In this document: piece by piece, positions 1-64,000 of the stretch
Numbering within the stretch: position 1 is the stretch's first letter
Layout of the letters: every line of letters starts with the position of its first letter
Virus record (IMG/VR): IMGVR_UViG_3300030333_002313
Length of the DNA: 64,000 bases
From: an uncultured virus (IMG/VR IMGVR_UViG_3300030333_002313)
Lineage: Duplodnaviria > Heunggongvirae > Uroviricota > Caudoviricetes
Strand: one strand, 5' to 3'
Program-made: the position numbers and the translations under genes
Notes under the pieces: generated by a model
The model's database searches: none
What the model saw: only the letters and a program-made list of their open reading frames with translations
What the model was told of the DNA's origin: nothing

Positions 1-206
1 GCAACTGGTTCACGGATCCCGTCGATATCTACGGGAGGAGCAGCGATGAACGCCACGATAAAGCAAGTAGCAGCAGCTAACAAGCAAGGAATCATTAGAA
101 CTCCAAACCAACCAACATAAATGCGGTTGTTTGTACTTGTAACCCACTCACAAAACTCACTCCATCCTGACAATAGACCCTGCTCTCTCTTTGAAAGAGT
201 AGTCAT
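1..206 (-). CDS. psbA: Photosystem II D1 protein, 5' part (runs off the left edge)
   Basis: Manual translation from ATG 206: [68 protein letters not shown], the canonical D1 N-terminus. Confidence 0.99.
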
Positions 207-316
207 TGAATTAATAGAACGTTTAATGTGTGCGGTATAAAAAGACTAATCCCATTCGGGAATCCTCGTGGTCTTGGTTTGAGGTAAGATGAACAGGTGA
301 GGAAACCCTCACCCGA
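207..316 (-). ncRNA. Structured psbA 5' leader, probably a PhotoRC-II-type cis-regulatory RNA
   Basis: Hairpin GGTGAGG-GTTT-CCTCACC (296-313), then a stem AAGAC...GTCTT enclosing TCCC/GGGA. Family assignment rests on position before a phage psbA, not on a covariance search. Confidence 0.55.
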
Positions 317-318
317 TT

Positions 319-353
319 TATTTATAGTAACAGAATGTTAAGCAGTTTGTCAA
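319..353 (-). promoter_or_regulatory. Dual psbA promoter: sigma70-like plus T4 late box
   Basis: TTGACA-N18-TACTAT overlapping TATAAATA (319-326). Confidence 0.7.
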
Positions 354-610
354 CTCTTATGGACGGTTTCTGAACCGCCACCCAACTGTTCTGATCCCTG
401 TACAGAAAAAGGATTGTACTTATCAGTAGCAATCCTATACATCTTCTCGTGCATCGTTACTTCTTCTTCTTGATCAACACCAGGAGGTTGTATCTCCGAT
501 GGTGATGTATCTAATGGTTCGTCTCTTGCTATTGGCATAAGGTCTAAAGGGTTTATTCTGTCATCAAACCAAGCATCATATTGAATCTTGTCTGGTGCAG
601 GATATGTCAT
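350..610 (-). CDS. Hypothetical protein
   Basis: 86 aa ORF starting immediately after the upstream stop, same strand as neighbours. Confidence 0.7.
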   Translation of the reverse strand: MTYPAPDKIQYDAWFDDRINPLDLMPIARDEPLDTSPSEIQPPGVDQEEEVTMHEKMYRIATDKYNPFSVQGSEQLGGGSETVHKS

Positions 611-880
611 CTACTTACCAGCAGGGGTCTTGGGAGGACAGTCTATAGTTACTGTGCCTGTCAATGGTTGATGTAAGTGTTCTAATACGTGATCAATCTT
701 CGCATTTATTTCGTGTAGATGTTGATGGATCTCGTTAAGACGTGGGTCAACTGGTGGCACATATGCCAATGGATCAGTTTGATATGCAGGATCAACTGCG
801 AAGGTCTCGCCAGTTGCTACGTCACCGATATCTATATTAATATCTTGTCCTGTAATAGGATCAGGTTGTGAGTTTGTCAT
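611..880 (-). CDS. Hypothetical protein with a short coiled coil
   Basis: 89 aa ORF preceded by a late box CTAAATA (902-908). Confidence 0.7.
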   Translation of the reverse strand: MTNSQPDPITGQDINIDIGDVATGETFAVDPAYQTDPLAYVPPVDPRLNEIHQHLHEINAKIDHVLEHLHQPLTGTVTIDCPPKTPAGK

Positions 881-904
881 AGTAATAGTGAAACTTAATT
901 TTAT

Positions 905-1057
905 TTAGTCGTGACGATGTGCTATACCAAGCTCGTGCATCTTAGAGTGCTCATCTATGGGATCTCTAACGTCCTTAGAACCAGGACCAAAAGTAAACCA
1001 TAGACCTACACCCACCAACGTGAGTAGTATGCCAATGATAATGAAAACAATAATCAT
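905..1057 (-). CDS. psbN: PsbN-like single-TM protein (50 aa; not in ORF track)
   Basis: MIIVFIIIGILLTLVGVGLWFTFGPGSKDVRDPIDEHSKMHELGIAHRHD: TM followed by the FGxxSxxxRDPxxEH PsbN signature; ATGA coupling to the upstream gene. Confidence 0.8.
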   Translation of the reverse strand: MIIVFIIIGILLTLVGVGLWFTFGPGSKDVRDPIDEHSKMHELGIAHRHD

Positions 1058-1404
1058 CGCTTAAGTAATGCGGGAACATCTCCGTCATCATCATCGTCAT
1101 CGTCTTCATCGTACCACGGATCATTAATCTCATTGATCCGTTCCTTAAGAGACTGTTGTAAATTCGAATCTGATGTCAATACTTTTCGTTTGAAGTCCTC
1201 GTCAGGAGTAAACTGAACCACCATTAATTCTTCACCTGGTTTCACATCCTTCATCTCTGGATGAGGTGGTCGTGTTACTTGAGTCGTGGACTCTACAAAC
1301 TTTCCACTACCTAATTGCTGTGCAGCATCCCATCCCTGTGACATCATTCTCACTGCGAGAACGAACAAGGTAAACATAAATGCTAGGAACACCCACTCAA
1401 TCAT
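1054..1404 (-). CDS. DUF2973-like membrane protein with an acidic tail
   Basis: N-terminal TM, HPEM...GEELMVV.F motif, poly-Asp C-terminus. Confidence 0.6.
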   Translation of the reverse strand: MIEWVFLAFMFTLFVLAVRMMSQGWDAAQQLGSGKFVESTTQVTRPPHPEMKDVKPGEELMVVQFTPDEDFKRKVLTSDSNLQQSLKERINEINDPWYDEDDDDDDDGDVPALLKR

Positions 1405-1549
1405 CTTTCGGTTTTGGTTTCTTTGTAATTTTCTTTATCATTTTTGCATAGTAAACATCCTGTTTCGTATACCAATCAGGATGCTCCTTCGCCAAGCGAA
1501 TTATCTTCTTGGCTGCTTTTCTGTTTTGTTTTCGATTCGGGTCTGGCAT
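1397..1549 (-). CDS. Small basic hypothetical protein (50 aa)
   Basis: Likely start at the internal Met: MPDPNRKQNRKAAKKIIRLAKEHPDWYTKQDVYYAK. Confidence 0.6.
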   Translation of the reverse strand: MPDPNRKQNRKAAKKIIRLAKEHPDWYTKQDVYYAKMIKKITKKPKPKDD

Positions 1550-1751
1550 TGTGGTACCACTTAATGTATAGTCGTGCGAGGTCAGACCTGAAACAAATTT
1601 CATCCTCTCTGAGTTGTTTGTATTCTCCTGAGTCGATAACCCAATCGCAAAATCTATAGTCTGCATAGTCTAATTGACCTTTGCGATCAACACAATCCTG
1701 CAAACATCGTCTACGTAGTTCAACGATTTCGTCTGTGATTTTATAGGTCAT
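1476..1751 (-). CDS. Hypothetical protein
   Basis: 91 aa ORF whose start overlaps the upstream gene end. Confidence 0.55.
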   Translation of the reverse strand: MTYKITDEIVELRRRCLQDCVDRKGQLDYADYRFCDWVIDSGEYKQLREDEICFRSDLARLYIKWYHNARPESKTKQKSSQEDNSLGEGAS

Positions 1752-1911
1752 TGATCATCCTCACGTTTTTGTAATAGGGTACGTAGTCTTTACCGAAATT
1801 GCAAAGATTAATATAGAAGTTTGCTTTTGTCTCAGACAGTCCACAATACTTCCTTAAAGTGATCCAGTGATCTGGTTTCTCCTCAAGTTGTAAACTGTAG
1901 GTACGTTTCAT
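1741..1911 (-). CDS. Hypothetical protein (56 aa; not in ORF track)
   Basis: MKRTYSLQLEEKPDHWITLRKYCGLSETKANFYINLC...; ATGA coupling to the upstream ORF. Confidence 0.6.
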   Translation of the reverse strand: MKRTYSLQLEEKPDHWITLRKYCGLSETKANFYINLCNFGKDYVPYYKNVRMINDL

Positions 1912-2057
1912 TCTTCTAGAGATTTGTTTGTTATCACAATCTTATCGCCTTCGATAGTAAATTGCAACTCGTCATCGTGGTCCCACATTAATTCTTCATA
2001 AAGAGAATTAAGTCGTTCCATATCTTCCCAAAGATCATTAACGTGATGTTCATCCAT
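1908..2057 (-). CDS. Small acidic protein, possibly AbrB-like (49 aa; not in ORF track)
   Basis: [54 protein letters not shown] coupling to the petF stop. Confidence 0.6.
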   Translation of the reverse strand: MDEHHVNDLWEDMERLNSLYEELMWDHDDELQFTIEGDKIVITNKSLEE

Positions 2058-2347
2058 TAGAAGAGATTCTCCTCCTGTTCCGTCAGAATAGTCACATCAG
2101 ATGTAGGATATGCTACGCACGTTAGTACGAAACCTGCTTCCATCTGATCCTCATCTAAGAAGGATTGATCTTCCTGATTAACTGTCCCTTCTAACACCTT
2201 ACCTGCACAAGTACTACAAGCACCTGCTCTACAGGAATATGGGTGATCGATGCCTGCTTCTTCAGCAGCATCTAGTATGTACTGGTCTGTAGCACATTCA
2301 AATGATTCAACTGAATCATCTGCCGATTTGAAAGTTACAGTTGCCAT
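2057..2347 (-). CDS. petF: Plant-type [2Fe-2S] ferredoxin
   Basis: [14 protein letters not shown] motif and LTCVAYP. Confidence 0.98.
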
Positions 2348-2384
2348 TGATTAAAAACAATTCACTGCTATTTATTATAGCATT

Positions 2385-2410
2385 AAAAAACCTCCTCGAA
2401 AGAGGAGGTT
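2385..2410 (-). terminator. Intrinsic terminator ending the hli/micro-protein operon
   Basis: AACCTCCTC-TTTC-GAGGAGGTT followed by a T-run. Confidence 0.9.
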
Positions 2411-2423
2411 ATTGTATCGTGAC

Positions 2424-2528
2424 CTAGATTAGACCCATAGAACCTGCAGTTATTCCTATGGTAACCAAGAATCCGAACTCAATGAGATCCCTATAGGGAC
2501 TTAATAATATTCTGTTTTGAATTGTCAT
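2424..2528 (-). CDS. 34 aa single-TM micro-protein (not in ORF track)
   Basis: MTIQNRILLSPYRDLIEFGFLVTIGITAGSMGLI; ATGA coupling. Confidence 0.65.
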   Translation of the reverse strand: MTIQNRILLSPYRDLIEFGFLVTIGITAGSMGLI

Positions 2529-2602
2529 TGGTAAGCGAACTGACTAATGCTTGGTATCCAAACATAGGCAATTACAGTTAACAAAAATAGTGCTTGATAC
2601 AT
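2525..2602 (-). CDS. 25 aa single-TM micro-protein (not in ORF track)
   Basis: MYQALFLLTVIAYVWIPSISQFAYQ; starts 1 nt after the upstream stop and its stop overlaps the next ATG. Confidence 0.6.
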   Translation of the reverse strand: MYQALFLLTVIAYVWIPSISQFAYQ

Positions 2603-2603
2603 T

Positions 2604-2798
2604 TTATGCTCCTGATGGTACCGTTACAGGTTGCAACTGTTGTACACGCATACCCTTTCCTCCATTTGTATCATCGTCATCATCATTACCATCAATGGCT
2701 CTGATGAATAACTCAATCAATACAAGTGCTGCCATTGGATAGAAACACCAAAGAATAGCAACAAAGGGTGATATCTCGTTGACTGCTAGATCACCCAT
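2604..2798 (-). CDS. Small membrane protein with a DDDDD-x-GG tail
   Basis: 64 aa with one TM segment; starts right after the upstream stop. Confidence 0.75.
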   Translation of the reverse strand: MGDLAVNEISPFVAILWCFYPMAALVLIELFIRAIDGNDDDDDTNGGKGMRVQQLQPVTVPSGA

Positions 2799-2915
2799 TT
2801 AACTAGGGAAGTACTTAAACTTCGTGTACAGAGCTACTCCTACCCAGAAGATTAACATTGCTGCTCTTCCGTTTGCTCTGAAAAAGATATCTGCTTGAGT
2901 AGAATTGCTATTCAT
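2799..2915 (-). CDS. hli: Divergent HLIP-like protein (38 aa)
   Basis: MNSNSTQADIFFRANGRAAMLIFWVGVALYTKFKYFPS; NGRxAM motif; TAATG coupling gives the start at 2915. Confidence 0.65.
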   Translation of the reverse strand: MNSNSTQADIFFRANGRAAMLIFWVGVALYTKFKYFPS

Positions 2916-3022
2916 TAGAAGATACCTGGTATGATTTGACCTGTTGTTGCGTATGCTCCGAACGCTGCAACGAATCCAATCATTGCTGCCCATCCGTTAA
3001 ACTTTTCTGCTTCTGGTGTCAT
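2915..3022 (-). CDS. hli: High-light-inducible protein (35 aa; not in ORF track)
   Basis: MTPEAEKFNGWAAMIGFVAAFGAYATTGQIIPGIF; strong AAGGAG Shine-Dalgarno. Confidence 0.97.
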   Translation of the reverse strand: MTPEAEKFNGWAAMIGFVAAFGAYATTGQIIPGIF

Positions 3023-3101
3023 TGTTTTAAACTCCTTTCGTTAGATTTAATAGGGTTAGAAAGTGACTCGCTTATGCGAGTGGTGTAAGAGACCTTGGTA
3101 C

Positions 3102-3293
3102 CTAAAAGATACCTGGTATAACTGCTCCGAATAGGATGTAGTTATGTACGAGTGCGAAGAATCCAATCATCGCCAAGCGACCATTGAGTTTCTCTGCGTG
3201 TGGACCATATCCTTCGTAGTTTTCTACGTAAGATATTTGTGGTTCAGTCGCAAACATATTCTGTCTGCCACCTTGTTCTGTTGTTACAGTCAT
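3102..3293 (-). CDS. hli: High-light-inducible protein (63 aa)
   Basis: AEKLNGRLAMIG motif, GGRQNMFATEP N-terminus, IPGIF C-terminus. Confidence 0.97.
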   Translation of the reverse strand: MTVTTEQGGRQNMFATEPQISYVENYEGYGPHAEKLNGRLAMIGFFALVHNYILFGAVIPGIF

Positions 3294-3300
3294 TTTGTTT

Positions 3301-3348
3301 GTTAAGAACTGTTACATAATTATATAGTAAATCTTAACACTTTGTCAA
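3301..3348 (-). promoter_or_regulatory. sigma70-like hli promoter with an HLR1-like direct repeat
   Basis: TTGACA-N18-TATAAT; GTTAAGAA-CT-GTTACATA at 3301-3318 on +. Confidence 0.6.
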
Positions 3349-3398
3349 ATTTGAAGACATTATGTCAGCATACCAGAGTATTTATACCTATTCTACTT

Positions 3399-3866
3399 TT
3401 AAGCCTGAAAATAATCCTTGCGGTAGTACCGACCAAGGATGTTAGAATTATAAAAAGCAGGTTGTCCATCGGATCCTGCTTCTGTTAGTACGTTATTTAT
3501 AAACAGTTGTCTTGTCTCTTCAAAGTTTACTCTTCCTTTTGTGGAATGTAAAGATAGGATCTCCCTGCTGAAAGAGTGTCGTCCAAACTCTTTAATGTCT
3601 GCTGTAAGCTCTGGAGAACTACCGTAGTATTTTTTCCAGTCACTCTCAGACGAAACACGCCTGACCCCACCTCTAGGCTTTCTACGTTGGATGAAGTACT
3701 TTCTTCCGATGTACTTCCGACCCGTGATGAGATTTGTAATGCAGTAGACGTAACCGAAGAAGCCGTCAATGTCAGCAGAAGTAAAAGTTGAACCCTTATA
3801 GGTCCAGGGGTTCTCGTAATCTCCTTCCAAAGTTTTTTCATTAGTATTCTCCGTCGTTGTCATCAC
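3399..3866 (-). CDS. GIY-YIG family endonuclease
   Basis: GYVYCITNLITGRKYIGRK and DWKKYYGSS motifs; the true start may be slightly downstream. Confidence 0.85.
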   Translation of the reverse strand: MMTTTENTNEKTLEGDYENPWTYKGSTFTSADIDGFFGYVYCITNLITGRKYIGRKYFIQRRKPRGGVRRVSSESDWKKYYGSSPELTADIKEFGRHSFSREILSLHSTKGRVNFEETRQLFINNVLTEAGSDGQPAFYNSNILGRYYRKDYFQA

Positions 3867-3984
3867 CGATCATAATGTTTGGTCCTTCCGTGTATTTAGA
3901 CACGTCAGACCAGACCTCAGATTCCAACTCAAAGGTGATGGTTTTAAGTTGTCTGATAATCTCCTTTACTTTTTCTCTGTCCAT
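3841..3984 (-). CDS. Hypothetical protein (47 aa; not in ORF track)
   Basis: MDREKVKEIIRQLKTITFELESEVWSDVSKYTEG...; fills the gap on the coding strand. Confidence 0.65.
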   Translation of the reverse strand: MDREKVKEIIRQLKTITFELESEVWSDVSKYTEGPNIMIGDDNDGEY

Positions 3985-4133
3985 AAAGTAGGTTCTCCAA
4001 TAGGTTCGATGTCGATACCATCCATCCTCCTTACCATAGTCTTTGCTAATTCATTAGCTTGATGTTTAAAGGAAGTTTCTACTACCATACCATACTCTTG
4101 CCCTTCGTGCAAGAATTTTACTTGCCATTTCAT
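3966..4133 (-). CDS. Hypothetical protein (55 aa; not in ORF track)
   Basis: MKWQVKFLHEGQEYGMVVETSFKHQANELAK...; ATGA coupling. Confidence 0.6.
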   Translation of the reverse strand: MKWQVKFLHEGQEYGMVVETSFKHQANELAKTMVRRMDGIDIEPIGEPTLWTEKK

Positions 4134-4231
4134 CCGAATAAATGTACGTTGTGTGACTTACGAGGAGGTACATACTTATACTTCTTCTTCTTGACTGCGA
4201 TATAGATCTTCAGGAGGGTGTCACTCTTCAT
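4130..4231 (-). CDS. Small basic protein (33 aa; not in ORF track)
   Basis: MKSDTLLKIYIAVKKKKYKYVPPRKSHNVHLFG; ATGA coupling with the pyrE stop. Confidence 0.6.
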   Translation of the reverse strand: MKSDTLLKIYIAVKKKKYKYVPPRKSHNVHLFG

Positions 4232-4761
4232 AATTCTAATTCACTGAGGGTTATAAGACTCTTCAATTCTACACCCTCTGTCAAGAACCTTTCCTTAGCA
4301 CAGTCCTCTCTGTCAACAATCGTAACAACACGATCAACGTTGTAGTCTAGATCTCTTAGGACTTGAACTGCTTTGAGTGATGATCCACCTGTAGTGGTGA
4401 CATCTTCTACAACAGTGATGGATGTTCCTATGGGAGGTAACGGTCCTTCTACTTGTGATGCAGTACCGTGTCCTTTAGGTTCCTTCCTAATAATAAGACC
4501 ACACTTTCCTTTCATCACTAGACCTGACACTAATGGGTCAGCACCTAGAGTAAGACCTGCTACACAAGCAGTATCAATGTGCTTAAGCATCTCATCACAA
4601 ACAAGATTCAATCCTACAGTTGTAAGGATCAATGGTTTGCAATTAACATAATGCTGACTAGTCATACCAGAAGAGAGAGTAAATTCTCCCTTCTTATAAG
4701 CATACTTTCTCAGCAAGATCAGTAAGCTAGCTTGCTTTTTTAATTCTGTTAGTTCATTCAT
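4228..4761 (-). CDS. pyrE: Orotate phosphoribosyltransferase
   Basis: GEFTLSSG, RKEPKGHG and the PRPP loop VVEDVTTTGGS. Confidence 0.96.
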   Translation of the reverse strand: MNELTELKKQASLLILLRKYAYKKGEFTLSSGMTSQHYVNCKPLILTTVGLNLVCDEMLKHIDTACVAGLTLGADPLVSGLVMKGKCGLIIRKEPKGHGTASQVEGPLPPIGTSITVVEDVTTTGGSSLKAVQVLRDLDYNVDRVVTIVDREDCAKERFLTEGVELKSLITLSELEL

Positions 4762-5425
4762 CTTCAGGTAGCAATTCTTCCATTAGTTGTTCCCAATCTC
4801 TATCAAACTGTTCTAGACCTGCTGTAGTTAAACAATGGTCAAACAGTTTGTTGAATATGTCGTACGGTAAAGTGCATACGTCAGCACCCACTCCAAAGGC
4901 ATTGGGTACATCAAGGGGAGTCCTAATACTTGCTGCAAGGATCTTAGTTTGTACGTCATTACGGTCATAAATTTTACGAATATCTTTTATAAGAGATAGT
5001 CCATCCCAATACTGATCAGCAACCCTTCCTATAAAAGGTGAGATGTAACTAGCACCTGCCTTAGCAGCAAGAACTGCCTGTGCAGGAGAAAATACTAGAG
5101 TAACATTAGTTGAAATGTCATCAGCATTCAGATCACCACAAGCAATCAATCCTTCACGTGTACAAGGTAGTTTAACTGTAATGTTAGGTGCGATCCTAAT
5201 GTATTTGGATGCCATCTCTAGCATCTCATCAGCATTCTGACCAACCACCTCAGCAGATATAGATGCATCCCAAGGGAACATCTCTGCAATACGTTTAATA
5301 ACTTCTTCTGGATCTTGTCCCAACTTCTTCATCAGAGTTGGGTTGGTGGTAACACCATCTACAAGACCAGTCTCTAGTGCGTGACCAATGAGATCAGGAT
5401 CCGAACAATCAAGAAAGATCTTCAT
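4754..5425 (-). CDS. talC: Transaldolase (TalC/MipB type)
   Basis: GVTTNPTL, VKLP, NVTLVFS, YISPFIGR, LAASIR. Confidence 0.97.
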   Translation of the reverse strand: MKIFLDCSDPDLIGHALETGLVDGVTTNPTLMKKLGQDPEEVIKRIAEMFPWDASISAEVVGQNADEMLEMASKYIRIAPNITVKLPCTREGLIACGDLNADDISTNVTLVFSPAQAVLAAKAGASYISPFIGRVADQYWDGLSLIKDIRKIYDRNDVQTKILAASIRTPLDVPNAFGVGADVCTLPYDIFNKLFDHCLTTAGLEQFDRDWEQLMEELLPEDE

Positions 5426-5458
5426 AGTTTCTTATATCTTTAGATTATATATTACCAC

Positions 5459-5488
5459 AAAAAAAGAGATCCAACAAGGGATCTCTTT
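5459..5488 (-). terminator. Intrinsic terminator after the DUF4278 gene
   Basis: AAAGAGATCC...GGATCTCTTT followed by a T-run. Confidence 0.85.
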
Positions 5489-5526
5489 AAGTACTGACAT
5501 AGACTGTTCTAAGTCGGTGGTACAGG

Positions 5527-5661
5527 TTAAGCGTATGCTTTTTGAACCTTCAGTCCACGATACATAAGATCGTGTCTGTTACGCTTTGCATTCTCATCGA
5601 GAACCTTAGCGTTGTACTCTTTAGTGTCGTATTCGACACCACGGTAGATGACTTTTGCCAT
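5527..5661 (-). CDS. DUF4278 (downstream peptide) family protein, 44 aa
   Basis: MAKVIYRGVEYD...LMYRGLKV with two YRG motifs; GGAG SD before ATG 5661. Confidence 0.9.
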   Translation of the reverse strand: MAKVIYRGVEYDTKEYNAKVLDENAKRNRHDLMYRGLKVQKAYA

Positions 5662-5694
5662 TGTTTTACTCCAAAGTAGTAGGATTTTTAGCCC

Positions 5695-5943
5695 CGTTCC
5701 TTCAGACATTTGCGTCCCAATTACATTCCAATCCTACAGTCTCAACCAAATGAATCTTATAGATTTCAATGATCTCAGCCTTTTCATCTTCAGACAGTTG
5801 TTTATGATTCCTTGTTCGTTGTATCTTTTCAGCTACATCTTCACAAGAAATTGCTGTTGCCAGCACTGCTAGAAGAGATAGGATGGGTAACATTGGGATG
5901 AACGCTCCGTTCCGTGACCTACTTGCACCCCGAAGGGCGAACG
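5695..5943 (-). ncRNA. Double glutamine riboswitch (glnA / Downstream-peptide family) with an embedded ORF
   Basis: Two copies of CGTTC-R-[stem]-YGCAA...GGAACG: 5943-5908 (stem CCC-TTCG-GGG) and 5904-5695 (stem TCCCAAT/ATTGGGA around about 170 nt); lies directly upstream of the DUF4278 gene. Confidence 0.8.
5702..5893 (-). CDS. 63 aa protein with a signal-peptide-like N-terminus and two Cys, nested in the riboswitch
   Basis: MLPILSLLAVLATAISCEDVAEKIQ...GLECNWDANV; GGAG lies 11 nt before ATG 5893. Confidence 0.75.
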   Translation of the reverse strand: MLPILSLLAVLATAISCEDVAEKIQRTRNHKQLSEDEKAEIIEIYKIHLVETVGLECNWDANV

Positions 5944-5969
5944 TATGCATATGTTAGCATATGCACAAC

Positions 5970-6017
5970 TATTTAGCAACTTTTGTAGCTAAAACTACTT
6001 TTTGTATCTTCGTGAAC
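5970..6017 (-). promoter_or_regulatory. Late-type box with upstream NtcA-like sites
   Basis: CTAAATA at 5970-5976; perfect GTA-N8-TAC at 5985-5998; GTA-N8-AAC at 6004-6017. Confidence 0.65.
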
Positions 6018-6059
6018 CTTTTGGTTTTAACTTATGCATCTTCTTATAAAAGTCAGGTG

Positions 6060-6728
6060 TCAATGGTTCTCTGGGTTCACGTCTAAGCTCTTGTTTAAGT
6101 TGTCGGAGGAACTTGAGGTGTAATTGAAATTGATTACGCATCTCATATCATTGTATTGCGGATTGCTACTTGTGTGATACTGCAATCCATCAAACAAAAC
6201 GAACCTACCCTGTCTAGGTTCAACTTTTTGTTCTATTTCTAATTTTTGTTTGGTACCGTCGTACCTTTGTTTGAAGAAGAATGTTGGACCATCAGAGTCA
6301 TTCACATAGTAAATGATAGTCCAGTGTGGTTGATCAAAGTCAACGTGAGGAGTATGGTAGAGGGTATTAGATTCTCTTTTAGGTGCAAGATTAATTTTTA
6401 TTCTTCTGAAGTCTGAGAACTCAGGCATCTTTGTGTTAGATACTATCCACTTCCATACTGGTTCACACACTTTCTCATATCCATCGGGTGATACTATCTC
6501 ACCTAATGTATTGAGTACAGTGTGCATAAACTGTGGGTTCTCACTTGATAATTCATCAGGTATAGAGGTACTAAACTCCTTATCGTATGACGTGGTTTCT
6601 GTTTGCAAAAACCAAGGCCAATAAGGGTTGTGTAGTAACCTTGCCTTGACTGGTTCACTAATAGACTTAGGAACTTCACCTAAGTACATCCCAGATTCCC
6701 AACCTAAGTACTTCATCTCTTCATCCAT
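6060..6728 (-). CDS. 2OG-Fe(II) oxygenase
   Basis: HVD, IIYYVNDSDGPT, FDGLQYH and a distal Arg. Confidence 0.9.
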   Translation of the reverse strand: MDEEMKYLGWESGMYLGEVPKSISEPVKARLLHNPYWPWFLQTETTSYDKEFSTSIPDELSSENPQFMHTVLNTLGEIVSPDGYEKVCEPVWKWIVSNTKMPEFSDFRRIKINLAPKRESNTLYHTPHVDFDQPHWTIIYYVNDSDGPTFFFKQRYDGTKQKLEIEQKVEPRQGRFVLFDGLQYHTSSNPQYNDMRCVINFNYTSSSSDNLNKSLDVNPENH

Positions 6729-6994
6729 CTAGGTAGGTAAAAGATCAACCAAGATAAAGTCCAAAAGACTACCAAGGCTGCTATGTGTATCAGTCTATTA
6801 CCATTAACTATTAATCCTAATGTGACAAGTCCCATCCAAACATAATCTAATGTACCGTGGAACCTATACCATATGTTCTCACCAAATCTATCAATGAAAC
6901 CTTGTCTACGATTTGCAAACCAAGGTGACACGTGTCTCATCATAACAAAACCTTCGTTAAAAAACATAACGAAGAATCCAATCCAAAAAATCAT
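6713..6994 (-). CDS. Small multi-TM membrane protein
   Basis: Three hydrophobic segments; ATGA coupling to nrdB. Confidence 0.75.
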   Translation of the reverse strand: MIFWIGFFVMFFNEGFVMMRHVSPWFANRRQGFIDRFGENIWYRFHGTLDYVWMGLVTLGLIVNGNRLIHIAALVVFWTLSWLIFYLPRWMKR

Positions 6995-8157
6995 AGTTTA
7001 AATCCTGAGAAGGTGTCCTTCTTAACGTCTTGTTTGATGCCACCGACAACATAAGATTCAATCTCTGTTTCCTGTGGTGCATTCTGTTGACCTTTAGAGT
7101 TCAACCAATGCTCTGTCCAAGGTAATGGATTGTTACGTGCAGGTACATCATAGACAGGTGCGATACCTACTGCTTTCATACGTTTGTTAGCAATCCACTC
7201 AACATATTTCTCTAGCAGTCTAGCATTAAGACCAATCATAGTACCATCTTTAAAGAGATACTCTGCCCACTCCTTCTCCTCTTCGACTGCGTTCTTAAAC
7301 ATATTGATTACGTTATCCTTTTCCTCTTTAATAATCTCACTCATCACAGGATCATCACCTTGATCCCAATACTTTAGGATCTGTTGTGTGAGTACAAGAT
7401 GCTGTGACTCATCTCGTGAAATTAAACTAATGATCTTTGCACTTCCTTCCATAAACTTTAGTTCACCGAAGGCAAAGCTACAAGCAAATGATACGTAGAA
7501 TCTAATACCTTCAAGGATATTAACATTCATAACTGCACGATACAATGCACGTTTTAGATCTTTCATAGACCATTGTGCATTGATATGATCTCGCCAATCA
7601 TCTCTCCAGTTATTACTCTGACCCCACTCACTTGCAAGTTGAATGAACTCATCATATGCTCTAGTGACTGACTGTGCACGTGACATAATCCTATCATCTT
7701 CAAGAATAGTATCGAAGACTTCAGATGGATTAGGATATACATTCTTAATAATATATGTGTATGATCTGCTATGGATAGTCTCCATAAACTGCCATACATT
7801 CATAGCACCTTCCAGTTCAGGTAGTGCTACGTAAGGTAAAAATGCCATACCAGGTGCACGTCCTTGTACTGAGTCAAGTAGTATCTGGTACTTTAAATTG
7901 CTTGTAAATATATGTTTTTGTGCTGAAGTTAACTGAGTATAGTCTGCTCTATCTTTCTGTAATGAAACCTCTTCAGGTCTCCAGAAATAACCTAACATTT
8001 GTGTTGTTAACTTATCAAATACAGGGTACTTGTACTCATCGTACCTCTGTACACCCAAGGGTTTACCAAAAAACATTGGTTGTTTAGTATTGTCGTGAAT
8101 GTCACGATTGAATACAGTCACACCTTGGACATCAGATTTTACAGGACTCACAGTCAT
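6991..8157 (-). CDS. nrdB: Class Ia ribonucleotide reductase beta subunit
   Basis: FWRPEEV, ETIHSRSY, EGIRFYVSF, DESQH; GGAGG SD favours start 8157. Confidence 0.98.
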   Translation of the reverse strand: MTVSPVKSDVQGVTVFNRDIHDNTKQPMFFGKPLGVQRYDEYKYPVFDKLTTQMLGYFWRPEEVSLQKDRADYTQLTSAQKHIFTSNLKYQILLDSVQGRAPGMAFLPYVALPELEGAMNVWQFMETIHSRSYTYIIKNVYPNPSEVFDTILEDDRIMSRAQSVTRAYDEFIQLASEWGQSNNWRDDWRDHINAQWSMKDLKRALYRAVMNVNILEGIRFYVSFACSFAFGELKFMEGSAKIISLISRDESQHLVLTQQILKYWDQGDDPVMSEIIKEEKDNVINMFKNAVEEEKEWAEYLFKDGTMIGLNARLLEKYVEWIANKRMKAVGIAPVYDVPARNNPLPWTEHWLNSKGQQNAPQETEIESYVVGGIKQDVKKDTFSGFKL

Positions 8158-10474
8158 CCTCCACAGTAGCGAGTTCATTAATTAATTCATCAAGAGACTG
8201 CTCTCTTTCTGAAATGTTATCCTTCCATCCAATTGGATGTGCAGGTTCATCAACGTCCTTCTTAGCATCATATGTGTTTTGATAATAAGAAGTCTTCCAT
8301 CCATATCTATAAGTTGTCAACCAGTCCATAGCCATTACTTGCATAGGAACTTCGTTGTCTGGATAGTTCTCTGGATTATAACTCCAGTTACCACTGATCG
8401 CTTGATCAAAGAACTTTTGCATTACTGCTACGATCTTTATGTAACCCTCATTGGATTCCATATCCCATAGCAATGTGTACTTGTTCTTTAGGTGGGGAAA
8501 ACCTGGAACAATCTGCTTAAGCGGTCCTTTCTTTGATTTTTTAACGGACAAGTAGTCTCTAGGTGGTTCGATTCCATTTGTTGCGTTTGACACAATGGAA
8601 CTGCTCTCCGAAGGCATCTGTGCGGACAATGTTGAGTGCCTAAGACCGTAGGTGGTGATATCATTCCGTAAACTATTCCAATCATAATTGTAAGATGGTT
8701 CTGTAATTTCATCTACCTCCTGTTTATATGTATCAATTGGTAGTATACCGTCGTGATATTTGGTACGTTCGAAACCATCACAAGCACCTTTCTCTTGTGC
8801 TAATTTATTAGATGACTTAAGTAAGAAGTATTGGAATGCTTCTGTCAACTGATGTACTAAATCATATGCTTCTTGATCATTATATTTCACACCATTCTTT
8901 GCTAGGTAATGTGCTAATCCTATGAATCCTATGCCTAGAGACCGTCTGTTTTTGGTGCTACGTTCAGCAGCAGCAACAGGATAGTTTTGGTAGTCTATAA
9001 GTTCTTCTAGACCCCTTACAGAGAGGTCACAAAGTTCTTCTAACTCATCTAGGTTCTTAGTTAACTTACCTACATTAATAGCAGATAGAATACACAAAGC
9101 AATCTCAGCATCAGCATCATCAATGTGTTGAATAGGATCTGTAGGTAGAGTAATCTCCTGACAGAGGTTACTCATATAAACTTTATCTTTGAACGAACTA
9201 TGTGAATTACAATGATCGATATTCATAATGTAAATACGACCAGTCTCTGCTCTCTCCTTCAAGAGATCAATGATTAATTCTTGTGCCTTGACAGTCTTCT
9301 TAGGAATGCTTTCATCCTGTTCATATCGTTCGTAAAGTTCATTAAAACTATCAGTGCCAAAAGATTCATACAAACCTGGAACGGTGTTAGGACTAAAGAG
9401 AGATATCTCTCCATCCTCAATGAACCTCTGGTAGAAGATCTCGCTAGTTTGGATACTGTAGTCGAGCTTTCTAACACGATTGTCTTCTGTGCCTTTATTA
9501 TTTTTAAGTACAAGGATGTCCTCTATTTCTTGGTGCCAGATTGGGAAGTGGACTGTCGCTGACCCACCTCTAATACCGTTCTGAGTACAACATCTAACAG
9601 TGCTTTCGAACTTTTTAAGGAAGGGGACAACACCTGTGTGTTGAACTTCTCCACCCCTGATTTTACTGTTGATACCCCTGATCCTACCTGCGTTGATACC
9701 AATTCCTGCCCTTTGAGCGACATATTTGCCAATAGCCATATCGCTGCTAAAGATACTATCGAGGGTGTCATCAGCATCAACCAGAACACAACTTGCAAAT
9801 TGACGAATGGGGGTTCGAACGCCTGCGAGGACTGGTGTTGGGATGTTGATCTTTCCTTTGGAGGTTGCTGTGTAGTAGCGTCTGACATAATCGAGTCTGG
9901 TTTCTGGGTCATAGTTTTGGAACAGCGTTGCTGCTACCATAATGTACATATATTGTGGGGTCTCATAGAGAGTTCCAGTTGACCTATCCTGTACTAGATA
10001 CTTGTCAACAATCTGACGGAGACCTGCAAAGGTGAATCCATAATCACGTTGGTGATCAATGAAACCATTAATTAGATTCCACTCACCTTCACTATACTTA
10101 TCTAGAATACTAGCATCATATACACCATCTTCAACACACTTCTCTACGTGGTCTTTAAGGTGTGTGTAACCTGTTTCATCTGCCCAACCAGGAAATACTT
10201 CCCTACGAATATCAAAGAGCAACAGACGTGCTGCTACGTACTGATAGTTGGGTGTCTCTGTACTAATAAGATCACTCGCTGACCTGATTAGAATCTGTTG
10301 AATCTCTGAGGATTTAATGCCATCAAAGAATTGAAGATTGGCATTCATTTCGATCTGACTAGCAGATACACCTGCCAGATCTTCGCAAGAAAATTCACAC
10401 ATCCTGTGAATCTTATCAAGAGTAAGAGGTTCGATGCTACCGTCCCTCTTAATTACTTTCATTCCTCCGTTCAT
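8132..10474 (-). CDS. nrdA: Class Ia ribonucleotide reductase alpha subunit
   Basis: ATP cone VIKRDG, FASCVL, SNLCQEI and C-terminal CESCKI. Confidence 0.99.
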   Translation of the reverse strand: MNGGMKVIKRDGSIEPLTLDKIHRMCEFSCEDLAGVSASQIEMNANLQFFDGIKSSEIQQILIRSASDLISTETPNYQYVAARLLLFDIRREVFPGWADETGYTHLKDHVEKCVEDGVYDASILDKYSEGEWNLINGFIDHQRDYGFTFAGLRQIVDKYLVQDRSTGTLYETPQYMYIMVAATLFQNYDPETRLDYVRRYYTATSKGKINIPTPVLAGVRTPIRQFASCVLVDADDTLDSIFSSDMAIGKYVAQRAGIGINAGRIRGINSKIRGGEVQHTGVVPFLKKFESTVRCCTQNGIRGGSATVHFPIWHQEIEDILVLKNNKGTEDNRVRKLDYSIQTSEIFYQRFIEDGEISLFSPNTVPGLYESFGTDSFNELYERYEQDESIPKKTVKAQELIIDLLKERAETGRIYIMNIDHCNSHSSFKDKVYMSNLCQEITLPTDPIQHIDDADAEIALCILSAINVGKLTKNLDELEELCDLSVRGLEELIDYQNYPVAAAERSTKNRRSLGIGFIGLAHYLAKNGVKYNDQEAYDLVHQLTEAFQYFLLKSSNKLAQEKGACDGFERTKYHDGILPIDTYKQEVDEITEPSYNYDWNSLRNDITTYGLRHSTLSAQMPSESSSIVSNATNGIEPPRDYLSVKKSKKGPLKQIVPGFPHLKNKYTLLWDMESNEGYIKIVAVMQKFFDQAISGNWSYNPENYPDNEVPMQVMAMDWLTTYRYGWKTSYYQNTYDAKKDVDEPAHPIGWKDNISEREQSLDELINELATVEDDCESCKI

Positions 10475-11463
10475 ACTTTTTTCCACTGTGATAGTTTTAA
10501 TTTTGCTTGCAGTCCTTTGTACGTATTTGATTGTACTAGAGTCTGCACGTTTTGTCCACCCAACACCATATCGTTGATGTCCTTTTCAACAATTCCATCT
10601 GGCCAGATGACTACTTTGTCACCTCTGTCGATGGCTGCTTCGATTCTATCGACGATTTGTCTGTTACGAGGTTCGTTATCATAAACCCAAATATAATCGC
10701 TCCAACCAAGCGACCTAATATTAACGTCAGACCCAGCCATCGCAACGGAATTGCCCAAGAAGAGCGAGTCGATTGGTCCTTCGACAATGTAGATTGGTTT
10801 GTCATAATGAATGCGGTCGATACCGAATAGTTTTGGTTTGCCCTCGTTAAAGATGATAGTTATATAACGTAACTTCGACACAGGATCTAAAGATCTTCCT
10901 TGTAACCCGAACATTTTACCACCCTCATCCTTAAGAGGGATGATGATTCGGGGTTGATCATTCTTCAAACTATCGAAGGTTTGTTTTACCGAGTTTACAT
11001 ACTGTTTGAAGTGATCAGCGTAATACAAATGTTCCAATTTATCGATTGGAATCTTACGTTGTTCAAGATATTCACGTGCTGGATGTTCTTTATTTAGCGA
11101 TGCAATATTTGGGAGGTTAATGCTAGTTTTAAACTTTGGTTTTGATGTTTTGATTACAGGATTTGGTGCCCTTCTATGCTTACCTGTGAGTCCTTCTTTA
11201 TATCTTTCCAGCACAAATTCATCAAACAAATCACGTGCGTGATCTTTGAGGAAATTACCTAGAGTTCTACCAACACCACAGTTGTGGCACTTGTATATTA
11301 AATCGTTCTGCTTGAGAAAAAAATACCCCCGAGCCTTACTCTTGTGCTTCTCTGAGTCACCACAGTAAGGACAACGGAAGTTGTATAATCCTGGTTTCTT
11401 TTCTTTAAACTTGTCAAGTCGTCCACCTACTAGGCGAGCGTACTTGACATCAATAAAACTCAC
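10471..11463 (-). CDS. gp61: DNA primase (T4 gp61)
   Basis: Zn finger CPYCGD..CHNC; TOPRIM EGPIDS and YDNE. Confidence 0.97.
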   Translation of the reverse strand: MSFIDVKYARLVGGRLDKFKEKKPGLYNFRCPYCGDSEKHKSKARGYFFLKQNDLIYKCHNCGVGRTLGNFLKDHARDLFDEFVLERYKEGLTGKHRRAPNPVIKTSKPKFKTSINLPNIASLNKEHPAREYLEQRKIPIDKLEHLYYADHFKQYVNSVKQTFDSLKNDQPRIIIPLKDEGGKMFGLQGRSLDPVSKLRYITIIFNEGKPKLFGIDRIHYDKPIYIVEGPIDSLFLGNSVAMAGSDVNIRSLGWSDYIWVYDNEPRNRQIVDRIEAAIDRGDKVVIWPDGIVEKDINDMVLGGQNVQTLVQSNTYKGLQAKLKLSQWKKV

Positions 11464-11849
11464 ATACCCTTTTCAACTGGTACTATGTTACTTGGTTGAA
11501 TTGATTGTGTCAAGTTCCTTAGGACCGATTGTCCGATTGGACTAACGATGACAGATATAACACTAAGAGCACCAAAAATAGACCACATCTTCTTTTCCAT
11601 CGTGCGAAGACGGTCATCGACTTTACGGATGTCTCTTTCACATCCTTTCTTAATCTCATCTGATCTCCTGTTCACTTCCCTATGTACTGACTCTATCTTC
11701 TCAAAGAGTACTGCATCAATTCTGTCTTGCTTATCTAACTTCTCATTATGAACAGCAAGAAGTTCTCCCATACGAGTGGAATTTTCTGAGAGTTTATCAA
11801 CGACCCTCTCCAGTCGTTCTATAATAGCACTATTAATATCAGACATCAC
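11460..11849 (-). CDS. Coiled-coil protein with a C-terminal TM segment
   Basis: Heptad pattern followed by WSIFGALSVISVIVSPIG. Confidence 0.7.
   Translation of the reverse strand: MMSDINSAIIERLERVVDKLSENSTRMGELLAVHNEKLDKQDRIDAVLFEKIESVHREVNRRSDEIKKGCERDIRKVDDRLRTMEKKMWSIFGALSVISVIVSPIGQSVLRNLTQSIQPSNIVPVEKGM
11485..11513 (-). promoter_or_regulatory. sigma70-like promoter for primase-nrdAB
   Basis: TTGACA-N17-TAACAT. Confidence 0.6.
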
Positions 11850-12511
11850 ATTGCTGCTCTACGCTTATCCCAATAATACTTTAATACATCAGCAGGATAT
11901 ACTCTAGTGATTGTTAAATGCTTTAGTTTCTCTGGTCTGTATATCTTTCTAAGTTCAATCTTCACCTCAGCAGGTGACTTACCATAGTATATAAACTCCA
12001 TACATCCAGGACAGGTAGGACTATCACACCTGACTTTGAATGGTAAGTAACGTGGGTTACCTGATGACGCTGCATCATCTGGTTGTCTTCCTTCTTTTAC
12101 ATTACTCTTGACACGACAGTCAATTCCATTCACACCATCTTTACTTGTCTTACACTTATACTTAAGTGCTTTCTTTGCTCCCTTACCTCTAGGTTGTTTC
12201 TGTGTACCACCTAAAGGTTGGTCTAGTCCTGCAACAGGACCATTACTATCAGCATCATTACTAAAACCTGCAGGATCTGAACCTGCACTCATTGTTGGTG
12301 CATCCTCTAACAAGGATGTTATCTCACGATTTCTAAAATAATTAATAATTGAATCATCAATACCTTCTTTTACTTTCTCTGGCAATCCTTTATGTTTGGT
12401 ACCAGCAAAGTCACGTGCCACCTTTCTACTAACACCTTCCTTCTTCCTCTCGTCTGGGTTAGACAGGAGGTAACCAAAGAATCTTTGTTGTGCTTTTGAC
12501 TTAGCTGGCAT
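11846..12511 (-). CDS. Modular hypothetical protein with a DUF3008-like N-terminus
   Basis: MPAKSKAQQRFFG...TKHKGLPEK; segments separated by VKE/LLE. Confidence 0.7.
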   Translation of the reverse strand: MPAKSKAQQRFFGYLLSNPDERKKEGVSRKVARDFAGTKHKGLPEKVKEGIDDSIINYFRNREITSLLEDAPTMSAGSDPAGFSNDADSNGPVAGLDQPLGGTQKQPRGKGAKKALKYKCKTSKDGVNGIDCRVKSNVKEGRQPDDAASSGNPRYLPFKVRCDSPTCPGCMEFIYYGKSPAEVKIELRKIYRPEKLKHLTITRVYPADVLKYYWDKRRAAM

Positions 12512-12882
12512 TATATTTCAGATAATTGTTTGCTTACTACAGGATCAATCTCTACATAATCTAACGTCCCGCAACCGCTTTCAGGATACCTATTGATGTA
12601 CACCAGATAGGTTTTCAGTATATCCCAGTACTGTTTCTCTAGTTTATAAACAAGTAGGGGGATAGCTGCCTCACCAAATACATTAAAAAGTACTATAAGA
12701 TGATTCAATATCAGATGATTACGTAACACCCCAGTCTTAACATACCTTCCAAAGAGTCGCTTGAGATACTTAAACCTCATCATATCTTCAAGGAAGTCAT
12801 CGTATGTCACAGACTGGGGGTTGTCGTAATGCTTCATTGCGAAGAACAAGAAGTTCTCCGCATTGAGATTACTAAAATTCAT
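12511..12882 (-). CDS. Conserved T4-like hypothetical protein
   Basis: AMKHYDNP...EDMMRFKYLKRL...LILNHLIVLFNVFG, a pattern typical of marine T4-like phages. Confidence 0.8.
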   Translation of the reverse strand: MNFSNLNAENFLFFAMKHYDNPQSVTYDDFLEDMMRFKYLKRLFGRYVKTGVLRNHLILNHLIVLFNVFGEAAIPLLVYKLEKQYWDILKTYLVYINRYPESGCGTLDYVEIDPVVSKQLSEI

Positions 12883-12898
12883 ACCAAATTAAATAAAA

Positions 12899-13726
12899 TT
12901 AACTACCAAATGTTAGCGTCGCAGCTCCATTTGTATACTTAGTCTCAGCACCCTTACTGGAGTTAAGAACACAACGATACTTGTAACCGTTTAATGTAGT
13001 ACCACCTAGACTACTATAAGCAAGTGTTGCTGTAGTGAAGTCTGCGTATGTGATACCAGTATCAAGGTCAGCCTTAATGTCTACCCAACGAGTAGTTGCA
13101 TTTGCTGTCTGACGTTGCCACTTGTATGTGATAGTACCTGACTGATCCACTGTTGCAGCAGCAACGAATGTTCCAGCACCACTAGAGGATGTAGAGTTTG
13201 CAGGTTGTGTACCGACTGTGATTGTCTCGTTGACATCAGCGTCAATAGTATCCTGAGCAAAGTCACCTGCTGAACCAGCAGCAACCTTGAGGGGAACTAA
13301 ACACTCTGCCTTGTGACGCTCGGTACCATTATATGTTTGATAAGTTTGATACAACCACCAACCAGGTCCAGTGATACCACGAGTTTTGTTTGATGCGATA
13401 CCATCTTCAGATGTATCAACAAAAACTAAATCGTAGTTTGTGTTACTGTCACCACCTTTGATGACATATTCTGCAACTGCTTTAGGAGGTGTTCTCCTTA
13501 TAACGGATGCAGCAGCAACTGTTGCTGTGCTTCCTGCATAATTCTTGTGCAATTCTATTGATGTAGTACTGGTTACTTGCTTAACAATATAGTTTACACT
13601 TGAAATGTTAAGCACATCACCTACAACAACAGTGTCCGCAGCATTCTTAGATACTGTAGCATCACCATTGGTGACACCTATAGTATTACTAAAGGCTGCA
13701 GCATCTATTTTTCCGTGGACTGCCAT
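12899..13726 (-). CDS. Virion structural protein with a C-terminal Ig-like domain
   Basis: ITVGTQP...ITYKWQR...NGYKYRCV Ig pattern; late box TATAAATA at 13762-13769. Confidence 0.75.
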   Translation of the reverse strand: MAVHGKIDAAAFSNTIGVTNGDATVSKNAADTVVVGDVLNISSVNYIVKQVTSTTSIELHKNYAGSTATVAAASVIRRTPPKAVAEYVIKGGDSNTNYDLVFVDTSEDGIASNKTRGITGPGWWLYQTYQTYNGTERHKAECLVPLKVAAGSAGDFAQDTIDADVNETITVGTQPANSTSSSGAGTFVAAATVDQSGTITYKWQRQTANATTRWVDIKADLDTGITYADFTTATLAYSSLGGTTLNGYKYRCVLNSSKGAETKYTNGAATLTFGS

Positions 13727-13773
13727 TGGTATCTCCAGAGATTTGTTACTGTTCTATGTTTTATTTATATGGA

Positions 13774-13962
13774 CTAAGATTCGAGTAGTGCCTTAGCAAC
13801 TGCAGCGACGAGTTCATCGTCAACTTTATTCTCGGTCTTAGCTGCTGCTTTCTTAAGCAACTTAATTACAAAGTCCTTAATTACAGAGTCAAGATCTTCA
13901 GGTATCCTATCAACTGCTTTGTTGATGATACTGATAGCGATGGGCATTAAAAAATTAATCAT
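13774..13962 (-). CDS. Small helical hypothetical protein
   Basis: 62 aa, KTENKVDDELV motif. Confidence 0.7.
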   Translation of the reverse strand: MINFLMPIAISIINKAVDRIPEDLDSVIKDFVIKLLKKAAAKTENKVDDELVAAVAKALLES

Positions 13963-13995
13963 AGCTCTAAGGCAAGTTCCTAAGAGTATATATGA

Positions 13996-14298
13996 TCAAT
14001 CAGGAGTAAACTTTTTATTCTTGTAGTATCCCCATTTACCACCTGACAGGGCACGTACTCCCTTCTTAGGATCTCTCCTAGATTTCTTTAACTCTTCACT
14101 CTTTTTGTTATCTAATTCCTTCTTAAACGCTCTCCAATCCTTACCGACCTTCTTACCGTGTTGCATACGAAGTTTCTGCTCGGTATTCTTATCCTCGTTA
14201 TCTTGTATCCTCTTCTTTGTTTTAGCATCATTGAACTGTTGTAAAACACGCTCATCAAATTGAGCCATAGGACCTAAGTCATCGGGTAACCAACTCAT
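13996..14298 (-). CDS. Basic hypothetical protein
   Basis: 100 aa; ATGA coupling to the upstream gene. Confidence 0.7.
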   Translation of the reverse strand: MSWLPDDLGPMAQFDERVLQQFNDAKTKKRIQDNEDKNTEQKLRMQHGKKVGKDWRAFKKELDNKKSEELKKSRRDPKKGVRALSGGKWGYYKNKKFTPD

Positions 14299-16280
14299 TT
14301 TACTCTCTTGCCTCCTTTATATCTTCTCTTTGATACTAGCACAGCATTGTCCCCATATTTTTTCTTGAGGTCACTTATTACAGTGTCCAATGCCTTGTCA
14401 GAGTTTTTCTTCTTGGTCATCTTATCATTACCACTGTGCTTTCCACCACCTGATGATGGTCTAGGTCTACCATCATCGTACCCTATACCATACTTAACAA
14501 GTTTGTCATCTCTCATACGATCATAACCTTCTTCACCTAGCACATCACCTTCAGGTGTGTAACTTGCTGCCATTGCTTGATAAGGAACTGCCTTTCTATC
14601 AGCAATCTTCTTCTTCTCTACAGCATCCTTATGACGGTTCATTCCCATTTTTATCGCACCACTAATACCCTTACCAACTGCCCTGTTAAATTTGTGTTGA
14701 TCGAGTTTTTGATTTGTTTTATCAGGAGCAGCTTGTTCCTTTACTTCTTTCTTCTTCTTATCTTTGTCAGCGTGATACTTACGGAACGCAGGTAGTGGTG
14801 AGTCCTTTGCGTCTCCACCCTTACTGATACGTTTCTTCTCTAGTCTTGCAAGTATATCTGCAATATCTTTAGACTCTTTAGTAACTGCAGTGGTCTTCTT
14901 AGCAACTGGTTTCTTGTTTCCACCTGTTATTTTATCAATTTTTTGACCTATAGAACCACCAGTTCTTGTGCCAGCAACATCACCTGCAACTGACCCTGCT
15001 ATTCCTCCTGCTATACCACCTGCAGCAGTACCTGCAACAGGTACGACACTACCTGCAGCACCTGCAGCTGCACTACCTCCTATACCACCAGCAATACTTC
15101 CAGTAACACCACCTACAACTCTACCTGCTTTTTCAAATTTACCTGGTTTTTCAGACTTTTTATAAGTTAATCCACCTGCAGTAGCAAGACCTTCGTTAGT
15201 TTCTACTTTCTTTTGTGGAAGACTTAAATTCTTTGCGTGACGTTCACCTGCTTTACTAGCTCTATCCTTAGCACCCTTAAGTGCTCCTTTACCATATTCA
15301 ACAGCAGTTTCTTTAGCAGCTGTTGCTGCATATTTACCTGCTGCCTTTACAGCGTAACCACCTTTTTTACCACCAACTTTTATTCCTTGACGAACAGCCC
15401 ACTTACCAGCTTGTTTTGAACCTTGAGTTATAGCTGTACCAATACCAGGAGCTTCAGTTAATTCTACCTCTTCCTTTACCTTCTTCTTTGATGTACCAGC
15501 TAACTTGTTACCTGTTACAGCACCTGCTACAGCACCTGCAGTACCACCAATTGCTTTACCTACAGTCTTACCAACCATACCACCAACAACAGGAACCGTT
15601 GCTTTACCTACTGCCTTTCCAATTTCACCACCAGCTACACGACCAGCTTTAGCACCTACTGCATATCCTGCACCAGAACCAATTGCCTTACGAACCTTAT
15701 CACCTTTCTTTGCAGTCGCTGCTCCAGCAGTTCCAGCTAGAGTTGTTCCTACAAATTCTTTAATGTTCTTTCTGTTTGAATGATGTGATGGGTCACCAAA
15801 TGCAGGGTTGTTTCTATACTCTGGTTTCTGTTTCTTCTTTTCTGCTTCTAATTTCTTTGCTTTAGCATCAAGGTATTTTTTCATAACACCACTTGCTTTC
15901 CCAGATCCTTTATAGAGACCGTAAGCTGTTCCTTCGGTTTCTAATACTGGTTTGTCACCTTTAATCTTCTTATGTCCACGATCTGAACGATGAAGAGCAC
16001 GTCTTAATTTACCGTGACCTGCTTGGTTCCAATTAACACCAAACTTACGAATGTTTCTCTCCTTCTCTTTTGTTTCAGGAGATTTACCAGCATCTACCTT
16101 AGCTTCAGAGAAATTCTGTTCAGGTGCACTAGAGTTAGGGTCACCAACCTGATTGTTCTCCTTTCTGTACTTAACAGACTTAACTTTAAGTGCAGACTTA
16201 CGATCTAACTTTGCTTGTGCTATAGCATCAGCTTGCTTCTTGTTAGCAACAGCTTCATTAAAGGCTTTAAAACTTTTCAT
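14295..16280 (-). CDS. Putative internal head polyprotein with glycine-zipper and Lys-rich modules
   Basis: N-terminus MKSFKAFNEA resembles the T4 capsid-targeting sequence; repeated x-x-E junctions. Confidence 0.65.
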   Translation of the reverse strand: MKSFKAFNEAVANKKQADAIAQAKLDRKSALKVKSVKYRKENNQVGDPNSSAPEQNFSEAKVDAGKSPETKEKERNIRKFGVNWNQAGHGKLRRALHRSDRGHKKIKGDKPVLETEGTAYGLYKGSGKASGVMKKYLDAKAKKLEAEKKKQKPEYRNNPAFGDPSHHSNRKNIKEFVGTTLAGTAGAATAKKGDKVRKAIGSGAGYAVGAKAGRVAGGEIGKAVGKATVPVVGGMVGKTVGKAIGGTAGAVAGAVTGNKLAGTSKKKVKEEVELTEAPGIGTAITQGSKQAGKWAVRQGIKVGGKKGGYAVKAAGKYAATAAKETAVEYGKGALKGAKDRASKAGERHAKNLSLPQKKVETNEGLATAGGLTYKKSEKPGKFEKAGRVVGGVTGSIAGGIGGSAAAGAAGSVVPVAGTAAGGIAGGIAGSVAGDVAGTRTGGSIGQKIDKITGGNKKPVAKKTTAVTKESKDIADILARLEKKRISKGGDAKDSPLPAFRKYHADKDKKKKEVKEQAAPDKTNQKLDQHKFNRAVGKGISGAIKMGMNRHKDAVEKKKIADRKAVPYQAMAASYTPEGDVLGEEGYDRMRDDKLVKYGIGYDDGRPRPSSGGGKHSGNDKMTKKKNSDKALDTVISDLKKKYGDNAVLVSKRRYKGGKRVK

Positions 16281-16732
16281 TAGTGAGCGTGCTCCTGTTC
16301 TACAAGTACTTCAAAGTCCTCAATAGATACCTTCTCATAGAGGTTACCTGACTCATCCACGAGGTCATAATGAAATACTTTATAAGATCCATCCTCTTGC
16401 TCCACTAGATCGTGAGCACCAGGAACGGTCTCGCATACACCGAACTCTTTATGTTCGACATACTTAGCACAAAGGTGCTTGGGTGTTTTACCTGTGACAC
16501 TTTTGGTTATCTTCTTCCTTTTATTAAGGAGATATGTGTCACTATTGTCCTTGTCACCATCGTTATCGATGTCTTTATCTTCCTTCCCTACAGGATCGAG
16601 CTTCTTCTTAGCTGCTTCACGCAGACTGTCAACTTCACTACGAAGTAATCTCTTAATGTCTTCTTTCATAAGATCGTCCTTTTTGGGGTTAACAATTACG
16701 GTGGTTTTTTTACCCTTCACCTTTTTAGCCAT
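16280..16732 (-). CDS. Putative virion protein with a DxDxDG loop
   Basis: LDPVGKEDKDIDNDGDKD motif. Confidence 0.65.
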   Translation of the reverse strand: MAKKVKGKKTTVIVNPKKDDLMKEDIKRLLRSEVDSLREAAKKKLDPVGKEDKDIDNDGDKDNSDTYLLNKRKKITKSVTGKTPKHLCAKYVEHKEFGVCETVPGAHDLVEQEDGSYKVFHYDLVDESGNLYEKVSIEDFEVLVEQEHAH

Positions 16733-16734
16733 AG

Positions 16735-18087
16735 TTATTTACCAAAGTTAGGGAAATGTTTTTTGAATAAAGCAGATGCTTCTTTGTGCTTACCTTTGTT
16801 TGTAAGATCTTTAGTTTGCTTAAGAACTTCAGACTTCTTCTTTTGCTCAGGAGTCTTCTCTTCTTCTAAGTCCCAACCTAAACGCTCTCTCCAAGAGTTA
16901 GCATTAGGGTCGAGTGCTTTTCTATCGTGAGCAGCAGTTTCTTGCATCGCAAGTATCTGACGTACACGGTTTACCTTGTTATCCATAGTGGAGTCTTCTC
17001 CAAGTTTTCTTGCTAGTTTATCGGAACCCTTAGAAACAGCACGTGAGGTTTTACCCACGACCTTTTTGAGACCTCTACCTATCGCACCTGCTGCACGACG
17101 TAATAGAGATTTTTTCTTGGGTTTTTGTTCACCAGATCCACCATCACCACTCTTTGTTGTAGTAGTGGTTGTTGTGGTTGTAGAAGAAGAACTACCAGAT
17201 CCACCAGAAGATCCACCAGAGGAACTAGAACTAGATCCTACTGCTTTGGATTTGCCCTTAAGACCACGCTCTCTACCTTTAGAGAACTCTTTCTTAGTAG
17301 TTGAAGCTGCACGTTGTGCTAAACCAGTAGCATAACCTGCACCTTTAACTGCACCTTTAGCAACAGATTTCGCACCAGACTTAATTGCTGATCCTACTCT
17401 CTTAGCAGCATTGCCAAGACGAGCCATACGGCTAGGCTTATCAGACTTCTTGTCTGCTAAACGCTTCTTAGCAATTGCACCAGCATCACGTTCTTTCTTT
17501 TTATCTGGTGCTTGCACTGCAACATTAGGGAATGCTGAATGCTTTGATGGGGCTTCTGTTAGAAGCTCTAGACCTTCGAAGGAATCTAAAGCCTCATTAA
17601 TTAATTCTTCGGAGTCCAGTTCGCTTAGTGCTTCGAGGATAACATTCTCCAGATCCTCATCAGTTAACTCATCGAACTCATCACCTAATTCTTCTACGAC
17701 ATCAGAGATCCAATCGGTTTCTTCTTTCTGGACTACATTAGTACCAGTACCAGGAACTCCTTTGTAACCTACTTTCTTCGCATCGCCTTTTGCTTCAATA
17801 GACTTCATTGCAGGGGAAGTAGATCCCTCAGTAGATGGCTTCTCTTTGATCTTGTCAATCTTACCACTGGCAGCACTTGGCTTAGCACTAATAGTGTTTG
17901 CATTGGAGGTCTCACCTAAAAAGATCTCTGCTATCTCCAACTTGGCACTAGACTTACAGTGCTCTTGAATATAATCCTGCACAGCATCGCCTTGAAAATT
18001 ATTCTGAGCATAAGATACTGTGTAACGTACCGCTTGTACGTCTGAAGGATCATACTTCAGGAGTTTTGACGTAAGAGTTAAATCCAT
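16735..18087 (-). CDS. Putative internal virion protein with an acidic block, amphipathic basic helices and an S/G/T linker
   Basis: 450 aa; late box CTAAATA at 18110-18116. Confidence 0.65.
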   Translation of the reverse strand: MDLTLTSKLLKYDPSDVQAVRYTVSYAQNNFQGDAVQDYIQEHCKSSAKLEIAEIFLGETSNANTISAKPSAASGKIDKIKEKPSTEGSTSPAMKSIEAKGDAKKVGYKGVPGTGTNVVQKEETDWISDVVEELGDEFDELTDEDLENVILEALSELDSEELINEALDSFEGLELLTEAPSKHSAFPNVAVQAPDKKKERDAGAIAKKRLADKKSDKPSRMARLGNAAKRVGSAIKSGAKSVAKGAVKGAGYATGLAQRAASTTKKEFSKGRERGLKGKSKAVGSSSSSSGGSSGGSGSSSSTTTTTTTTTKSGDGGSGEQKPKKKSLLRRAAGAIGRGLKKVVGKTSRAVSKGSDKLARKLGEDSTMDNKVNRVRQILAMQETAAHDRKALDPNANSWRERLGWDLEEEKTPEQKKKSEVLKQTKDLTNKGKHKEASALFKKHFPNFGK

Positions 18088-18108
18088 CTGACTAATTCTT
18101 TGTAATTA

Positions 18109-19323
18109 CTATTTAGTAGGGGTTGTTTTTCGGAAATCGCTGAACTTCACTACACCCTGTCCTGGTGTTAGTGCTTGAACTGCCTTTCTGTACTCATCAG
18201 TACCGACTTTCCAAGTGTTACCTGATCCATCATCAGCAGAGAAATTTGATTGATCGTTTCTCTTGATGGAAGCATCAGCAACTTCTGTTAAACTTGTTAA
18301 CCATACTTTAAATTCCCATCCGTGTTCATCTTTGAACGTAGCATAGTTAGTACCACGTTGTACAATCTCACCACGGACACCAGTATCTGTGTGCTCTACT
18401 AGCGTACCGATACCGAATACTTCCTCAGATATATATGCTTCACGCAAATCTTCTTGAGCAAGTTTAGGTGCAATCTTCCAGAGTTCTGTAACCTTTTTCT
18501 TCTTAGGTTCAGTTTCAATTGCTTCAACTTCTACCTCTGGTGGTAGACCCATTCCAACACGAACTTCTTTCATTAATTTCTTAGCGTCCTTAAACCCTTT
18601 AGGTAACCCCTGTTCAAATGATTCAAGGTTTCCTTCAGCAGCAAACGCACGCATTTTAGATGCAGACATACCTTCGACACCTTCAGCATCGGGATCTCTC
18701 TGACCACCTGATACTACTTCAAGTTCTTCGAATTCGTATGCAACACCATTATATTTCTCAAGAAGTCCTTTGAATTCTGACACACGATCAGAACCAACAA
18801 CCATAGTGACACCAGAATAACCCTCTTGATTGAGAGTAGACAGTACGTTAAAGATGTTTGACATATCAGCATCGTTAACGATGGCATCTGAATGTTCTTT
18901 AAACATCGCTTGCATATACTGAATCTTTGTTTCTGGTTCTAGTGGATTAGATTTCCTATCCACTGTCCTACTAGGATAGATCCTGTAGTTATCAGCACCT
19001 TCAGATGCAACCTTATCTAAGAGTGCTTCGTGTCCAATAGTAGGAGGATTAAAACGACCAAATGTTAATGCGATATGTCCTAGACCTTCACCACCCTTCT
19101 CAGGAAGATGTGCATCTTCTGCTTCACCTTGGTTTGCACCTGTGGCTGCCATCTCTGCTTCCTTCTTATCCACAGCGACAAGACGCTCACCACCAACAGA
19201 CTTGGCAACTATGTTACCTTGCCTATCAGCATAGTATCCGTGACCAGCGTGTGCAAGTCCTCTCTTTGCAGCAGCTTCACCTGCTACAGTACGTGCCTCA
19301 GATAAGAATTGACTTAACTTCAT
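18109..19323 (-). CDS. HIGH-family nucleotidyltransferase (cytidylyltransferase-like) with a capsid-targeting-like leader
   Basis: FGRFNPPTIGH, VVGSDR, MSASKMR; N-terminus MKLSQFLSEA; late box ATAAATA at 19349-19355. Confidence 0.85.
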   Translation of the reverse strand: MKLSQFLSEARTVAGEAAAKRGLAHAGHGYYADRQGNIVAKSVGGERLVAVDKKEAEMAATGANQGEAEDAHLPEKGGEGLGHIALTFGRFNPPTIGHEALLDKVASEGADNYRIYPSRTVDRKSNPLEPETKIQYMQAMFKEHSDAIVNDADMSNIFNVLSTLNQEGYSGVTMVVGSDRVSEFKGLLEKYNGVAYEFEELEVVSGGQRDPDAEGVEGMSASKMRAFAAEGNLESFEQGLPKGFKDAKKLMKEVRVGMGLPPEVEVEAIETEPKKKKVTELWKIAPKLAQEDLREAYISEEVFGIGTLVEHTDTGVRGEIVQRGTNYATFKDEHGWEFKVWLTSLTEVADASIKRNDQSNFSADDGSGNTWKVGTDEYRKAVQALTPGQGVVKFSDFRKTTPTK

Positions 19324-19354
19324 CGCAATATTTTTGGTTGTCGTTTATTATTTA

Positions 19355-20548
19355 TCACCCCCAGTTCTTCTCTATATTGAAGTTGGCACGGGAAAATTCA
19401 ATACGATCAACAAGTTTGAGTGCTTTTCCAGCTCTAATGGCAACAAAACCTTCTGGTGAAGTTACTTTAAACCCAGTATCAGTCTTGAGATAGGTGCCTA
19501 CGCTCTTTACTGCATTAAGTTTCCTAATAACTATATTTTTTGCGGATATTAGGTTCATATATGATGCCACAGTCATATAAACTGCTCTAGAATTCTGCTT
19601 TAAGAACTTCTGTCCGTCTGTTTTTATCTTTTCATATTTCTTTTTAGTAGTAGGTTGTTTAACTGAAGAAATTTGCTTATCTAATAGAGTGACATAGAAG
19701 TTTTCAAATCCTGCTGCTACTTTTTGTACGTTAGCAATTGCTTTACCACCCCTTACATAAGAGTTAAAGTACTGTTTGAATAGAGCAGAGAATAAGAACC
19801 TACCATCACCTGTACCACCAAGTATATCTAAGAACTTAGATGCTTGCTTCAATGATCCTACTGTCTTATTAACCTGAGCATTGAAGGCAGTCTTCTCTTT
19901 TGGTGTGAACGTTGACTGTCCTGACACATCTTTAAACGTAGCAGTACCTGAGAATACCTTAGTAGTCTTAGTAAAACTTCCACTAACGTCACCCAATACT
20001 GCATTCATAGATGCCATATCAGAACCACTATATTTTGTATGGAATACAATACCAAACTCTGCAGCATTAACTTCCTTATAGATATCAGATCCTTTCTCTA
20101 CACAATAGGTAATAGTATTAGGTGTGAAAGTAATACAAGACTTACCATCTATCCTCTTCCTAACCTTATCACCATTACTGAATAACATATCACCCTGTAG
20201 TACACCCTTAATCTTAAGTGTACTTAGATATTTCAATGCTAGTTTTAATTTCTTTGCTAGTTCACCACTATAACCGTGAAATTCTATATCACTCTCAACA
20301 TATATGATCTTAGGATTGGTCTTATTAAATACTGATTTAGTTCCCACAAAGAACGCTTCTGTCTCAGGATTGATACCACATACAATAGCAGGTGCTCCAT
20401 CCCATTTAGTAGTGACAGTAATAGCACTCTTAGGTTCTGACAACATCTTTCCCAGTTCTTTCAGGAAAGCAATAGCATTCTTACCACCATTTGATCCTTG
20501 GTTTAGGATGTCATCTTCAAGGTGTTCGAGGTGAGTGTTCTTAGCCAT
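19355..20548 (-). CDS. Conserved phage protein (DUF6267-like); putative ligase / covalent nucleotidyltransferase fold
   Basis: KWDG, LQGDMLF, SPEGFVA and LKLVD occur in the order of ligase motifs I, III, IV, V. Confidence 0.6.
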   Translation of the reverse strand: MAKNTHLEHLEDDILNQGSNGGKNAIAFLKELGKMLSEPKSAITVTTKWDGAPAIVCGINPETEAFFVGTKSVFNKTNPKIIYVESDIEFHGYSGELAKKLKLALKYLSTLKIKGVLQGDMLFSNGDKVRKRIDGKSCITFTPNTITYCVEKGSDIYKEVNAAEFGIVFHTKYSGSDMASMNAVLGDVSGSFTKTTKVFSGTATFKDVSGQSTFTPKEKTAFNAQVNKTVGSLKQASKFLDILGGTGDGRFLFSALFKQYFNSYVRGGKAIANVQKVAAGFENFYVTLLDKQISSVKQPTTKKKYEKIKTDGQKFLKQNSRAVYMTVASYMNLISAKNIVIRKLNAVKSVGTYLKTDTGFKVTSPEGFVAIRAGKALKLVDRIEFSRANFNIEKNWG

Positions 20549-20552
20549 ATGC

Positions 20553-21563
20553 TTATGCGTCCTTTAATACTATAACATTAGTTCGACCTTCCATCAATGC
20601 TTTTGGGTAAATCCCCACACGTGCACCCTTATATTTCTGTTCCAGATATGTGAATCCTCTATCCTTACGGAAGGTAGCACCAAATACTGCTTGATAACCA
20701 TCACCTTTAGTGAAAGCATCTACACCATTACGATCATTCCAAACGGTATGCTCCCATTTTAAATCCCAACAGTTATCATTTTTCCAAGTCATAACTGCAT
20801 TGCCTTGACCTAAAACGTGACAATTATTCTTACCAAATTTTGTACTATTACCATCTGCATCAGGACCAAACACTGACATACGAATTAAATTCTCATCCTT
20901 TATTTCCTTCATTACTGGTACTTGTAACTGATCCTCATCTACATACGCAGCAGTCTGTTTTAAAAATTCCTGTGTTTGTTCGTGCATTGCTATCTTCCTT
21001 CCTGCTGACTTAGACACACCACCATACTGTTGAAATGCTTTTGGACCACCTGTCTTCTTATGTGATATCCAAAATATCTCCTTACCCTTCTTATCTACGA
21101 TAGCAAAATCTGCTTTAGGTGTACCTTTAAGTTCTTCAACACCACAAGCACCTACAATATTACCTATAGGTGTACATATTGTTGCTTCTCCTAGACACTT
21201 AACTTTCTCCTTTAATATTTTATCTAATTGTTTCATAGCAGCCCGTTCTGCTTTCTTAGTATCTGTAGTCCTAGTCTTTATATCAGGTTTAAGTATATGT
21301 GATACCATAATATATCCAGGTCCAGACTGACCAACCTTAGCTAGTACACACTTGGACTTCTTGTTTGGACCACACTGAGATAGTTTAGGTGATTGTATTT
21401 TAACAAGAGTACCTTTCCTACAAGTACATTCAATCTTCTCCTTCGATGATTTATCATACATCAAAGTATCTTTAAGTAATGTCAACCTAATAGATTTCCA
21501 CTCAGGATTATCTTCTATGAGTCTAGCTCGAGCTGATGGTGTTGTAATTCCTTTATCTGCCAC
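20553..21563 (-). CDS. Putative PD-(D/E)xK restriction-like nuclease
   Basis: E..A helix followed by TPKADF...WISHK, an S-x-K variant of the catalytic motif. Confidence 0.5.
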   Translation of the reverse strand: MADKGITTPSARARLIEDNPEWKSIRLTLLKDTLMYDKSSKEKIECTCRKGTLVKIQSPKLSQCGPNKKSKCVLAKVGQSGPGYIMVSHILKPDIKTRTTDTKKAERAAMKQLDKILKEKVKCLGEATICTPIGNIVGACGVEELKGTPKADFAIVDKKGKEIFWISHKKTGGPKAFQQYGGVSKSAGRKIAMHEQTQEFLKQTAAYVDEDQLQVPVMKEIKDENLIRMSVFGPDADGNSTKFGKNNCHVLGQGNAVMTWKNDNCWDLKWEHTVWNDRNGVDAFTKGDGYQAVFGATFRKDRGFTYLEQKYKGARVGIYPKALMEGRTNVIVLKDA

Positions 21564-22137
21564 TAAAGTTGTACCAACCTGTCAAGATATATTTATCTTG
21601 TGAAGGGGATACAACTCCGTGATGTGGATGTGTCCAGTATGCTGGCCAGAATAATACATCACCACGGTTAGGTTTAAACTGTTCATTCTGTGTAGGGAAT
21701 ACTGTCTCTCCACCATCAGTAACAGTGTTTAGATATATCATCCAAGCAACAACTCTATACTCAGCATCACCATCTGTTCCACCATCATTCTCACAATGTT
21801 CTTTAAAGTATCCTTCACCTGGTTTGTAATGTTGAATCTTAAAGTTAGGTGCTATTTGCCACGCTCCTATCTTATCTAAGAATGGAAACTCTTTGATGTA
21901 TGCTTCACAAGTTTCTTTTAATACCCTAGCAACAGGTTTAAAAATGAACTGATCTACTAATAGATTTGATGAAAGAAATATCTCTGTACACTTCTTCTCC
22001 TCTGGAGATACCCTCATAGTATCACCAAACCCTAGAAGACCCTCAACTTGTTTGTCTGGGTTCTGCTTAAAATAATTAATTAAAAAGGTGCACTCGTGGG
22101 GTTCAAGTGCACCTAAGTTTTTGTGGATGTAGTTCAT
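21553..22137 (-). CDS. 2OG-Fe(II) oxygenase (prolyl 4-hydroxylase-like)
   Basis: HCE, WMIYLNTVTDGGET, WTHPHHG, KYILTGW. Confidence 0.92.
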   Translation of the reverse strand: MNYIHKNLGALEPHECTFLINYFKQNPDKQVEGLLGFGDTMRVSPEEKKCTEIFLSSNLLVDQFIFKPVARVLKETCEAYIKEFPFLDKIGAWQIAPNFKIQHYKPGEGYFKEHCENDGGTDGDAEYRVVAWMIYLNTVTDGGETVFPTQNEQFKPNRGDVLFWPAYWTHPHHGVVSPSQDKYILTGWYNFSGR

Positions 22138-22307
22138 CTTACAGTACGTTCCCAGATACCTCTGGCGTGTGTGTTGTACTCAACTAATTTTGTTGCCCAC
22201 TTTAAATCTTCAGGGGTAACTTTCCTACCCAATCTAACACTACAAGCTATGATATGTAATCTTAACCTGTAGTCTTTAGTTAGGGTAGCGTCTTCAAATG
22301 TCTCCAT
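22134..22307 (-). CDS. Hypothetical protein
   Basis: Likely start at METFEDATLTKDYRLRL. Confidence 0.65.
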   Translation of the reverse strand: METFEDATLTKDYRLRLHIIACSVRLGRKVTPEDLKWATKLVEYNTHARGIWERTVR

Positions 22308-22944
22308 CAGCACGGTTTTCCGACTTCTCAACACTGAATTCTTCATCAGGATATCTCGCTGCTAGTTTAACTGTGTTACGAATGATTACCTCTTCAAAAC
22401 GTACTCCTAATGCCATACAAGCATTAGCAGCATACCATAATACATCACCCAGTTCTACGATAAGATGTTCTTTGTTTGCTTCATTATATGGTTTGCCTTG
22501 GAACTTCATCTTCTTGACGATCTCCATAAACTCACCTGACTCAGCAACTAAACCAGATGCTGCAGTGTCTAAACGTGCTATGTTACAACCTGCAGTCTTA
22601 AGGTCTTCGTACCTCTCTAGTAATTTATCATAGTTTTTACTTTCATCACTCGTAACAAGATCAACAAAGTGGAGATAGTTATCTAAATCTACCTCAAACT
22701 TCTTGTTCTTTTTGTTCTTTTTCTGCTTTGCTTCCTGACGTGCTTTGACTTCTTTTGCTTTAGGTGTTGGTGGTTCACCAAATCCTTTTACAGTCTTGTC
22801 AATATCTTTAGGAGTTGGTACCTTAGTCTTACCAATGTTAGTCTTCATATCATCTTGCATCTGATCCTTCAGAGAAGCGTGATCAGGCAAGTCCACCTTA
22901 TTGAGATCCTTTAGAACCTCATTTACATCTTTAGATTCAGTCAT
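22294..22944 (-). CDS. mazG: MazG-like nucleoside triphosphate pyrophosphohydrolase
   Basis: ESGEFMEIVKK, ELGDVLWY, KLAARYP. Confidence 0.95.
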   Translation of the reverse strand: MTESKDVNEVLKDLNKVDLPDHASLKDQMQDDMKTNIGKTKVPTPKDIDKTVKGFGEPPTPKAKEVKARQEAKQKKNKKNKKFEVDLDNYLHFVDLVTSDESKNYDKLLERYEDLKTAGCNIARLDTAASGLVAESGEFMEIVKKMKFQGKPYNEANKEHLIVELGDVLWYAANACMALGVRFEEVIIRNTVKLAARYPDEEFSVEKSENRADGDI

Positions 22945-24332
22945 ACTTTAAAGTCTTTGAATGATGTTTTAGTTTCAGGAAGTATAGCAAGTATATCACC
23001 TGCTTCTACTTGTTCTTTAGTCTGATTAGCATCAATTATATCAGACTGATCGTTACAATCATACAACCTCATCTTGTTCCTGTCAATACCTAATGCGAAT
23101 CTTTTATTAGCAGTGGGGTCATTGTACCGATTCTTCAGTTGCTTGACCATAATTTTATTCTCGTTCTCAAGATCCTCAGAGGATATAAGTGCAAACATAA
23201 AGTCAGCAGTAGCAGGGAGTCCAAAAGACTCACTGGTATCGGTAAGATCAACGTCTGAGTTTCCATAGCCTGCCCTCGTAGTTTGTGTTGCAGATATAAT
23301 AGGGAGGTCTGCTTCTACAGCAAGTCCTCTCAGTTCTTCAGCGATTGCTTTCACATATGTGTATGAGTTAACTATCGCTCCTTTATATCTGGAACTGGCA
23401 CAAATATTTAGGTAATCGATGTAAATTATGTCGGGAATGAAGCTTTTTTTAATCGCTAACTCTTGAAGCAATGCTTTGAAATGTCCTACGTGTGCTGATG
23501 CAGTTGGATACTCCTTAACAATCAATCTACCTTGTGTCTTTGCTTGTAACTTCTCTATCTTTTTATCAAACATAATCTTAGGTAGTTTCTCTAACTGCCT
23601 ACAGTCTACGTTCAAAAGATTTGCATCTATCCTCTCTGCAATTTTCTCTTCAGCCATCTCCATAGTGATATAGAGTACGTTCTTGCCGAGAGATAAGTTA
23701 CTAGCAGCACAGTGGCACATAAAGAGAGACTTACCCACACCAGTACCTGCAAGAGCAACGTTGAGAGTCTTGTTAGGAAGACCACCTTTTGTAATCTTGT
23801 TGAAGAATTCCAGATCGAAAGGTATCTTGTCCTCACGTCTATGGTAGAAGGCGAATCTATCGTCTGCTTGTTCAAAGTAATCGTGTCCTACTGAGTTATC
23901 GAAACTAACACCCAACGCATTACTTAAAATGGATGGGATAGCATCTCTACTCATATTAGAATCTGCCTGACCATCAGCGATCTGAATTGATTCTAATAGA
24001 GCAATGTAAATAGCACGATCACGACACCACTTTTCTGTAGTATCTACTAACCATTTGGACTCGTGTGGTTCCTCATTGAGATAGGATATCTGATCCTTTA
24101 TCTCCTTATACTGTGAATCATTTAGGTCAGAACGATTCTCTATCTCAATAGTAAGTGCTTCCTTACTAGGGAGTTGATCGTACTTGACCATATATTGTGA
24201 TAGTTCTTCAAAGAGAACCTTGTTATTATACTGTTCAAAATATTCCTTCTTTAGATGAGGTAGTACTTGACGTGTATACTCCTTATTAAATACCAGAGTA
24301 TTAATTACCAGTCCTTCAATTGAGTCAGACAT
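22941..24332 (-). CDS. gp41: Replicative helicase (T4 gp41)
   Basis: AGTGVGKS, IDYLNI, SESFGLPATAD, QLKNRY. Confidence 0.98.
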   Translation of the reverse strand: MSDSIEGLVINTLVFNKEYTRQVLPHLKKEYFEQYNNKVLFEELSQYMVKYDQLPSKEALTIEIENRSDLNDSQYKEIKDQISYLNEEPHESKWLVDTTEKWCRDRAIYIALLESIQIADGQADSNMSRDAIPSILSNALGVSFDNSVGHDYFEQADDRFAFYHRREDKIPFDLEFFNKITKGGLPNKTLNVALAGTGVGKSLFMCHCAASNLSLGKNVLYITMEMAEEKIAERIDANLLNVDCRQLEKLPKIMFDKKIEKLQAKTQGRLIVKEYPTASAHVGHFKALLQELAIKKSFIPDIIYIDYLNICASSRYKGAIVNSYTYVKAIAEELRGLAVEADLPIISATQTTRAGYGNSDVDLTDTSESFGLPATADFMFALISSEDLENENKIMVKQLKNRYNDPTANKRFALGIDRNKMRLYDCNDQSDIIDANQTKEQVEAGDILAILPETKTSFKDFKV

Positions 24333-24897
24333 AATGCGAATAAGTTCCTACTAAGTACTTGTCATCAGATATTGTTGGTTCCCCCGAATGTGGAAAGCAC
24401 CACAGTGGAGGGAATATAAGAAGTCTACCTTGCTTGGGAGTGATTGTCAATCCATCAAACTTAGTTTCTCCACCTTCCTCAACATCATTCAGATACCAGA
24501 ACATAGTCAGGAACCTCTTAGCACTCATATGATCTGCAACATCAACGTGTCTTTCAAATCTATCATCAGTACCTTTACGATACTTCTTCATCCTAAACTG
24601 TTCTAATGAACTTCTGTTAGGGAAGAAGTTCCTACACTCATTCTCATCCATATACTGCTTCACAAATTCGTGAGCAGAATTAATGAGAGCATACTGTATG
24701 ATGTCCCAATCACCACGGTTCTCTTGATCTTCTTTCTTATCAAGATACTCTGTGATATTGAACTGAGTAAACTGAGGACAACCTTCCCTATCCCAATCTT
24801 CAAGATCTTCTTGTTGATCGAATAGTTTTATAGCGTGTTTACAAACTTCAACTGGAATGGCATCATCATAAGTTTTTACAAACTTACTAAGTTCCAT
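24325..24897 (-). CDS. 2OG-Fe(II) oxygenase
   Basis: [21 protein letters not shown]. Confidence 0.92.
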
Positions 24898-25900
24898 ATG
24901 CGAACTCCTTCTTGGCACACTCATCTAGTGCTTGCATTACTTCGGGGGTGAAGTACTTGTCAGGATCTTTGAGCATAGCAGAAGGATATACGCTAGAATC
25001 GCCAACAACAATACGGTTCCCTTTACGCTCGAAAACTCCATATTTCTCACCCAGTTCCAGTAGTCCGTAGTATGGATCAAGTCCTCTCTCATCATAGAAT
25101 AACCTCGTAGAAATTTTTGCACTCTCTTTTGTGAACCTACTCTTCTTCGTTTCACATTTAATAATGTTACCAATCACTTCCTTACCATCTTTCTCTTTAG
25201 ATTTACTCAAGAATATGATAGTAGATGCAGCATATTTTAATCCACTTCCACCACCCATTTCTTTCGTAGGCATATAAGCACCTACAACATCATAGGTATG
25301 GTTGGTAACTATTAAGGGAATATTGCATTTTGATAGTTTAAGTGTAAGAACTCTAAAGATTGACTTAACAACTTGTGCTCTAGTCATATCTCTAGTCTCT
25401 TTACCTGCTTCACTATCCTCAATCTCTTTGGTTGTTGATAACATACCAAGAGAGTCAAGAACAAATAACATAGGAGGATGATTCTTATCCTTCAATAAGT
25501 TATCTGCTACCATCAATGCTTGTTGTCTGAACTGTTGAACTGTTACCACAGGTATGATAACGACACGTTTGGTATCTACACCACGATCAGACAATAGATC
25601 TTTACTGATAGCACCTTCTGATTCAAAGAATGCTACACCTGCTTCTGGATGTGTCTTGAGGAAGTGTTTAATAACACTGATCGTGAAGAACGTTTTACCT
25701 GTAGAGGACTCACCAGCCAACGCAGTAATCTTGTTGGAAGGTATACCACCATATATGGAACCGCTAACAAGAGCATTAAAAATGTAACTTCCAGTGTCAA
25801 TAAAAGAAGATACATCGCCAGCAGCAAGACCGTCGTCAGCGATTGAAGCGTATTCATTATCAATGGATTTAATAATATCTTTTAAAAAGGATGTGGTCAT
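24887..25900 (-). CDS. uvsX: RecA-like recombinase
   Basis: [22 protein letters not shown]. Confidence 0.97.
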
Positions 25901-28368
25901 AGGAAAAATTCTTCTAGGGATGCTACTTTCTCTGCCTTCCAGTTGATCGTATCAAGGATGACCTGTAAAGGATCAAGGAAACTCTTCTTAAATTGTAGAT
26001 CGTAATCTATAGATTTGTCAAGTTCAAATTCACGTGGAAGAGTCTGGAAGAAAGAGACCACGTTCTCCCCTATTCGGTTCGGAGTCCTGAGATAGAGGAA
26101 CTTGACCTTCTCTCCTTCTTGGATAAGAGGGTACTTATGTGTGAGTTTCTTATGCTTAACGTGGAAATTATATAGGAGAGCACCACGAACGTGGATTGGA
26201 GTACCCTTAACATATATCCCAGAGGTACCACTAAATTTAGATAGATTATTGCAACCTCTAGGGAAAGCAATATCTTCAGGAGGAAGCGATTCAAATTCTT
26301 TTCTAAAGTTAGCAATGTATTCTTGTACATCTGTCTCTGATCCGTTCATAATAACTCTCAGGGCACTTCTAATCGCATCACGACAAGAACCTGGAGTTGA
26401 GGATTTGACACACTCGATACCCATAACTTTTAGTTTGGGTTCTTTATATTGAACACCCTCACTGTTCCATACATTAAGGATGTATCTCTTCTTAGCAGTC
26501 CAGATGCCTTTGTTAGCGATGTTCTCTCGCTTCATAAACATCTTCTGGTCATATGCATTTACATAGGTTGCCAGTTCTTCGTAAGAATTCTGAATATACT
26601 TTTCAAGTTCCACGTCACACACCTTCTCAAGGAACCTAAGAGTGTCCTTATCGCTCTTCTCTCCGTTCTTGAATACAGCTTTAACCAGAGGACCCAAATT
26701 AAGATAAATGGAATCGGTATCAGAAGCAATGACATAATCAGTCTCCGTAGTTTTTAAAATTTTGTTAAGGTAAGAGTTAACCTTGTTCTCAATCCATCTG
26801 ATAGAAACCTGACCTGATAGAGTAATCGCTTCAGCGTTAGCAAGGTTATAGTACCTGAAATACTGGTTGCCTATGGCACCATAGGCAGAGTTCAGTTGGA
26901 TCTTACGAGCCATCTGTATATTATTATATGCAGAAATATCATCCTGTAGTTTTGTGTCACCAGTTTCCTCATATTTCTGCTTCGCTGCTAACATCTTTTT
27001 CTTGAAGATCACACGTTCATCGTAGATCTTCTGCATCATCTCAGGAAGGAATCCGTGGATGTCTCTGCGATATTGTGCTCCGTTGGCACACAATGAATAG
27101 TCCCCTCCGACGGAAACAGTTTGATTGAGCAGTCCTTCAACAGTGGCGGTGGGGTGTCGTCTCTCCACAAGGGTTTCGGGAGAAATATTATACTGCATAA
27201 TAAGATGAGGGTAGAGGCTGTTGAGGTCAAAGCTAGCAACCCAGTTATAAAGACCAGGCTTTGGCTCCTTGACATATGCACCAGCATACTTGTCATCTTT
27301 CTTCGCTTCGATTTTCGGCGGGACACAGATCTTACGCTCCTTTAGGTAATTGTAAATAAGTGTATCCCAGACTCGCACCTGTGAATACACATCTTGGAAG
27401 TTAACCTTAGCATCATAAGACATAACCACTGCTAGTTCCAGTAGTTTCATCTTCTTTTCAAGTCTGTGTACGAGGTCAACGTCTTTGATGTTGTACTCTA
27501 CAAACTTATCCCAGTCATTAGTATAGAACGCTTTAAAGTTCTCATACTGGGAGTGATCAAGTTTACCTTCTCCAAGTTCAACTGTAGCAATATGCTCCAG
27601 TCTATAAGACTCTTGATTGGTATAGGTGAACTTCCTATACAGATCTAGATAGTCTAGGATTGATACCCCTAGTATATCATATGAAAGGTTCCTACGTCCT
27701 TGGATGTAGACCTCTCTCATATTTACCTTATTCCAAGGTGACATACTCTTCTGATACTTATCACCTAAGATACGTTCAATCCTACGACAGATATACGGTA
27801 TGTCATATAAGTTACAATTCCATCCTGTAATGATGTCAGGAGTATTCTGTACCCACCAACTGTGGAAGTCGGCAAGCATATCCTGTTCATTAGAGAATGA
27901 TCTATAATTCTGACCATTATAATCTCTAGTACCCCAAGTCATAAACTTGCCACTAGCAAGATCCTTAATGGTAATAAGGAGCATTCTCTCAGCACACGCT
28001 TCTACATCAGGGAATCCATTCTCACATTCAACCTCGATGTCAATAGTATAGATCTTCATCAGATCCATCTGTGCACGCATATCGTGAGGATACTTCTCAC
28101 TAATCCACTGGTATATAAACCTCTCGTATCCGTGGACTTCAAATCCATCCACACCTTTATACTTCTCAATAAATTCTCTGGCACGTTTGGCACCATCCTG
28201 TTTCACAGGTGCCATAGGTTGACCATCAAGTGTCCTCCACTTACCTTTAGGTGATGGAACAAAGAGAGTTGGTTTTATAATATCTCTATATGATACAGGT
28301 TCCCCATCCTCATACCCTCGGCAAAGGATGGAGTCCCCCAACAGGGTCACATTTGTATAGATTCTCAA
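25897..28368 (-). CDS. gp43: Family B DNA polymerase (T4 gp43)
   Basis: Exonuclease [24 protein letters not shown]. Confidence 0.99.
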
Positions 28369-28601
28369 AGTGCCTTCTTGTAATTTGTAATGGTCTCTTC
28401 AGACGGTTCCACTATAGTCAAAACCACGTCAGATGTCAAGAAGATATCTCGTTGGTTTGTGTAGTAGGGATACCTTTTGTATTCTCCCTCTTCAATTCTC
28501 ATACAGTCAGAGACAAGGTAAGAAGGTTCCTCATCCAATTCTGTAACAGCACCTATTAGATGTGTGTGATCCTTAAGAAGGATTATTTTCAACGGATTCA
28601 T
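28365..28601 (-). CDS. Small beta-rich (Sm-like) hypothetical protein
   Basis: LKIILLKD...LIG pattern similar to the adjacent gene. Confidence 0.65.
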   Translation of the reverse strand: MNPLKIILLKDHTHLIGAVTELDEEPSYLVSDCMRIEEGEYKRYPYYTNQRDIFLTSDVVLTIVEPSEETITNYKKAL

Positions 28602-28932
28602 TGTGATGTGCTTTAACTAAGGTTTCCCACTTCGCTGCGACTTCTGGATGTGGTGTGTAGACTGTTGCTACATTTGAAAGGACTACTAGAGTCTTATTAT
28701 TAATTGATAAAGGAATCCAAGGGAACAACTGTAGATTCAAATCATTAATCTTCTGAGGTTCAGAGGATACATTCTCCTCAAATAACATCTCAGCAGTAGC
28801 ATCTAGTTGAACTTGGTAAGGATTAGTGACCATATACCCAATAGGACTGTAGGTCTCTTGATTAGGATATGCTTCCTGTACCTCACCTATTACGTCCTCT
28901 CCGTTGAGCATTCTTACGATTTTTACGGTCAT
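28573..28932 (-). CDS. Sm-like fold hypothetical protein
   Basis: VKIVRMLNGEDVIG...NP...PWIPLS pattern. Confidence 0.7.
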   Translation of the reverse strand: MTVKIVRMLNGEDVIGEVQEAYPNQETYSPIGYMVTNPYQVQLDATAEMLFEENVSSEPQKINDLNLQLFPWIPLSINNKTLVVLSNVATVYTPHPEVAAKWETLVKAHHNESVENNPS

Positions 28933-29125
28933 AATTTTTCTCCATTAATTGATAGTATACACCACGAACGACATCACCGAAAGCCTTACGTGCTGTTATG
29001 TTCTTTTCCTCAGATAACGTACGTGCTAGGTACAAGATCTCTTCAACGTCAGAGGTAGGGATGTCAAGAGTAACACTCTCATAATCATCTGTACCCCTTG
29101 GTGCACAGTTAATGTAGTAATTCAC
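28883..29125 (-). CDS. Hypothetical protein
   Basis: GTG start with a GGAG SD. Confidence 0.6.
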   Translation of the reverse strand: MNYYINCAPRGTDDYESVTLDIPTSDVEEILYLARTLSEEKNITARKAFGDVVRGVYYQLMEKNYDRKNRKNAQRRGRNR

Positions 29126-29140
29126 ATTGGATCTCCAAAT

Positions 29141-29164
29141 AAAAAAGAGACCCTAGGGTCTCTT
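29141..29164 (-). terminator. Intrinsic terminator after the hsp20 operon
   Basis: AAGAGACC-CTAG-GGTCTCTT followed by a T-run. Confidence 0.8.
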
Positions 29165-29183
29165 CTGTTGTACATTATATAGG

Positions 29184-29372
29184 TCACCAGTCATCGTCAC
29201 TGGTTTGTGACTCCACCCATTCAGCATTGTTTCGACAGTATGCATCAGCATCTATCTCCATCCTCCAGTGGGTGAGGGTGTGAAGGGTCTCAACCATTAG
29301 GAAGAGACCCAGTATCAGCACAGGTCCTATCCATAAGGGGTGCATAATTATTTCACCTGGTGTTCGTTTCAT
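29184..29372 (-). CDS. Small single-TM protein
   Basis: ATGA coupling to hsp20; TM segment then HTLTHW. Confidence 0.7.
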   Translation of the reverse strand: MKRTPGEIIMHPLWIGPVLILGLFLMVETLHTLTHWRMEIDADAYCRNNAEWVESQTSDDDW

Positions 29373-29824
29373 CCTATATCATACACCTTTTTCTTCTGTG
29401 CTTCAGGCAACACACGAGTCAAGGTTACATTAAGTAATCCATTGTTAAGTTTCACGTCAGTAACCTCAACATCATCTGACAAGTTGAATGACTTCTCAAA
29501 TGAACGTGCTGCTATTCCTCTGAAATTATATTCTCCTTGTTTATCCTCTTGGACTTTAGTAGATTTGATATGGAGTTGATGTCTCTCTGTAGAAACTTCG
29601 ACATCCTCCTTACTCCATCCTGCTAATGCCATCTCTATCTTCCAAGTATCGTCACTCTCTTTGACGATGTTATATGGTGGGTAAGATGTGCTTTGGGGGT
29701 TCAATCCAAATGCGTGTAATCTTGTTAGTGTGTCATCTAGTCCGACACTATACTTGTTGATTGCGTCAACAAGAACGTCCATATCTTTGGACGCAAAATT
29801 TGAGAACCTTGTAAGTCCAGTCAT
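29369..29824 (-). CDS. hsp20: Small heat shock protein (IbpA-like)
   Basis: YPPYNI, LAG, RGIAARSF, NGLL. Confidence 0.97.
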   Translation of the reverse strand: MTGLTRFSNFASKDMDVLVDAINKYSVGLDDTLTRLHAFGLNPQSTSYPPYNIVKESDDTWKIEMALAGWSKEDVEVSTERHQLHIKSTKVQEDKQGEYNFRGIAARSFEKSFNLSDDVEVTDVKLNNGLLNVTLTRVLPEAQKKKVYDIG

Positions 29825-29888
29825 TGTTTTTCTCCTTTAAAAGCGAGTTTGTGTTTTGTGGTCCCTTTCGGCAACCACCTATATTTAG
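29825..29888 (-). promoter_or_regulatory. hsp20 late box and ROSE-like two-hairpin leader
   Basis: CTAAATA; hairpin GTGGT-TG-CC-GAAA-GG-G-ACCAC; CTCGCTT pairs with AAGGAG. Confidence 0.55.
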
Positions 29889-29995
29889 CGTGAATAGTAC
29901 AAATATACAAGTACGGTTGAGGTAGAAATGTCCGTATTGATACCGATTTTTAATGTTAATTAAAGCTAAATAGGTACGAAAGGTATCGTGGAATT

Positions 29996-30508
29996 ATGAA
30001 AAAGGCATCCTTACTTTTCGGTATGGCATTGCTAGGGTTTACATTACCAGCACGTGCAGATTTGACGCATAGATTGACAAGCTCAGTTCAATTACAGGTT
30101 GACGCAGGATACACACAAGTATCTAGAGCAGCAAACTCATACAGCACCAGTGGATCTGGTGTCTCTACAACAGTAACACCTTCTGGTGGTAGTGCTGCTA
30201 GTAGTCTTGGTGGTATCACTGCAATCAGTAACGCAGGTGTAGCAACTTTTACACTGCCTGATGCAGCACAAACAACTCAAGGTAATTCATATAGTTACAC
30301 ACAGAGCATAACAGCTGGTGACGCTATCGTAACTACTGCTGCTGATGTAGGTGACGTTAATGGTTATTCCAATACCGTAAGTACAGCACCTGGTACTAAA
30401 GATACACTGGCTGGAACCCTTGCCACATCTGGTGCCATTGGTTTAACAGCTGGTGGGGCTGGTACTTCAGCTACGGGTCAGTTCGTAACAGAAATCACCA
30501 TACGTTGA
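29996..30508 (+). CDS. Exported beta-rich protein with a Sec signal peptide
   Basis: MKK, hydrophobic core, ARA cleavage site; S/T/G/A rich; late box CTAAATA at 29966-29972. Confidence 0.85.
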   Translation: MKKASLLFGMALLGFTLPARADLTHRLTSSVQLQVDAGYTQVSRAANSYSTSGSGVSTTVTPSGGSAASSLGGITAISNAGVATFTLPDAAQTTQGNSYSYTQSITAGDAIVTTAADVGDVNGYSNTVSTAPGTKDTLAGTLATSGAIGLTAGGAGTSATGQFVTEITIR

Positions 30509-30521
30509 TCGGCTATATAAG

Positions 30522-30992
30522 ATGAGACGTATAGGACTCCTACTATTATGTTTCTTTGGTGTACCATTGAGAACCCTTGCGGTGCCTGTGGTCCCCAACT
30601 TTCAGCAAGGCTCGATGACGAGCCACACAGAAACTGAAAGTACCATAACGGAGACCATAAATTCTATAGATTATCGTACAGGATGGGAATACTCAGTGAC
30701 AGGGGTAGGCGTTTCCAACAATGGAGAAGCACTCAACCCCAACGTGAACACTTCAACAGTGACAATAAATCCAACAGTAGGATCGGGAGACGGAGCCATA
30801 ACAGGTTCGGTCACTTCTCAATACGACAACTTGGATTTCAACAATCAAGGAACCTTCACGATAACAACTCCAGGAGAAGCCTTTCAATTTACCCAGAGTT
30901 ATCAAGGACCAGGGATGACCAACCAAACTCTCATACAAAGGGTCACCCAGATAAAAAGCGTCACAGACACAACAAGTACGTTTACCCAGTAA
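30522..30992 (+). CDS. Exported beta-rich protein with a Sec signal peptide
   Basis: MRR, hydrophobic core, TLA cleavage site; VPVVPNF; Thr-rich. Confidence 0.85.
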   Translation: MRRIGLLLLCFFGVPLRTLAVPVVPNFQQGSMTSHTETESTITETINSIDYRTGWEYSVTGVGVSNNGEALNPNVNTSTVTINPTVGSGDGAITGSVTSQYDNLDFNNQGTFTITTPGEAFQFTQSYQGPGMTNQTLIQRVTQIKSVTDTTSTFTQ

Positions 30993-32050
30993 TTGCAGCA
31001 CTTCTCAGCGTTCAATGTTTACCTTCAAGAGCAGAAGGTGTGGGTGGAGTTAGTGCTACTGCCAATCCAATAGCTAATTCTTCGGGCTCAGTAACTAACC
31101 AGGCAATACAAGTTTTACAAGGTCCATATATAACTAACACTTATGGTGGTGGTGTACAGTGTCAAGGTAGTACATTCAACGTGACACCATACATCCAGTT
31201 TGCTGATTCAAGGAAAGATCCTTGGGAAGATTTCTATAATGATCCACAATATAATATGACTGATGTGTCTGGTAAGACAACCAAACAGGTAGTAACAGTT
31301 AAGAACTATCCTTGGGAGTCTTGGTATGACACAAGGACAAAGGCAGATGGAACTAGATGGTTCCCAGATGGCGAAGATATGCAGATAGAAATAGATGTTG
31401 ATGGTCCTGATGGTGTCCCAGATGCAGTAACCAATGGCAATATGGATCCTACGTGGTACAAACCAATACGTACGGATATGAAAGCCAATCAAAGTTTTAA
31501 TGTTGGTGTATCTGCAACCCTATCAATCCCATTGAATAAGAAACTGCAGCAGCAATGTCACGAGGCTGCACAGGCACAAATTAATATGCAGAATCAATTA
31601 GTATCTAATAAGCGTTTAGATTTTGAGCTCGCAAGATTGAAGAATTGTGGTGAGCTCAAGAAGTCTGGAATATTTTTCCATCCAGCATCACCTTATCACG
31701 CAGTGTGTGCTGACGTGGTTGTTACTGCACCTGGTGGACAGGTCATTCCACATCAACATAACATAAGCAGACCTACTTTTGAGGATTCTTCTTCGGACGC
31801 TTCTTCTTCAGAGGAAGAAGTCCCTTCTTCTTCCGATACTCATCAGCCCGTATCTCAGAACGAGAAGGACGATAAGTTGTCTTTCCTAGGATTGAGTTTA
31901 CCTTGGTCACGACCTTCTTCACAACAGGTTTCACCACCCTCAGCAGCAAGTCAGCTAGGGGTTTGGCAAGTAGGGCACTCGATGCAGCCACAGATGCTAT
32001 CACCGCAGTCGTCGTCACAATCTGAGGAGACGGAAGATACTGCTCAGTAA
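30683..32050 (+). CDS. Exported or membrane-anchored Cys-containing protein (start uncertain)
   Basis: Hydrophobic VIAALLSV..SRA segment, SATANP..SSGSVTNQAIQ, coiled coil RLDFELARLKNCGEL. Confidence 0.75.
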   Translation: MGILSDRGRRFQQWRSTQPQREHFNSDNKSNSRIGRRSHNRFGHFSIRQLGFQQSRNLHDNNSRRSLSIYPELSRTRDDQPNSHTKGHPDKKRHRHNKYVYPVIAALLSVQCLPSRAEGVGGVSATANPIANSSGSVTNQAIQVLQGPYITNTYGGGVQCQGSTFNVTPYIQFADSRKDPWEDFYNDPQYNMTDVSGKTTKQVVTVKNYPWESWYDTRTKADGTRWFPDGEDMQIEIDVDGPDGVPDAVTNGNMDPTWYKPIRTDMKANQSFNVGVSATLSIPLNKKLQQQCHEAAQAQINMQNQLVSNKRLDFELARLKNCGELKKSGIFFHPASPYHAVCADVVVTAPGGQVIPHQHNISRPTFEDSSSDASSSEEEVPSSSDTHQPVSQNEKDDKLSFLGLSLPWSRPSSQQVSPPSAASQLGVWQVGHSMQPQMLSPQSSSQSEETEDTAQ

Positions 32051-32684
32051 GTCCAATATCCTCATACAACGTTACACATATTTTTACACCATCAGGGTTC
32101 TTAGGATCCCTCTGTAATTCAAATCCACTGACCTTCTCTTTCTGGTTCTGTGCTACATCACCTATACGTGGTGCCAATGGACCTGGACAGGGAGGGTCTC
32201 CGTCTGGTTCCTCTGTATTAGGTCTCTCAGGAGCACCAGGTGGCTCAGGTGCATCAACATCTCCTGTATCTACACCGTCTGGTTCATTCTCTTGTTCAAC
32301 TGTAATAGTTTCCCAACTTAATGATCTAGCATCATAGTCAGGTGGTTCATAATATGGCATACCTGCATCACATAATACCGTATTACCTTTAGGGTCATCA
32401 TTGACCAACATCTTATTATTATTTCCTTTCGTATTCTCCTTGTGTACTTTGACACAACCAGGCATATCAACTACAGGAGTACCAACCACTGTAGTAACTG
32501 GAAATGTTAATCCTTGAACAGCAGGTACATCATTCATCCACGATCTATCTGCAATATATGGTGTTGTTATAGGTCTTATATCATTTGAACTTGTATTAAT
32601 AAAAGGAATCCTCGTACCATTGACAGTTATGTCATAGATACGAGGACCAATAATGGTTACGTTTGGTACGTTAATGTTACCCAC
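31773..32684 (-). CDS. Pro/Cys-rich protein with a C-terminal TM and basic tail
   Basis: VDMPGCV, several Cys, TM VTTTAVIASVAASSALLA. Confidence 0.8.
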   Translation of the reverse strand: MGNINVPNVTIIGPRIYDITVNGTRIPFINTSSNDIRPITTPYIADRSWMNDVPAVQGLTFPVTTVVGTPVVDMPGCVKVHKENTKGNNNKMLVNDDPKGNTVLCDAGMPYYEPPDYDARSLSWETITVEQENEPDGVDTGDVDAPEPPGAPERPNTEEPDGDPPCPGPLAPRIGDVAQNQKEKVSGFELQRDPKNPDGVKICVTLYEDIGLTEQYLPSPQIVTTTAVIASVAASSALLAKPLADLLLRVVKPVVKKVVTKVNSILGKTTYRPSRSEIRADEYRKKKGLLPLKKKRPKKNPQK

Positions 32685-32880
32685 GAGTTTCTTCTATTGC
32701 TTCTTTGATTACAGTTTTTAACTGTCTTAGTTTTTTCTTACCAAGACCTGCTCTAGTATCTATCTTAACTTTCAACCAGTATACAAAAGCAAGTACCAGT
32801 ATGAACTGAATACCTTCTGCCCAAGATAGGTTCCACGCTTCATTTAAGTCAAGCGTTGCTGCTGCTAATAAATCAATCAT
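32677..32880 (-). CDS. Small single-TM protein
   Basis: TM segment then a basic helix; coupled to neighbours. Confidence 0.7.
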   Translation of the reverse strand: MIDLLAAATLDLNEAWNLSWAEGIQFILVLAFVYWLKVKIDTRAGLGKKKLRQLKTVIKEAIEETRG

Positions 32881-33137
32881 TGTTTAGGAATTTGTTGTTT
32901 ATAATTTTGGTCTGGTGTTGGAAGTCCTTTGACATTACCAGTAGTCTCTGGCCAACTATCCCAAATTGCTTTTTGAACTTCTTCTCGAACAATTTGTCTT
33001 AGTTCAGTTACTTCTGCTTGTCTTCTCCTCTCTGGTCCACCAGTTTGTTGGTCGATGACGTGATTGCCACCGACAACTGCACCAGTACCAACTACAGCAA
33101 TAGCGGTACCAGTACTAGTAATCTTCTGAATATCCAT
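32877..33137 (-). CDS. Small membrane-anchored protein
   Basis: N-terminal Gly/Val segment and a coiled coil. Confidence 0.7.
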   Translation of the reverse strand: MDIQKITSTGTAIAVVGTGAVVGGNHVIDQQTGGPERRRQAEVTELRQIVREEVQKAIWDSWPETTGNVKGLPTPDQNYKQQIPKQ

Positions 33138-33403
33138 TAAAAAGCAGGAACTGATTTTGTAGGATCCACTTCTTGCATTGGTTCCATTGGTGCAGCCATA
33201 TCAGGAAGACTGTCTTGAAGTGCACCTCCACCTAGAGAACCACCACCAAGAGCACCACCAAAACCACCAAGTGATCCTAATGCTTTCTGTGTCACACCTT
33301 CGATTATGGCATCCTTATTAAGATACACGTAGCCACCAACACCAACAACGGTGAGAGATACAACGCTAGACGCAATAGCGAGTACATTGATAATTTTTTG
33401 CAT
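33137..33403 (-). CDS. Small membrane-anchored protein
   Basis: N-terminal TM and Gly-rich linker; late box ATAAATA upstream. Confidence 0.75.
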   Translation of the reverse strand: MQKIINVLAIASSVVSLTVVGVGGYVYLNKDAIIEGVTQKALGSLGGFGGALGGGSLGGGALQDSLPDMAAPMEPMQEVDPTKSVPAF

Positions 33404-33427
33404 TTTAAATAATTATAGCAATCTTAT

Positions 33428-34375
33428 TTATCTTAGCACAACTTCGCCAATAACCCAATGGTCTGTCTTAGTGACGAGAGAGTCAACTGCTCTAATTACG
33501 TATTGAGTATCCTCAACTGTTTCCTCTGGTACCACTAGACAGAATCCTATACCCATATTAAATGTCTTCCTCATCTCTTCTTCTGATATCTCACCTGCTT
33601 CCTTTATTTTATTAAAGATCTCTGGTCTCTCCCAAGAAGTCCAATCAATATTAGCCTTTAATCCTTCAGGTAAACAACGTGGTAAGTTCTCTGGTATACC
33701 ACCACCTGTTATATGTGCCATACCAAGTATGGGAACGTTATCTACGAGTGTCTTAACCAGTTTTGCATAGATCTCAGTTGGTTGTAACAATTCTTTAGGA
33801 TAGTCTTTATAGTATATCTTGTGTCTCCATAGCATATCATTGATGAGACTAAACCCATTGCTATGCAGTCCACTACTACCAATCCCTATGATCTTATCTC
33901 CTTCCTTTATATCTCTACCATCAATTATATTTCCTTGTTCTACAATACCTGTACAAAACCCTGCTAGATCATAGTCCTTAGCACGAGGATGCTCTGCTGT
34001 TTCTCCACCTAATAGTTCTACACCTGCTATCTCACATCCTTCAATTATACCTTGTACTATCTTTTCACAGTTCTCATCTAACTTAGGTGTTGATATGTAA
34101 TCTAAAAAGTACAATGGATCTGCACCACAGCAGATCACATCATTAACACACATAGCAACAAGATCAATACCAATAGTTGTATAATCATTTGCTACTTGAC
34201 ATATATTAATTTTTGTACCGACACCATCAGCACCAGAAACCAATAAAGGTTTCTCATACCCTTCAGGTATCTTGTACATACCATTGAATCCACCTATAGA
34301 AGGTGCAGACTCTCTGATCTTGTCAACGAATGCTTTACCTGCTTCGATGTCAACACCAGAGTCTTTGTAGTTCAT
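33428..34375 (-). CDS. purM: AIR synthetase (phosphoribosylaminoimidazole synthetase)
   Basis: YKDSGVDI, DGVGTK, GGETAE, SSGLHSNG, HITGGG, TFNMGIG. Confidence 0.97.
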   Translation of the reverse strand: MNYKDSGVDIEAGKAFVDKIRESAPSIGGFNGMYKIPEGYEKPLLVSGADGVGTKINICQVANDYTTIGIDLVAMCVNDVICCGADPLYFLDYISTPKLDENCEKIVQGIIEGCEIAGVELLGGETAEHPRAKDYDLAGFCTGIVEQGNIIDGRDIKEGDKIIGIGSSGLHSNGFSLINDMLWRHKIYYKDYPKELLQPTEIYAKLVKTLVDNVPILGMAHITGGGIPENLPRCLPEGLKANIDWTSWERPEIFNKIKEAGEISEEEMRKTFNMGIGFCLVVPEETVEDTQYVIRAVDSLVTKTDHWVIGEVVLR

Positions 34376-34929
34376 AGGATTTCTTCTTGGCAATCATCAT
34401 TAAGATCTTCTACCATTGTACCACCTATATCGCTACCTGCGTCCATTCCTATCATCGTAGCAGCACCAGCAAGTACCCAACCAACAAAAGGAACAGAGGA
34501 GAGAGTAGGAGCAACAGCAGCACCAACACTAGCCCCGACAAGCCTTCCCGACTGCTCTCCTCCACCGACCGCCTTGATACAGGCGACAGACTTTTTTGCT
34601 GCGTCTCCTGCTGCACCTCCTGAGTTCTTCCCATCAAGATGCCTTGCACCGTCCATTGTGTACTCTTCAAAGCCTTCATACGTGTTGTTACCCAACCCAA
34701 GAAAGCCTGCTTTCTTCTTCACATCCCTTTCCACACGAAGTATCTTGGGATCATTAGATTTGTATTGTATCCTATATCCTTCTTTACTTGCTTCTACACT
34801 GTATGATGTATAAGGACCAACTGGTAGGTTGAGATCAGGGAGTCTACTACGAGTGGCAAGCATACCAATCATACCTATATGACTCACACCTAGGAGACCT
34901 CCTAGGGAAATAATAAACCACTTGTTCAT
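34372..34929 (-). CDS. Glycine-zipper membrane protein
   Basis: N-terminal TM; C-terminal GxxxG hairpin flanked by two Cys. Confidence 0.75.
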   Translation of the reverse strand: MNKWFIISLGGLLGVSHIGMIGMLATRSRLPDLNLPVGPYTSYSVEASKEGYRIQYKSNDPKILRVERDVKKKAGFLGLGNNTYEGFEEYTMDGARHLDGKNSGGAAGDAAKKSVACIKAVGGGEQSGRLVGASVGAAVAPTLSSVPFVGWVLAGAATMIGMDAGSDIGGTMVEDLNDDCQEEIL

Positions 34930-34932
34930 AAC

Positions 34933-35349
34933 TTATAGTTTGTAATTGTTATCTTCTTTCTTAGGATCAACAGCAATGATCTTTAAAGGAGCTTGTTCGA
35001 TTACCAGAGTTTGAGTAGGACCACCGTTCGCACCTACACCATTTTTACTAGGATCCATTTTCATAGTTCCATCACCTTTTTTAGATGCAGTTTGAATCCC
35101 AAAGCTAGCTAAAACCCCCGTGAAAACCGAGGCTATGAAAGTCGGGTCGATCTTTTGTTGTGGTACTCCTGGGATGGCAACGTAATTTAATGTGAGTATA
35201 CCGCCACTCCAGACCAACACGCCAAGGCGAACAAATGTACTAATGATCGCTGCTTGCTCATCCTCATCTGGAAGGATCTTCTCTTTAAGTTTTTGTAGGG
35301 GACCTTTTTTCTCCTCCTCTAAAACTTCTTCCTTTACTTCTTTTGCCAT
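34933..35349 (-). CDS. Two-TM membrane protein (holin-like topology)
   Basis: FVRLGVLVWSGGILTL and IDPTFIASVFTGVLASFG. Confidence 0.7.
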   Translation of the reverse strand: MAKEVKEEVLEEEKKGPLQKLKEKILPDEDEQAAIISTFVRLGVLVWSGGILTLNYVAIPGVPQQKIDPTFIASVFTGVLASFGIQTASKKGDGTMKMDPSKNGVGANGGPTQTLVIEQAPLKIIAVDPKKEDNNYKL

Positions 35350-35378
35350 TTATACCTATGAAGCTACTACTATATAGC

Positions 35379-35804
35379 TCATTCAGTAGGTTGCTTTTTC
35401 TTACCTATATTATACTTTGATTCTAACTTCCATTCACCCTTATCTTTATAGGCTATGACTTTAATTTGATTAAGTGGTGCTAGTACACCGAGTTCAGACT
35501 CAGTTACAATATCCACTAGACCCCAATCAGATAAGAGTTTAGTAATTCTGTTGCGTCGTTCAATATCATTCGATGTTAGGTTAGCGTGTTTACCATCTAA
35601 CGCAAACAACTCTTTGAAATGCACGATGTAATACTTGCCTTTCTTATGCAGTATGTGACAGGACTGGAACAACTTCTTTTCCTTACGAGAAGCTACACCT
35701 ATCCTAGTAAGCGTCTCTCTGACCTTTAAGAAGTCATCTGGTTGCCTTAAGGAAACCTCGACCATCATATCCACAGACCAAGACACGTCTTGCTCTTCAC
35801 TCAT
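35379..35804 (-). CDS. regA: Translational repressor RegA
   Basis: FLKVRETLTRIG, QSCHILHK, YYIVHFKE. Confidence 0.98.
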   Translation of the reverse strand: MSEEQDVSWSVDMMVEVSLRQPDDFLKVRETLTRIGVASRKEKKLFQSCHILHKKGKYYIVHFKELFALDGKHANLTSNDIERRNRITKLLSDWGLVDIVTESELGVLAPLNQIKVIAYKDKGEWKLESKYNIGKKKQPTE

Positions 35805-36187
35805 CTCACTCCTCCAGTATTCAGTTTTGATTTGATCAATTCGATCTGATCTTTAGTCAGAATTCGTAATGCATCCCGAGCTTTGTCATTGTTATAACCA
35901 AAGTATTGCTTAATAAGATCAAGGTTCTCTGCCTTATCTTTTTTAAGCCAGGGACTGTAACGACGCTTCTTTCTGAGACTATTTAGATAAAACGAATATT
36001 GCATATCCTTGTCGAGATGATGCATCTTATTAATCTCATTTGCATACAAAACTGAATCAATATGACCTGACAAACATTTGTTCACAATATAAGATGGATA
36101 CTTCTGCATCCAGTCAGGACCACGTTCTTGAAGATCCTCCTTAGTCCAGTTAACACTGTTGAGGTAGTCAGATAGTTTGTATGTCAT
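35801..36187 (-). CDS. gp62: Clamp loader small subunit (gp62)
   Basis: Position before regA; YIVNKCLS, KQYFGYN..KA. Confidence 0.92.
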   Translation of the reverse strand: MTYKLSDYLNSVNWTKEDLQERGPDWMQKYPSYIVNKCLSGHIDSVLYANEINKMHHLDKDMQYSFYLNSLRKKRRYSPWLKKDKAENLDLIKQYFGYNNDKARDALRILTKDQIELIKSKLNTGGVR

Positions 36188-37035
36188 TTTTGTTCAAAGA
36201 GATCTAATAGGGTGGAGTTATTGTAATTTGTTATGAGCAATTCCTTACGTTTGGACTGATCTAAATTATAAGATCCAGTTGATCTCATAGTATAAGTCAG
36301 ATCCCATTCAGTCAAATTATAATTATCAAATAATTTTTTAATAGAATCACTAGAATTATATGTGATCATCCACTTCTTACCAGATGTAGAACAATCTAAT
36401 GCAAAGACATCGTGAGTGAAGTTCCTATGCATAGTACCACCCTTCTCACCATAAAGGAAGGACTTAATATCATATGGTGGATCCATAAAGACAAAAGCAT
36501 CTTCAGTGTCCTTAAGAAGTGTAGTGTAATCTAAGTTTGTTATCTTCCAGTTCTTAATGATATCAGAATAACCTGATAGTTTATCAATACCTCTCTGTGA
36601 GAAGTTTGAAACAGATGCTTGTGGTGAGAACGATGAGTTCTCTCCTAGTCCTGAGAAGGAACACTTGTTAAGAACATAGAAGTATGCTGCATTCTCATAT
36701 GGAATTGTAGCCTCTTTAATATTCTTCTTAGCATCATTGAACAGTTCTCTTGCCTTATCAGGTGTGTTATATACACTCTTTAATTTTGTAAGTTCTTCAG
36801 TTAGATCATTAGGACAGTCTCTTAATGCCTTCCAGAAGTTAGACAAATAGAAATACTTATCATTAACCCATACAGGTATGTCTGGATTCTGTTTAGTAAA
36901 CTCTAAAGCAACAGAACCACCACCTAGGAATGGTTCACGATACTCTTTAATATTGGTAGGGAACTGTCCAATAAGATACTTCGCTGCTCTGGATTTACCT
37001 CCAGGATATCTTAATGGTGTCTTCAATGCTTTCAA
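36184..37035 (-). CDS. dam: DNA adenine methyltransferase (Dam/D12 class)
   Basis: RYPGGKS, EPFLGGGS, DPPY, ELLITNY. Confidence 0.95.
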   Translation of the reverse strand: MKALKTPLRYPGGKSRAAKYLIGQFPTNIKEYREPFLGGGSVALEFTKQNPDIPVWVNDKYFYLSNFWKALRDCPNDLTEELTKLKSVYNTPDKARELFNDAKKNIKEATIPYENAAYFYVLNKCSFSGLGENSSFSPQASVSNFSQRGIDKLSGYSDIIKNWKITNLDYTTLLKDTEDAFVFMDPPYDIKSFLYGEKGGTMHRNFTHDVFALDCSTSGKKWMITYNSSDSIKKLFDNYNLTEWDLTYTMRSTGSYNLDQSKRKELLITNYNNSTLLDLFEQK

Positions 37036-37547
37036 AATAAATCCCTCATAATTTCAGGTTCAGGTGGATGTGTCTGATATACAAGACTGTATCTCATAGG
37101 AGCATCCTTCATAGGTGGACGTGCACCGTGCCATAGTTCACTAGTAAATTTTACCAGTCTTCCGAACTTTGGCACAATACTCTTAACAATTTCTCCATCT
37201 TCTAGGAAGATTGTTTCTCCTCCCATACCTGCGTGCCAATCAGGATTACAATAGATCATATATGTTACACCTTCTGGACTATGTGAATCTGTATGTGGTT
37301 TAGGACAGTCCTCATATGTGAACGCATTGTATAAGCATCTACGTACTGTAGGACTACCAATTAATTCTAACCACTTCTTTGCAATAGGTTCAAACTCACC
37401 ATACTCTAAATCAAATACTCTACCAAGACTAGGTACCTTATTACCAAAGGCATCACCTAATTTTTCCCATTTAGTATATGCTTCGAAGTACTGATACAGT
37501 TCCCATACATCAGTGAACTCAAATAGATCGTCAGTATACTCAATCAT
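37032..37547 (-). CDS. 2OG-Fe(II) oxygenase
   Basis: HTD, GGETIF, WHGA, R.S. Confidence 0.9.
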   Translation of the reverse strand: MIEYTDDLFEFTDVWELYQYFEAYTKWEKLGDAFGNKVPSLGRVFDLEYGEFEPIAKKWLELIGSPTVRRCLYNAFTYEDCPKPHTDSHSPEGVTYMIYCNPDWHAGMGGETIFLEDGEIVKSIVPKFGRLVKFTSELWHGARPPMKDAPMRYSLVYQTHPPEPEIMRDLF

Positions 37548-38233
37548 AATGTCATTTGTGGTCCGTGTCCATAACCAATGTCTTCTTCACCGTGTCCTCT
37601 TCTTCTTAACTCATCATCTTGTACTAACTTACAGTTAATCATATTCTGTCCATATGGTCCTTGATTAATAGGACCAGTTGGAAATGCATTGAATGAAATA
37701 TTTGCTCTTACAAAATCTGCAAAATGTGGTGCAGTAAAATGAACTAACCAACTTGGAAATATTACTAGGGTACCTGGTTTATATACAGGTGCTTCTACAG
37801 CGTTCTCATATACTGCTGAGATTATTTCTAACTGATTATATGCTCTTGCTTGCACAGGGTCTTGGAAGAGCGTAGGATACCCATCTGTGAGGCAGTAGGT
37901 GCCACTGTAGTATGACATAGGGTGTCTGTGTGGTTGATGGCATCCACCACTGTTAGGAAGCGATACAACCCCCCAAGCAAGACTTACCTCAAACTTACCC
38001 CACATTTCAAACTGTTGATCTTTCTTAACTTCATCTAAACATTGATCAATCCATTCAAAAGTATTTTTAAATTGTGGTAAGCAATGTAAGTTACCCTGTG
38101 TAGTTTGTACAGTATTAGGTAGATTAAAATTTCCTCTCTCAATAGGATCTAAAGCGTCAAGAGTTTCTTCTACTAACTCAGGACTACTCTCAAATGTAAA
38201 GAGTTCTACAGGAAAGATGGGATGCTTTTTCAT
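37544..38233 (-). CDS. 2OG-Fe(II) oxygenase (HxH / TIGR02466-like)
   Basis: HRHP, SGTY, IFPSWLVH, RANISFN. Confidence 0.9.
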   Translation of the reverse strand: MKKHPIFPVELFTFESSPELVEETLDALDPIERGNFNLPNTVQTTQGNLHCLPQFKNTFEWIDQCLDEVKKDQQFEMWGKFEVSLAWGVVSLPNSGGCHQPHRHPMSYYSGTYCLTDGYPTLFQDPVQARAYNQLEIISAVYENAVEAPVYKPGTLVIFPSWLVHFTAPHFADFVRANISFNAFPTGPINQGPYGQNMINCKLVQDDELRRRGHGEEDIGYGHGPQMTL

Positions 38234-38802
38234 TTCTTCCAAACACACATTGAATCATATACACTCATATGTTGAGTGATATTATTTTGTTCTCTAAATT
38301 CTGCTACTGCTCTCTGAATAAGATGTGATTTATAATCGTGACCACATATCAATCCACCATATTTAATCTTAGGATACCAATCATTTAATTCTTTAAGTGC
38401 TTGTTCATATGTCATCCAAGCATCCATAAAAATAAAATCAAAATGTTCATCAGGAAATGTGATAGCTAGATCCTCTATGTTACCTTTGATGATTGTTGAT
38501 CTATGTTCTTCACCAGAAAATCTAATATGATGATGTGCCATAAACTCAAAGATTTCCATCTCTGCTTCACCAGTAGAGTTGGAAGGACCAGGTTCATTAT
38601 CTTCTCTTAAATAATCTGTATATGGTTGCCAGTTATCGATACCAGTAAGATGTTTAATGTTAGGACAAGCTTGCAACAAAGTACAAAAACTTTGTGCACG
38701 ATCTACTCCTAGTTCGAGACCAATAAGATCATCACCGTGCATACCAATAAGATGCACAACAGATCGTACATCCGTAAGAGAGTTTTTAAAGTCATAGTTC
38801 AT
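38230..38802 (-). CDS. Class I SAM-dependent methyltransferase (Methyltransf_24-like)
   Basis: LELGV, FDFIFMDA, GGLICGHDY. Confidence 0.9.
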   Translation of the reverse strand: MNYDFKNSLTDVRSVVHLIGMHGDDLIGLELGVDRAQSFCTLLQACPNIKHLTGIDNWQPYTDYLREDNEPGPSNSTGEAEMEIFEFMAHHHIRFSGEEHRSTIIKGNIEDLAITFPDEHFDFIFMDAWMTYEQALKELNDWYPKIKYGGLICGHDYKSHLIQRAVAEFREQNNITQHMSVYDSMCVWKK

Positions 38803-39734
38803 TTAAACTGACACCTCATCATAAGTTCTGTCATACAAGCAACTAGATTAATCTCTTGATCTGCTACGAATGCTGCCTTGTATTGGTACTCACCAATAAC
38901 AAGAACTGCTTCAGGAATAGATGCAGATTGTAAATGATTATATAACGAATCATATAACTTTCTCATAATCTGAGTTGGTTCACTATCTAGGTTTTGAACT
39001 ACCCATTTTTTCATATTAGTAAACTCTTTGTTCTTAAGATATCCAACAAGATCTTGCAACTTAGTATCTGTTACAGCAGCAAGTACACCTGTATCGATCT
39101 TACCAATAGAACTATATCTCTGTAACTCATTAAGAGTACGTCTGAAGTCAGGGAAATACTTCTGAACTAATGCTACAAGAACTTTAGGTTCTGCTTCTAC
39201 CTTCTGCTCTGCAAGGATATCTTGGATCCTCTTAAAGAACTGAGCAGCAAGGATCTGTTTCTCCTTACCATTGATACCAAAGTCTACAACAGAACAACGT
39301 GAATGTAATGGTTCAATTATCTTGTTCTTGTAATTGCACGTAAATATGAACCTACAGTTCGAGGAGAACTCCTCGATAGTAGCTCGTAACAATAACTGTA
39401 CGTCGTTTGTGGTGTTGTCTGCTTCATCGATGATGATGATCTTGGCACCACCCACGAGGGAAACAGTTGATGCAAAGTTTTTTGCTTGGTTCCTAACTGT
39501 GTCGAGGAATCTACCTTCATCTGATCCATTGATGACATAGTAATCTGCTCCTAGTTCTTCACATAATGCCTTAGCAACTGTGGTCTTACCGATACCTGGT
39601 GGACCTGACAGTAATAGGTTTGGAATCTTTTTATTTGCTACAAATTTCTGTAGAACTGTTTTGATGTTATCAGGAAGAATACAATCCTCAATCTTACGAG
39701 GACGGTATTGTTCACACCATAGAAAATCAGACAT
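38799..39734 (-). CDS. gp44: Clamp loader large subunit (gp44)
   Basis: YRP, GPPGIGKT, DEAD, SRC. Confidence 0.98.
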   Translation of the reverse strand: MSDFLWCEQYRPRKIEDCILPDNIKTVLQKFVANKKIPNLLLSGPPGIGKTTVAKALCEELGADYYVINGSDEGRFLDTVRNQAKNFASTVSLVGGAKIIIIDEADNTTNDVQLLLRATIEEFSSNCRFIFTCNYKNKIIEPLHSRCSVVDFGINGKEKQILAAQFFKRIQDILAEQKVEAEPKVLVALVQKYFPDFRRTLNELQRYSSIGKIDTGVLAAVTDTKLQDLVGYLKNKEFTNMKKWVVQNLDSEPTQIMRKLYDSLYNHLQSASIPEAVLVIGEYQYKAAFVADQEINLVACMTELMMRCQFK

Positions 39735-40296
39735 AGATCGACTCAGGAGATTGCATAATATTAAATGAGAATATAATTCTATCCTCTGCAGCAGCGTGTG
39801 GCAACGACTGATGCAAACATTGTGATGGGAAGAAGATTATATCACCCTCTTCACATTTTGGAATCTTCTCATCAATAAAACCAGACCAAGGATCTGGAAA
39901 TGGTGAGAAGAAACAAGTTGGTTTATGTGCTCTACCCAACTGTGCATAGAACACTGCTGAGTAACCTATAACACCGTGTGTATGTACAGGATGCATTTGG
40001 TTAGCACTATATCTCTGACACCAAGAACTCATTACCTGTGCACCAGGATTTTCTTGAGCAAAGAAGTCTAATGGTCCTCTAAGTAAATCCATTAGATCCA
40101 TATGATATGGAGGTTGCTCACCTCTAGTGAAGTACCTATGGTAATCACTATAAAAATGTTCTAGGTTACAGTCAGGATCATCCCAGTTAATCGAAGATAA
40201 AAAATCCCTCTTAACATTTTGCCAGTCAGGTACGTGACATATAAGACACGGTAGTCTAAACAAATCTGCTTGGAGGGATACAAATGTTGGGATCAT
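39727..40296 (-). CDS. 2OG-Fe(II) oxygenase (HxH type)
   Basis: HTHG, EGDIIFFPS..H, RIIFSFN. Confidence 0.88.
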   Translation of the reverse strand: MIPTFVSLQADLFRLPCLICHVPDWQNVKRDFLSSINWDDPDCNLEHFYSDYHRYFTRGEQPPYHMDLMDLLRGPLDFFAQENPGAQVMSSWCQRYSANQMHPVHTHGVIGYSAVFYAQLGRAHKPTCFFSPFPDPWSGFIDEKIPKCEEGDIIFFPSQCLHQSLPHAAAEDRIIFSFNIMQSPESIYV

Positions 40297-40973
40297 TTTG
40301 TGTCTGGTTCAAGAGCAATATAATACTCTACATTGTTTGCTGCTGATACAAAATGACTTACTTTATTTTTAGCAACACTAACTGCATAATCACCTGGTAA
40401 AATCTTAAGATTCTCTACCTTGAAACAATAGCAGAAGTCTTCACTACTTGTGTTCTTACCAACTGGAACTGAATACGTATTTGATGTCTCGTTCTTCTTG
40501 TCACATACTTGTAACCTAATGTCCTCGCCTTTATTGTACAAACATAAATCAGGTACCTGATATACACTTGCTGCTCTAATAAGATCCTGTAAAGTATCTG
40601 TCTTAAGACTAAACTGTACATCCACATCTGGCATCTGGATACCTTTATTAGGTACAGATGGAATTACAGAAGGGTCAGAATAGTAGAACGTTCCTCTTGA
40701 GTTAGAGGTTTCGTCTGTTGTGATAAGCTTCGAAGGGTTTGAGAAGTCGAAGACTGGACTCTCAAAGAGTGAGAGAGTAGATAGGAAATTACCGAGATCA
40801 TAAATGGCAATTTCTTGAGGGAAGTCTTCGCTGACAATAGCAGAAGCAAAGATGTTTTTGTTGACAGATAATGTCCTGATGCTGTTGCCAGGATCGATAA
40901 CAATCGACTTGTTGATCGTGGCAAAGTTCTTAAGGAGGTTCTGAGTTTTTTTACTGAGTTTGACAAGGGACAT
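40293..40973 (-). CDS. gp45: Sliding clamp (gp45)
   Basis: LKNFATIN, IYDL..FL, YYIALE. Confidence 0.97.
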   Translation of the reverse strand: MSLVKLSKKTQNLLKNFATINKSIVIDPGNSIRTLSVNKNIFASAIVSEDFPQEIAIYDLGNFLSTLSLFESPVFDFSNPSKLITTDETSNSRGTFYYSDPSVIPSVPNKGIQMPDVDVQFSLKTDTLQDLIRAASVYQVPDLCLYNKGEDIRLQVCDKKNETSNTYSVPVGKNTSSEDFCYCFKVENLKILPGDYAVSVAKNKVSHFVSAANNVEYYIALEPDTK

Positions 40974-40988
40974 AATGTAGTTAGAGGA

Positions 40989-41306
40989 TCATTTATCATA
41001 GTCTACAGCAAATGCTGTAGAACTATTGGAATTAATTTGGTTTGCTCTCTCACGCTTATCGTTGAAGTGGAGTAGCAAGATACCGTAGTGAATAATCTTT
41101 ATGATATCACGACGTGCTGTACCTTTTCTATCATAGCGTGAAGCATACTTAAGGACATTACTCCTACAGAATGCTTCTGCGTCACCTACTGAATCTATGA
41201 GGTCAAGAGTCTGTACGTTGCCGACTGAATAGTGACCCCTGTAGGTGTTTGAAATGTACTCGGAGATCTCTTTGAGATACTCTTCCTCATTGTACTTTCG
41301 GTTCAT
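40989..41306 (-). CDS. Conserved phage protein (DUF3310-like)
   Basis: HY..., FCRSNVLKY..RY.RKG...D..K..HY. Confidence 0.7.
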   Translation of the reverse strand: MNRKYNEEEYLKEISEYISNTYRGHYSVGNVQTLDLIDSVGDAEAFCRSNVLKYASRYDRKGTARRDIIKIIHYGILLLHFNDKRERANQINSNSSTAFAVDYDK

Positions 41307-41467
41307 ACTGAATAACCATACTGTTCTCGAAGGATCTTCTTATAAGGTAAACCCAGATCTCTGAGTTCGGTAACAAGTTTTAACTTGTTGTGAAGAGCAG
41401 TATCGCCACCCAGTTTTAGGGCAGCGACTACTGTTCTCAGTTCTTGGTCGTCTATAGGAAGATCCAT
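41303..41467 (-). CDS. Hypothetical protein (54 aa; not in ORF track)
   Basis: MDLPIDDQELRTVVAALKLGGDTALHNKLKLV...; TTGACC-N17-TATACT immediately upstream (near-leaderless). Confidence 0.7.
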   Translation of the reverse strand: MDLPIDDQELRTVVAALKLGGDTALHNKLKLVTELRDLGLPYKKILREQYGYSV

Positions 41468-41483
41468 TTGAATTAAGTATACG

Positions 41484-42569
41484 TCAGTTTGGTTGATCGG
41501 TCAAGTCATCTGATGATACATTGAAATCAGCATCAATCTTGTCATACAACTCAAGGAATGCTTGCTTAGTCTCATCATCAAATCTGTTGATGCTGAACTG
41601 GATAGCGTCCTCCTTTGAACCGAAGATCTCGAATGCCTTAACGATGTGAACCAACCTACGTGTGGAGATCACCTCATCAATTCCTCCATCGTTGAAGGTC
41701 TTACGGATGATCTGTGCCCAGTCAGCAAGACGTGCACAGAAGTCTTTGTCCTCACATTGCTTGTGTAGAATTTTTACTTCTATTGCTGGTGATGGATACT
41801 CCTGTTCAAGAGTGATCGCAAATCTCTCAAGGAACGCTTCGTTAAGAACGTTAGTTCCTATGAATCTACCATCGTCAGAACCTTTACCCTTTGTGTTCGC
41901 TGTAGCAATTACATTGAACCCATTAGCAGGTCTTACATACTTACCGATCTTCTTAAGGAAAACACCCTTGCCTTCAAGGATGGACTGTAGACAGAGGATC
42001 TTGTTTGATGCAAGATCAATCTCATCTAGAAGGAGGATAGCTCCCCTTTCCAGTGCTTCGATAACTGGTCCATTATGCCATACAGTGCTACCATTATTAA
42101 GACGGAACCCACCAATAAGGTCATCTTCGTCTGTTTCAACAGTAATGTTAACTCTAATCAACTCTCTATTTAGACTTGACGCTGCTTGCTCTACACCGAA
42201 TGTTTTACCGTTACCAGATAGACCAGTGATAAAGGTAGGATAGAACTTCTTACTCTTGATAATCTTCTTAATAGAGTTGTAGTTTCCGAATGGAACATAG
42301 AGTTCATCCTTAGCAGGTACTAGAGATACTTTTGGATCTGACTTAACGATCTGCTTTTCAAAAACCTCACGTGCTTCTTCGATGGTTAGGTTCCACTTAC
42401 CGATGGACTTCTTGTACTGCTTGAGTCTCTTTTTGATTGTTGCATATGAACATTTGAATTCGTCTGCTGCTTTCAACAATTCTTGTGTAGAAACTTCAGT
42501 CCCGAAGTTGCTTGTAAGGTACTCAACAACTCCTTCAGTTGTTACAGGGATTTCAGTTTGGAATGCCAT
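41484..42569 (-). CDS. cobS: CobS/MoxR-like AAA+ ATPase
   Basis: GLSGNGKT, LLLDEID, TANTKG, NEAFLERF; start moved to 42569, downstream of the promoter. Confidence 0.9.
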   Translation of the reverse strand: MAFQTEIPVTTEGVVEYLTSNFGTEVSTQELLKAADEFKCSYATIKKRLKQYKKSIGKWNLTIEEAREVFEKQIVKSDPKVSLVPAKDELYVPFGNYNSIKKIIKSKKFYPTFITGLSGNGKTFGVEQAASSLNRELIRVNITVETDEDDLIGGFRLNNGSTVWHNGPVIEALERGAILLLDEIDLASNKILCLQSILEGKGVFLKKIGKYVRPANGFNVIATANTKGKGSDDGRFIGTNVLNEAFLERFAITLEQEYPSPAIEVKILHKQCEDKDFCARLADWAQIIRKTFNDGGIDEVISTRRLVHIVKAFEIFGSKEDAIQFSINRFDDETKQAFLELYDKIDADFNVSSDDLTDQPN

Positions 42570-42588
42570 AATGTGTGTGTCGTATTTG

Positions 42589-42658
42589 TTTTGTATGTAC
42601 TTATTATAATGTGAAAAAGGGGTCTTGCGACCCCTTAGTAGACACTTATCCAACTGTC
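42589..42658 (-). promoter_or_regulatory. Palindrome-hairpin-(-10) promoter, copy 1
   Basis: GACAGTT-GGAT-AAGTGTCTACT, a 28 nt spacer containing a hairpin, then TATAAT. Confidence 0.7.
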
Positions 42659-44850
42659 TCAGCGAATGATGCGAGCATCTTTTTATTGGATGCTTTGTTC
42701 TTGAACATCTTCTTGAACGCTGCACCAACTTGTGCCTTTGTTGCATCTTCCTTTAGATCATCTAGTGGATTGTCATCTACTATGTTAGTTGTTGGCATAA
42801 CAAACAACTTGTCATAAGGTGACTCAGTTACTTCATAGAACTTCTGCTTTCTGAATCTCTTGATCGCTTCATCACTGATCTCATTAATGAATCCCATATA
42901 CTGAATCATTCTGAAGTATCCACTAGTGTCACGTGGTGTGATTAGACGGAACCCTAGCATTTGTACTTGTCTGAATGAATCCTTAAGGTTCTGGATGAAT
43001 ATATTTGTCTGCTCTAGAGGGTTGTCCTTACGAGCATATACTCTTCCAGTCTTACGATCTCTCAACTGGCAACGTCCGTTGAATGAATTACGGAATAGGT
43101 TATCACCTGCTATTGCTGATCTCTTGCAGTTGTAAGTAGGTTGTGCTGCTTCACCATCAGTTAGGATTGATAGAGATACTTTCTCTGCACCAGTTTTCTT
43201 GATGAACTGTGGAAGTACTGAGTGCATTGCTGCAATTGCTTCCATCAATGGTGTACCTGAGAGACCTAAGATTGCAGGACATCCCATAGAGTATACACGC
43301 TGCCAAACTTTTGGTTGAGTGCTGTTAACACCAGCATTTCTCCAGAGTGCTAGGGCAGATCTATCTTTATCTTTCTTGTTTCCCTCTGAACTAAGCATTT
43401 CAAGTAGACCAAATCCTTGATTGAAGGAGATCTTACCCAACTTCTCTTCGAACTTATCTTCTGTTCTATCATAGTAGTTGTTGGAATAGATGCTATTGCT
43501 GAATGCATATACTCTATAAGGGATACCAACTTTCTGGCAGAACCAAGTTAGTTGAAGAACTTGCTTTACTGTATCGAACAAGCAATTGCTCATTGAACCA
43601 GACCAGTCTAGTAGGAAAATCATACCGTGATTCTTTCCTTGAGGTAGGTTGGTTACCTTCTTAAATAGATCCTCGTTATATCTGTAAGTATGAAGCTTCG
43701 CTGTATCGAGAACCCCAGTGCGACTAGTAGTAGCACGAGCATAACTCGAAGCTGCCTTACGACACTCAAACTCTTTGACCAGATAATTGACTTCTTTCTG
43801 TGATGACTTAAAGAACTCTCTGTAGTCTTGCTCACTCTTGTCAAGGTCTGCTTTCTCAACATTGTATCTCCAGAGTTGACCATCATCAGGATATTTAGGC
43901 ATCTGAACCTGATATCTCTCTTCAGACATCTCAAGGATTTCCTTCCAAGAGATGATCAACTTATCAGGATCAACTTTATCAATCTCAACATACTCAGTCT
44001 CGTATCCACCGTGCTTGACATAATCTTTAACTTTGTCTGTAAAGATCTTATCTGTCTGTGCTTCTAGTGGATCACCACCTTCTCTACCACCTTCTTGTAT
44101 ATGATCTGTATCCTCTACATCCTGAGTTAGATCACCACCCTCAGATTCAGTTCCATCATCACTCTCTTCCTGACCATCAGTGTCAGCATCGATTGGTGGT
44201 TCCTCTGAGAAAGGATCTTGTGAATCATCACCTAGATCTGGATTAGATGAGATATCAGGCATTTCAAATTCTGAATCATTATCTTCTGCATCTGCTTTCT
44301 CTTGATGATCAAACTCCTCCTTCATATACTCATAGATGTCTCTAGATACTTTCTCTACATCTTCGAAGGTCTCACACTCTCCTACTGCATCTACGAATAC
44401 TTGCTCTTCATCTGTGAATGGGATGAACTGGAAGTTACCGATCTTGTACTGTAGGTTGATCTTATCAATTAGAGAGAACCTAGTAACGTTTCCTTGTACT
44501 TCAAAGAAATCTTGCTCACTCAACTCCTTATAACCTGCGAAGAATGTCTTAGGAAGACCTTGATATCTACGCTTCATCAACTTCTCGATACGAGCATCTT
44601 CTACTACATTCAAGAATGACTGAGGTACTTCTTTAAAATCCCAAGACCTTGGAGTGTATAGAGCGTGTCCTACTTCGTGACTGACAAGCATATCATATAC
44701 TGCTTCTGTTGCTTGATCCCAGATTGGAAGTGTTAGTACACGTCTCTCTACGTCAAACTGAGCAGTCTCGCAATTTCTATGCTCGATGATTAGATCCTCT
44801 GTTGCTAGTAGTTTAGCAAGGGTTCCTTTGACTTCTCTGTTGACTGTCAT
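42646..44850 (-). CDS. Zincin-like peptidase plus vWA domain protein (CobT-like)
   Basis: HEVGH, NVVEDARIE, acidic linker, MIDAS DWSGS, GTP, TDG. Confidence 0.88.
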   Translation of the reverse strand: MTVNREVKGTLAKLLATEDLIIEHRNCETAQFDVERRVLTLPIWDQATEAVYDMLVSHEVGHALYTPRSWDFKEVPQSFLNVVEDARIEKLMKRRYQGLPKTFFAGYKELSEQDFFEVQGNVTRFSLIDKINLQYKIGNFQFIPFTDEEQVFVDAVGECETFEDVEKVSRDIYEYMKEEFDHQEKADAEDNDSEFEMPDISSNPDLGDDSQDPFSEEPPIDADTDGQEESDDGTESEGGDLTQDVEDTDHIQEGGREGGDPLEAQTDKIFTDKVKDYVKHGGYETEYVEIDKVDPDKLIISWKEILEMSEERYQVQMPKYPDDGQLWRYNVEKADLDKSEQDYREFFKSSQKEVNYLVKEFECRKAASSYARATTSRTGVLDTAKLHTYRYNEDLFKKVTNLPQGKNHGMIFLLDWSGSMSNCLFDTVKQVLQLTWFCQKVGIPYRVYAFSNSIYSNNYYDRTEDKFEEKLGKISFNQGFGLLEMLSSEGNKKDKDRSALALWRNAGVNSTQPKVWQRVYSMGCPAILGLSGTPLMEAIAAMHSVLPQFIKKTGAEKVSLSILTDGEAAQPTYNCKRSAIAGDNLFRNSFNGRCQLRDRKTGRVYARKDNPLEQTNIFIQNLKDSFRQVQMLGFRLITPRDTSGYFRMIQYMGFINEISDEAIKRFRKQKFYEVTESPYDKLFVMPTTNIVDDNPLDDLKEDATKAQVGAAFKKMFKNKASNKKMLASFAETVG

Positions 44851-45022
44851 TTAATTCCTTCGTTTGTATACACATATAATAACTAGAAAACCGTCCCTTG
44901 GGACGGTTAAGTAGACACTTTATCAACTGGTTGCGTCTGTCTCTCGCACTCTTAAGTGCACGTGGTTTTAATTTACGTTTGGGTGGCTTCCCAGAATTGT
45001 GTTGCCAATTTGGAGTTGTCAT
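44813..45022 (-). CDS. Small basic hypothetical protein
   Basis: MTTPNWQHNSGK...; ATGA coupling; reads through the promoter element. Confidence 0.6.
   Translation of the reverse strand: MTTPNWQHNSGKPPKRKLKPRALKSARDRRNQLIKCLLNRPKGRFSSYYMCIQTKELNDSQQRSQRNPC
44862..44930 (-). promoter_or_regulatory. Palindrome-hairpin-(-10) promoter, copy 2
   Basis: CAGTT-GATA-AAGTGTCTACT, a 28 nt spacer containing a hairpin, then TATTAT. Confidence 0.7.
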
Positions 45023-45582
45023 TTTGCATTGAAAGCTATGGATACTCTAGGAGTATCTATACGATTTTTCTCAGTTTTGTGCTCTAACCAAGATGGGAAT
45101 AATACAAGAGTCCTTGGTGTAGGAGGGAAGTGACGACCTTCCTCTGTACCCCATAGACACATCTTAGAATAAGGATTGGGATTCAAGAATACAATCCCTC
45201 CCATCTGGGGAACACAGTCCTTATGATAGTATACACCAGATACTTGAAAACCTGCGTGAGTGTGTGCAATTTGGAAACTGTCCTTCGGTCCCCTATTCAG
45301 CCAAGAATTCGCTATCGTACAAGTAGGATCTATATGTGCCAATGACTTTTCACAAAATGCTCTCAAGCGGGGTAAATTATATTTTTGAAACAACTGGAGA
45401 TCGTTCATCCCTGTATGTGACCCATAGACAATTTCTTCCTTGGCACCTACACTCAGGTGAGATAGGATGTCTGGATCATCAGGAATTCCATCGATCTCCT
45501 CGTCAATTAATGTGTCACTATGATTAAACACATATAGATGTGTTGGGAAAAGTTCCATATCAAATTGGATTAACCTTGCCAA
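45019..45582 (-). CDS. 2OG-Fe(II) oxygenase (HxH type)
   Basis: HTH, SGVYY, LFPSWLEH, RVSIAFN. Confidence 0.9.
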   Translation of the reverse strand: MARLIQFDMELFPTHLYVFNHSDTLIDEEIDGIPDDPDILSHLSVGAKEEIVYGSHTGMNDLQLFQKYNLPRLRAFCEKSLAHIDPTCTIANSWLNRGPKDSFQIAHTHAGFQVSGVYYHKDCVPQMGGIVFLNPNPYSKMCLWGTEEGRHFPPTPRTLVLFPSWLEHKTEKNRIDTPRVSIAFNAK

Positions 45583-45854
45583 ATTAAATCAGGCATTTGC
45601 TGAGGGGAAGATCTTCCCACAGTGAGCATAAGAATGAAGTATCCTATGAACCATATAGCGTTGAATATCCACGCTTGTCTATAGAGATACTTTCTTACAC
45701 CCATAGAGATTGCAACTCTCTTCAAGTCTGCTTCATTCTCTTCATTACCAATTGATCTAAAGATCTGTTCTATGATTACAGCAATGATTGTACCTATCAC
45801 TAGAGGATAGAATACAAAATTTGCAAATGATATAACGCTTATTAAAAATGTCAT
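45570..45854 (-). CDS. Two-TM membrane protein
   Basis: Two hydrophobic segments; coupled to neighbours. Confidence 0.75.
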   Translation of the reverse strand: MTFLISVISFANFVFYPLVIGTIIAVIIEQIFRSIGNEENEADLKRVAISMGVRKYLYRQAWIFNAIWFIGYFILMLTVGRSSPQQMPDLIWQG

Positions 45855-46429
45855 CTTGGTCTAGGTAAGTTAGGGAATCTTTGTAGTCTAACACTATCAG
45901 GGATACTCATCATAAAGGAAACCGACCATCTCTCGTCTTCCTCTTCATTCATACGAACCTCGTGGTCTTGATAACCTGGCCAGAAGTATAGGTCACCTTC
46001 ACGTGGTATCTGACAATGTGTTGTTGGCCAATAAGGTTTTATTCTCCAAGTAGTTTCTACTGCGTGTGAAGGATGATAGAGATAAAGATCGCCAGTATTG
46101 CCAGGTGGAACCTGTAGATAATAGGTTCCTGCAACATCGCACTCTGCGTGGTTGTGACGCATCTGGAACCCACCTTTCGGATTGATGTTAACCCAACAGT
46201 GTGTAACCTCAAGTTCTGGATCAAATAATTCTTGTTTTGAAAGAAGTAGATCATTAAACTCAGGGTACTCCTTATGTATCTGGTCATTAGAATGAATAGT
46301 ACTGTAACCCGTACCATAAAATTTATTCTCTGGTATACAAAACTCATCACGACGTGCTATTAAATCTTTCCTGAACTGACAGTGATTACCATATTCGTTA
46401 TTGCTTGTATAAAATGGAATGTCAAACAT
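45851..46429 (-). CDS. 2OG-Fe(II) oxygenase (HxH type)
   Basis: WVNIN, HNH, GTYY, EGDLYFWP...H, RWSVSF. Confidence 0.9.
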   Translation of the reverse strand: MFDIPFYTSNNEYGNHCQFRKDLIARRDEFCIPENKFYGTGYSTIHSNDQIHKEYPEFNDLLLSKQELFDPELEVTHCWVNINPKGGFQMRHNHAECDVAGTYYLQVPPGNTGDLYLYHPSHAVETTWRIKPYWPTTHCQIPREGDLYFWPGYQDHEVRMNEEEDERWSVSFMMSIPDSVRLQRFPNLPRPR

Positions 46430-48140
46430 CTTCAAATACCTTTGAGAACTCATTAACCTTTTCAAACCTGATAGTTCTATCAAATTTGTCTAGGAGTACA
46501 TCACCCTTATGAGAGATGATAAACATATTAGTATCAGTATATAACTCCTTAAGAATTTTTAGGAGTTCTTCTGTTGCTGTATTATCTAGTGAACTATCAA
46601 ACACTTCATCAAGTATTAATAGATTTGTGATGATAGAGTTCTTAAGTTTAGCAACGTGTCTCCAGGTAAAGAGGAGTGCTAAGTCAATCTTCTGCTTCTC
46701 ACCTTCAGAGAAGGATGAGTAAGAGAATTTATCACGATGACGTGACTTAATAACCTCACCAAATTCTTCATTCAAAGTAAAATTAATATACGTATCCATT
46801 GATGTTAGATACCTATTAATTCTCTGGTTAATGATAGGGATATACTTAGAAATAATTTTTGCTTTGATACCACCATCCTTTAAAAGATTACCAACTAACT
46901 TATAGTCTTGTGCTTCTTTGCTTACACCTGAACAAGCAGTCTCCTTAGCATCATACTCCTCTTGTAATTTGGTTAACAGTAACTGTTCCTTACCAAGATC
47001 TGACTCATCAGTTAAGTTCTTAATCTGAGATAATATATCAGTATTCTGCTTCATCAATTTTTGTTCTTCGTTTACCAGACGACGAATTTCAAATTGATAT
47101 TCAGTTACATTAGAACTATCTTCTCTCAATTTCTCAATCGTTTGAAGAGTCTTATGTACTTGTTTCTCTAGAGTACCTGCTGCTTCATTTAATTCATCAA
47201 CCTTTTCGTTTAGAGTTTTAACTTTAACCTTTCTGAATTTCTCTTCAATCTCCTGAGTACATACAGGACAAGATGAATTATCTTTAAAGAATTTAATATC
47301 TTTAGTAACTCTCTCCTGTCTTCCGTTTAACTTGCTCAGTATACCAAAGGTCTTTTTATATTCATCTTCTTTTGTCTTTAACTTTGTAGTGCTGTTAACG
47401 AGTTTGTTGATCTTCTTTTGGAACTCTTCGATCTCTTCTTTTAGAGTCTTCATTCGTTCTTCATTGTTATCAAACCTTTCCTTCTGATGAGCGATTCTCT
47501 CATCATTAACAATAGTAAGTTTTGATAAGGTCTTCTCCTGTGCTTTGATAGCAGCAGTAGCCATTTCCAGTTCGTGCTTACAGTCACGAAGTATCTCATT
47601 GTTATCCTTTACACGCTCCTTGAGGAGCATATTCATATAAGAAAAGATTTGAATGTCCAGTAGATCTTCAATGACTTCTCTCCTATGACTAGCACCTAAT
47701 TGCATAAAGGGCACAAAGGTACTGCTACCCAGTATAACAACCTGTGTAAATGATTTAAAGTTTAATTTTAAAATACTTTGCTCAAGGTATTTCTGATAGT
47801 CTCTGTTAGCAGCATCCTGATCTATAAGAGAATCGTTACGATATATCTCAAATACACCTGGTTTAATTCCACGTACTACCTTATAATCTATTGTACCTAC
47901 TTGAAATTCTATCTCAACTAAAGTATCTCTCTCGTTGATTGTATTAACTAACTGTGACTTTGTGATCTTCCTGAAAGGTTTATTAAACAATCCAAAGCAC
48001 AGAGCATCCAACATCGTTGATTTACCTGCACCATTCGCTCCAATAACAAGAGTGGAAGGGGTCTTAGTAAAATCAAGTTCAGTGAATTGGTTGCCTGTGC
48101 TTAAGAAGTTTCTCCAACGAATCTTCTCAAAGGTGATCAT
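46422..48140 (-). CDS. gp46: SbcC/Rad50-like recombination endonuclease subunit (gp46)
   Basis: GANGAGKS, CPVC hook, SEGE, LDEVFD. Confidence 0.98.
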   Translation of the reverse strand: MITFEKIRWRNFLSTGNQFTELDFTKTPSTLVIGANGAGKSTMLDALCFGLFNKPFRKITKSQLVNTINERDTLVEIEFQVGTIDYKVVRGIKPGVFEIYRNDSLIDQDAANRDYQKYLEQSILKLNFKSFTQVVILGSSTFVPFMQLGASHRREVIEDLLDIQIFSYMNMLLKERVKDNNEILRDCKHELEMATAAIKAQEKTLSKLTIVNDERIAHQKERFDNNEERMKTLKEEIEEFQKKINKLVNSTTKLKTKEDEYKKTFGILSKLNGRQERVTKDIKFFKDNSSCPVCTQEIEEKFRKVKVKTLNEKVDELNEAAGTLEKQVHKTLQTIEKLREDSSNVTEYQFEIRRLVNEEQKLMKQNTDILSQIKNLTDESDLGKEQLLLTKLQEEYDAKETACSGVSKEAQDYKLVGNLLKDGGIKAKIISKYIPIINQRINRYLTSMDTYINFTLNEEFGEVIKSRHRDKFSYSSFSEGEKQKIDLALLFTWRHVAKLKNSIITNLLILDEVFDSSLDNTATEELLKILKELYTDTNMFIISHKGDVLLDKFDRTIRFEKVNEFSKVFEDV

Positions 48141-48394
48141 AATGACAGAGGAGGAATAACGAGATCTTCAGGATTGATGAAAGTATAATGATAGTTATGA
48201 GCAGAACAATTGTCTATAACAATGTCCTCCTCTACTTCAGTTACTTGCAGTGGACGTTTATAGTCAACTGCTTCTAGCATACCATAATAACGCACTGCGT
48301 CATCTTTGTCAACAAAAATTTGCACGACCTTTTTTCCATCAGCACCAGTGACAGCATATACTCCTCCAGTAGATTTATCCAACAATATAAACAT
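48137..48394 (-). CDS. DUF3110-like protein
   Basis: GGVYAV...F..DDA.RY..MLEA...LVIPP. Confidence 0.65.
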   Translation of the reverse strand: MFILLDKSTGGVYAVTGADGKKVVQIFVDKDDAVRYYGMLEAVDYKRPLQVTEVEEDIVIDNCSAHNYHYTFINPEDLVIPPLSL

Positions 48395-49458
48395 TAAAGA
48401 TTGAGTGCTTCTGTGTACAACGATTTTAGAATATTCACTACGTTAGTTTTGTCTATAGAATCTTCCAAGTCTTGTACATAATTTTCTAGTATTGTAATCG
48501 TATCTTCTGTCTCAAGATTTTCATCCACGTCAACCATATCTAAAGATAGATCTTCAATGATCTTGAGATCTGCTACATCACTATCTTGCAGTGATTTAAT
48601 GTAACGATCAAACCATACTTGGTTCTCTCTATTCTGTACGATTACCTTTACATAAGATCCCTTTAACTTAGTGAAGTCAGGTAAAGTTTCATAATCCTTT
48701 TGAACATCATCATAATATAATTTGTTAAAGATTTGATAAGGATTAAGATGGAATGTTAGGTTAAGTGTATCTGTATTTAGGGTGTGGAACCCTCTTCTCT
48801 GACCGTAATCATTCCAGTAAAGTTGGTACGGGTTTCCGAGATAGTTGATGTTACCTTGCTTTGACTTCATATGGAAGTGTCCTGAGCAGCATAACTTAAA
48901 CTTATTATATGGTGATGGATCATCACCGTGCTCCATAAATCTACCTGGTATTGCTTCGAACCCTGTTAGTTCTAAGTGTCCAAAACATACTGGTGCATCT
49001 GACTCCTCAACCATCTTATTTACTTGCTTTCTATTATCGTCACAAATCCAAGGCAGCATTAATATTCTAACACCTTCAACTTCAATCTCTTCTGGTTCTG
49101 TGTAGATTTTTATATTGTCATACTCACCTAGGAGGTGCTCAGGTGAATTAATTTTAAGTGTGTTCTTATAGTATATGTCGTGGTTACCAATAAGCATATG
49201 CATCTGGACACCCATCTCTCTGAGAGGATCGAACCACATCTCTCTAGCAGATTCGAGCGACAAAAAATTTATAGCCTTTCTCTTATCAAAGGAATCTCCA
49301 AGACACATCACAGTTGTGATCTTGTGTCTCTTGATATATGGTATGACTGTATTAGTATAGAACTCTCTATACTTCTCTATGAATACTTGATTGTCGTTGC
49401 GTACTCCAAAGTGCTGATCAGTTATCAGCAGCAGTTTTTTGTTTGATGTCATACTCAA
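48394..49458 (-). CDS. gp47: SbcD/Mre11-like nuclease (gp47)
   Basis: DQHFG, GDSFD, GNHD, GHFH. Confidence 0.97.
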   Translation of the reverse strand: MSMTSNKKLLLITDQHFGVRNDNQVFIEKYREFYTNTVIPYIKRHKITTVMCLGDSFDKRKAINFLSLESAREMWFDPLREMGVQMHMLIGNHDIYYKNTLKINSPEHLLGEYDNIKIYTEPEEIEVEGVRILMLPWICDDNRKQVNKMVEESDAPVCFGHLELTGFEAIPGRFMEHGDDPSPYNKFKLCCSGHFHMKSKQGNINYLGNPYQLYWNDYGQRRGFHTLNTDTLNLTFHLNPYQIFNKLYYDDVQKDYETLPDFTKLKGSYVKVIVQNRENQVWFDRYIKSLQDSDVADLKIIEDLSLDMVDVDENLETEDTITILENYVQDLEDSIDKTNVVNILKSLYTEALNL

Positions 49459-49636
49459 TTACAATCTTCTTGGACATTCTACCAGTTGAATTGGAAGTGG
49501 TCAACTGTGTCCACTCACCTTTAAGCAATGCTTCCATTACCTTCTTATCCAACCCACATAGGTTTACAGCATTATCTACTGCTGCTCTGACTGATTCAAG
49601 ACCATCAGGATATTCTTTTGACCAACGATCTTTCAT
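49418..49636 (-). CDS. Hypothetical protein
   Basis: 72 aa ending ...SKKIVIEYD. Confidence 0.65.
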   Translation of the reverse strand: MKDRWSKEYPDGLESVRAAVDNAVNLCGLDKKVMEALLKGEWTQLTTSNSTGRMSKKIVIEYDIKQKTAADN

Positions 49637-49704
49637 TTTTTAAACAACCCAAGTCTTATAAGAACGTACATAATAATCACAGTCCAAAATAAAGTGTACC
49701 ACAT
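49633..49704 (-). CDS. 23 aa single-TM micro-protein (not in ORF track)
   Basis: MWYTLFWTVIIMYVLIRLGLFKK; starts just after the gp55 stop and is ATGA-coupled to the next gene. Confidence 0.6.
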   Translation of the reverse strand: MWYTLFWTVIIMYVLIRLGLFKK

Positions 49705-49706
49705 AG

Positions 49707-50192
49707 TTAATAGCGAGTGTTCATTTCAATACGTGACTTGATGCCACTTAGTTCTGCATTAGAAGAAGGATCGTCTGAATGGAATACCTGATCAAATCCA
49801 CTCTTCTCTATAATCTTATCTTTTATATCCATCTGTCTTTTCTCTTTAGCAATTCTTCTTAGGAAGGCATAGTATACTATCTGAGTGAAGTAAGCGAATG
49901 GATTCTTACTCTTGGCAGGATCAAAGTTGTCGATGTACTGCACGCAGTTCTCTACACCGTCTGATATCATATCCTCCTTGTACATATAGTTAATAAAGTT
50001 AGGACGATAAGACAAATGTGTTGCTATCTTTAAAAAGCAATCACCAATGTATTCATCTATGCGAGGTTTCTTCTTACCTCTAATTTTAGCCAATTCAACC
50101 TTATCACGATAAGCCACGATTGCCTTTAGGAACTTTTGGTTATCGACGTAATGTTGATTTTTGGTATTTTTTCTCGCCACCATAAATGCCAT
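49707..50192 (-). CDS. gp55: Late transcription sigma factor (gp55)
   Basis: HYVDN, YRPNF..Y, MISDG, NPFAYFTQI, AFLRRI. Confidence 0.97.
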   Translation of the reverse strand: MAFMVARKNTKNQHYVDNQKFLKAIVAYRDKVELAKIRGKKKPRIDEYIGDCFLKIATHLSYRPNFINYMYKEDMISDGVENCVQYIDNFDPAKSKNPFAYFTQIVYYAFLRRIAKEKRQMDIKDKIIEKSGFDQVFHSDDPSSNAELSGIKSRIEMNTRY

Positions 50193-50217
50193 ATCTTACA
50201 GGTAGTTGCATAACAAA

Positions 50218-50268
50218 ATTATATCAGAAATGGAGTAGCTTGACAAGTTGCGTAAATGTGGTTAGACT
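50218..50268. promoter_or_regulatory. Back-to-back sigma70 promoters sharing one -35 region
   Basis: Minus strand TTGTCA-N17-TATAAT towards gp55; plus strand TTGACA-N17-TAGACT. Confidence 0.7.
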
Positions 50269-50296
50269 CAACACTGTCAGGGTTGGTGGGAAAGAC

Positions 50297-50746
50297 TTAG
50301 CTAATATCTTGATTAAATAGATCTTCTAATTTCTTTCGGGTCTCATCGACTTTACCGATAAGTCCCATTTCCATATTGGGATCAATTTCTTTTGAGGAAG
50401 ATTTACCTGGTGGATTCTTTAATTGCATTTCAGATTTAATAAAATATTTGTACATTAATATTGCTTCCGTGCTTAACGGAGCGATTGTAAGAATCCTATC
50501 TTCAGGTATGATATAAAAATCTTCTGCGGAAAAAACCATCCACTTCTTTAGACCTACAGCTACAGCCCTCCGTCCGTCGGACAATGTGTCATTTGCGTGA
50601 ACCTTTGCAGGATCTTGAATAAATGCCATATGTCCACCTTCTTCATCAGATACTACTATCTTACCAATGATCTCCTCTCCGTTCATAAGCTTGATAGCTC
50701 CGAAGAATTCTTCATCAGGTCGAATGTAACTGAGGGATTGACTCAT
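50297..50746 (-). CDS. Conserved Sm-like fold protein downstream of uvsW
   Basis: IKLMNGEEIIG...DP...KKWM.FS pattern. Confidence 0.75.
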   Translation of the reverse strand: MSQSLSYIRPDEEFFGAIKLMNGEEIIGKIVVSDEEGGHMAFIQDPAKVHANDTLSDGRRAVAVGLKKWMVFSAEDFYIIPEDRILTIAPLSTEAILMYKYFIKSEMQLKNPPGKSSSKEIDPNMEMGLIGKVDETRKKLEDLFNQDIS

Positions 50747-52209
50747 TTCTTGTCTCCTAAATTAATCTCAGTGATGCCATAACTGAACTTCTCATCGTTA
50801 TAAATTCTGATCCGTTCAGTCAAATGGTTTAGAGTGAAATTTCTAAACTTACCATTACTAATGTCATCAGCAAAATCATAAAGTGTAGCACGTGCCTTTG
50901 AATCGTGCTTCCTCAAGGCTCTACCTATTGATTGTAGGTTCCGAACTCTTGATTTAGTTGGTGAGGCAAAGATAACATTATGTAGGTTCTTGATATTGAT
51001 ACCTGTACTAAAGGTACCGTACGAAGCAAGGATGATAGCGTTGTCAGACGCTTCACAGATTTGTCGTACTTCTTCACGTTCATCAGTGGGGACACCACCG
51101 TGAATATAAAACAAATGTTTAGATTTGTTATTACTATTTAGCATTTCCCACAAAACGTCTCCGTGCTTCTCGATAAAATTGAATAGTATCAAGGTGTTTC
51201 CAGAGATATCTTTTGCTAGTCCAGTGATGATTTTATTCCGTTTCCTATTACCTATGATATAATTTATCTCATCCTGATAAGAATCAAATCCAATGTAATC
51301 GTGCTTACAGACTAGAATGTTGATCTTTAACTCTGATAGATACGAAGACTTCTGTAGGTCTGTTGTCCTAATACTTCTTTCTACGGGACCAAATAGACCT
51401 TCTAATACTAACTGGTTGCATTGAAGACCGTCGAGAGTACCAGTAAGACCCACGCGAAAGTTAGCGTTATGGCACTTATTAAGAATGGACGTAAGTGATT
51501 TTGCTTTGTATAAGTGTGCTTCATCTCCTATTACCGCATCGAAACGTTTAAAGTATGACTTGTCTTCCTTATAGATTGACTGCCACGTACTAATTATAAC
51601 CTGAGCCTTAGTGTATTTTTCTTTACCACCATAGATCTGATCTACAGTACCTTGACAATAGAATCCATATGATTGAAAATCTTTATATAATTGTTCTACT
51701 AATGATGTTGTTGGTACTATGATTAAGACTTCTAAGTTCCTTTGTATGTACCATCTCATCAAACAATATATTATTAAACTCTTCCCTGATCCAGTTGGGC
51801 TGAGTATAAGCCGTCTATATCGACGAAGTGCTGAGTAAATTGCTTTGAGTTGGTAATCTCTTGCCTTGATAGGCATAGCCAGAGATCGAACAAAACGAGC
51901 AATTGTCTGCGGTGTAACTTCTGCATCTGTGTCTCCTGGTTTTCCGAATTGTTGATTATCTTCGATGGTGTACTCATACCCCATCTTCTCCAACCATTCA
52001 ACCAGGTAGTGATAAAGTCCTACGTACAGCTCACCAGTGCCAGGAGAATACAGACGGATCTTACCATCCCATCTCCTGTACCTACGCTGTTGTTGTAGGA
52101 ATTTTGCTTCAGGAACTTCAAAGGTAAAGTACTCAGACAATTCGTGATGAATATGCTGCTCAGTACCTATCCTAAGATAGACATCATTCTTTTTAACAAT
52201 GGAAGTCAT
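50743..52209 (-). CDS. uvsW: UvsW RNA-DNA/DNA helicase
   Basis: PTGSGKS, DEAH, QSIGR.LR. Confidence 0.97.
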   Translation of the reverse strand: MTSIVKKNDVYLRIGTEQHIHHELSEYFTFEVPEAKFLQQQRRYRRWDGKIRLYSPGTGELYVGLYHYLVEWLEKMGYEYTIEDNQQFGKPGDTDAEVTPQTIARFVRSLAMPIKARDYQLKAIYSALRRYRRLILSPTGSGKSLIIYCLMRWYIQRNLEVLIIVPTTSLVEQLYKDFQSYGFYCQGTVDQIYGGKEKYTKAQVIISTWQSIYKEDKSYFKRFDAVIGDEAHLYKAKSLTSILNKCHNANFRVGLTGTLDGLQCNQLVLEGLFGPVERSIRTTDLQKSSYLSELKINILVCKHDYIGFDSYQDEINYIIGNRKRNKIITGLAKDISGNTLILFNFIEKHGDVLWEMLNSNNKSKHLFYIHGGVPTDEREEVRQICEASDNAIILASYGTFSTGINIKNLHNVIFASPTKSRVRNLQSIGRALRKHDSKARATLYDFADDISNGKFRNFTLNHLTERIRIYNDEKFSYGITEINLGDKK

Positions 52210-52631
52210 CAGACAGGGAACTCGTACCGCTTTGCATCAATCGCATTCTTCACTTGGAATCCACGATTGTTTATCATCTTGAGAATGTTCTCAATGTAGT
52301 TTATACAAGTCTCAAAATATTTAATTGTCAATGTCTGCTTTGCTATATCCTCATCACTATCTAAGAAGATACTTAGATCTCCCTTAAGAACCTTAAGGTC
52401 AAAGTATTCTCCTTTAGCATTTGGACCTTTACCATTGTAATATAACCACTTCTGTTTCCTGATTACACCTAGTTCTATCTTCTTCTCTTCAAGAATTAGT
52501 TTGTACTTATTGTAGTACACGTGATACTTTTGATGAAGTCTTGGTATAACTAAAGACTCATCACCCAAATTTAATTCATCAAAGAGACAATCTTTTGCCC
52601 AAGACTCTTGGAGTTCATCAAGTAATGCCAC
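52209..52631 (-). CDS. uvsY: Recombination mediator
   Basis: Position before uvsW; LHQKY, YYNGK, RGFQVKNAI. Confidence 0.9.
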   Translation of the reverse strand: MALLDELQESWAKDCLFDELNLGDESLVIPRLHQKYHVYYNKYKLILEEKKIELGVIRKQKWLYYNGKGPNAKGEYFDLKVLKGDLSIFLDSDEDIAKQTLTIKYFETCINYIENILKMINNRGFQVKNAIDAKRYEFPV

Positions 52632-52812
52632 CTGTGTGCTCCTCCATAATATCCATAATTTGTTCGAACGACTTGATGTGATCTATATCACTAAGAAGTT
52701 TCGCAAGTTGTGAAACCACTAAGGGTTTCTCATTAATAGCACCGTATTTAAGTGCAGCACGTATGTTGCCACTAGCATCATTAAGATGCTCCAAAGTTTG
52801 CTTTGATAACAT
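52618..52812 (-). CDS. Hypothetical protein
   Basis: 64 aa helical ORF within the operon. Confidence 0.7.
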   Translation of the reverse strand: MLSKQTLEHLNDASGNIRAALKYGAINEKPLVVSQLAKLLSDIDHIKSFEQIMDIMEEHTGGIT

Positions 52813-52814
52813 AA

Positions 52815-53384
52815 TTAACTCAAGTTAGTTTTACGAGTACCTGCCAAGGATTGAATCTCGTATGACGTATAATCAAATGAAACACTTGCCTGGAAGTATT
52901 CTTGTTCAGATAATGTAGCATCAAATTCCAAAGTACTTAGTGAAGTTGGTTTTAAGTCTTTGAAGTTCACATTATATAGTGGTTGGAAATTTGAATTTAA
53001 AATTGCTAGAGTACCATCAGCATATCTAAGATCACCTAGAGACTTACCGTAGTTAGTCTTAAGACTCATAGGTTGATTCTCTTCGAAGTCTGCTCTTTCT
53101 TTGAAGTTATCTGGTACACCCAATGCTCTCATCCAGTTATGAAGAATGAGATAGTTCTCCATATCTTCATCAATCAAGAAGTTTAAACTAAGTTCACCAT
53201 AGGATATGGTACCTTCTAAATTGATACTACGATAGGGAGTTGGTTGATCTACCAAGCTAACACTCATTTCTGGTACGTTAGCAGACTGTGCAAAGTATGC
53301 CACCTTGGGAAACTTTGCCAGTACGAAACGGAAACCACCTGGGCTTAAGAAATTCCTATTTGAGATTTGACTAGTGAAAGACAT
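52815..53384 (-). CDS. gp3: Tail completion / tube terminator (gp3)
   Basis: NFLSPGGF.F, FLIDEDMENY..LHNW; late box CTAAATA at 53415-53421. Confidence 0.92.
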   Translation of the reverse strand: MSFTSQISNRNFLSPGGFRFVLAKFPKVAYFAQSANVPEMSVSLVDQPTPYRSINLEGTISYGELSLNFLIDEDMENYLILHNWMRALGVPDNFKERADFEENQPMSLKTNYGKSLGDLRYADGTLAILNSNFQPLYNVNFKDLKPTSLSTLEFDATLSEQEYFQASVSFDYTSYEIQSLAGTRKTNLS

Positions 53385-53421
53385 TTACTATATTAGTGGG
53401 CACCGTCGTACCACTATTTAG

Positions 53422-53586
53422 TCACATCCAGTACTCGTCTAAAACATCAAGTGCTCTATTCAAATAGTCATTTGCACCTTTACATTCCCATTCACCCTTT
53501 TCTCCTATCTCACACTTATAATGCAACTCTCTTTTAAGCTGCATAAGTTTATTGGTCATTGCTACTTTGTCTAATCTACCGTTCAT
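53422..53586 (-). CDS. Hypothetical protein (54 aa; not in ORF track)
   Basis: MNGRLDKVAMTNKLMQLKRELHYKCEIGEKGEWECKGANDYLNRALDVLDEYWM. Confidence 0.75.
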   Translation of the reverse strand: MNGRLDKVAMTNKLMQLKRELHYKCEIGEKGEWECKGANDYLNRALDVLDEYWM

Positions 53587-53746
53587 TTTTAATACCTAGT
53601 ACGTAATCTATCGAGTTCGGGTGGTCGTGGATATATGGTACGTCTTCTACAGCAATACTTCTTGCATCATAGGAATTCTCAGCAGTCACACAAATTTCCT
53701 GATGATGGTGTGAGTTGTCCATATACCCGACATTGTAATGGGTCAT
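53576..53746 (-). CDS. His-rich hypothetical protein (56 aa; not in ORF track)
   Basis: MTHYNVGYMDNSHHHQEICVTAENSYDARSIAVEDVPYIHDHPNSIDYV; TAAGGAG SD and an upstream late box. Confidence 0.75.
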   Translation of the reverse strand: MTHYNVGYMDNSHHHQEICVTAENSYDARSIAVEDVPYIHDHPNSIDYVLGIKNER

Positions 53747-53790
53747 TGGCACACTCCTTAATAATGGTTCTAATATTTAGGCTATGACAT

Positions 53791-53817
53791 AAAAAAAGAG
53801 ACCCCGAAGGGTCTCTC
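53791..53817 (-). terminator. Intrinsic terminator after gp23
   Basis: AGAGACCC-TTCG-GGGTCTCT followed by a T-run. Confidence 0.95.
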
Positions 53818-53841
53818 TTGTGTGTATATCGAAACTTCGAT

Positions 53842-55200
53842 TTACATTAGGTTGTCAACCAAACTACGTCTGTAGTAGCGGTTTGCATTGGCAGTAAGTG
53901 CACCTTCACCTTGAGTAGTACCCTCAGCGAATGGGTTAGCAACTAGACCATATCTGGTCTTAAAGCCAATTTTTGGTTGGAATGTATCCTGACCAACCGC
54001 ACGAACCATCTGTAGAGGAACGTATGGGCAGTAGAATAAACCAGCATCATATGCAGAACCACCTTTGTAACCTGCGACGTAGAAGTGTCTGTCACTTACG
54101 TTTGCAGAGTAAGGGTCAACATAAACCTTGATTCTTCCGTTAAGAGTACCAGCAAGTGTGCTGCTATTGTCATCAGGAAGTAGATTGCTGTTTCCAGAAA
54201 GAGCAGGAGTGTAATCAAGTACACCAGCCATTGAAAGTGCAGAAGCAACGTCAGCGGAACAAATTAAGATGTTCCCCTTTCCACGACGAGTTTCGTGCCC
54301 GATGGCGTTCATATCTCTTTCAATGTTGAAAAGTAAACCTTTGAACTTCTCAACTGACCATCTACCATTGGAGTCAACGTCTAAGTCGAAGATACCAGCA
54401 GTTGCTGTATTGTTCTGAGAACCAGGTCTTGCAACCTTGTATACAGTTCTAACAACTTCTCTGTTGATCTCAGCGAGAACTTCAGTAGAAAGAATGTTTG
54501 CTAGTTCAGACTCAGCGTCCAATCCGTGAACGGCTTTGAGGTCTTGAGCCAATTCTAAACTGTACTCAGCTTTGAGTGCTCTGGACTTAGCAGTCACAGT
54601 AACTTTCTCAATGCTGAAGTTCATTTCAGCGAATTGGTTGCCAGCAGCATCACCTAATGCTTCTGACTCAGCAGTAGTCATACCTGTTGAGGTATTGTAA
54701 GTACCACTGTCGTTAAGTAATCCTGGGTTAGATCCAGCTTGTGCTGTTCTACCTAGATCACTTGCTGCGTTCTCTGCTGAGAATTCTGTGTCTGCTTCAT
54801 TGTAGAATGCTTCAGTTCCAGCAGTACGGTTTGTACCGTAGCGTGAACGCATTGCGAAGATAAGTCCAGTAGGACCAGTCATTGGCTGAACACCAGCAAT
54901 GTCATAAGCAATAAGCTTAGGCATTGAACGTCTGATCAAGCTAATGAGAACAGGATCGAAACCTGCACTTGGACCTGTGGCAGTAGCGGTGGCACTGAAA
55001 CCTGCAACGGATGAGGTTGATGCTGTGCTAACTGTTGGAGCTGCTTCGTTAAGAACTCCAGCTTCTTCTCTTAAAAATTTTTCTTGGTTTTCGAGCAGGA
55101 CTGCGGTGACCGCTTTCTTGTAGTTATCCTTGATAGAATCAAGTCCTTCACAATCAAGTACGGGGTTCCACTTTTCCTGCAACTGTTCAGAATTGAACAT
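53842..55200 (-). CDS. gp23: Major capsid protein (gp23)
   Basis: GVQPMTGPTGLIFAMR, AEINRE, YCPYVPL, KTRYG. Confidence 0.99.
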   Translation of the reverse strand: MFNSEQLQEKWNPVLDCEGLDSIKDNYKKAVTAVLLENQEKFLREEAGVLNEAAPTVSTASTSSVAGFSATATATGPSAGFDPVLISLIRRSMPKLIAYDIAGVQPMTGPTGLIFAMRSRYGTNRTAGTEAFYNEADTEFSAENAASDLGRTAQAGSNPGLLNDSGTYNTSTGMTTAESEALGDAAGNQFAEMNFSIEKVTVTAKSRALKAEYSLELAQDLKAVHGLDAESELANILSTEVLAEINREVVRTVYKVARPGSQNNTATAGIFDLDVDSNGRWSVEKFKGLLFNIERDMNAIGHETRRGKGNILICSADVASALSMAGVLDYTPALSGNSNLLPDDNSSTLAGTLNGRIKVYVDPYSANVSDRHFYVAGYKGGSAYDAGLFYCPYVPLQMVRAVGQDTFQPKIGFKTRYGLVANPFAEGTTQGEGALTANANRYYRRSLVDNLM

Positions 55201-55245
55201 TGCTTTTTTTCTCCTTGGAAATAGTAGTTTTAATCAATTAGTCAT

Positions 55246-56241
55246 TTAGGCTTTGAAACGCTTAAGAGCATCTACGTAACGTGACATAGACTCTGTGATT
55301 TCGCTGTCCACAACTGGTTGTACGTCTTCTGCAACGGTTTCACTGTCAGCTTTCGCTGGCTTGCTGGAGAAGTACGACTCCTTCAGAGTTTCTACCTTGC
55401 TGCGGAATGACTCTTCATCTTCAAACTCAACCCCTTCTGATAAAGATGCTAGCTTCTCCTTTTCAGTAGCTGCTAGTCCTTCAGAAACTTCGCTCACAAT
55501 CCCATTCTTAACGTAACCTGCAACCGTAGCGGTGAGGTCAACATTCTTGTCAATTTGCTCGTTGAGTTTTGCTTCCATTGAATCAAGTTCAGATGCCATC
55601 GATTGAAGAACATCTGCTTTTTCTTCGGGAACTTCAATATGGTTCTCGATGAAAACTTTTTTAAGACCGTCTACAACACTCTCAGCGATCTCTGCTTTGA
55701 GACCTGTATCAACTGCGAGTTTGTTATTGTCCATCCAACCTTGAACTGCATAGGTTAGATATTCATCGACCTTCTCGGCCAATTCAGTCTTAACAATTTC
55801 GATTTCCTCTGATAAGGACTTGGTGTACTCTTCGTGTACCTTCTCAAGTTCCTCGTTGAGGCGAGAGACGACTGCAGCTTCGAAGATTGTTGCTGCTTTA
55901 GTCTTGAACTCTTCGGAGAGTTCTTCTCCTTCGGTTAATGCTGCAACATCTTGAGATACATCGATCTCAATTAACTGTTCACCATCAGCATTCTCTGCTT
56001 CTACAGACTCAGCCTTCTTGCTGCTTGCAGCAGATGGTTTTGTCTTAGGTGCAGACGCTTGAGTCTGACTTGGTGTCTTTAGTTTGTTGCTCTCATCATC
56101 AGGCTTACTGTTCTGTGGTGTAGGTCCACCGAGAACTTCAACTGATCCGAGTGAAGAACCATCAGCAACGGCACCGTCGAACTTAGCTTCGGTGACCTCT
56201 TGGGTTTGTTCTTCAGATGCCTTTACTGTTTCATCCGACAT
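55246..56241 (-). CDS. gp22: Prohead core scaffolding protein (gp22)
   Basis: LSEEFK.KAATIFEAAV, acidic coiled coil; late box TATAAATA at 56288-56295. Confidence 0.95.
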   Translation of the reverse strand: MSDETVKASEEQTQEVTEAKFDGAVADGSSLGSVEVLGGPTPQNSKPDDESNKLKTPSQTQASAPKTKPSAASSKKAESVEAENADGEQLIEIDVSQDVAALTEGEELSEEFKTKAATIFEAAVVSRLNEELEKVHEEYTKSLSEEIEIVKTELAEKVDEYLTYAVQGWMDNNKLAVDTGLKAEIAESVVDGLKKVFIENHIEVPEEKADVLQSMASELDSMEAKLNEQIDKNVDLTATVAGYVKNGIVSEVSEGLAATEKEKLASLSEGVEFEDEESFRSKVETLKESYFSSKPAKADSETVAEDVQPVVDSEITESMSRYVDALKRFKA

Positions 56242-56297
56242 TAGTTTTGTCTCCTTAATAAATTCTTACTGGAATTAATCTAAAAAATATTTATAAT

Positions 56298-56951
56298 CTA
56301 TAGAGAGTTCATAAGTTTCTGGAATGCGGAAACTTTCATCTCTTCGATTACTTTTTTGTTTGGAGCATTGTCCAAACCTTGCTTTATTGTGCGGAGTTCA
56401 CGTTCTTTCAGGATTGATCCTTCCCAAACCCACTCTCTTCCTTCCATAATGCCTTCGACAAAAGCGTCTGGTGCACTGGGATCTGCCACAATATCAGCAG
56501 CAGTGGCAAGCATAAAGTCATCAGCGACAACATTTACACCTTCACTAGTCCTTTTTAGGGATCCAATCCCGCGTGAGGATACCCCTAACTTGACTCCTTC
56601 ACCTAAAAGAGACCTAGCAATGTTACCCATAGGGGTGTCAAGGATACGTGCTCTTCCTTTGAAGTTGGTTCCATCTTCTTGCAAAGATGTAATTAGATGA
56701 GATACTCTATCTAGGTTAACAGTTGGACCTTCGGGGTGACCGAGTTCTCCAAGTGCTCTACCAGACTTAACAAAAGATTCGTTGTACTTATCAACTTCTC
56801 TTCTGAGAGTTGCCATAGGATACATCCTTCCATTGCGATTTTTAATCTCGCCCTGGAGAAACGTGCCTTCGATATACAGATTCTTTTTGCCATTCTTAGT
56901 TTCTTCTTCAAGAACTTGAATGTCGTCAATCTGTTCCGTTATCAGTCTCAT
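56298..56951 (-). CDS. gp21: Prohead protease (gp21)
   Basis: NRNGRMY, GELGHP, GVSSRG, DIVADPS. Confidence 0.98.
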   Translation of the reverse strand: MRLITEQIDDIQVLEEETKNGKKNLYIEGTFLQGEIKNRNGRMYPMATLRREVDKYNESFVKSGRALGELGHPEGPTVNLDRVSHLITSLQEDGTNFKGRARILDTPMGNIARSLLGEGVKLGVSSRGIGSLKRTSEGVNVVADDFMLATAADIVADPSAPDAFVEGIMEGREWVWEGSILKERELRTIKQGLDNAPNKKVIEEMKVSAFQKLMNSL

Positions 56952-57141
56952 CGGGTGTCTCCTCTGGTGTTACTTCAGTTTCAGGTTCAGCGTCCTTCAA
57001 CCAATCTTTAGCAATCTCGATGCGTCTTTGATCAAGTGCATCTTGTGAGAGTGCCATCATTGCATCATTAACTTCGCTGCTCAAATCCTTTTTATCGGTG
57101 AACAACTTGTTAACAATTTCAGTGGCTGGAATGCTTGGCAT
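56926..57141 (-). CDS. Small prohead core protein (gp67/68 position)
   Basis: Lies between gp20 and gp21; acidic tail; late box CTAAATA at 57161-57167. Confidence 0.7.
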   Translation of the reverse strand: MPSIPATEIVNKLFTDKKDLSSEVNDAMMALSQDALDQRRIEIAKDWLKDAEPETEVTPEETPDETDNGTD

Positions 57142-57163
57142 AATAAGTCCTCATCAGTATTAT

Positions 57164-58789
57164 TTAGAATTCCCCACGTTTATAGTCTGCGGGTTCGACA
57201 TTATCTATGCTAATTGGAGCCTGTTCTTCCATTCCTTCCGCTTCCATAGCAGCAGGATCTTCGATAGGCATACCAGTAGCAGGATCAATCGTTGCAGGAT
57301 CAGGGAGCTTCCCGTCCTCAATCTCTTTCTCCATTTGCTCGTCAATCTCATTGATCTCTGCGTCAGTATGTCTAAGAATATGACGACGGATATACTCAAG
57401 TGAGAAATAACGACCAGCATAAGGATCCATTGCAGTGACTAAGTTTAGACGCTCTGTGAGCATCTCCTTCTCCTTTAATTCAGCGAAGTAGTTGTCAGCA
57501 ATGAAGTTGTACTGGATGTGCTCTGACATATCATCCCAGTCCTCAAGACTGATGATACCTTTCAGAACTAATTGTGTCTTAAGTAGGTCGTGGAAGAGTG
57601 AACTAAACTTCTTACGTAACCTAGTGACAAACTTTTGGAATTTAATTTCATCTCGTGTGATCTCAGCAGCACGACCTAAATTAAATGTTGAATCAGATTC
57701 TAACCGTGACTCTGGAACGTTTAATGCACGGTATAGTTTCTTTTGGAAGTACTTGACATCCTCAAGTTCTCCAAGATTCTGTCCACCTGGGAGCGTAGTG
57801 ATCTCAGTTCCTCTACCGCCTTCCCTTCTTGGTAACCAGAAGTCTTCGAGCATTGACATAAATTTTCTGTCATCTCTAATTTCTCCTGTATCTGCGTTGT
57901 ATACTAACTTGTTCCTATAGCGAGACATTACCTCACGGAGGTATTGTTCTGCTTTTTGCTTAGGAAGATTTCCTACATCAATGTAGAAAATACGACGTTC
58001 TGGTGCACGGCTTAAACGATAGATAACCAGCGAGTCTTCAATCATCCTCAGCTGGTTAAGTGCTTTAATTGCCTTGTGCAAATGTGACATAATCACATTC
58101 TTATTCATATCTTTCAAACCACTATGGCAGAAAGCGATTGCATCAGGTGCAATCTTCATACCAGAAGTCTCCATACCTGCACGCATTCCCTTGGGATTGT
58201 ACACGTAATACTCAGCAGTCTTAGGTGCCAAGTTAGCTTCTAGTGTGCGTGGATCAAGAAGTTGTTTATCCTTCTTGTTCTCCATCTCCACAACCTTGCG
58301 AATCTTACGAGGATCCACATATCTAAGTTCCGTGATTCCACCACGGGGATTCTTAATATCAATTACTTTATGGTAATATAACTTCCCATCAATATACCAA
58401 CGTCTAAAAATATCATATGCCATCTTGTCAAAATCAAGAAGTCTCAGAACGTTTACAAACTCTTCTCTGATTTGCTTCTTAATTCCAGCACCGACTTTTA
58501 AATTACTTAATTCTACTTCTACAGGAGTATCATCTACATCACCTGCGATTGCTTCATTGACCACATCATCGATTGCTCTGTCACATTCAGGATGAATTGA
58601 CATAGAGCGATAACGACGAATGAGATCATTCTCATCCTTAAATGTTCCATCAAGATCAATGGCGGTACCAAAGTACCCACCACCTGCGACTGGCGTAGCC
58701 GCATCATCTGACTCTTTACGCACGAAAGAAGGGCCAGTAGCCTGACCCTTCTTGGCTCGTTCAAGAGAATAACCAAAAAGTTGTGACAT
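57164..58789 (-). CDS. gp20: Portal vertex protein (gp20)
   Basis: IYRLSRAPERRIFYIDVGN, EDFWLPRR; late box at 58813-58819. Confidence 0.99.
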   Translation of the reverse strand: MSQLFGYSLERAKKGQATGPSFVRKESDDAATPVAGGGYFGTAIDLDGTFKDENDLIRRYRSMSIHPECDRAIDDVVNEAIAGDVDDTPVEVELSNLKVGAGIKKQIREEFVNVLRLLDFDKMAYDIFRRWYIDGKLYYHKVIDIKNPRGGITELRYVDPRKIRKVVEMENKKDKQLLDPRTLEANLAPKTAEYYVYNPKGMRAGMETSGMKIAPDAIAFCHSGLKDMNKNVIMSHLHKAIKALNQLRMIEDSLVIYRLSRAPERRIFYIDVGNLPKQKAEQYLREVMSRYRNKLVYNADTGEIRDDRKFMSMLEDFWLPRREGGRGTEITTLPGGQNLGELEDVKYFQKKLYRALNVPESRLESDSTFNLGRAAEITRDEIKFQKFVTRLRKKFSSLFHDLLKTQLVLKGIISLEDWDDMSEHIQYNFIADNYFAELKEKEMLTERLNLVTAMDPYAGRYFSLEYIRRHILRHTDAEINEIDEQMEKEIEDGKLPDPATIDPATGMPIEDPAAMEAEGMEEQAPISIDNVEPADYKRGEF

Positions 58790-58836
58790 CTATCTCGTTT
58801 TGTCTGACCTACTATTTAGCAGGGTTGTTAAACCGC

Positions 58837-59508
58837 TTATCCAGCGTTACCAGTGTTGATGTCTGTATCGTATGTCCAGTATTGTACTTGGAACTCTACA
58901 GTATACTCTTCTGGTGTATCATTATTACCCCAGTCAAGATCAATAGCACTGATATTAGATGGCCAGATACCTTCGAACTTGTAGGTACGAATGATCTTAC
59001 CCTTTCTATCCATCTGTCTAACCTTTGCCATTGCCTGATAATCAGCGATGGTGTTAGAGTTCTGGAAGTTTTGTTGTAGTGCTTGGATGTTTGTTGACCA
59101 AGACTCGAAGAATGCTCTGAACTTGAATGACTGATCGTTAAGTACAGTTACAGTCCAAGGTTCAAAGTTACGATCTCCAGCAATCTTGAGCATACGTCCA
59201 CGATAAGGAACCTCAACAACACCCACTGTAGATGCAGGGATGTTTGCTGCCTTCACAAGGAAGGTACCGAATGCGGATGCTTCGGAAGCGTTAAGTTGTG
59301 ATCCACCTGCTGCGTTTTCTACTCCTTCAGATGAGGATCCTGATACACCACCTGATTGTGGTGATACTCCATCCTGTAGTACAGGAGGTGCATAGATCTC
59401 ACATTGGAACAGATTGGGACGAGCAAAGTCCCTTACTTGGTCACGGAAGGAGAAAATCGGGGCTCTGACCGCCGATTGTTCTACCTGTCCTGGTTGTTGT
59501 TCTGCCAT
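58837..59508 (-). CDS. gp19: Tail tube protein (gp19)
   Basis: ARPNLF, AGDR.F..WTVTV.ND. Confidence 0.97.
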   Translation of the reverse strand: MAEQQPGQVEQSAVRAPIFSFRDQVRDFARPNLFQCEIYAPPVLQDGVSPQSGGVSGSSSEGVENAAGGSQLNASEASAFGTFLVKAANIPASTVGVVEVPYRGRMLKIAGDRNFEPWTVTVLNDQSFKFRAFFESWSTNIQALQQNFQNSNTIADYQAMAKVRQMDRKGKIIRTYKFEGIWPSNISAIDLDWGNNDTPEEYTVEFQVQYWTYDTDINTGNAG

Positions 59509-59539
59509 TAGTTGTTCTCCTTAATTAGTTCTCTTGAAA

Positions 59540-62320
59540 TCAGCTAGTTACTTCAGCGAAACTAGAACCAGTTCTAGTAGCAGTGAAGGTAAGTGTGATG
59601 TAATTGATCGACCTCGTAGGCTTCACGAATATCTCCGCAAAGAATTCCCCACGATCAATTGCTTCGGGTGGGTTGTTGCTGCTGTCGCAAACAACTAGGA
59701 AGTCCACTACACCACGACGTGACTGAACACTACGTAGGAATGGTTCCACAATATTCTTGAATGAAGCACGAGTGAACTCGTCATTCAATTCGAATAGTTG
59801 TGTCTTAGCTGCTTCTGAGATAGCATCCTCAAGTACCAAGAACAAACGACGAACGTTAATTCTGTCGAATGCAGACTGGTAAGATAGTGCAGTCTTATCA
59901 CCGAATAGTACAATACCCTCACCAGGGAATGATACTACTGGGTTAATACGTGCAGCATACAAGCGATCTCTATGATCCTTAAGAGGAGAATATGCTAGTT
60001 TAATTGCGTTTCTTAACTGACCTCTATTGAATCCTGCAGGTGAGAACCACGCTTCTGAATTCAGAGTTGTGCTTAGTGTTAATCCTGCAAGGTCAGCGTT
60101 ACAAGCGATGTATCTATACTTGTCGTTGTACTTATCATAGATGTACTTGTAGTTGTTATCAAATACAGCATAAGATGTAGAAGATAACTGATCGAAGTAA
60201 TCAATAGTACGATTTACTATGACGTTAGTATCGCTCTGTCCAATCACATCTTGACGTGATGGTGAAACGAATGCCATACAATCTTTACGAGTTGCAGCAA
60301 TGTCGATGATCTTCTGTGCTTTTGCAATAGTGTCACTGGTGTCTGCCATCGATGGACCCATTAGGATGTAGTCAACATCAATAGTTTCCTTGTCAGCAAC
60401 AAGGTCGAATGCACCGAGGATCTCTCCACGTGCTAGTGTATATCCATCAACACCACCCTGTAGGGCGTACTTGACGGTTGCACCATTTGCTGTTCCGATG
60501 ATCTCTCTACCAAGAGGAGTTTCATTAGTCTTGATTGCAGATTGTTGCTTAATCAAGTCGAACTGGGTTCCAATACCTGTTTGTCCCCAATCTCCGTTAG
60601 CAGATCCATTTACATCGAACAACTCTGAGGTCTCGTGTGATCCCCAGTAAATGTACTGTGAATTGTTCTTAATGACATCTTTATAGTAGATTGTCTCTCC
60701 TTGTACACCCTTAGCATCAGATGCTTTAGATACAAAGAGGAACTTCTCAAGAACAGATCCAGGAGTACCTGTTAGTTTTCCATCTCCATCAAGGATGATG
60801 ATGTGCATCTGGTCATCAGAACCACCACGATCAGCAACCCAAGGTGAAGTTGTAGGACGTGGAGCGATTGCGTTCCACTTCTGACTGCCACCGAAATAAC
60901 GCTCATCATACTCAGAGCGTACAGAAGCAACAGTTATGTTTGGTGAACCACCACCATTATCATCTTCGATAGTGTAGTTTGGTTCAAATCTATTAGCGTT
61001 TGAATCTTTAAGGATGTGAAGCTGACGATTGATAACAGTTACCTTTGCCTTGTCTCCAGTCTTAGATCCACCAGAGGCAGCAGTCCAAAGAGCAATAACA
61101 TCACCGACTTCTAAAACGTCAGATGATAAGGAATAATTGATATCAAGTTCAATCTTACGAGTGATAGGATCGTATGCTTTAACAGTACCTTGTACTGCGA
61201 TACTTACAGGTGATGCAGCATCAGTTTCTGCTCTCCAGAACTCACCAGTATTAAAATCACCAGCAATTGAAGGAGCGTCAAGAGTTGCTACGACTGTGTA
61301 ACGATAGATCTTAGCAGTTGCGTTTGCAGCACTGTATGCTACATCGCTAGTTGTTTGGAATTCCCACTCAGCACTTGACGGTTGAGCAAGAGAAAGAATT
61401 TGATCAGGACCAGCATCTGTAGTAACAACACGGAGTGAATTACCGTATGTACCTGGATGTCTAGAACCCCACTTCCAAGCGTTAGAACCAGACTCAACGT
61501 TTGCTTCGTACTCTTCAATGTTACGTATGATAGGTACGGTAACACCTGTAGAAGTTGTCTCGTTGATTGTGGTCTTAGCAGCAGTAACTGTTAACTTAGT
61601 AACTGTCTGTCCATCTGTCTGAGTTGCAGCAGTAGTTTCTAATGCACCACGAGAAACAGTCAAGTCGTTTCCAGAAATTCCAGAAATTCTTAGAATTTCA
61701 TCAGCGATCTTGATGTAATCGTTTGTACTAACACCAAGTGCAGCAACAGATGTAACGGTTAGAGTTGTTCCACCAGCAGCCAAGGTTCCTCCTTGGTTCA
61801 TTGTGGTAGAAGTACCAGCATCTTCAATCAATGTGATTGAGGAGCTAGCAGCGTGACTAACTGCAGAAGTTGATAGCTGTCCACGTTGTACTGTTAGGTC
61901 TAGTGAAGTAATCACTGTTACCTTAACAATTTCAGCGTCAATTAAGAGGTAATCATCAACTGCTATATCAGCTGCACTAGCAACAGTCAATGTAGTATCA
62001 CTAGCACTGAAGGTTGAAGATGTAGTCTGAGCAGTATCAATTCCATTCTTTAGCGAGGTTGAGTTCGCACGAATAACTTTTAATGTACCGCCGTACAATA
62101 GGAACTGAGCAGCGTTGTACCAGTACTCGTAGTTGTAATCGTTAGGTCTGCCAAATACAGATAGCAACTCCTTCTCAGAAGTAATATCTACTATCTTATT
62201 GACTGGACCCTTTTCAAAGGAACCTACTACCACCGCAACATTATCAAGAGTAGCATTAGCTACCGTAGTGAGATCCTTTTCAAGTACAACAACCCCTGGC
62301 GAAAGTTGGGTGGATGCCAT
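59540..62320 (-). CDS. gp18: Tail sheath protein (gp18), enlarged
   Basis: SPGV..E.D, WFSPAGFNRG, INVRRLF; late box at 62363-62369. Confidence 0.98.
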   Translation of the reverse strand: MASTQLSPGVVVLEKDLTTVANATLDNVAVVVGSFEKGPVNKIVDITSEKELLSVFGRPNDYNYEYWYNAAQFLLYGGTLKVIRANSTSLKNGIDTAQTTSSTFSASDTTLTVASAADIAVDDYLLIDAEIVKVTVITSLDLTVQRGQLSTSAVSHAASSSITLIEDAGTSTTMNQGGTLAAGGTTLTVTSVAALGVSTNDYIKIADEILRISGISGNDLTVSRGALETTAATQTDGQTVTKLTVTAAKTTINETTSTGVTVPIIRNIEEYEANVESGSNAWKWGSRHPGTYGNSLRVVTTDAGPDQILSLAQPSSAEWEFQTTSDVAYSAANATAKIYRYTVVATLDAPSIAGDFNTGEFWRAETDAASPVSIAVQGTVKAYDPITRKIELDINYSLSSDVLEVGDVIALWTAASGGSKTGDKAKVTVINRQLHILKDSNANRFEPNYTIEDDNGGGSPNITVASVRSEYDERYFGGSQKWNAIAPRPTTSPWVADRGGSDDQMHIIILDGDGKLTGTPGSVLEKFLFVSKASDAKGVQGETIYYKDVIKNNSQYIYWGSHETSELFDVNGSANGDWGQTGIGTQFDLIKQQSAIKTNETPLGREIIGTANGATVKYALQGGVDGYTLARGEILGAFDLVADKETIDVDYILMGPSMADTSDTIAKAQKIIDIAATRKDCMAFVSPSRQDVIGQSDTNVIVNRTIDYFDQLSSTSYAVFDNNYKYIYDKYNDKYRYIACNADLAGLTLSTTLNSEAWFSPAGFNRGQLRNAIKLAYSPLKDHRDRLYAARINPVVSFPGEGIVLFGDKTALSYQSAFDRINVRRLFLVLEDAISEAAKTQLFELNDEFTRASFKNIVEPFLRSVQSRRGVVDFLVVCDSSNNPPEAIDRGEFFAEIFVKPTRSINYITLTFTATRTGSSFAEVTS

Positions 62321-62382
62321 TGTTTAAATCTCCTTGAAAAATCTATCAATTAGTCTTGAAATTATTTATGATTCCCTCTGTT

Positions 62383-64000
62383 TCAACGGTACTCCCACAT
62401 AAATGCTCGGTCTCCATATTCATCTACGTGCCAGCGATCTCCGTCTCCATCTACAAATGATTCATCATCCATACCGTCATTAATGAAACCAAATGGAGCC
62501 ATATCAGCATCTATTGCTTCTCTCTGTTCTTCATACATTCTCTTACGAACATCATTGTCGTGAAGTTCTTTAAAATAATCCTGTACAGATAACCACGCAA
62601 ATAAAACCAGACACATTGCAATGTCATCGTGGCATCCTTCTTCTGCTTGCCAAGACTGACCCTTTTGAATGAATGTGGTTAGTTCAGCGATAGTATCATA
62701 ATCATTAATAAGTATCTTATCGTCTTCTATCAATCCTTTAAGGTTAGAACATCCTACCTTCTTTACAGTAGAACTCATCTTAACACCAAGTTGTACCTTA
62801 CCACCTGAGAACCCTTGACCAACTACCTGACCAGCACGTCCCCTCATAGCACACATCAATAAGTTTTCATATTCCAAATCATACTGAACTATGTCTGCTA
62901 CCTGTGCACCAACGTCATTAACTTCAATTAATATGTACGCTTCATTATATCCCTTAGCAACTTCAACAATAATATCTGGGAAGATAAGGGGTTTAATTGT
63001 ATTGTTCCTATACTTAGCAACTAATTTATAAGGAATCGTAGTAGTATCAAATACAGTGAAAGCACTATAGTCTCCATCGATACCTCTCGCCACATCAACT
63101 GTGATTGTATAATTATGTTCAGGGATAGGGTCTTCATAAACGTCAAGTCCTTTGTTACTGGTTATAGGATCATCATAGGCTAATGCTCTTAGTTTAGATG
63201 CTGATATTAATGTGTCAACAGATCCTAGGAATTCACATTCGAACTCAACTCTGAATTGTTGCTCTGATGTATTACGTATAGTTTGTTCTTTCCATTCAGC
63301 ATCTCTGCCTGGAACCTGAGACCAATGTACCTCAGTATGTGTGTATTCATTCGTACCACGCTCTGCATCGTGCCAGAGCTTGTAGAACATATTCATCCCG
63401 TGAGGGGTAGAAATGATAATAACTTTAGTTGACTTACCAGAAGATATAGTAGGATACACAGAACTAAAAAACTGCTCTGCAATATTATTCGGAACGAATG
63501 CGAATTCGTCCAAAAATATAACGTTAAAGGACATACCCCTAACAGCACTAGCACTAGTACTTGCAGCCAAGAGACGGCTTCCGTTCTCCAATTCCACTGA
63601 CCCTTTGTTCCAGCCAATAATACCTTGCTGCATCCATTTAGGAAGATTCTCATAAGAAAGTTGTAGGCGACCCAACATTTCTCTTGCAGTGGCTGCTTTG
63701 TTTGCGAGGATTGCGACGTTGACATTAGGATTAAAAATTACATACCAAAGTAGATACGATGTTACAACTGTTGATTTACCAGACTGTCTTGGAAGCTTAG
63801 CAATATTGAATCGTTTGTTATGGAAACGATTCACCATATCCTCTTGGAAATCATAGAGGTTAAATGGGATAACACCCTCATCCAAAGAAACGATCTTGAT
63901 ATACTTCTTAATAAAGTAGATTGGATCTTTGCTGCACTTAATAAACTCCTTCACCTGTTTAGGTGTGAAGTTTGTGGCAACGTTTGCTTTCTTTAGATTC
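62383..64000 (-). CDS. gp17: Terminase large subunit (gp17); start lies beyond the right edge
   Basis: PRQSGKS, LDEFAF, STPHG, DVARG, HDD; the frame is open to 64000 (NLKKANVATNFT). Confidence 0.98.
   Translation of the reverse strand, partial: NLKKANVATNFTPKQVKEFIKCSKDPIYFIKKYIKIVSLDEGVIPFNLYDFQEDMVNRFHNKRFNIAKLPRQSGKSTVVTSYLLWYVIFNPNVNVAILANKAATAREMLGRLQLSYENLPKWMQQGIIGWNKGSVELENGSRLLAASTSASAVRGMSFNVIFLDEFAFVPNNIAEQFFSSVYPTISSGKSTKVIIISTPHGMNMFYKLWHDAERGTNEYTHTEVHWSQVPGRDAEWKEQTIRNTSEQQFRVEFECEFLGSVDTLISASKLRALAYDDPITSNKGLDVYEDPIPEHNYTITVDVARGIDGDYSAFTVFDTTTIPYKLVAKYRNNTIKPLIFPDIIVEVAKGYNEAYILIEVNDVGAQVADIVQYDLEYENLLMCAMRGRAGQVVGQGFSGGKVQLGVKMSSTVKKVGCSNLKGLIEDDKILINDYDTIAELTTFIQKGQSWQAEEGCHDDIAMCLVLFAWLSVQDYFKELHDNDVRKRMYEEQREAIDADMAPFGFINDGMDDESFVDGDGDRWHVDEYGDRAFMWEYR

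Follow-up and report, generated by a model that had tools for sequence, protein, structure and literature searches.

A cyanophage genome free of CATG and a candidate PvuII-fold nuclease that may account for it

The window we analysed, a 64,000-nucleotide stretch of phage DNA, does not contain a single CATG, where a Markov model on trinucleotides expects 225.5 (z -26.8). The word is equally absent from the whole record, G000 (0 against 420 expected in 124,563 nt), and from a composite in which a sister contig, G006, supplies the missing 66 kb (0 against 682 expected in 190,443 nt). The probable reason, and one we hold with reasonable confidence, is that the phage encodes a PvuII-fold nuclease, a predicted CATG cutter, without its partner methyltransferase. 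A sequence-only reading of the window had noticed the purge, guessed at about 200 expected copies and ascribed it to a CATG-directed nuclease, either one of the host or one of the phage that spares its own genome by lacking the site. The exact Markov-corrected 4-mer counts it proposed as a check bear out the purge. The evidence supports a CATG-directed nuclease as the selecting agent, and of the two options a phage enzyme that spares itself agrees best with the data, but the gene that reading had singled out, at 20553-21563, does not stand as the driver.

CATG is kept out through synonymous codon choice. In 38 long window genes, histidine before a codon starting with G is always CAC (62 cases, none of CAT), as the sequence-only reading had said (all four of its examples do read CAC); elsewhere CAT is used 107 times and CAC 59. 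Ala, Thr and Pro codons with a final A before TG number 0 of 47, against 1336 of 3120 elsewhere, and codons with a final C before ATG number 0 of 200, against 205 of 709 before other AT codons. That reading had GCG, ACG and CCG in their place before Trp, but the main substitute before TG is xCT (36/47), with xCG accounting for 7/47. Base composition and assembly artefact were considered as causes and rejected, since GATC, GTAC and ACGT, of the same composition, occur about as often as expected and separate contigs give the same picture. GATC, common in the earlier account too, stands at 352 against 388 expected in the window (0.9 of expectation), with exactly eight sites in the first 900 nt. 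A longer site containing CATG (RCATGY and the like) was likewise rejected: every flanking context is absent here, and carriers that retain the methyltransferase show no single missing context.

The window is half of a T4-like cyanophage genome (Table 1). Relatives carry psbA, one copy being 90% identical to that of P-HM2, and among the proteins scanned those nearest to the psbA of G006 are from Prochlorococcus, which makes Prochlorococcus the likely host. G006, an IMG/VR contig, is a 99.99% match to G000 for 16.7 kb at the end of that record and for 13.4 kb at its start. It carries a different cassette beyond window position 13,963, and we therefore regard it as a sibling or a mosaic assembly, not the same molecule. 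Absence of CATG is a trait of one clade, whose members have gp43 at least 78% identical where gp43 is present. Six of 80 loci recruited with the helicase have at most one CATG, and all six are close relatives; the remainder have a median of 0.68 of expectation, with three below 0.35. Among loci recruited with a gene near the window start, 15 of 80 have at most one CATG. The Dam-like methyltransferase is unrelated to the purge, occurring as it does in phages with and without CATG. Two reading frames deserve a mention in passing: one of 455 codons at 30683-32050 (+), which matches PHROG 848 and overlaps a minus-strand gene at 31773-32684, and one of 8,596 codons in the baseplate and tail region (G000:91551-117341), CATG-free like the remainder.

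Table 1. Features of the window and of the sister contig G006 (positions are those of the window unless a contig is named)
Feature	Position	Strand	Basis or remark
Replication and head-gene half of a T4-like (Kyanoviridae-type) cyanophage	1..64000		Gene content
DUF6267 gene, slot marker	19355..20548	-	Upstream neighbour varies among relatives
336-aa nuclease-like protein: SH3-like N terminus and PD-(D/E)XK-type domain	20553..21563	-	Fold match to R.CviJI, Nt.CviQII
gp43 DNA polymerase, lineage marker	25897..28368	-	71% identity to P-RSM6
Dam-like D12-class adenine methyltransferase	36184..37035	-	Found in phages with and without CATG
Remaining CGCG site	51453..51456		One of two in the window
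Remaining CGCG site	56570..56573		Second of two in the window
172-aa PvuII-fold gene, intact open frame	G006:21925-22443 (= L248:2925-3443)	-	Fold search
304-aa SPPY amino-methyltransferase	G006:24724-25638 (= L248:5724-6638)		2.3 kb from the nuclease

The candidate nuclease came to light when we went through the genes that had no annotation in the missing part. Its gene sits among the small early-region genes of G006, roughly 5 kb past the end of G000 and 60 kb ahead of window position 1; that part is absent from G000, and the gene is linked to it through the two near-identical stretches of G006. Among 48,161 PDB representatives the best structural match to the 172-aa protein (predicted structure, pLDDT 92.5) is PvuII, with Z 13.7, rmsd 3.8, 152 of 157 residues aligned and 18% identity. 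The next-best folds are NhoI (Z 10.8), Eco15I (Z 9.1) and DpnI (Z 7.2), all of them modification-dependent enzymes. It was the fold search alone that found PvuII: PDB sequence searches with the protein or its alignment gave no PvuII match, and the protein itself has no match to Pfam PF09225. Its homolog P0196 does score 26.8 bits against that family's cut-off of 25, and the P-TIM68 copy 18.5. The search returned 1,391 homologs; across 107 of them E42, D61 and E71 are invariant and K73 is at least 90% conserved, leaving the PD-(D/E)XK residues intact. Promoter calling gave nothing convincing upstream. Parts of the gene are covered by metatranscriptome contigs, two runs at 99% and two from a relative at about 90%, though such contigs cannot show transcription. 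A 185-aa HNH gene in the missing 66 kb was set aside as the cutter, having merely three homologs and none in cultured phages.

In many relatives a small NPPF amino-methyltransferase (165-197 aa) lies directly after the nuclease gene, and the G013 pair shares 4 nt. Of 50,697 phage records, six have the nuclease (from the cultured phages P-SSM2, P-SSM5 and P-TIM68), and those with the small methyltransferase (identity of at least 77%) are the same six. In cellular genomes the nuclease turned up in just three short MAG contigs, and of 42 bacterial relatives of the small methyltransferase none has it alongside. That methyltransferase was not found in G000, G006, G010, G011 or G012, which makes the form in this clade an orphan derivative rather than a complete Type II restriction-modification system.

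CATG follows this arrangement. We counted 95 nuclease loci, near-duplicates included. The 47 with the small methyltransferase hold 762 CATG against 2313 expected (pooled 0.33), and eight of them have 0 or 1. Of the 48 without it, 32 have no CATG and 16 retain sites; eight of those 16 have or share another amino-methyltransferase adjoining the gene, and the other eight are short records. On the nuclease tree 31 of the 32 zero-CATG loci group with this clade (gp43-checked for some), and the remaining one, G030, is distant, so that the orphan nuclease with zero CATG is found in only two lineages. G030 is a phage contig, 27% complete, with cobS at 48% and CCGG at 1.06; one further locus of its lineage has a methyltransferase adjoining the gene and CATG at 14 against 46 expected. 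Where the nuclease lacks the small methyltransferase, the counts against expectation are 0/682 in this genome, 0/644 in G012, 0/177 in G010 and 0/147 in G011 (40 kb counted in each of these two) and 0/168 in G030. Where a methyltransferase is present the ratios are 0.23 in G013, 0.45 in P-SSM2 (over 200 of 252 kb), 0.55 in P-TIM68 and 0.72 in G014, and the nearest nuclease relatives that retain the partner methyltransferase (72-76% identical) have 104 CATG against 261 expected. Among 11 phages without the nuclease, most of them sampled at 100 kb and S-T4 at 31 kb, nine stand at 0.69-0.80, G008 at 0.52 (171/327) and S-CAM7 at 0.19 (137/736), every one below 1. Across the 136 four-base words tested, CATG alone separates nine nuclease-without-methyltransferase records from these 11 non-carriers. 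Along the P-TIM68 genome (W02) CATG goes from 0.31-0.49 of expectation within the first 100 kb to 0.58-0.72 beyond it.

From these counts we favor CATG over AGCT or CAGCTG as the predicted site of the nuclease, and we infer that nuclease and small methyltransferase together form a phage restriction-modification system reading CATG. Imperfect methylation during fast replication would then cost carriers their CATG sites. Once the last site had gone, the methyltransferase would be dispensable and could be lost. The orphan enzyme would thereafter bar any new CATG, as sites that arose would be cut, and it may act on the host chromosome and on co-infecting phages, for nucleotides or for exclusion. 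Somewhat less firmly, we lean toward a general form of this account, in which cyanophages tell self from non-self by absence of the site: a restriction-modification pair thins CATG, the methyltransferase is lost, a 190-kb genome is locked at zero and the orphan enzyme shreds the DNA of host or rival, all of which would have originated at least twice.

The most serious alternative divides the labor differently. An NlaIII-like Type II system of the host would have purged CATG, and the PvuII-like phage enzyme would read AGCT or CAGCTG, with the SPPY methyltransferase protecting the phage; if the AGCT or CAGCTG reading were right, the loss of CATG would need such a host enzyme. CAGCTG is the site of PvuII itself. 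The SPPY enzyme is missing from G010, G011, G012 and G030, and these four orphan records are nearly free of AGCT (0 against 72 expected, 1/70, 16/395 and 0/105, respectively) and have no CAGCTG, whereas this genome, which bears SPPY, keeps both (AGCT 260/650, CAGCTG 26/44). Among nuclease-bearing records, AGCT is near zero in those lacking the SPPY enzyme and less depleted in those that have it, so the enzyme possibly protects AGCT or RGCY. But G012, with neither methyltransferase, retains its 16 AGCT and not one CATG, and its lack of CAGCTG follows from a wider loss of RGCY (52 against 807 expected). AGCT is also low in non-carriers (0.24-0.51 in nine of 11), and five cultured phages without the nuclease possess the SPPY enzyme, which is therefore not tied to the nuclease. 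On these grounds we rank the AGCT or CAGCTG reading lower. In the early region of small genes, L248 (G006:19001-39000), AGCT is much rarer (1 against 41 expected) than over the whole genome (0.40), and the same regional scarcity is seen in bins of the nuclease-less phages P-SSM4, P-RSM4 and Syn9.

Host enzymes have probably done this kind of work on other words. Host Type II sites are completely lost in about a tenth of phage genomes, according to the accessible parts of one survey (PMC6286503). In our window CCGG (0 against 23 expected) and GCGC (0/26) are missing, both strands being free of either; the sequence-only reading had suspected their scarcity. CGCG is down to 2 against 18 expected. 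Over the record CCGG stands at 0/43 and GCGC at 0/41, AGCT has a ratio of 0.39 and GGCC of 0.44, and GACGTC, CGATCG, GTCGAC and GRCGYC are all at zero; the 66 kb supplied by G006 likewise have no CATG, CCGG or GCGC. Both four-base words are also at zero in P-RSM6, P-SSM4, P-SSM7, P-HM2 and P-SSM2, and CCGG is at or near zero in eight of the 11 non-carriers. Since non-carriers can lack them too, the loss of CCGG and GCGC is independent of the PvuII-fold gene, and forces other than that gene can evidently purge a four-base word, CCGG having had a tenth as many sites. The avoidance of CCGG, GCGC and the 6-base palindromes is probably a separate, family-wide matter of host enzymes. Other cyanophage lineages purge other words: GTAC in G007 (0.04), GATC and AGCT in L084, L130 and L131, GTAC and GGAC in L102 and GAAC in the L108 group (loci L108-L117 among those noticed).

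For CATG the host account fares less well. Mild depletion in the non-carriers, and the strong depletion in S-CAM7, speak for it. The nuclease-less Prochlorococcus phages (P-SSM4, P-SSM7, P-HM2, P-RSM4 and P-RSM6) nevertheless retain CATG at 0.69-0.80, and Prochlorococcus DNA itself, at 30 loci, has 1459 CATG against 1640 expected (0.89, about 2.7 per kb), with no marked avoidance. A search that covered the D12 class of methyltransferases matched three of 30 picocyanobacterial genomes, many of them incomplete. A host enzyme also leaves unexplained why CATG should track the nuclease and the small methyltransferase. We consider this alternative unlikely, while giving it real weight. S-CAM7 (W09), which has no PvuII-like gene, may be under some other CATG pressure; it encodes a D12-class methyltransferase of divergent sequence at 29167-29904.

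It is very improbable that the PvuII-like enzyme is instead modification-dependent, cutting methylated CATG, with the phage having dropped the site to escape marking by its host. The next-best folds invite the idea, but PvuII clearly outscores them, and the 47 of 95 loci that couple the nuclease to a methyltransferase yet retain CATG are the opposite of what it predicts.

The window gene at 20553-21563 was the driver proposed by the sequence-only reading. Its restriction-nuclease fold matches chlorovirus R.CviJI (Foldseek E 4e-15, TM 0.56) and, more weakly, MspI (Z 7.7), HhaI and HinP1I (both Z 6.8); E106, D152 and S167-H168-K169 are invariant; and alleles from CATG-free loci form one branch with support of 99. 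RGCY, the CviJI-type site, occurs 510 times in this genome against 1064 expected, and PF00145, the C5 methyltransferase family, has no match in G006 or among the window genes scanned. The single branch, however, mirrors how the phages themselves are related. A search run without a positive control turned up no member of the family in G010, G011, G012, G006 or G030 (local tblastn agrees for G012); the first three of these records belong to the CATG-free clade and are complete or nearly so. In that clade the slot upstream of DUF6267 is occupied by no fewer than three unrelated nuclease-like families, other CATG-free relatives having an unrelated protein of 485 aa or of 271-278 aa, and homologs of the gene sit mostly in CATG-rich phages. 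When relatives with and without the gene are compared, loss of CATG does not track it. We rejected it as the cause on this evidence, which already largely refutes it as the CATG cutter and leaves that role extremely unlikely. The gene evolves fast, with alleles 38 to 100% identical where gp41 stays at 91-100%. Its slot is worth attention for its own sake: across T4-like cyanophages (window 19355-21563; loci L263-L327, L252:10773-12230) it holds at least eight unrelated families, several with nuclease-like motifs, and the whole cassette is swapped between the nearly identical G006 and G000. Locus L276 looks recombinant, with CATG confined to its first 6.2 kb. That some other, unrecognized clade-wide phage gene drives the purge, with the PvuII-like gene a fellow traveler, is barely credible: many small genes do lack a family and the clade is one evolutionary event, but the PvuII-fold gene is implicated by the distant G030 and by carriers from several lineages that have a methyltransferase and intermediate levels of CATG.

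We return, then, to the orphan PvuII-fold nuclease. It resembles R.PvuII (Type IIP; PF09225; PDB 1ni0, 3ksk) in its small size, its near-whole-chain fold and its PD-(D/E)XK acidic and lysine residues. It differs in being phage-encoded, in its predicted CATG site and in a partner, the 165-197-aa NPPF methyltransferase of its relatives, that this clade has lost. T4 keeps host-DNA nucleases alongside modified phage DNA. Avoidance of restriction sites is known, as in the GANTC depletion of pelagiphages (PMC9516812). The accessible text of Rusinov et al. 2018 (PMC6286503) describes full loss of short palindromes through synonymous changes, which fits our CCGG, GCGC and 6-base palindromes, but the sites there are those of host-encoded systems, whereas the pressure on CATG here comes most likely from the phage's own enzyme. 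Chlorovirus PBCV-1 encodes the restriction-modification systems CviAII, which reads CATG, and CviAI (PMC7248222). The paired cyanophage forms would act like CviAII, as a virus-encoded CATG nuclease with its methyltransferase; PBCV-1, by contrast, is a eukaryotic virus that keeps and methylates its own sites, and none of the analyses we ran linked the PvuII-like protein to R.CviAII. The Mom-REase fusions of jumbo phages are nucleases predicted to hit host or superinfecting DNA and spare self, but self is marked there by chemical modification (PMC7824862) and here by absence of the site. Our searches of openly accessible articles turned up nothing on a PvuII-like nuclease that lacks its methylase or on CATG-free cyanophages, and the accessible parts of PMC12707154 and PMC12801897 do not mention the PvuII-fold gene. 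Site avoidance and virus-encoded CATG restriction-modification are thus known; what would be new is a PvuII-family nuclease that has no partner and spares its own genome because the site is missing from it.

If this reading is true, it gives a clear example of a genome that can retain a restriction enzyme with no methylase because it has rid itself of every site, and the intermediates can be seen in relatives. It predicts a 4-base cutter on a PvuII scaffold, and as the cultured phages P-SSM2 and P-TIM68 carry the paired nuclease-methyltransferase form, the reading is directly testable there too. It would also warn that a phage avoiding a site is not necessarily answering to an enzyme of its host, a point that bears on host prediction. 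And for Prochlorococcus phages the orphan nuclease would be a candidate mechanism for the breakdown of host DNA or the exclusion of rivals.

Follow-up and report, generated by a model that had tools for sequence, protein, structure and literature searches.

A putative nested glutamine riboswitch with a conserved small gene in one of its hairpin loops in a T4-like marine cyanophage

Riboswitch aptamers are usually treated as compact non-coding domains, and covariance-model searches assume likewise. In T4-like phages, group I introns carry homing-endonuclease ORFs in their peripheral loops, and in leader-peptide attenuators the passage of ribosomes can reshape a regulatory RNA. The leader described here lies at 5943-5695 on the minus strand of a 64,000-nucleotide window (the whole stretch of DNA analysed, from the uncultured Caudoviricetes virus IMGVR_UViG_3300030333_002313). 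It resembles those introns in that a functional RNA fold contains a coding ORF within one of its hairpin loops and, by analogy, those attenuators in that ribosome movement could remodel a regulatory RNA. It differs from both: the RNA appears to be a metabolite sensor, the start and stop of the ORF are made of sensor strands, and the encoded protein, ORF63, seems neither a nuclease nor a mere leader peptide.

The closest described RNAs are the two classes of glutamine riboswitch. With glutamine-I (RF01739; excerpts of PMC6212724 describe the Synechocystis gifB/IF17 leader) the window shares the CGUUC/GAACG P1, the P2 hairpin after A6 and the P3, the CG(C/G) junction with its linchpin pair, the AGUA/GAA loop-E and the location ahead of a DUF4278 gene, in its 5′ leader. 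The normal aptamer has a P3 tetraloop, whereas P3 of the window is predicted to be formed by two units pairing with each other and to enclose a second, permuted core; in addition, one P2 loop of the window is 170 nt long and contains a presumably translated gene. With glutamine-II (Downstream-peptide, RF01704) the inner core shares the pocket CGUUCA...CGC...GGAACGG, the C:G linchpin and the absence of a loop-E; a DUF4278-type downstream gene and the host group (Prochlorococcus/Synechococcus) are also common to both, as far as excerpts of PMC6698751 and PMC6212724 go. Unlike glutamine-II, the window lacks a pseudoknot hairpin bearing GGAACG in its loop. The linchpin is the C19:G41 pair of the glutamine-II crystal structure, which has an equivalent in glutamine-I; we took this and the structural roles of loop-E and the junction from parts of PMC6698751. 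Tandem riboswitches (tandem glycine, and the ‘tandem’ glnA RNAs of Weinberg et al. 2010, PMC2864571, in excerpt) likewise combine two cores of the same class through a short conserved linker, but here the cores are predicted to lie one within the other, with a helix in common, instead of standing side by side. No paper describing a nested, gene-bearing glutamine riboswitch turned up in the literature covered, outside which lay Ames & Breaker 2011, with perhaps more on tandem forms.

The leader belongs to a small promoter-to-terminator cassette (5998-5463, minus strand) of a T4-like marine cyanophage, with a 2OG-Fe(II) oxygenase gene on one side and talC on the other; an intrinsic terminator (5463..5488), a 10-bp stem followed by a U run, closes it. 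Within 5943-5695 all sequence elements listed in the preliminary description were found, base for base, where it had placed them. Unit A (5943-5908) reads CGTTC-G-CCC[TTCG]GGG-TGCAAGTA-GGTCA-C-GGAACG and is joined by a GAG linker (5907-5905) to unit B (5904-5695), which reads CGTTC-A-TCCCAAT (5904-5892), then, after the long loop, ATTGGGA-CGCAAA-TGTCT-GAA-GGAACG (5721-5695). The linker is 3-4 nt long throughout the related leaders, about half of whose loci came from a pattern with the A/B junction fixed. From sequence comparison, we predict that the leader is one composite glutamine riboswitch, one of its two cores being folded within the second.

The outer core is, as modelled from these strands, a canonical glutamine-I aptamer with P1, P2, linchpin, loop-E and a cross helix as its P3. 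Its P1 pairs CGUUC (5939..5943), an invariant strand, with GAACG (5699-5695), a pairing inferred from linchpin covariation, RNAalifold and Rfam alignments of relatives. The P2 hairpin CCC-UUCG-GGG (5927..5938, stem-loop 5937-5928) is flanked by G5938 and U5927; relatives carry an otherwise invariant A and C at these positions, and G and U jointly replace them in 5/5 distinct window-type sequences. The junction GC-AAGUA (5920..5926) supplies the outer linchpin base C5925, whose partner is G5694, and the 5′ half of loop-E (AGUA, 5923-5920). The cross helix pairs GGUCA (5915..5919) with UGUCU (5708-5704) through G.U, G-C, U.U, C-G and A-U, that is 4 of 5 positions with one U.U mismatch. The 3′ part of the core (5694..5708) continues from UGUCU into GAA of loop-E (5703-5701), the G-GAACG strand of P1 (5700-5695) and G5694. 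Loop-E adjoins the cross helix and exists across units only, unit A contributing AGUA and unit B GAA.

The inner core, which has no loop-E, is by the same comparison circularly permuted and occupies the place of the outer P3. Its P1 is a hairpin (5900..5913) made of G-GAACG (5913-5908), the GAG loop (5907-5905) and CGUUC (5904-5900), and is predicted by RNAalifold. Its P2 pairs UCCCAAU (5892..5898), which contains the AU of the ORF63 start codon, with AUUGGGA (5715..5721), which corresponds to the ORF63 codons ..N-W-D, and would close around ORF63. The inner junction CGC-AAA (5709..5714) contains the linchpin base C5712, with G5907 as partner. The sensor would draw on strands separated by as much as 250 nt, with a second sensor in P3 and a gene in a P2 loop.

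ORF63 (5702..5893, minus strand; 63 aa plus stop) belongs to the phrog_504 family and lies within the inner P2 loop of about 170 nt. As described previously, its ATG (5893-5891) overlaps the 5′ strand of P2, its last codons encode W-D-A-N-V and its TGA (5704-5702) falls within CTGAA. Conservation and dN/dS had been proposed as checks on this ORF, and both spoke for it: an intact ORF is present in 141/141 long loops and the family is under purifying selection, with dN/dS of about 0.2 (median 0.23 with 265/266 pairs <1, and 0.19 with 167/167). Of these loop ORFs, 132/141 fall into one BLAST single-linkage group together with the unit-A ORFs (phrog_6471). The family proteins are about 50-68 aa long with a hydrophobic N-terminus and a conserved C-terminal WDA[NK] motif, and two cysteines are invariant across 85 sequences. 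The phrog_504 profile matches ORF63 over residues 10-62 (E 8.1e-16), and an AlphaFold model gives a helix-loop-helix (pLDDT 76.6) for which Foldseek found no match in the PDB at E <= 0.001. A Pfam search of ORF63 gave sub-threshold noise only, a word-based protein search two relatives, neither of them named, and a protein atlas search unnamed viral clusters at 0.81-0.85. The signal peptide ascribed earlier to the protein was not confirmed: the N-terminus is hydrophobic, but in many family members spans only 9-12 residues before the invariant Cys, and by eye shows no basic n-region or canonical lipobox. On conservation and selection, we conclude that ORF63 is a real, conserved gene.

The position of this gene is fixed relative to the aptamer core. 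In the loop ORFs the ATG lies 9-16 nt past the start of CGUUC, and 94/98 B-loop ORFs stop inside CU[GA]AAGGAACG; a second group of ORFs, with its stop in GCAAGUAAG, is read in another frame with respect to the core. The likely Shine-Dalgarno sequence of ORF63 is GGAG (5908-5905), in the inner P1/triloop. Among leaders of the X5 subtype, the GAG linker is present in 47/50 ORF-bearing and in 0/7 ORF-less members.

Downstream of the leader, the DUF4278 gene that the preliminary description had reported is indeed present: a DUF4278/IF17-like ORF of 44 aa (5661-5527, minus strand), the proposed regulated output. Its match to PF14105 (23.0 bits, E 1.1e-4) is just under the gathering cut-off of 25.3, its match to phrog_5049 is strong (E 8.6e-20), two YRG motifs are conserved, and the homologue in P-TIM40 is annotated as DUF4278 domain-containing. 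The protein is probably a short member of the DUF4278 family. Between leader and gene lies a putative expression platform (5662..5693) with the Shine-Dalgarno sequence GGAG (5672-5669) and the conserved ..CUACUACUUUGGAG... RNAalifold gave no conserved pairing in the platform or around its Shine-Dalgarno sequence. Three pairings were weighed by eye without settling on one: a CU(A)C/GGAG hairpin, a UACUU:AAGUA strand pairing, and CUCUU:AAGGAG, the last applying to CGG-type leaders, where CUCUU directly follows the linchpin.

How sensing and translation could be combined follows from the overlap between gene and sensor. The initiation region of ORF63 would be built of inner-core strands, the P1/triloop providing GGAG and the P2 stem the AUG; a folded sensor stabilised by glutamine would therefore conceal the ribosome-binding site. 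P2, the cross helix and loop-E would take their 3′ halves from the last six codons and the stop, and ribosomes on ORF63 would unwind both cores. Glutamine sensing and ORF63 translation thus probably compete on one mRNA. At low glutamine ORF63 would be made and DUF4278 off; at high glutamine ORF63 would be shut and DUF4278 on. This ON/OFF logic is proposed by analogy, because cellular homologues switch translation of DUF4278/IF17 ON with glutamine; the precedent for the ON-switch and the link between riboswitch and DUF4278 come from excerpts of Klahn 2018 (PMC6212724). The reading as a whole, namely a nested double-core glutamine riboswitch whose inner hairpin carries ORF63, with sensing and translation in competition and ORF63 at low against DUF4278 at high glutamine, is the one we favour, with moderate confidence. 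If the competition holds, it would be a natural case in which, on a single mRNA, translation gates ligand sensing and is gated by it, and a compact viral readout of host glutamine (C/N) status during infection.

We put forward only tentatively its most explicit form, a ribosome-gated switch with two outputs, in which glutamine would bury the ORF63 start and open the IF17-like gene while ribosomes on ORF63 would dismantle both pockets. If true, the phage would toggle between two small proteins as its readout of host nitrogen status. The identical P1 strands raise the possibility of a swap between nested and tandem pairings as the switching step. Alternatively, ribosomes terminating 40 nt upstream could couple ORF63 and DUF4278 positively.

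ORF63 might instead be a passenger: the nested riboswitch would be real, and the ORF would just occupy a hairpin loop that tolerates inserts and use the promoter of the cassette, the sensor folding on ribosome-free mRNAs or in ribosome-free moments and translation having no selected coupling to sensing. The P2 loops of ORF-less relatives indeed differ freely in both length and sequence, and one metatranscriptome contig has the loop swapped for a different allele of 137 nt between identical flanks. All four ORF placements moreover occur among the 163 distinct related leaders of our comparison set (unit B only in 78, unit A only in 23, both in 20, neither in 42), so that the ORF is dispensable for the switch. 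Against such a passenger, start and stop are tied rigidly to the core, packing the initiation region and last codons into aptamer strands, and the GGAG-forming linker tracks the presence of the ORF in the window's subtype; compact overlap by itself could, however, explain both. We regard a passenger gene as rather unlikely.

The nested fold, on which our favoured reading builds, was weighed against two independent tandem aptamers (A 5943-5908, B 5904-5695), each with its own P1 and with the cross helix at most a kissing contact. Each unit does possess its own CGUUC...GGAACG, and tandem glnA RNAs are mentioned in the excerpts of PMC2864571 and PMC10265488. The preliminary description had called the units interlocked and offered nesting as an alternative fold; covariation supports nested over side-by-side. 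The cross helix, GGTCA/TGTCT in the DNA, covaries across 32 haplotypes, as that description had suggested checking: it is 77.8% paired against 71.4 +/- 1.6% on partner shuffling, with 0/2000 shuffles as high, and its far-end pair is U-A, A-U or G-C among haplotypes. Local P3 mini-hairpins (AG-CCGA-CU), a candidate that we rejected, lose their outer pairs in several haplotypes whose cross helix is retained. With AGUA but no GAA in unit A, and GAA but no AGUA in unit B, neither unit would own a loop-E.

The linchpins point the same way. The outer one, formed by the third base of CGN in unit A and the base 3′ of the unit B GGAACG, is C:G in 140/140 and G:C in 23/23 distinct sequences, the 23 possibly going back to one evolutionary event. 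In 23/23 CGG-type sequences both linchpins would be mismatched (G.G, C.C) if the units were tandem, and are Watson-Crick if nested. The same is true of L353 and L392, two loci, possibly also one event, in which the inner linchpin is reciprocally swapped to G:C. Among 42 ORF-less tandems, the nested reading pairs the outer linchpin in 42/42 (CG 32, GC 10) and both linchpins in 42/42, against 32/42 for the tandem reading (10/42 unpaired). As the P1 strands are invariant, the choice of P1 partner is indicated by the linchpin pairs alone. The P2 stem covaries as well, a further check proposed for TCCCAAT/ATTGGGA: with parsing that required stems of at least 3 bp, the 98 distinct ORF-bearing sequences of unit B are closed by 37 distinct complementary stems and the 43 of unit A by 15. 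Such recurrence of the split arrangement, with an intact ORF in every long loop, goes well beyond chance. RNAalifold on 37 leaders gave the nested topology with three-way junctions, and covariation in the short P2 forms.

Rfam models agree with nesting in relatives. Short versions of single units exceed the RF01739 cut-off in some of them (35.1-39.6 bits), as tandem aptamers would. In ORF-less relatives of the window's subtype, RF01739 takes the 5′ half of unit A together with the 3′ half of unit B for ONE aptamer whose P3 loop measures 38-48 nt, at 39.6-43.6 bits in 5/7 ORF-less loci (L098 43.6, L109 43.6, L189 42.9, L166 40.3 and L129 39.6 bits), and this alignment outscores those of the single units. 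A search of the intact sequence with these models had been proposed; the window gave no match at the gathering thresholds (35 bits for RF01739, 33 bits for RF01704), unit A alone scoring 15.1 bits for RF01739 and 18.2 bits for RF01704, whose 3′ hairpin with the pseudoknot-forming GGAACG loop is missing here. The low RF01739 score is explained by the 206-nt P3 insert together with the G/U changes that unit A carries.

Folding energies did not discriminate between the two arrangements: constrained folds of the window are nearly isoenergetic (nested -67.5, tandem -66.8 kcal/mol), the tandem form may be a folding intermediate, and the minimum free energy fold (-75.6 kcal/mol) favours neither, retaining only the long P2 stem with 7/7 pairs. 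The nested fold is nevertheless supported by evolution, since the cross helix and both linchpins covary and RNAalifold and the Rfam alignment of ORF-less relatives concur. We therefore consider independent tandem aptamers improbable; as read from covariation, the two units are joined by the cross helix. That unit B contains no sensor, its aptamer-like ends being kept as protein termini (M.., ..CxWDAN) and the likeness coincidental, is hardly credible even though WDA[NK] is conserved at the protein level, because the same nucleotides occur, and pass Rfam, in relatives without any ORF, the stem covaries while the encoded residues change (UGGGA to UAAGGA or UGAUGA, for example), and the second ORF group, with its stop in GCAAGUAAG, reads the core in a different frame.

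The nested and gene-bearing layout is widespread in marine cyanophages. In a junction-pattern scan of genome contigs, directed at host genomes, the matches listed were chance matches only, with 0/119 tandem-like. Covariance-model searches with a compact-aptamer assumption overlook the RNA of the window completely, which suggests that censuses of riboswitches count too few split or gene-bearing aptamers.

RNA-library contigs match the window identically at 5557-5923 (367 nt, depth 84) and 5601-5923. These metatranscriptome contigs span unit A, ORF63 and DUF4278 and hint weakly at their co-transcription, bearing in mind that contigs reveal neither RNA ends nor strand and that RNA libraries can contain DNA. 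Contig ends fall at 5923-5926, with one variant at 5952. The talC and 2OG oxygenase genes have no cover in RNA runs X15 and X16, an observation that carries no evidential weight.

Upstream of the leader, a putative sigma-70-type promoter was recognised by eye (5951..5979, minus strand): -35 TTGCTA (5979-5974), a 17-nt spacer and -10 TAACAT (5956-5951). It was absent from the list of a consensus promoter scanner, and related leaders have TTGACT-N17-TATAAT at the equivalent position. Transcription is predicted to start at about 5944, 1 nt ahead of CGUUC. Further upstream lies a putative NtcA-type box GTA-N8-TAC (GTAgttttagcTAC, 5985..5998, minus strand), and GTAN8TAC occurs at most 75 nt upstream in 113/146 distinct related leaders. 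The -10 hexamer is flanked by the arms of an inverted repeat, TGCATATG-CTAA-CATATGCA (5946..5965, minus strand). Arms of at least 6 nt flank the -10 in 109/146 distinct relatives, where they vary in sequence while complementarity is kept.

The cassette lies on the − strand of the window, flanked by talC (5425-4754) and by the gene of a 2OG-Fe(II) oxygenase (6728-6060), and its layout, as given in the preliminary description, matches the sequence exactly. Unit A, CGUUC-G-CCC[UUCG]GGG-UGCAAGUA-GGUCA-C-GGAACG (5943-5908), is followed by a GAG linker and by the 5′ part of unit B, CGUUC-A-UCCCAAU (5904-5892), which 170 nt separate from the 3′ part, AUUGGGA-CGCAAA-UGUCU-GAA-GGAACG (5721-5695). These 170 nt together with the stem strands make up a 63-codon gene, ORF63 (ATG 5893-5891, TGA 5704-5702). 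Downstream are a DUF4278-like gene of 44 codons (5661-5527; phrog_5049, E 8.6e-20; Pfam 23 bits, just below the 25.3-bit cut-off) and an intrinsic terminator (5488-5463). An Rfam search of the window gave no manA RNA, and the terminator runs straight to talC; in relatives a manA RNA (RF01745, 142-188 bits) lies between the DUF4278 gene and talC (L001 915-1109, L003 896-1081, L014 1101-1298, L016 1109-1281). We also noted an 82-codon ORF that starts at ATG 5950, upstream of the predicted transcription start, and reads through unit A in frame into ORF63 (5702-5950, − strand). The public protein cluster P0001 (82 aa) is 92% identical to it, so gene callers sometimes translate the aptamer itself.

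BLASTN hits to the region came from 225 phage records, cyanophages without exception; in P-TIM40, metaG-MbCM1, P-RSM6 and ACG-2014b a small CDS is annotated at the equivalent position ahead of the DUF4278 gene. The unit B halves are invariant in the alignment, and the intervening ORF goes down to 22-56% protein identity. IMG/VR loci were then sampled in two ways: 80 were fetched via the DUF4278 protein, a retrieval blind to the RNA, and additional ones via the A/B junction pattern, which fixes part of their sequence (68 of the first 80 from this pattern were true leaders). Parsing gave 190 leaders, 179 complete and 163 distinct. Among the latter, 78 resemble the window (short unit A, gene-sized unit B loop), 42 have two short units, 23 a long loop in unit A and 20 long loops in both. 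As parsing accepted only loops closed by 3 bp or more, stem existence is partly by construction; stem variety is not. The 98 distinct unit-B sequences with a long loop showed 37 different complementary stems, and the 43 such unit-A sequences showed 15 (e.g. UCCCA/UGGGA, UCUAU/AUAGA, UCAUCA/UGAUGA, UCCUUA/UAAGGA). The long-range UCCCAAU/AUUGGGA stem proposed earlier belongs to a covarying series.

All 141 long loops carry an intact ORF (133 by a strict rule, 8 with the stop 32-36 nt ahead of the GGAACG end), whose ATG is located 9-16 nt past the CGUUC start with the sole exception of one A-loop ORF (21 nt). The stop of unit-B ORFs coincides with the U[GA]A within CU[GA]AAGGAACG in 94/98, and many unit-A ORFs end at the UAA of GCAAGUAAG, in a frame relative to the core that differs from that of unit-B ORFs. 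Proteins from both loops fall into one BLAST single-linkage family (132/141); of the others, 8 form a second family and 1 stands alone. Excluding aptamer-overlapping codons, dN/dS lies in the purifying range, with medians of 0.23 for B-loop ORFs (265/266 pairs <1) and 0.19 for A-loop ORFs (167/167 pairs <1). ORF63 matches phrog_504, and its C17 and C57 correspond to a Cys pair invariant across 85 aligned sequences. Its AlphaFold model (mean pLDDT 76.6) predicts a helix-loop-helix (helices 17-28 and 35-53), for which no informative structural neighbour was found. Judged from these comparisons, the loop insert is a real, conserved, translatable gene. The signal peptide initially attributed to ORF63 is not established; the hydrophobic N-terminus comprises just 9-12 residues in many family members. 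Members of the second family, in the unit-A loops of L121, L125, L143, L146, L169, L193, L198 and L202, have 67-68 aa (MTKALLLLAWVPLLS...SCD..ELMDIVKNDD...C), a more signal-peptide-like N-terminus and the stop position 32-36 nt ahead of the GGAACG end. A terminator-like hairpin inside ORF63, 5 bp then AUUUCUUGUG (5852-5865, − strand), may be due to chance (2 such sites versus 0.5 expected in shuffles).

Covariation shows units A and B to be one predicted nested structure, originally posed as an alternative fold, and several independent lines agree. First, loop-E is split: unit A has AAGUA and lacks GAA before its GGAACG, while unit B has GAA and lacks AGUA. Second, unit A bases just 3′ of AAGUA complement unit B bases just 5′ of GAA (e.g. 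AGUCG/CGACU, AGUCA/UGACU, AGUCAA/UUGACU, AGCCGACG/CGCCGACU, GGACGACG/CGCCGCCC, AGUCU/AGACU; GGUCA/UGUCU with one U.U in the window). Across 32 haplotypes, positions of this cross helix are paired in 77.8% versus 71.4 ± 1.6% after partner shuffling (0/2000 shuffles as high), in line with the covariation anticipated for GGUCA/UGUCU, and the far-end pair in the 42 ORF-less leaders is U-A (16), G-C (8) or A-U (6). Local mini-hairpins, considered instead of the cross helix, were rejected: the outer pair is lost in the same haplotypes.

The third line comes from the linchpin. In the solved glutamine-II structure, CGC is described as pairing through its third base with the G after GAACG (C19:G41), and glutamine-I as having an equivalent pair (PMC6698751); the Rfam glutamine-I consensus reads CGG...GGAACGC. 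In our leaders the P1 strands never vary, and the third base of the unit A CGN covaries with the base after the unit B GGAACG (C with G in 140/140 and G with C in 23/23 distinct sequences); unit A's own GGAACG remains followed by G. When leaders were searched for C at this last position, the unit B junction was CGG in L353 and L392, a reciprocal swap of the inner core, and CGA in L384. Each linchpin swap may have arisen only once. Were each unit closed on its own P1, in tandem, both linchpins would be paired in 32/42 ORF-less leaders, versus 42/42 in the nested arrangement. Nearest-neighbour energies do not separate the two (constrained nested −67.5 versus tandem −66.8 kcal/mol), and the unconstrained MFE (−75.6 kcal/mol) retains the long P2 stem alone. 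For the nested fold, RNAalifold on 37 ORF-less leaders predicted the outer P1 and a triloop-closed inner P1, and the A/B linker, invariably 3-4 nt long, suits a loop that closes the inner P1. Finally, in relatives that share the window's subtype and lack the ORF, the Rfam glutamine model aligned the unit A 5′ half and the unit B 3′ half as one aptamer, leaving 38-48 nt in the P3 loop, with scores (39.6-43.6 bits in 5/7 loci) above those of single units.

The window itself gave no Rfam match at gathering level over its 64 kb. At relaxed thresholds the hits were confined to unit A (Glutamine-II 18.2 bits, cut-off 33; Glutamine 15.1 bits, cut-off 35). This low score is largely due to G5938 and U5927, which flank the P2 hairpin where relatives have A and C. 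Both substitutions co-occur without exception (5/5 distinct sequences). Since A.C to G.U exchange is isosteric in RNA, we read them as a putative tolerated variant rather than decay.

Upstream of unit A are a putative sigma-70-like promoter (TTGCTA-N17-TAACAT), an NtcA-type GTA-N8-TAC box (5998-5985) about 8 nt upstream of the −35, and an inverted repeat, TGCATATG-CTAA-CATATGCA (5946-5965), around the −10 hexamer, all on the − strand and all recurring in relatives. Transcription is predicted to start about 1 nt 5′ of CGUUC. The box occurs at most 75 nt upstream in 113/146 distinct related leaders, and suggests host nitrogen control of transcription added to the riboswitch. Repeat arms of at least 6 nt occur in 109/146; arms that differ stay complementary (e.g. 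GGTCTAT/ATAGACC, TGTGTTA/TAACACA, GGTATG/CATACC). A marine metatranscriptome contig is identical to the window over 5557-5923 (367 nt, 0 differences, depth 84) and a second over 5601-5923; they show unit A, ORF63 and DUF4278 on one RNA-library molecule, and are silent on RNA ends, strand and translation. In run X18 of another study, a contig with window flanks carries, in place of the 170-nt loop (5725-5896), a 137-nt loop that corresponds to the 52-aa ORF allele of L006-L009. The nested gene thus behaves as a variable cassette among leaders that are nearly identical elsewhere.

The published mentions of glnA RNAs that we located concern their occurrence in cyanophages and 'in tandem' (PMC2864571, PMC6212724, PMC10265488, PMC9964418, PMC9004378). 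Full-text literature searches found no description of a nested aptamer pair or of a gene within an aptamer; Ames & Breaker 2011, outside their coverage, may bear on tandem forms.

The alignments show kinship of the leader, as a candidate sensor, with validated glutamine aptamers, which are described as binding L-glutamine and turning DUF4278/IF17 translation on (PMC6212724). The GGAG of ORF63 (5908-5905) would be the inner P1/triloop strand and its AUG a P2 strand, so that the ligand-bound, folded sensor should occlude ORF63 initiation. A GGAG-forming linker tracks ORF presence in the window's subtype (47/50 ORF-bearing versus 0/7 ORF-less leaders). Conversely, ribosomes that translate ORF63 as far as its stop codon, which lies within the cross helix/loop-E, would have to open both cores. 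In the simplest logic, glutamine would decide whether ORF63 or the IF17-like peptide is made. The data allow two alternatives equally well: ribosomes terminating 40 nt before the DUF4278 AUG might couple both genes positively, or ORF63 might be a passenger that its loop tolerates.

Leaders with a CGG-type unit A (e.g. L090, L096, L110, L191) carry CUCUUUAAC directly after the linchpin C. Its CUCUU complements the downstream SD AAGGAG, in agreement with the anti-SD model put forward for gifB; window-type leaders, in contrast, have a G-rich sequence after the linchpin base. Around position 330 of the IMG/VR locus L410, CGUUC apparently occurs three times, together with a long hairpin and two AAGUA junctions, and this leader may be a three-core variant.
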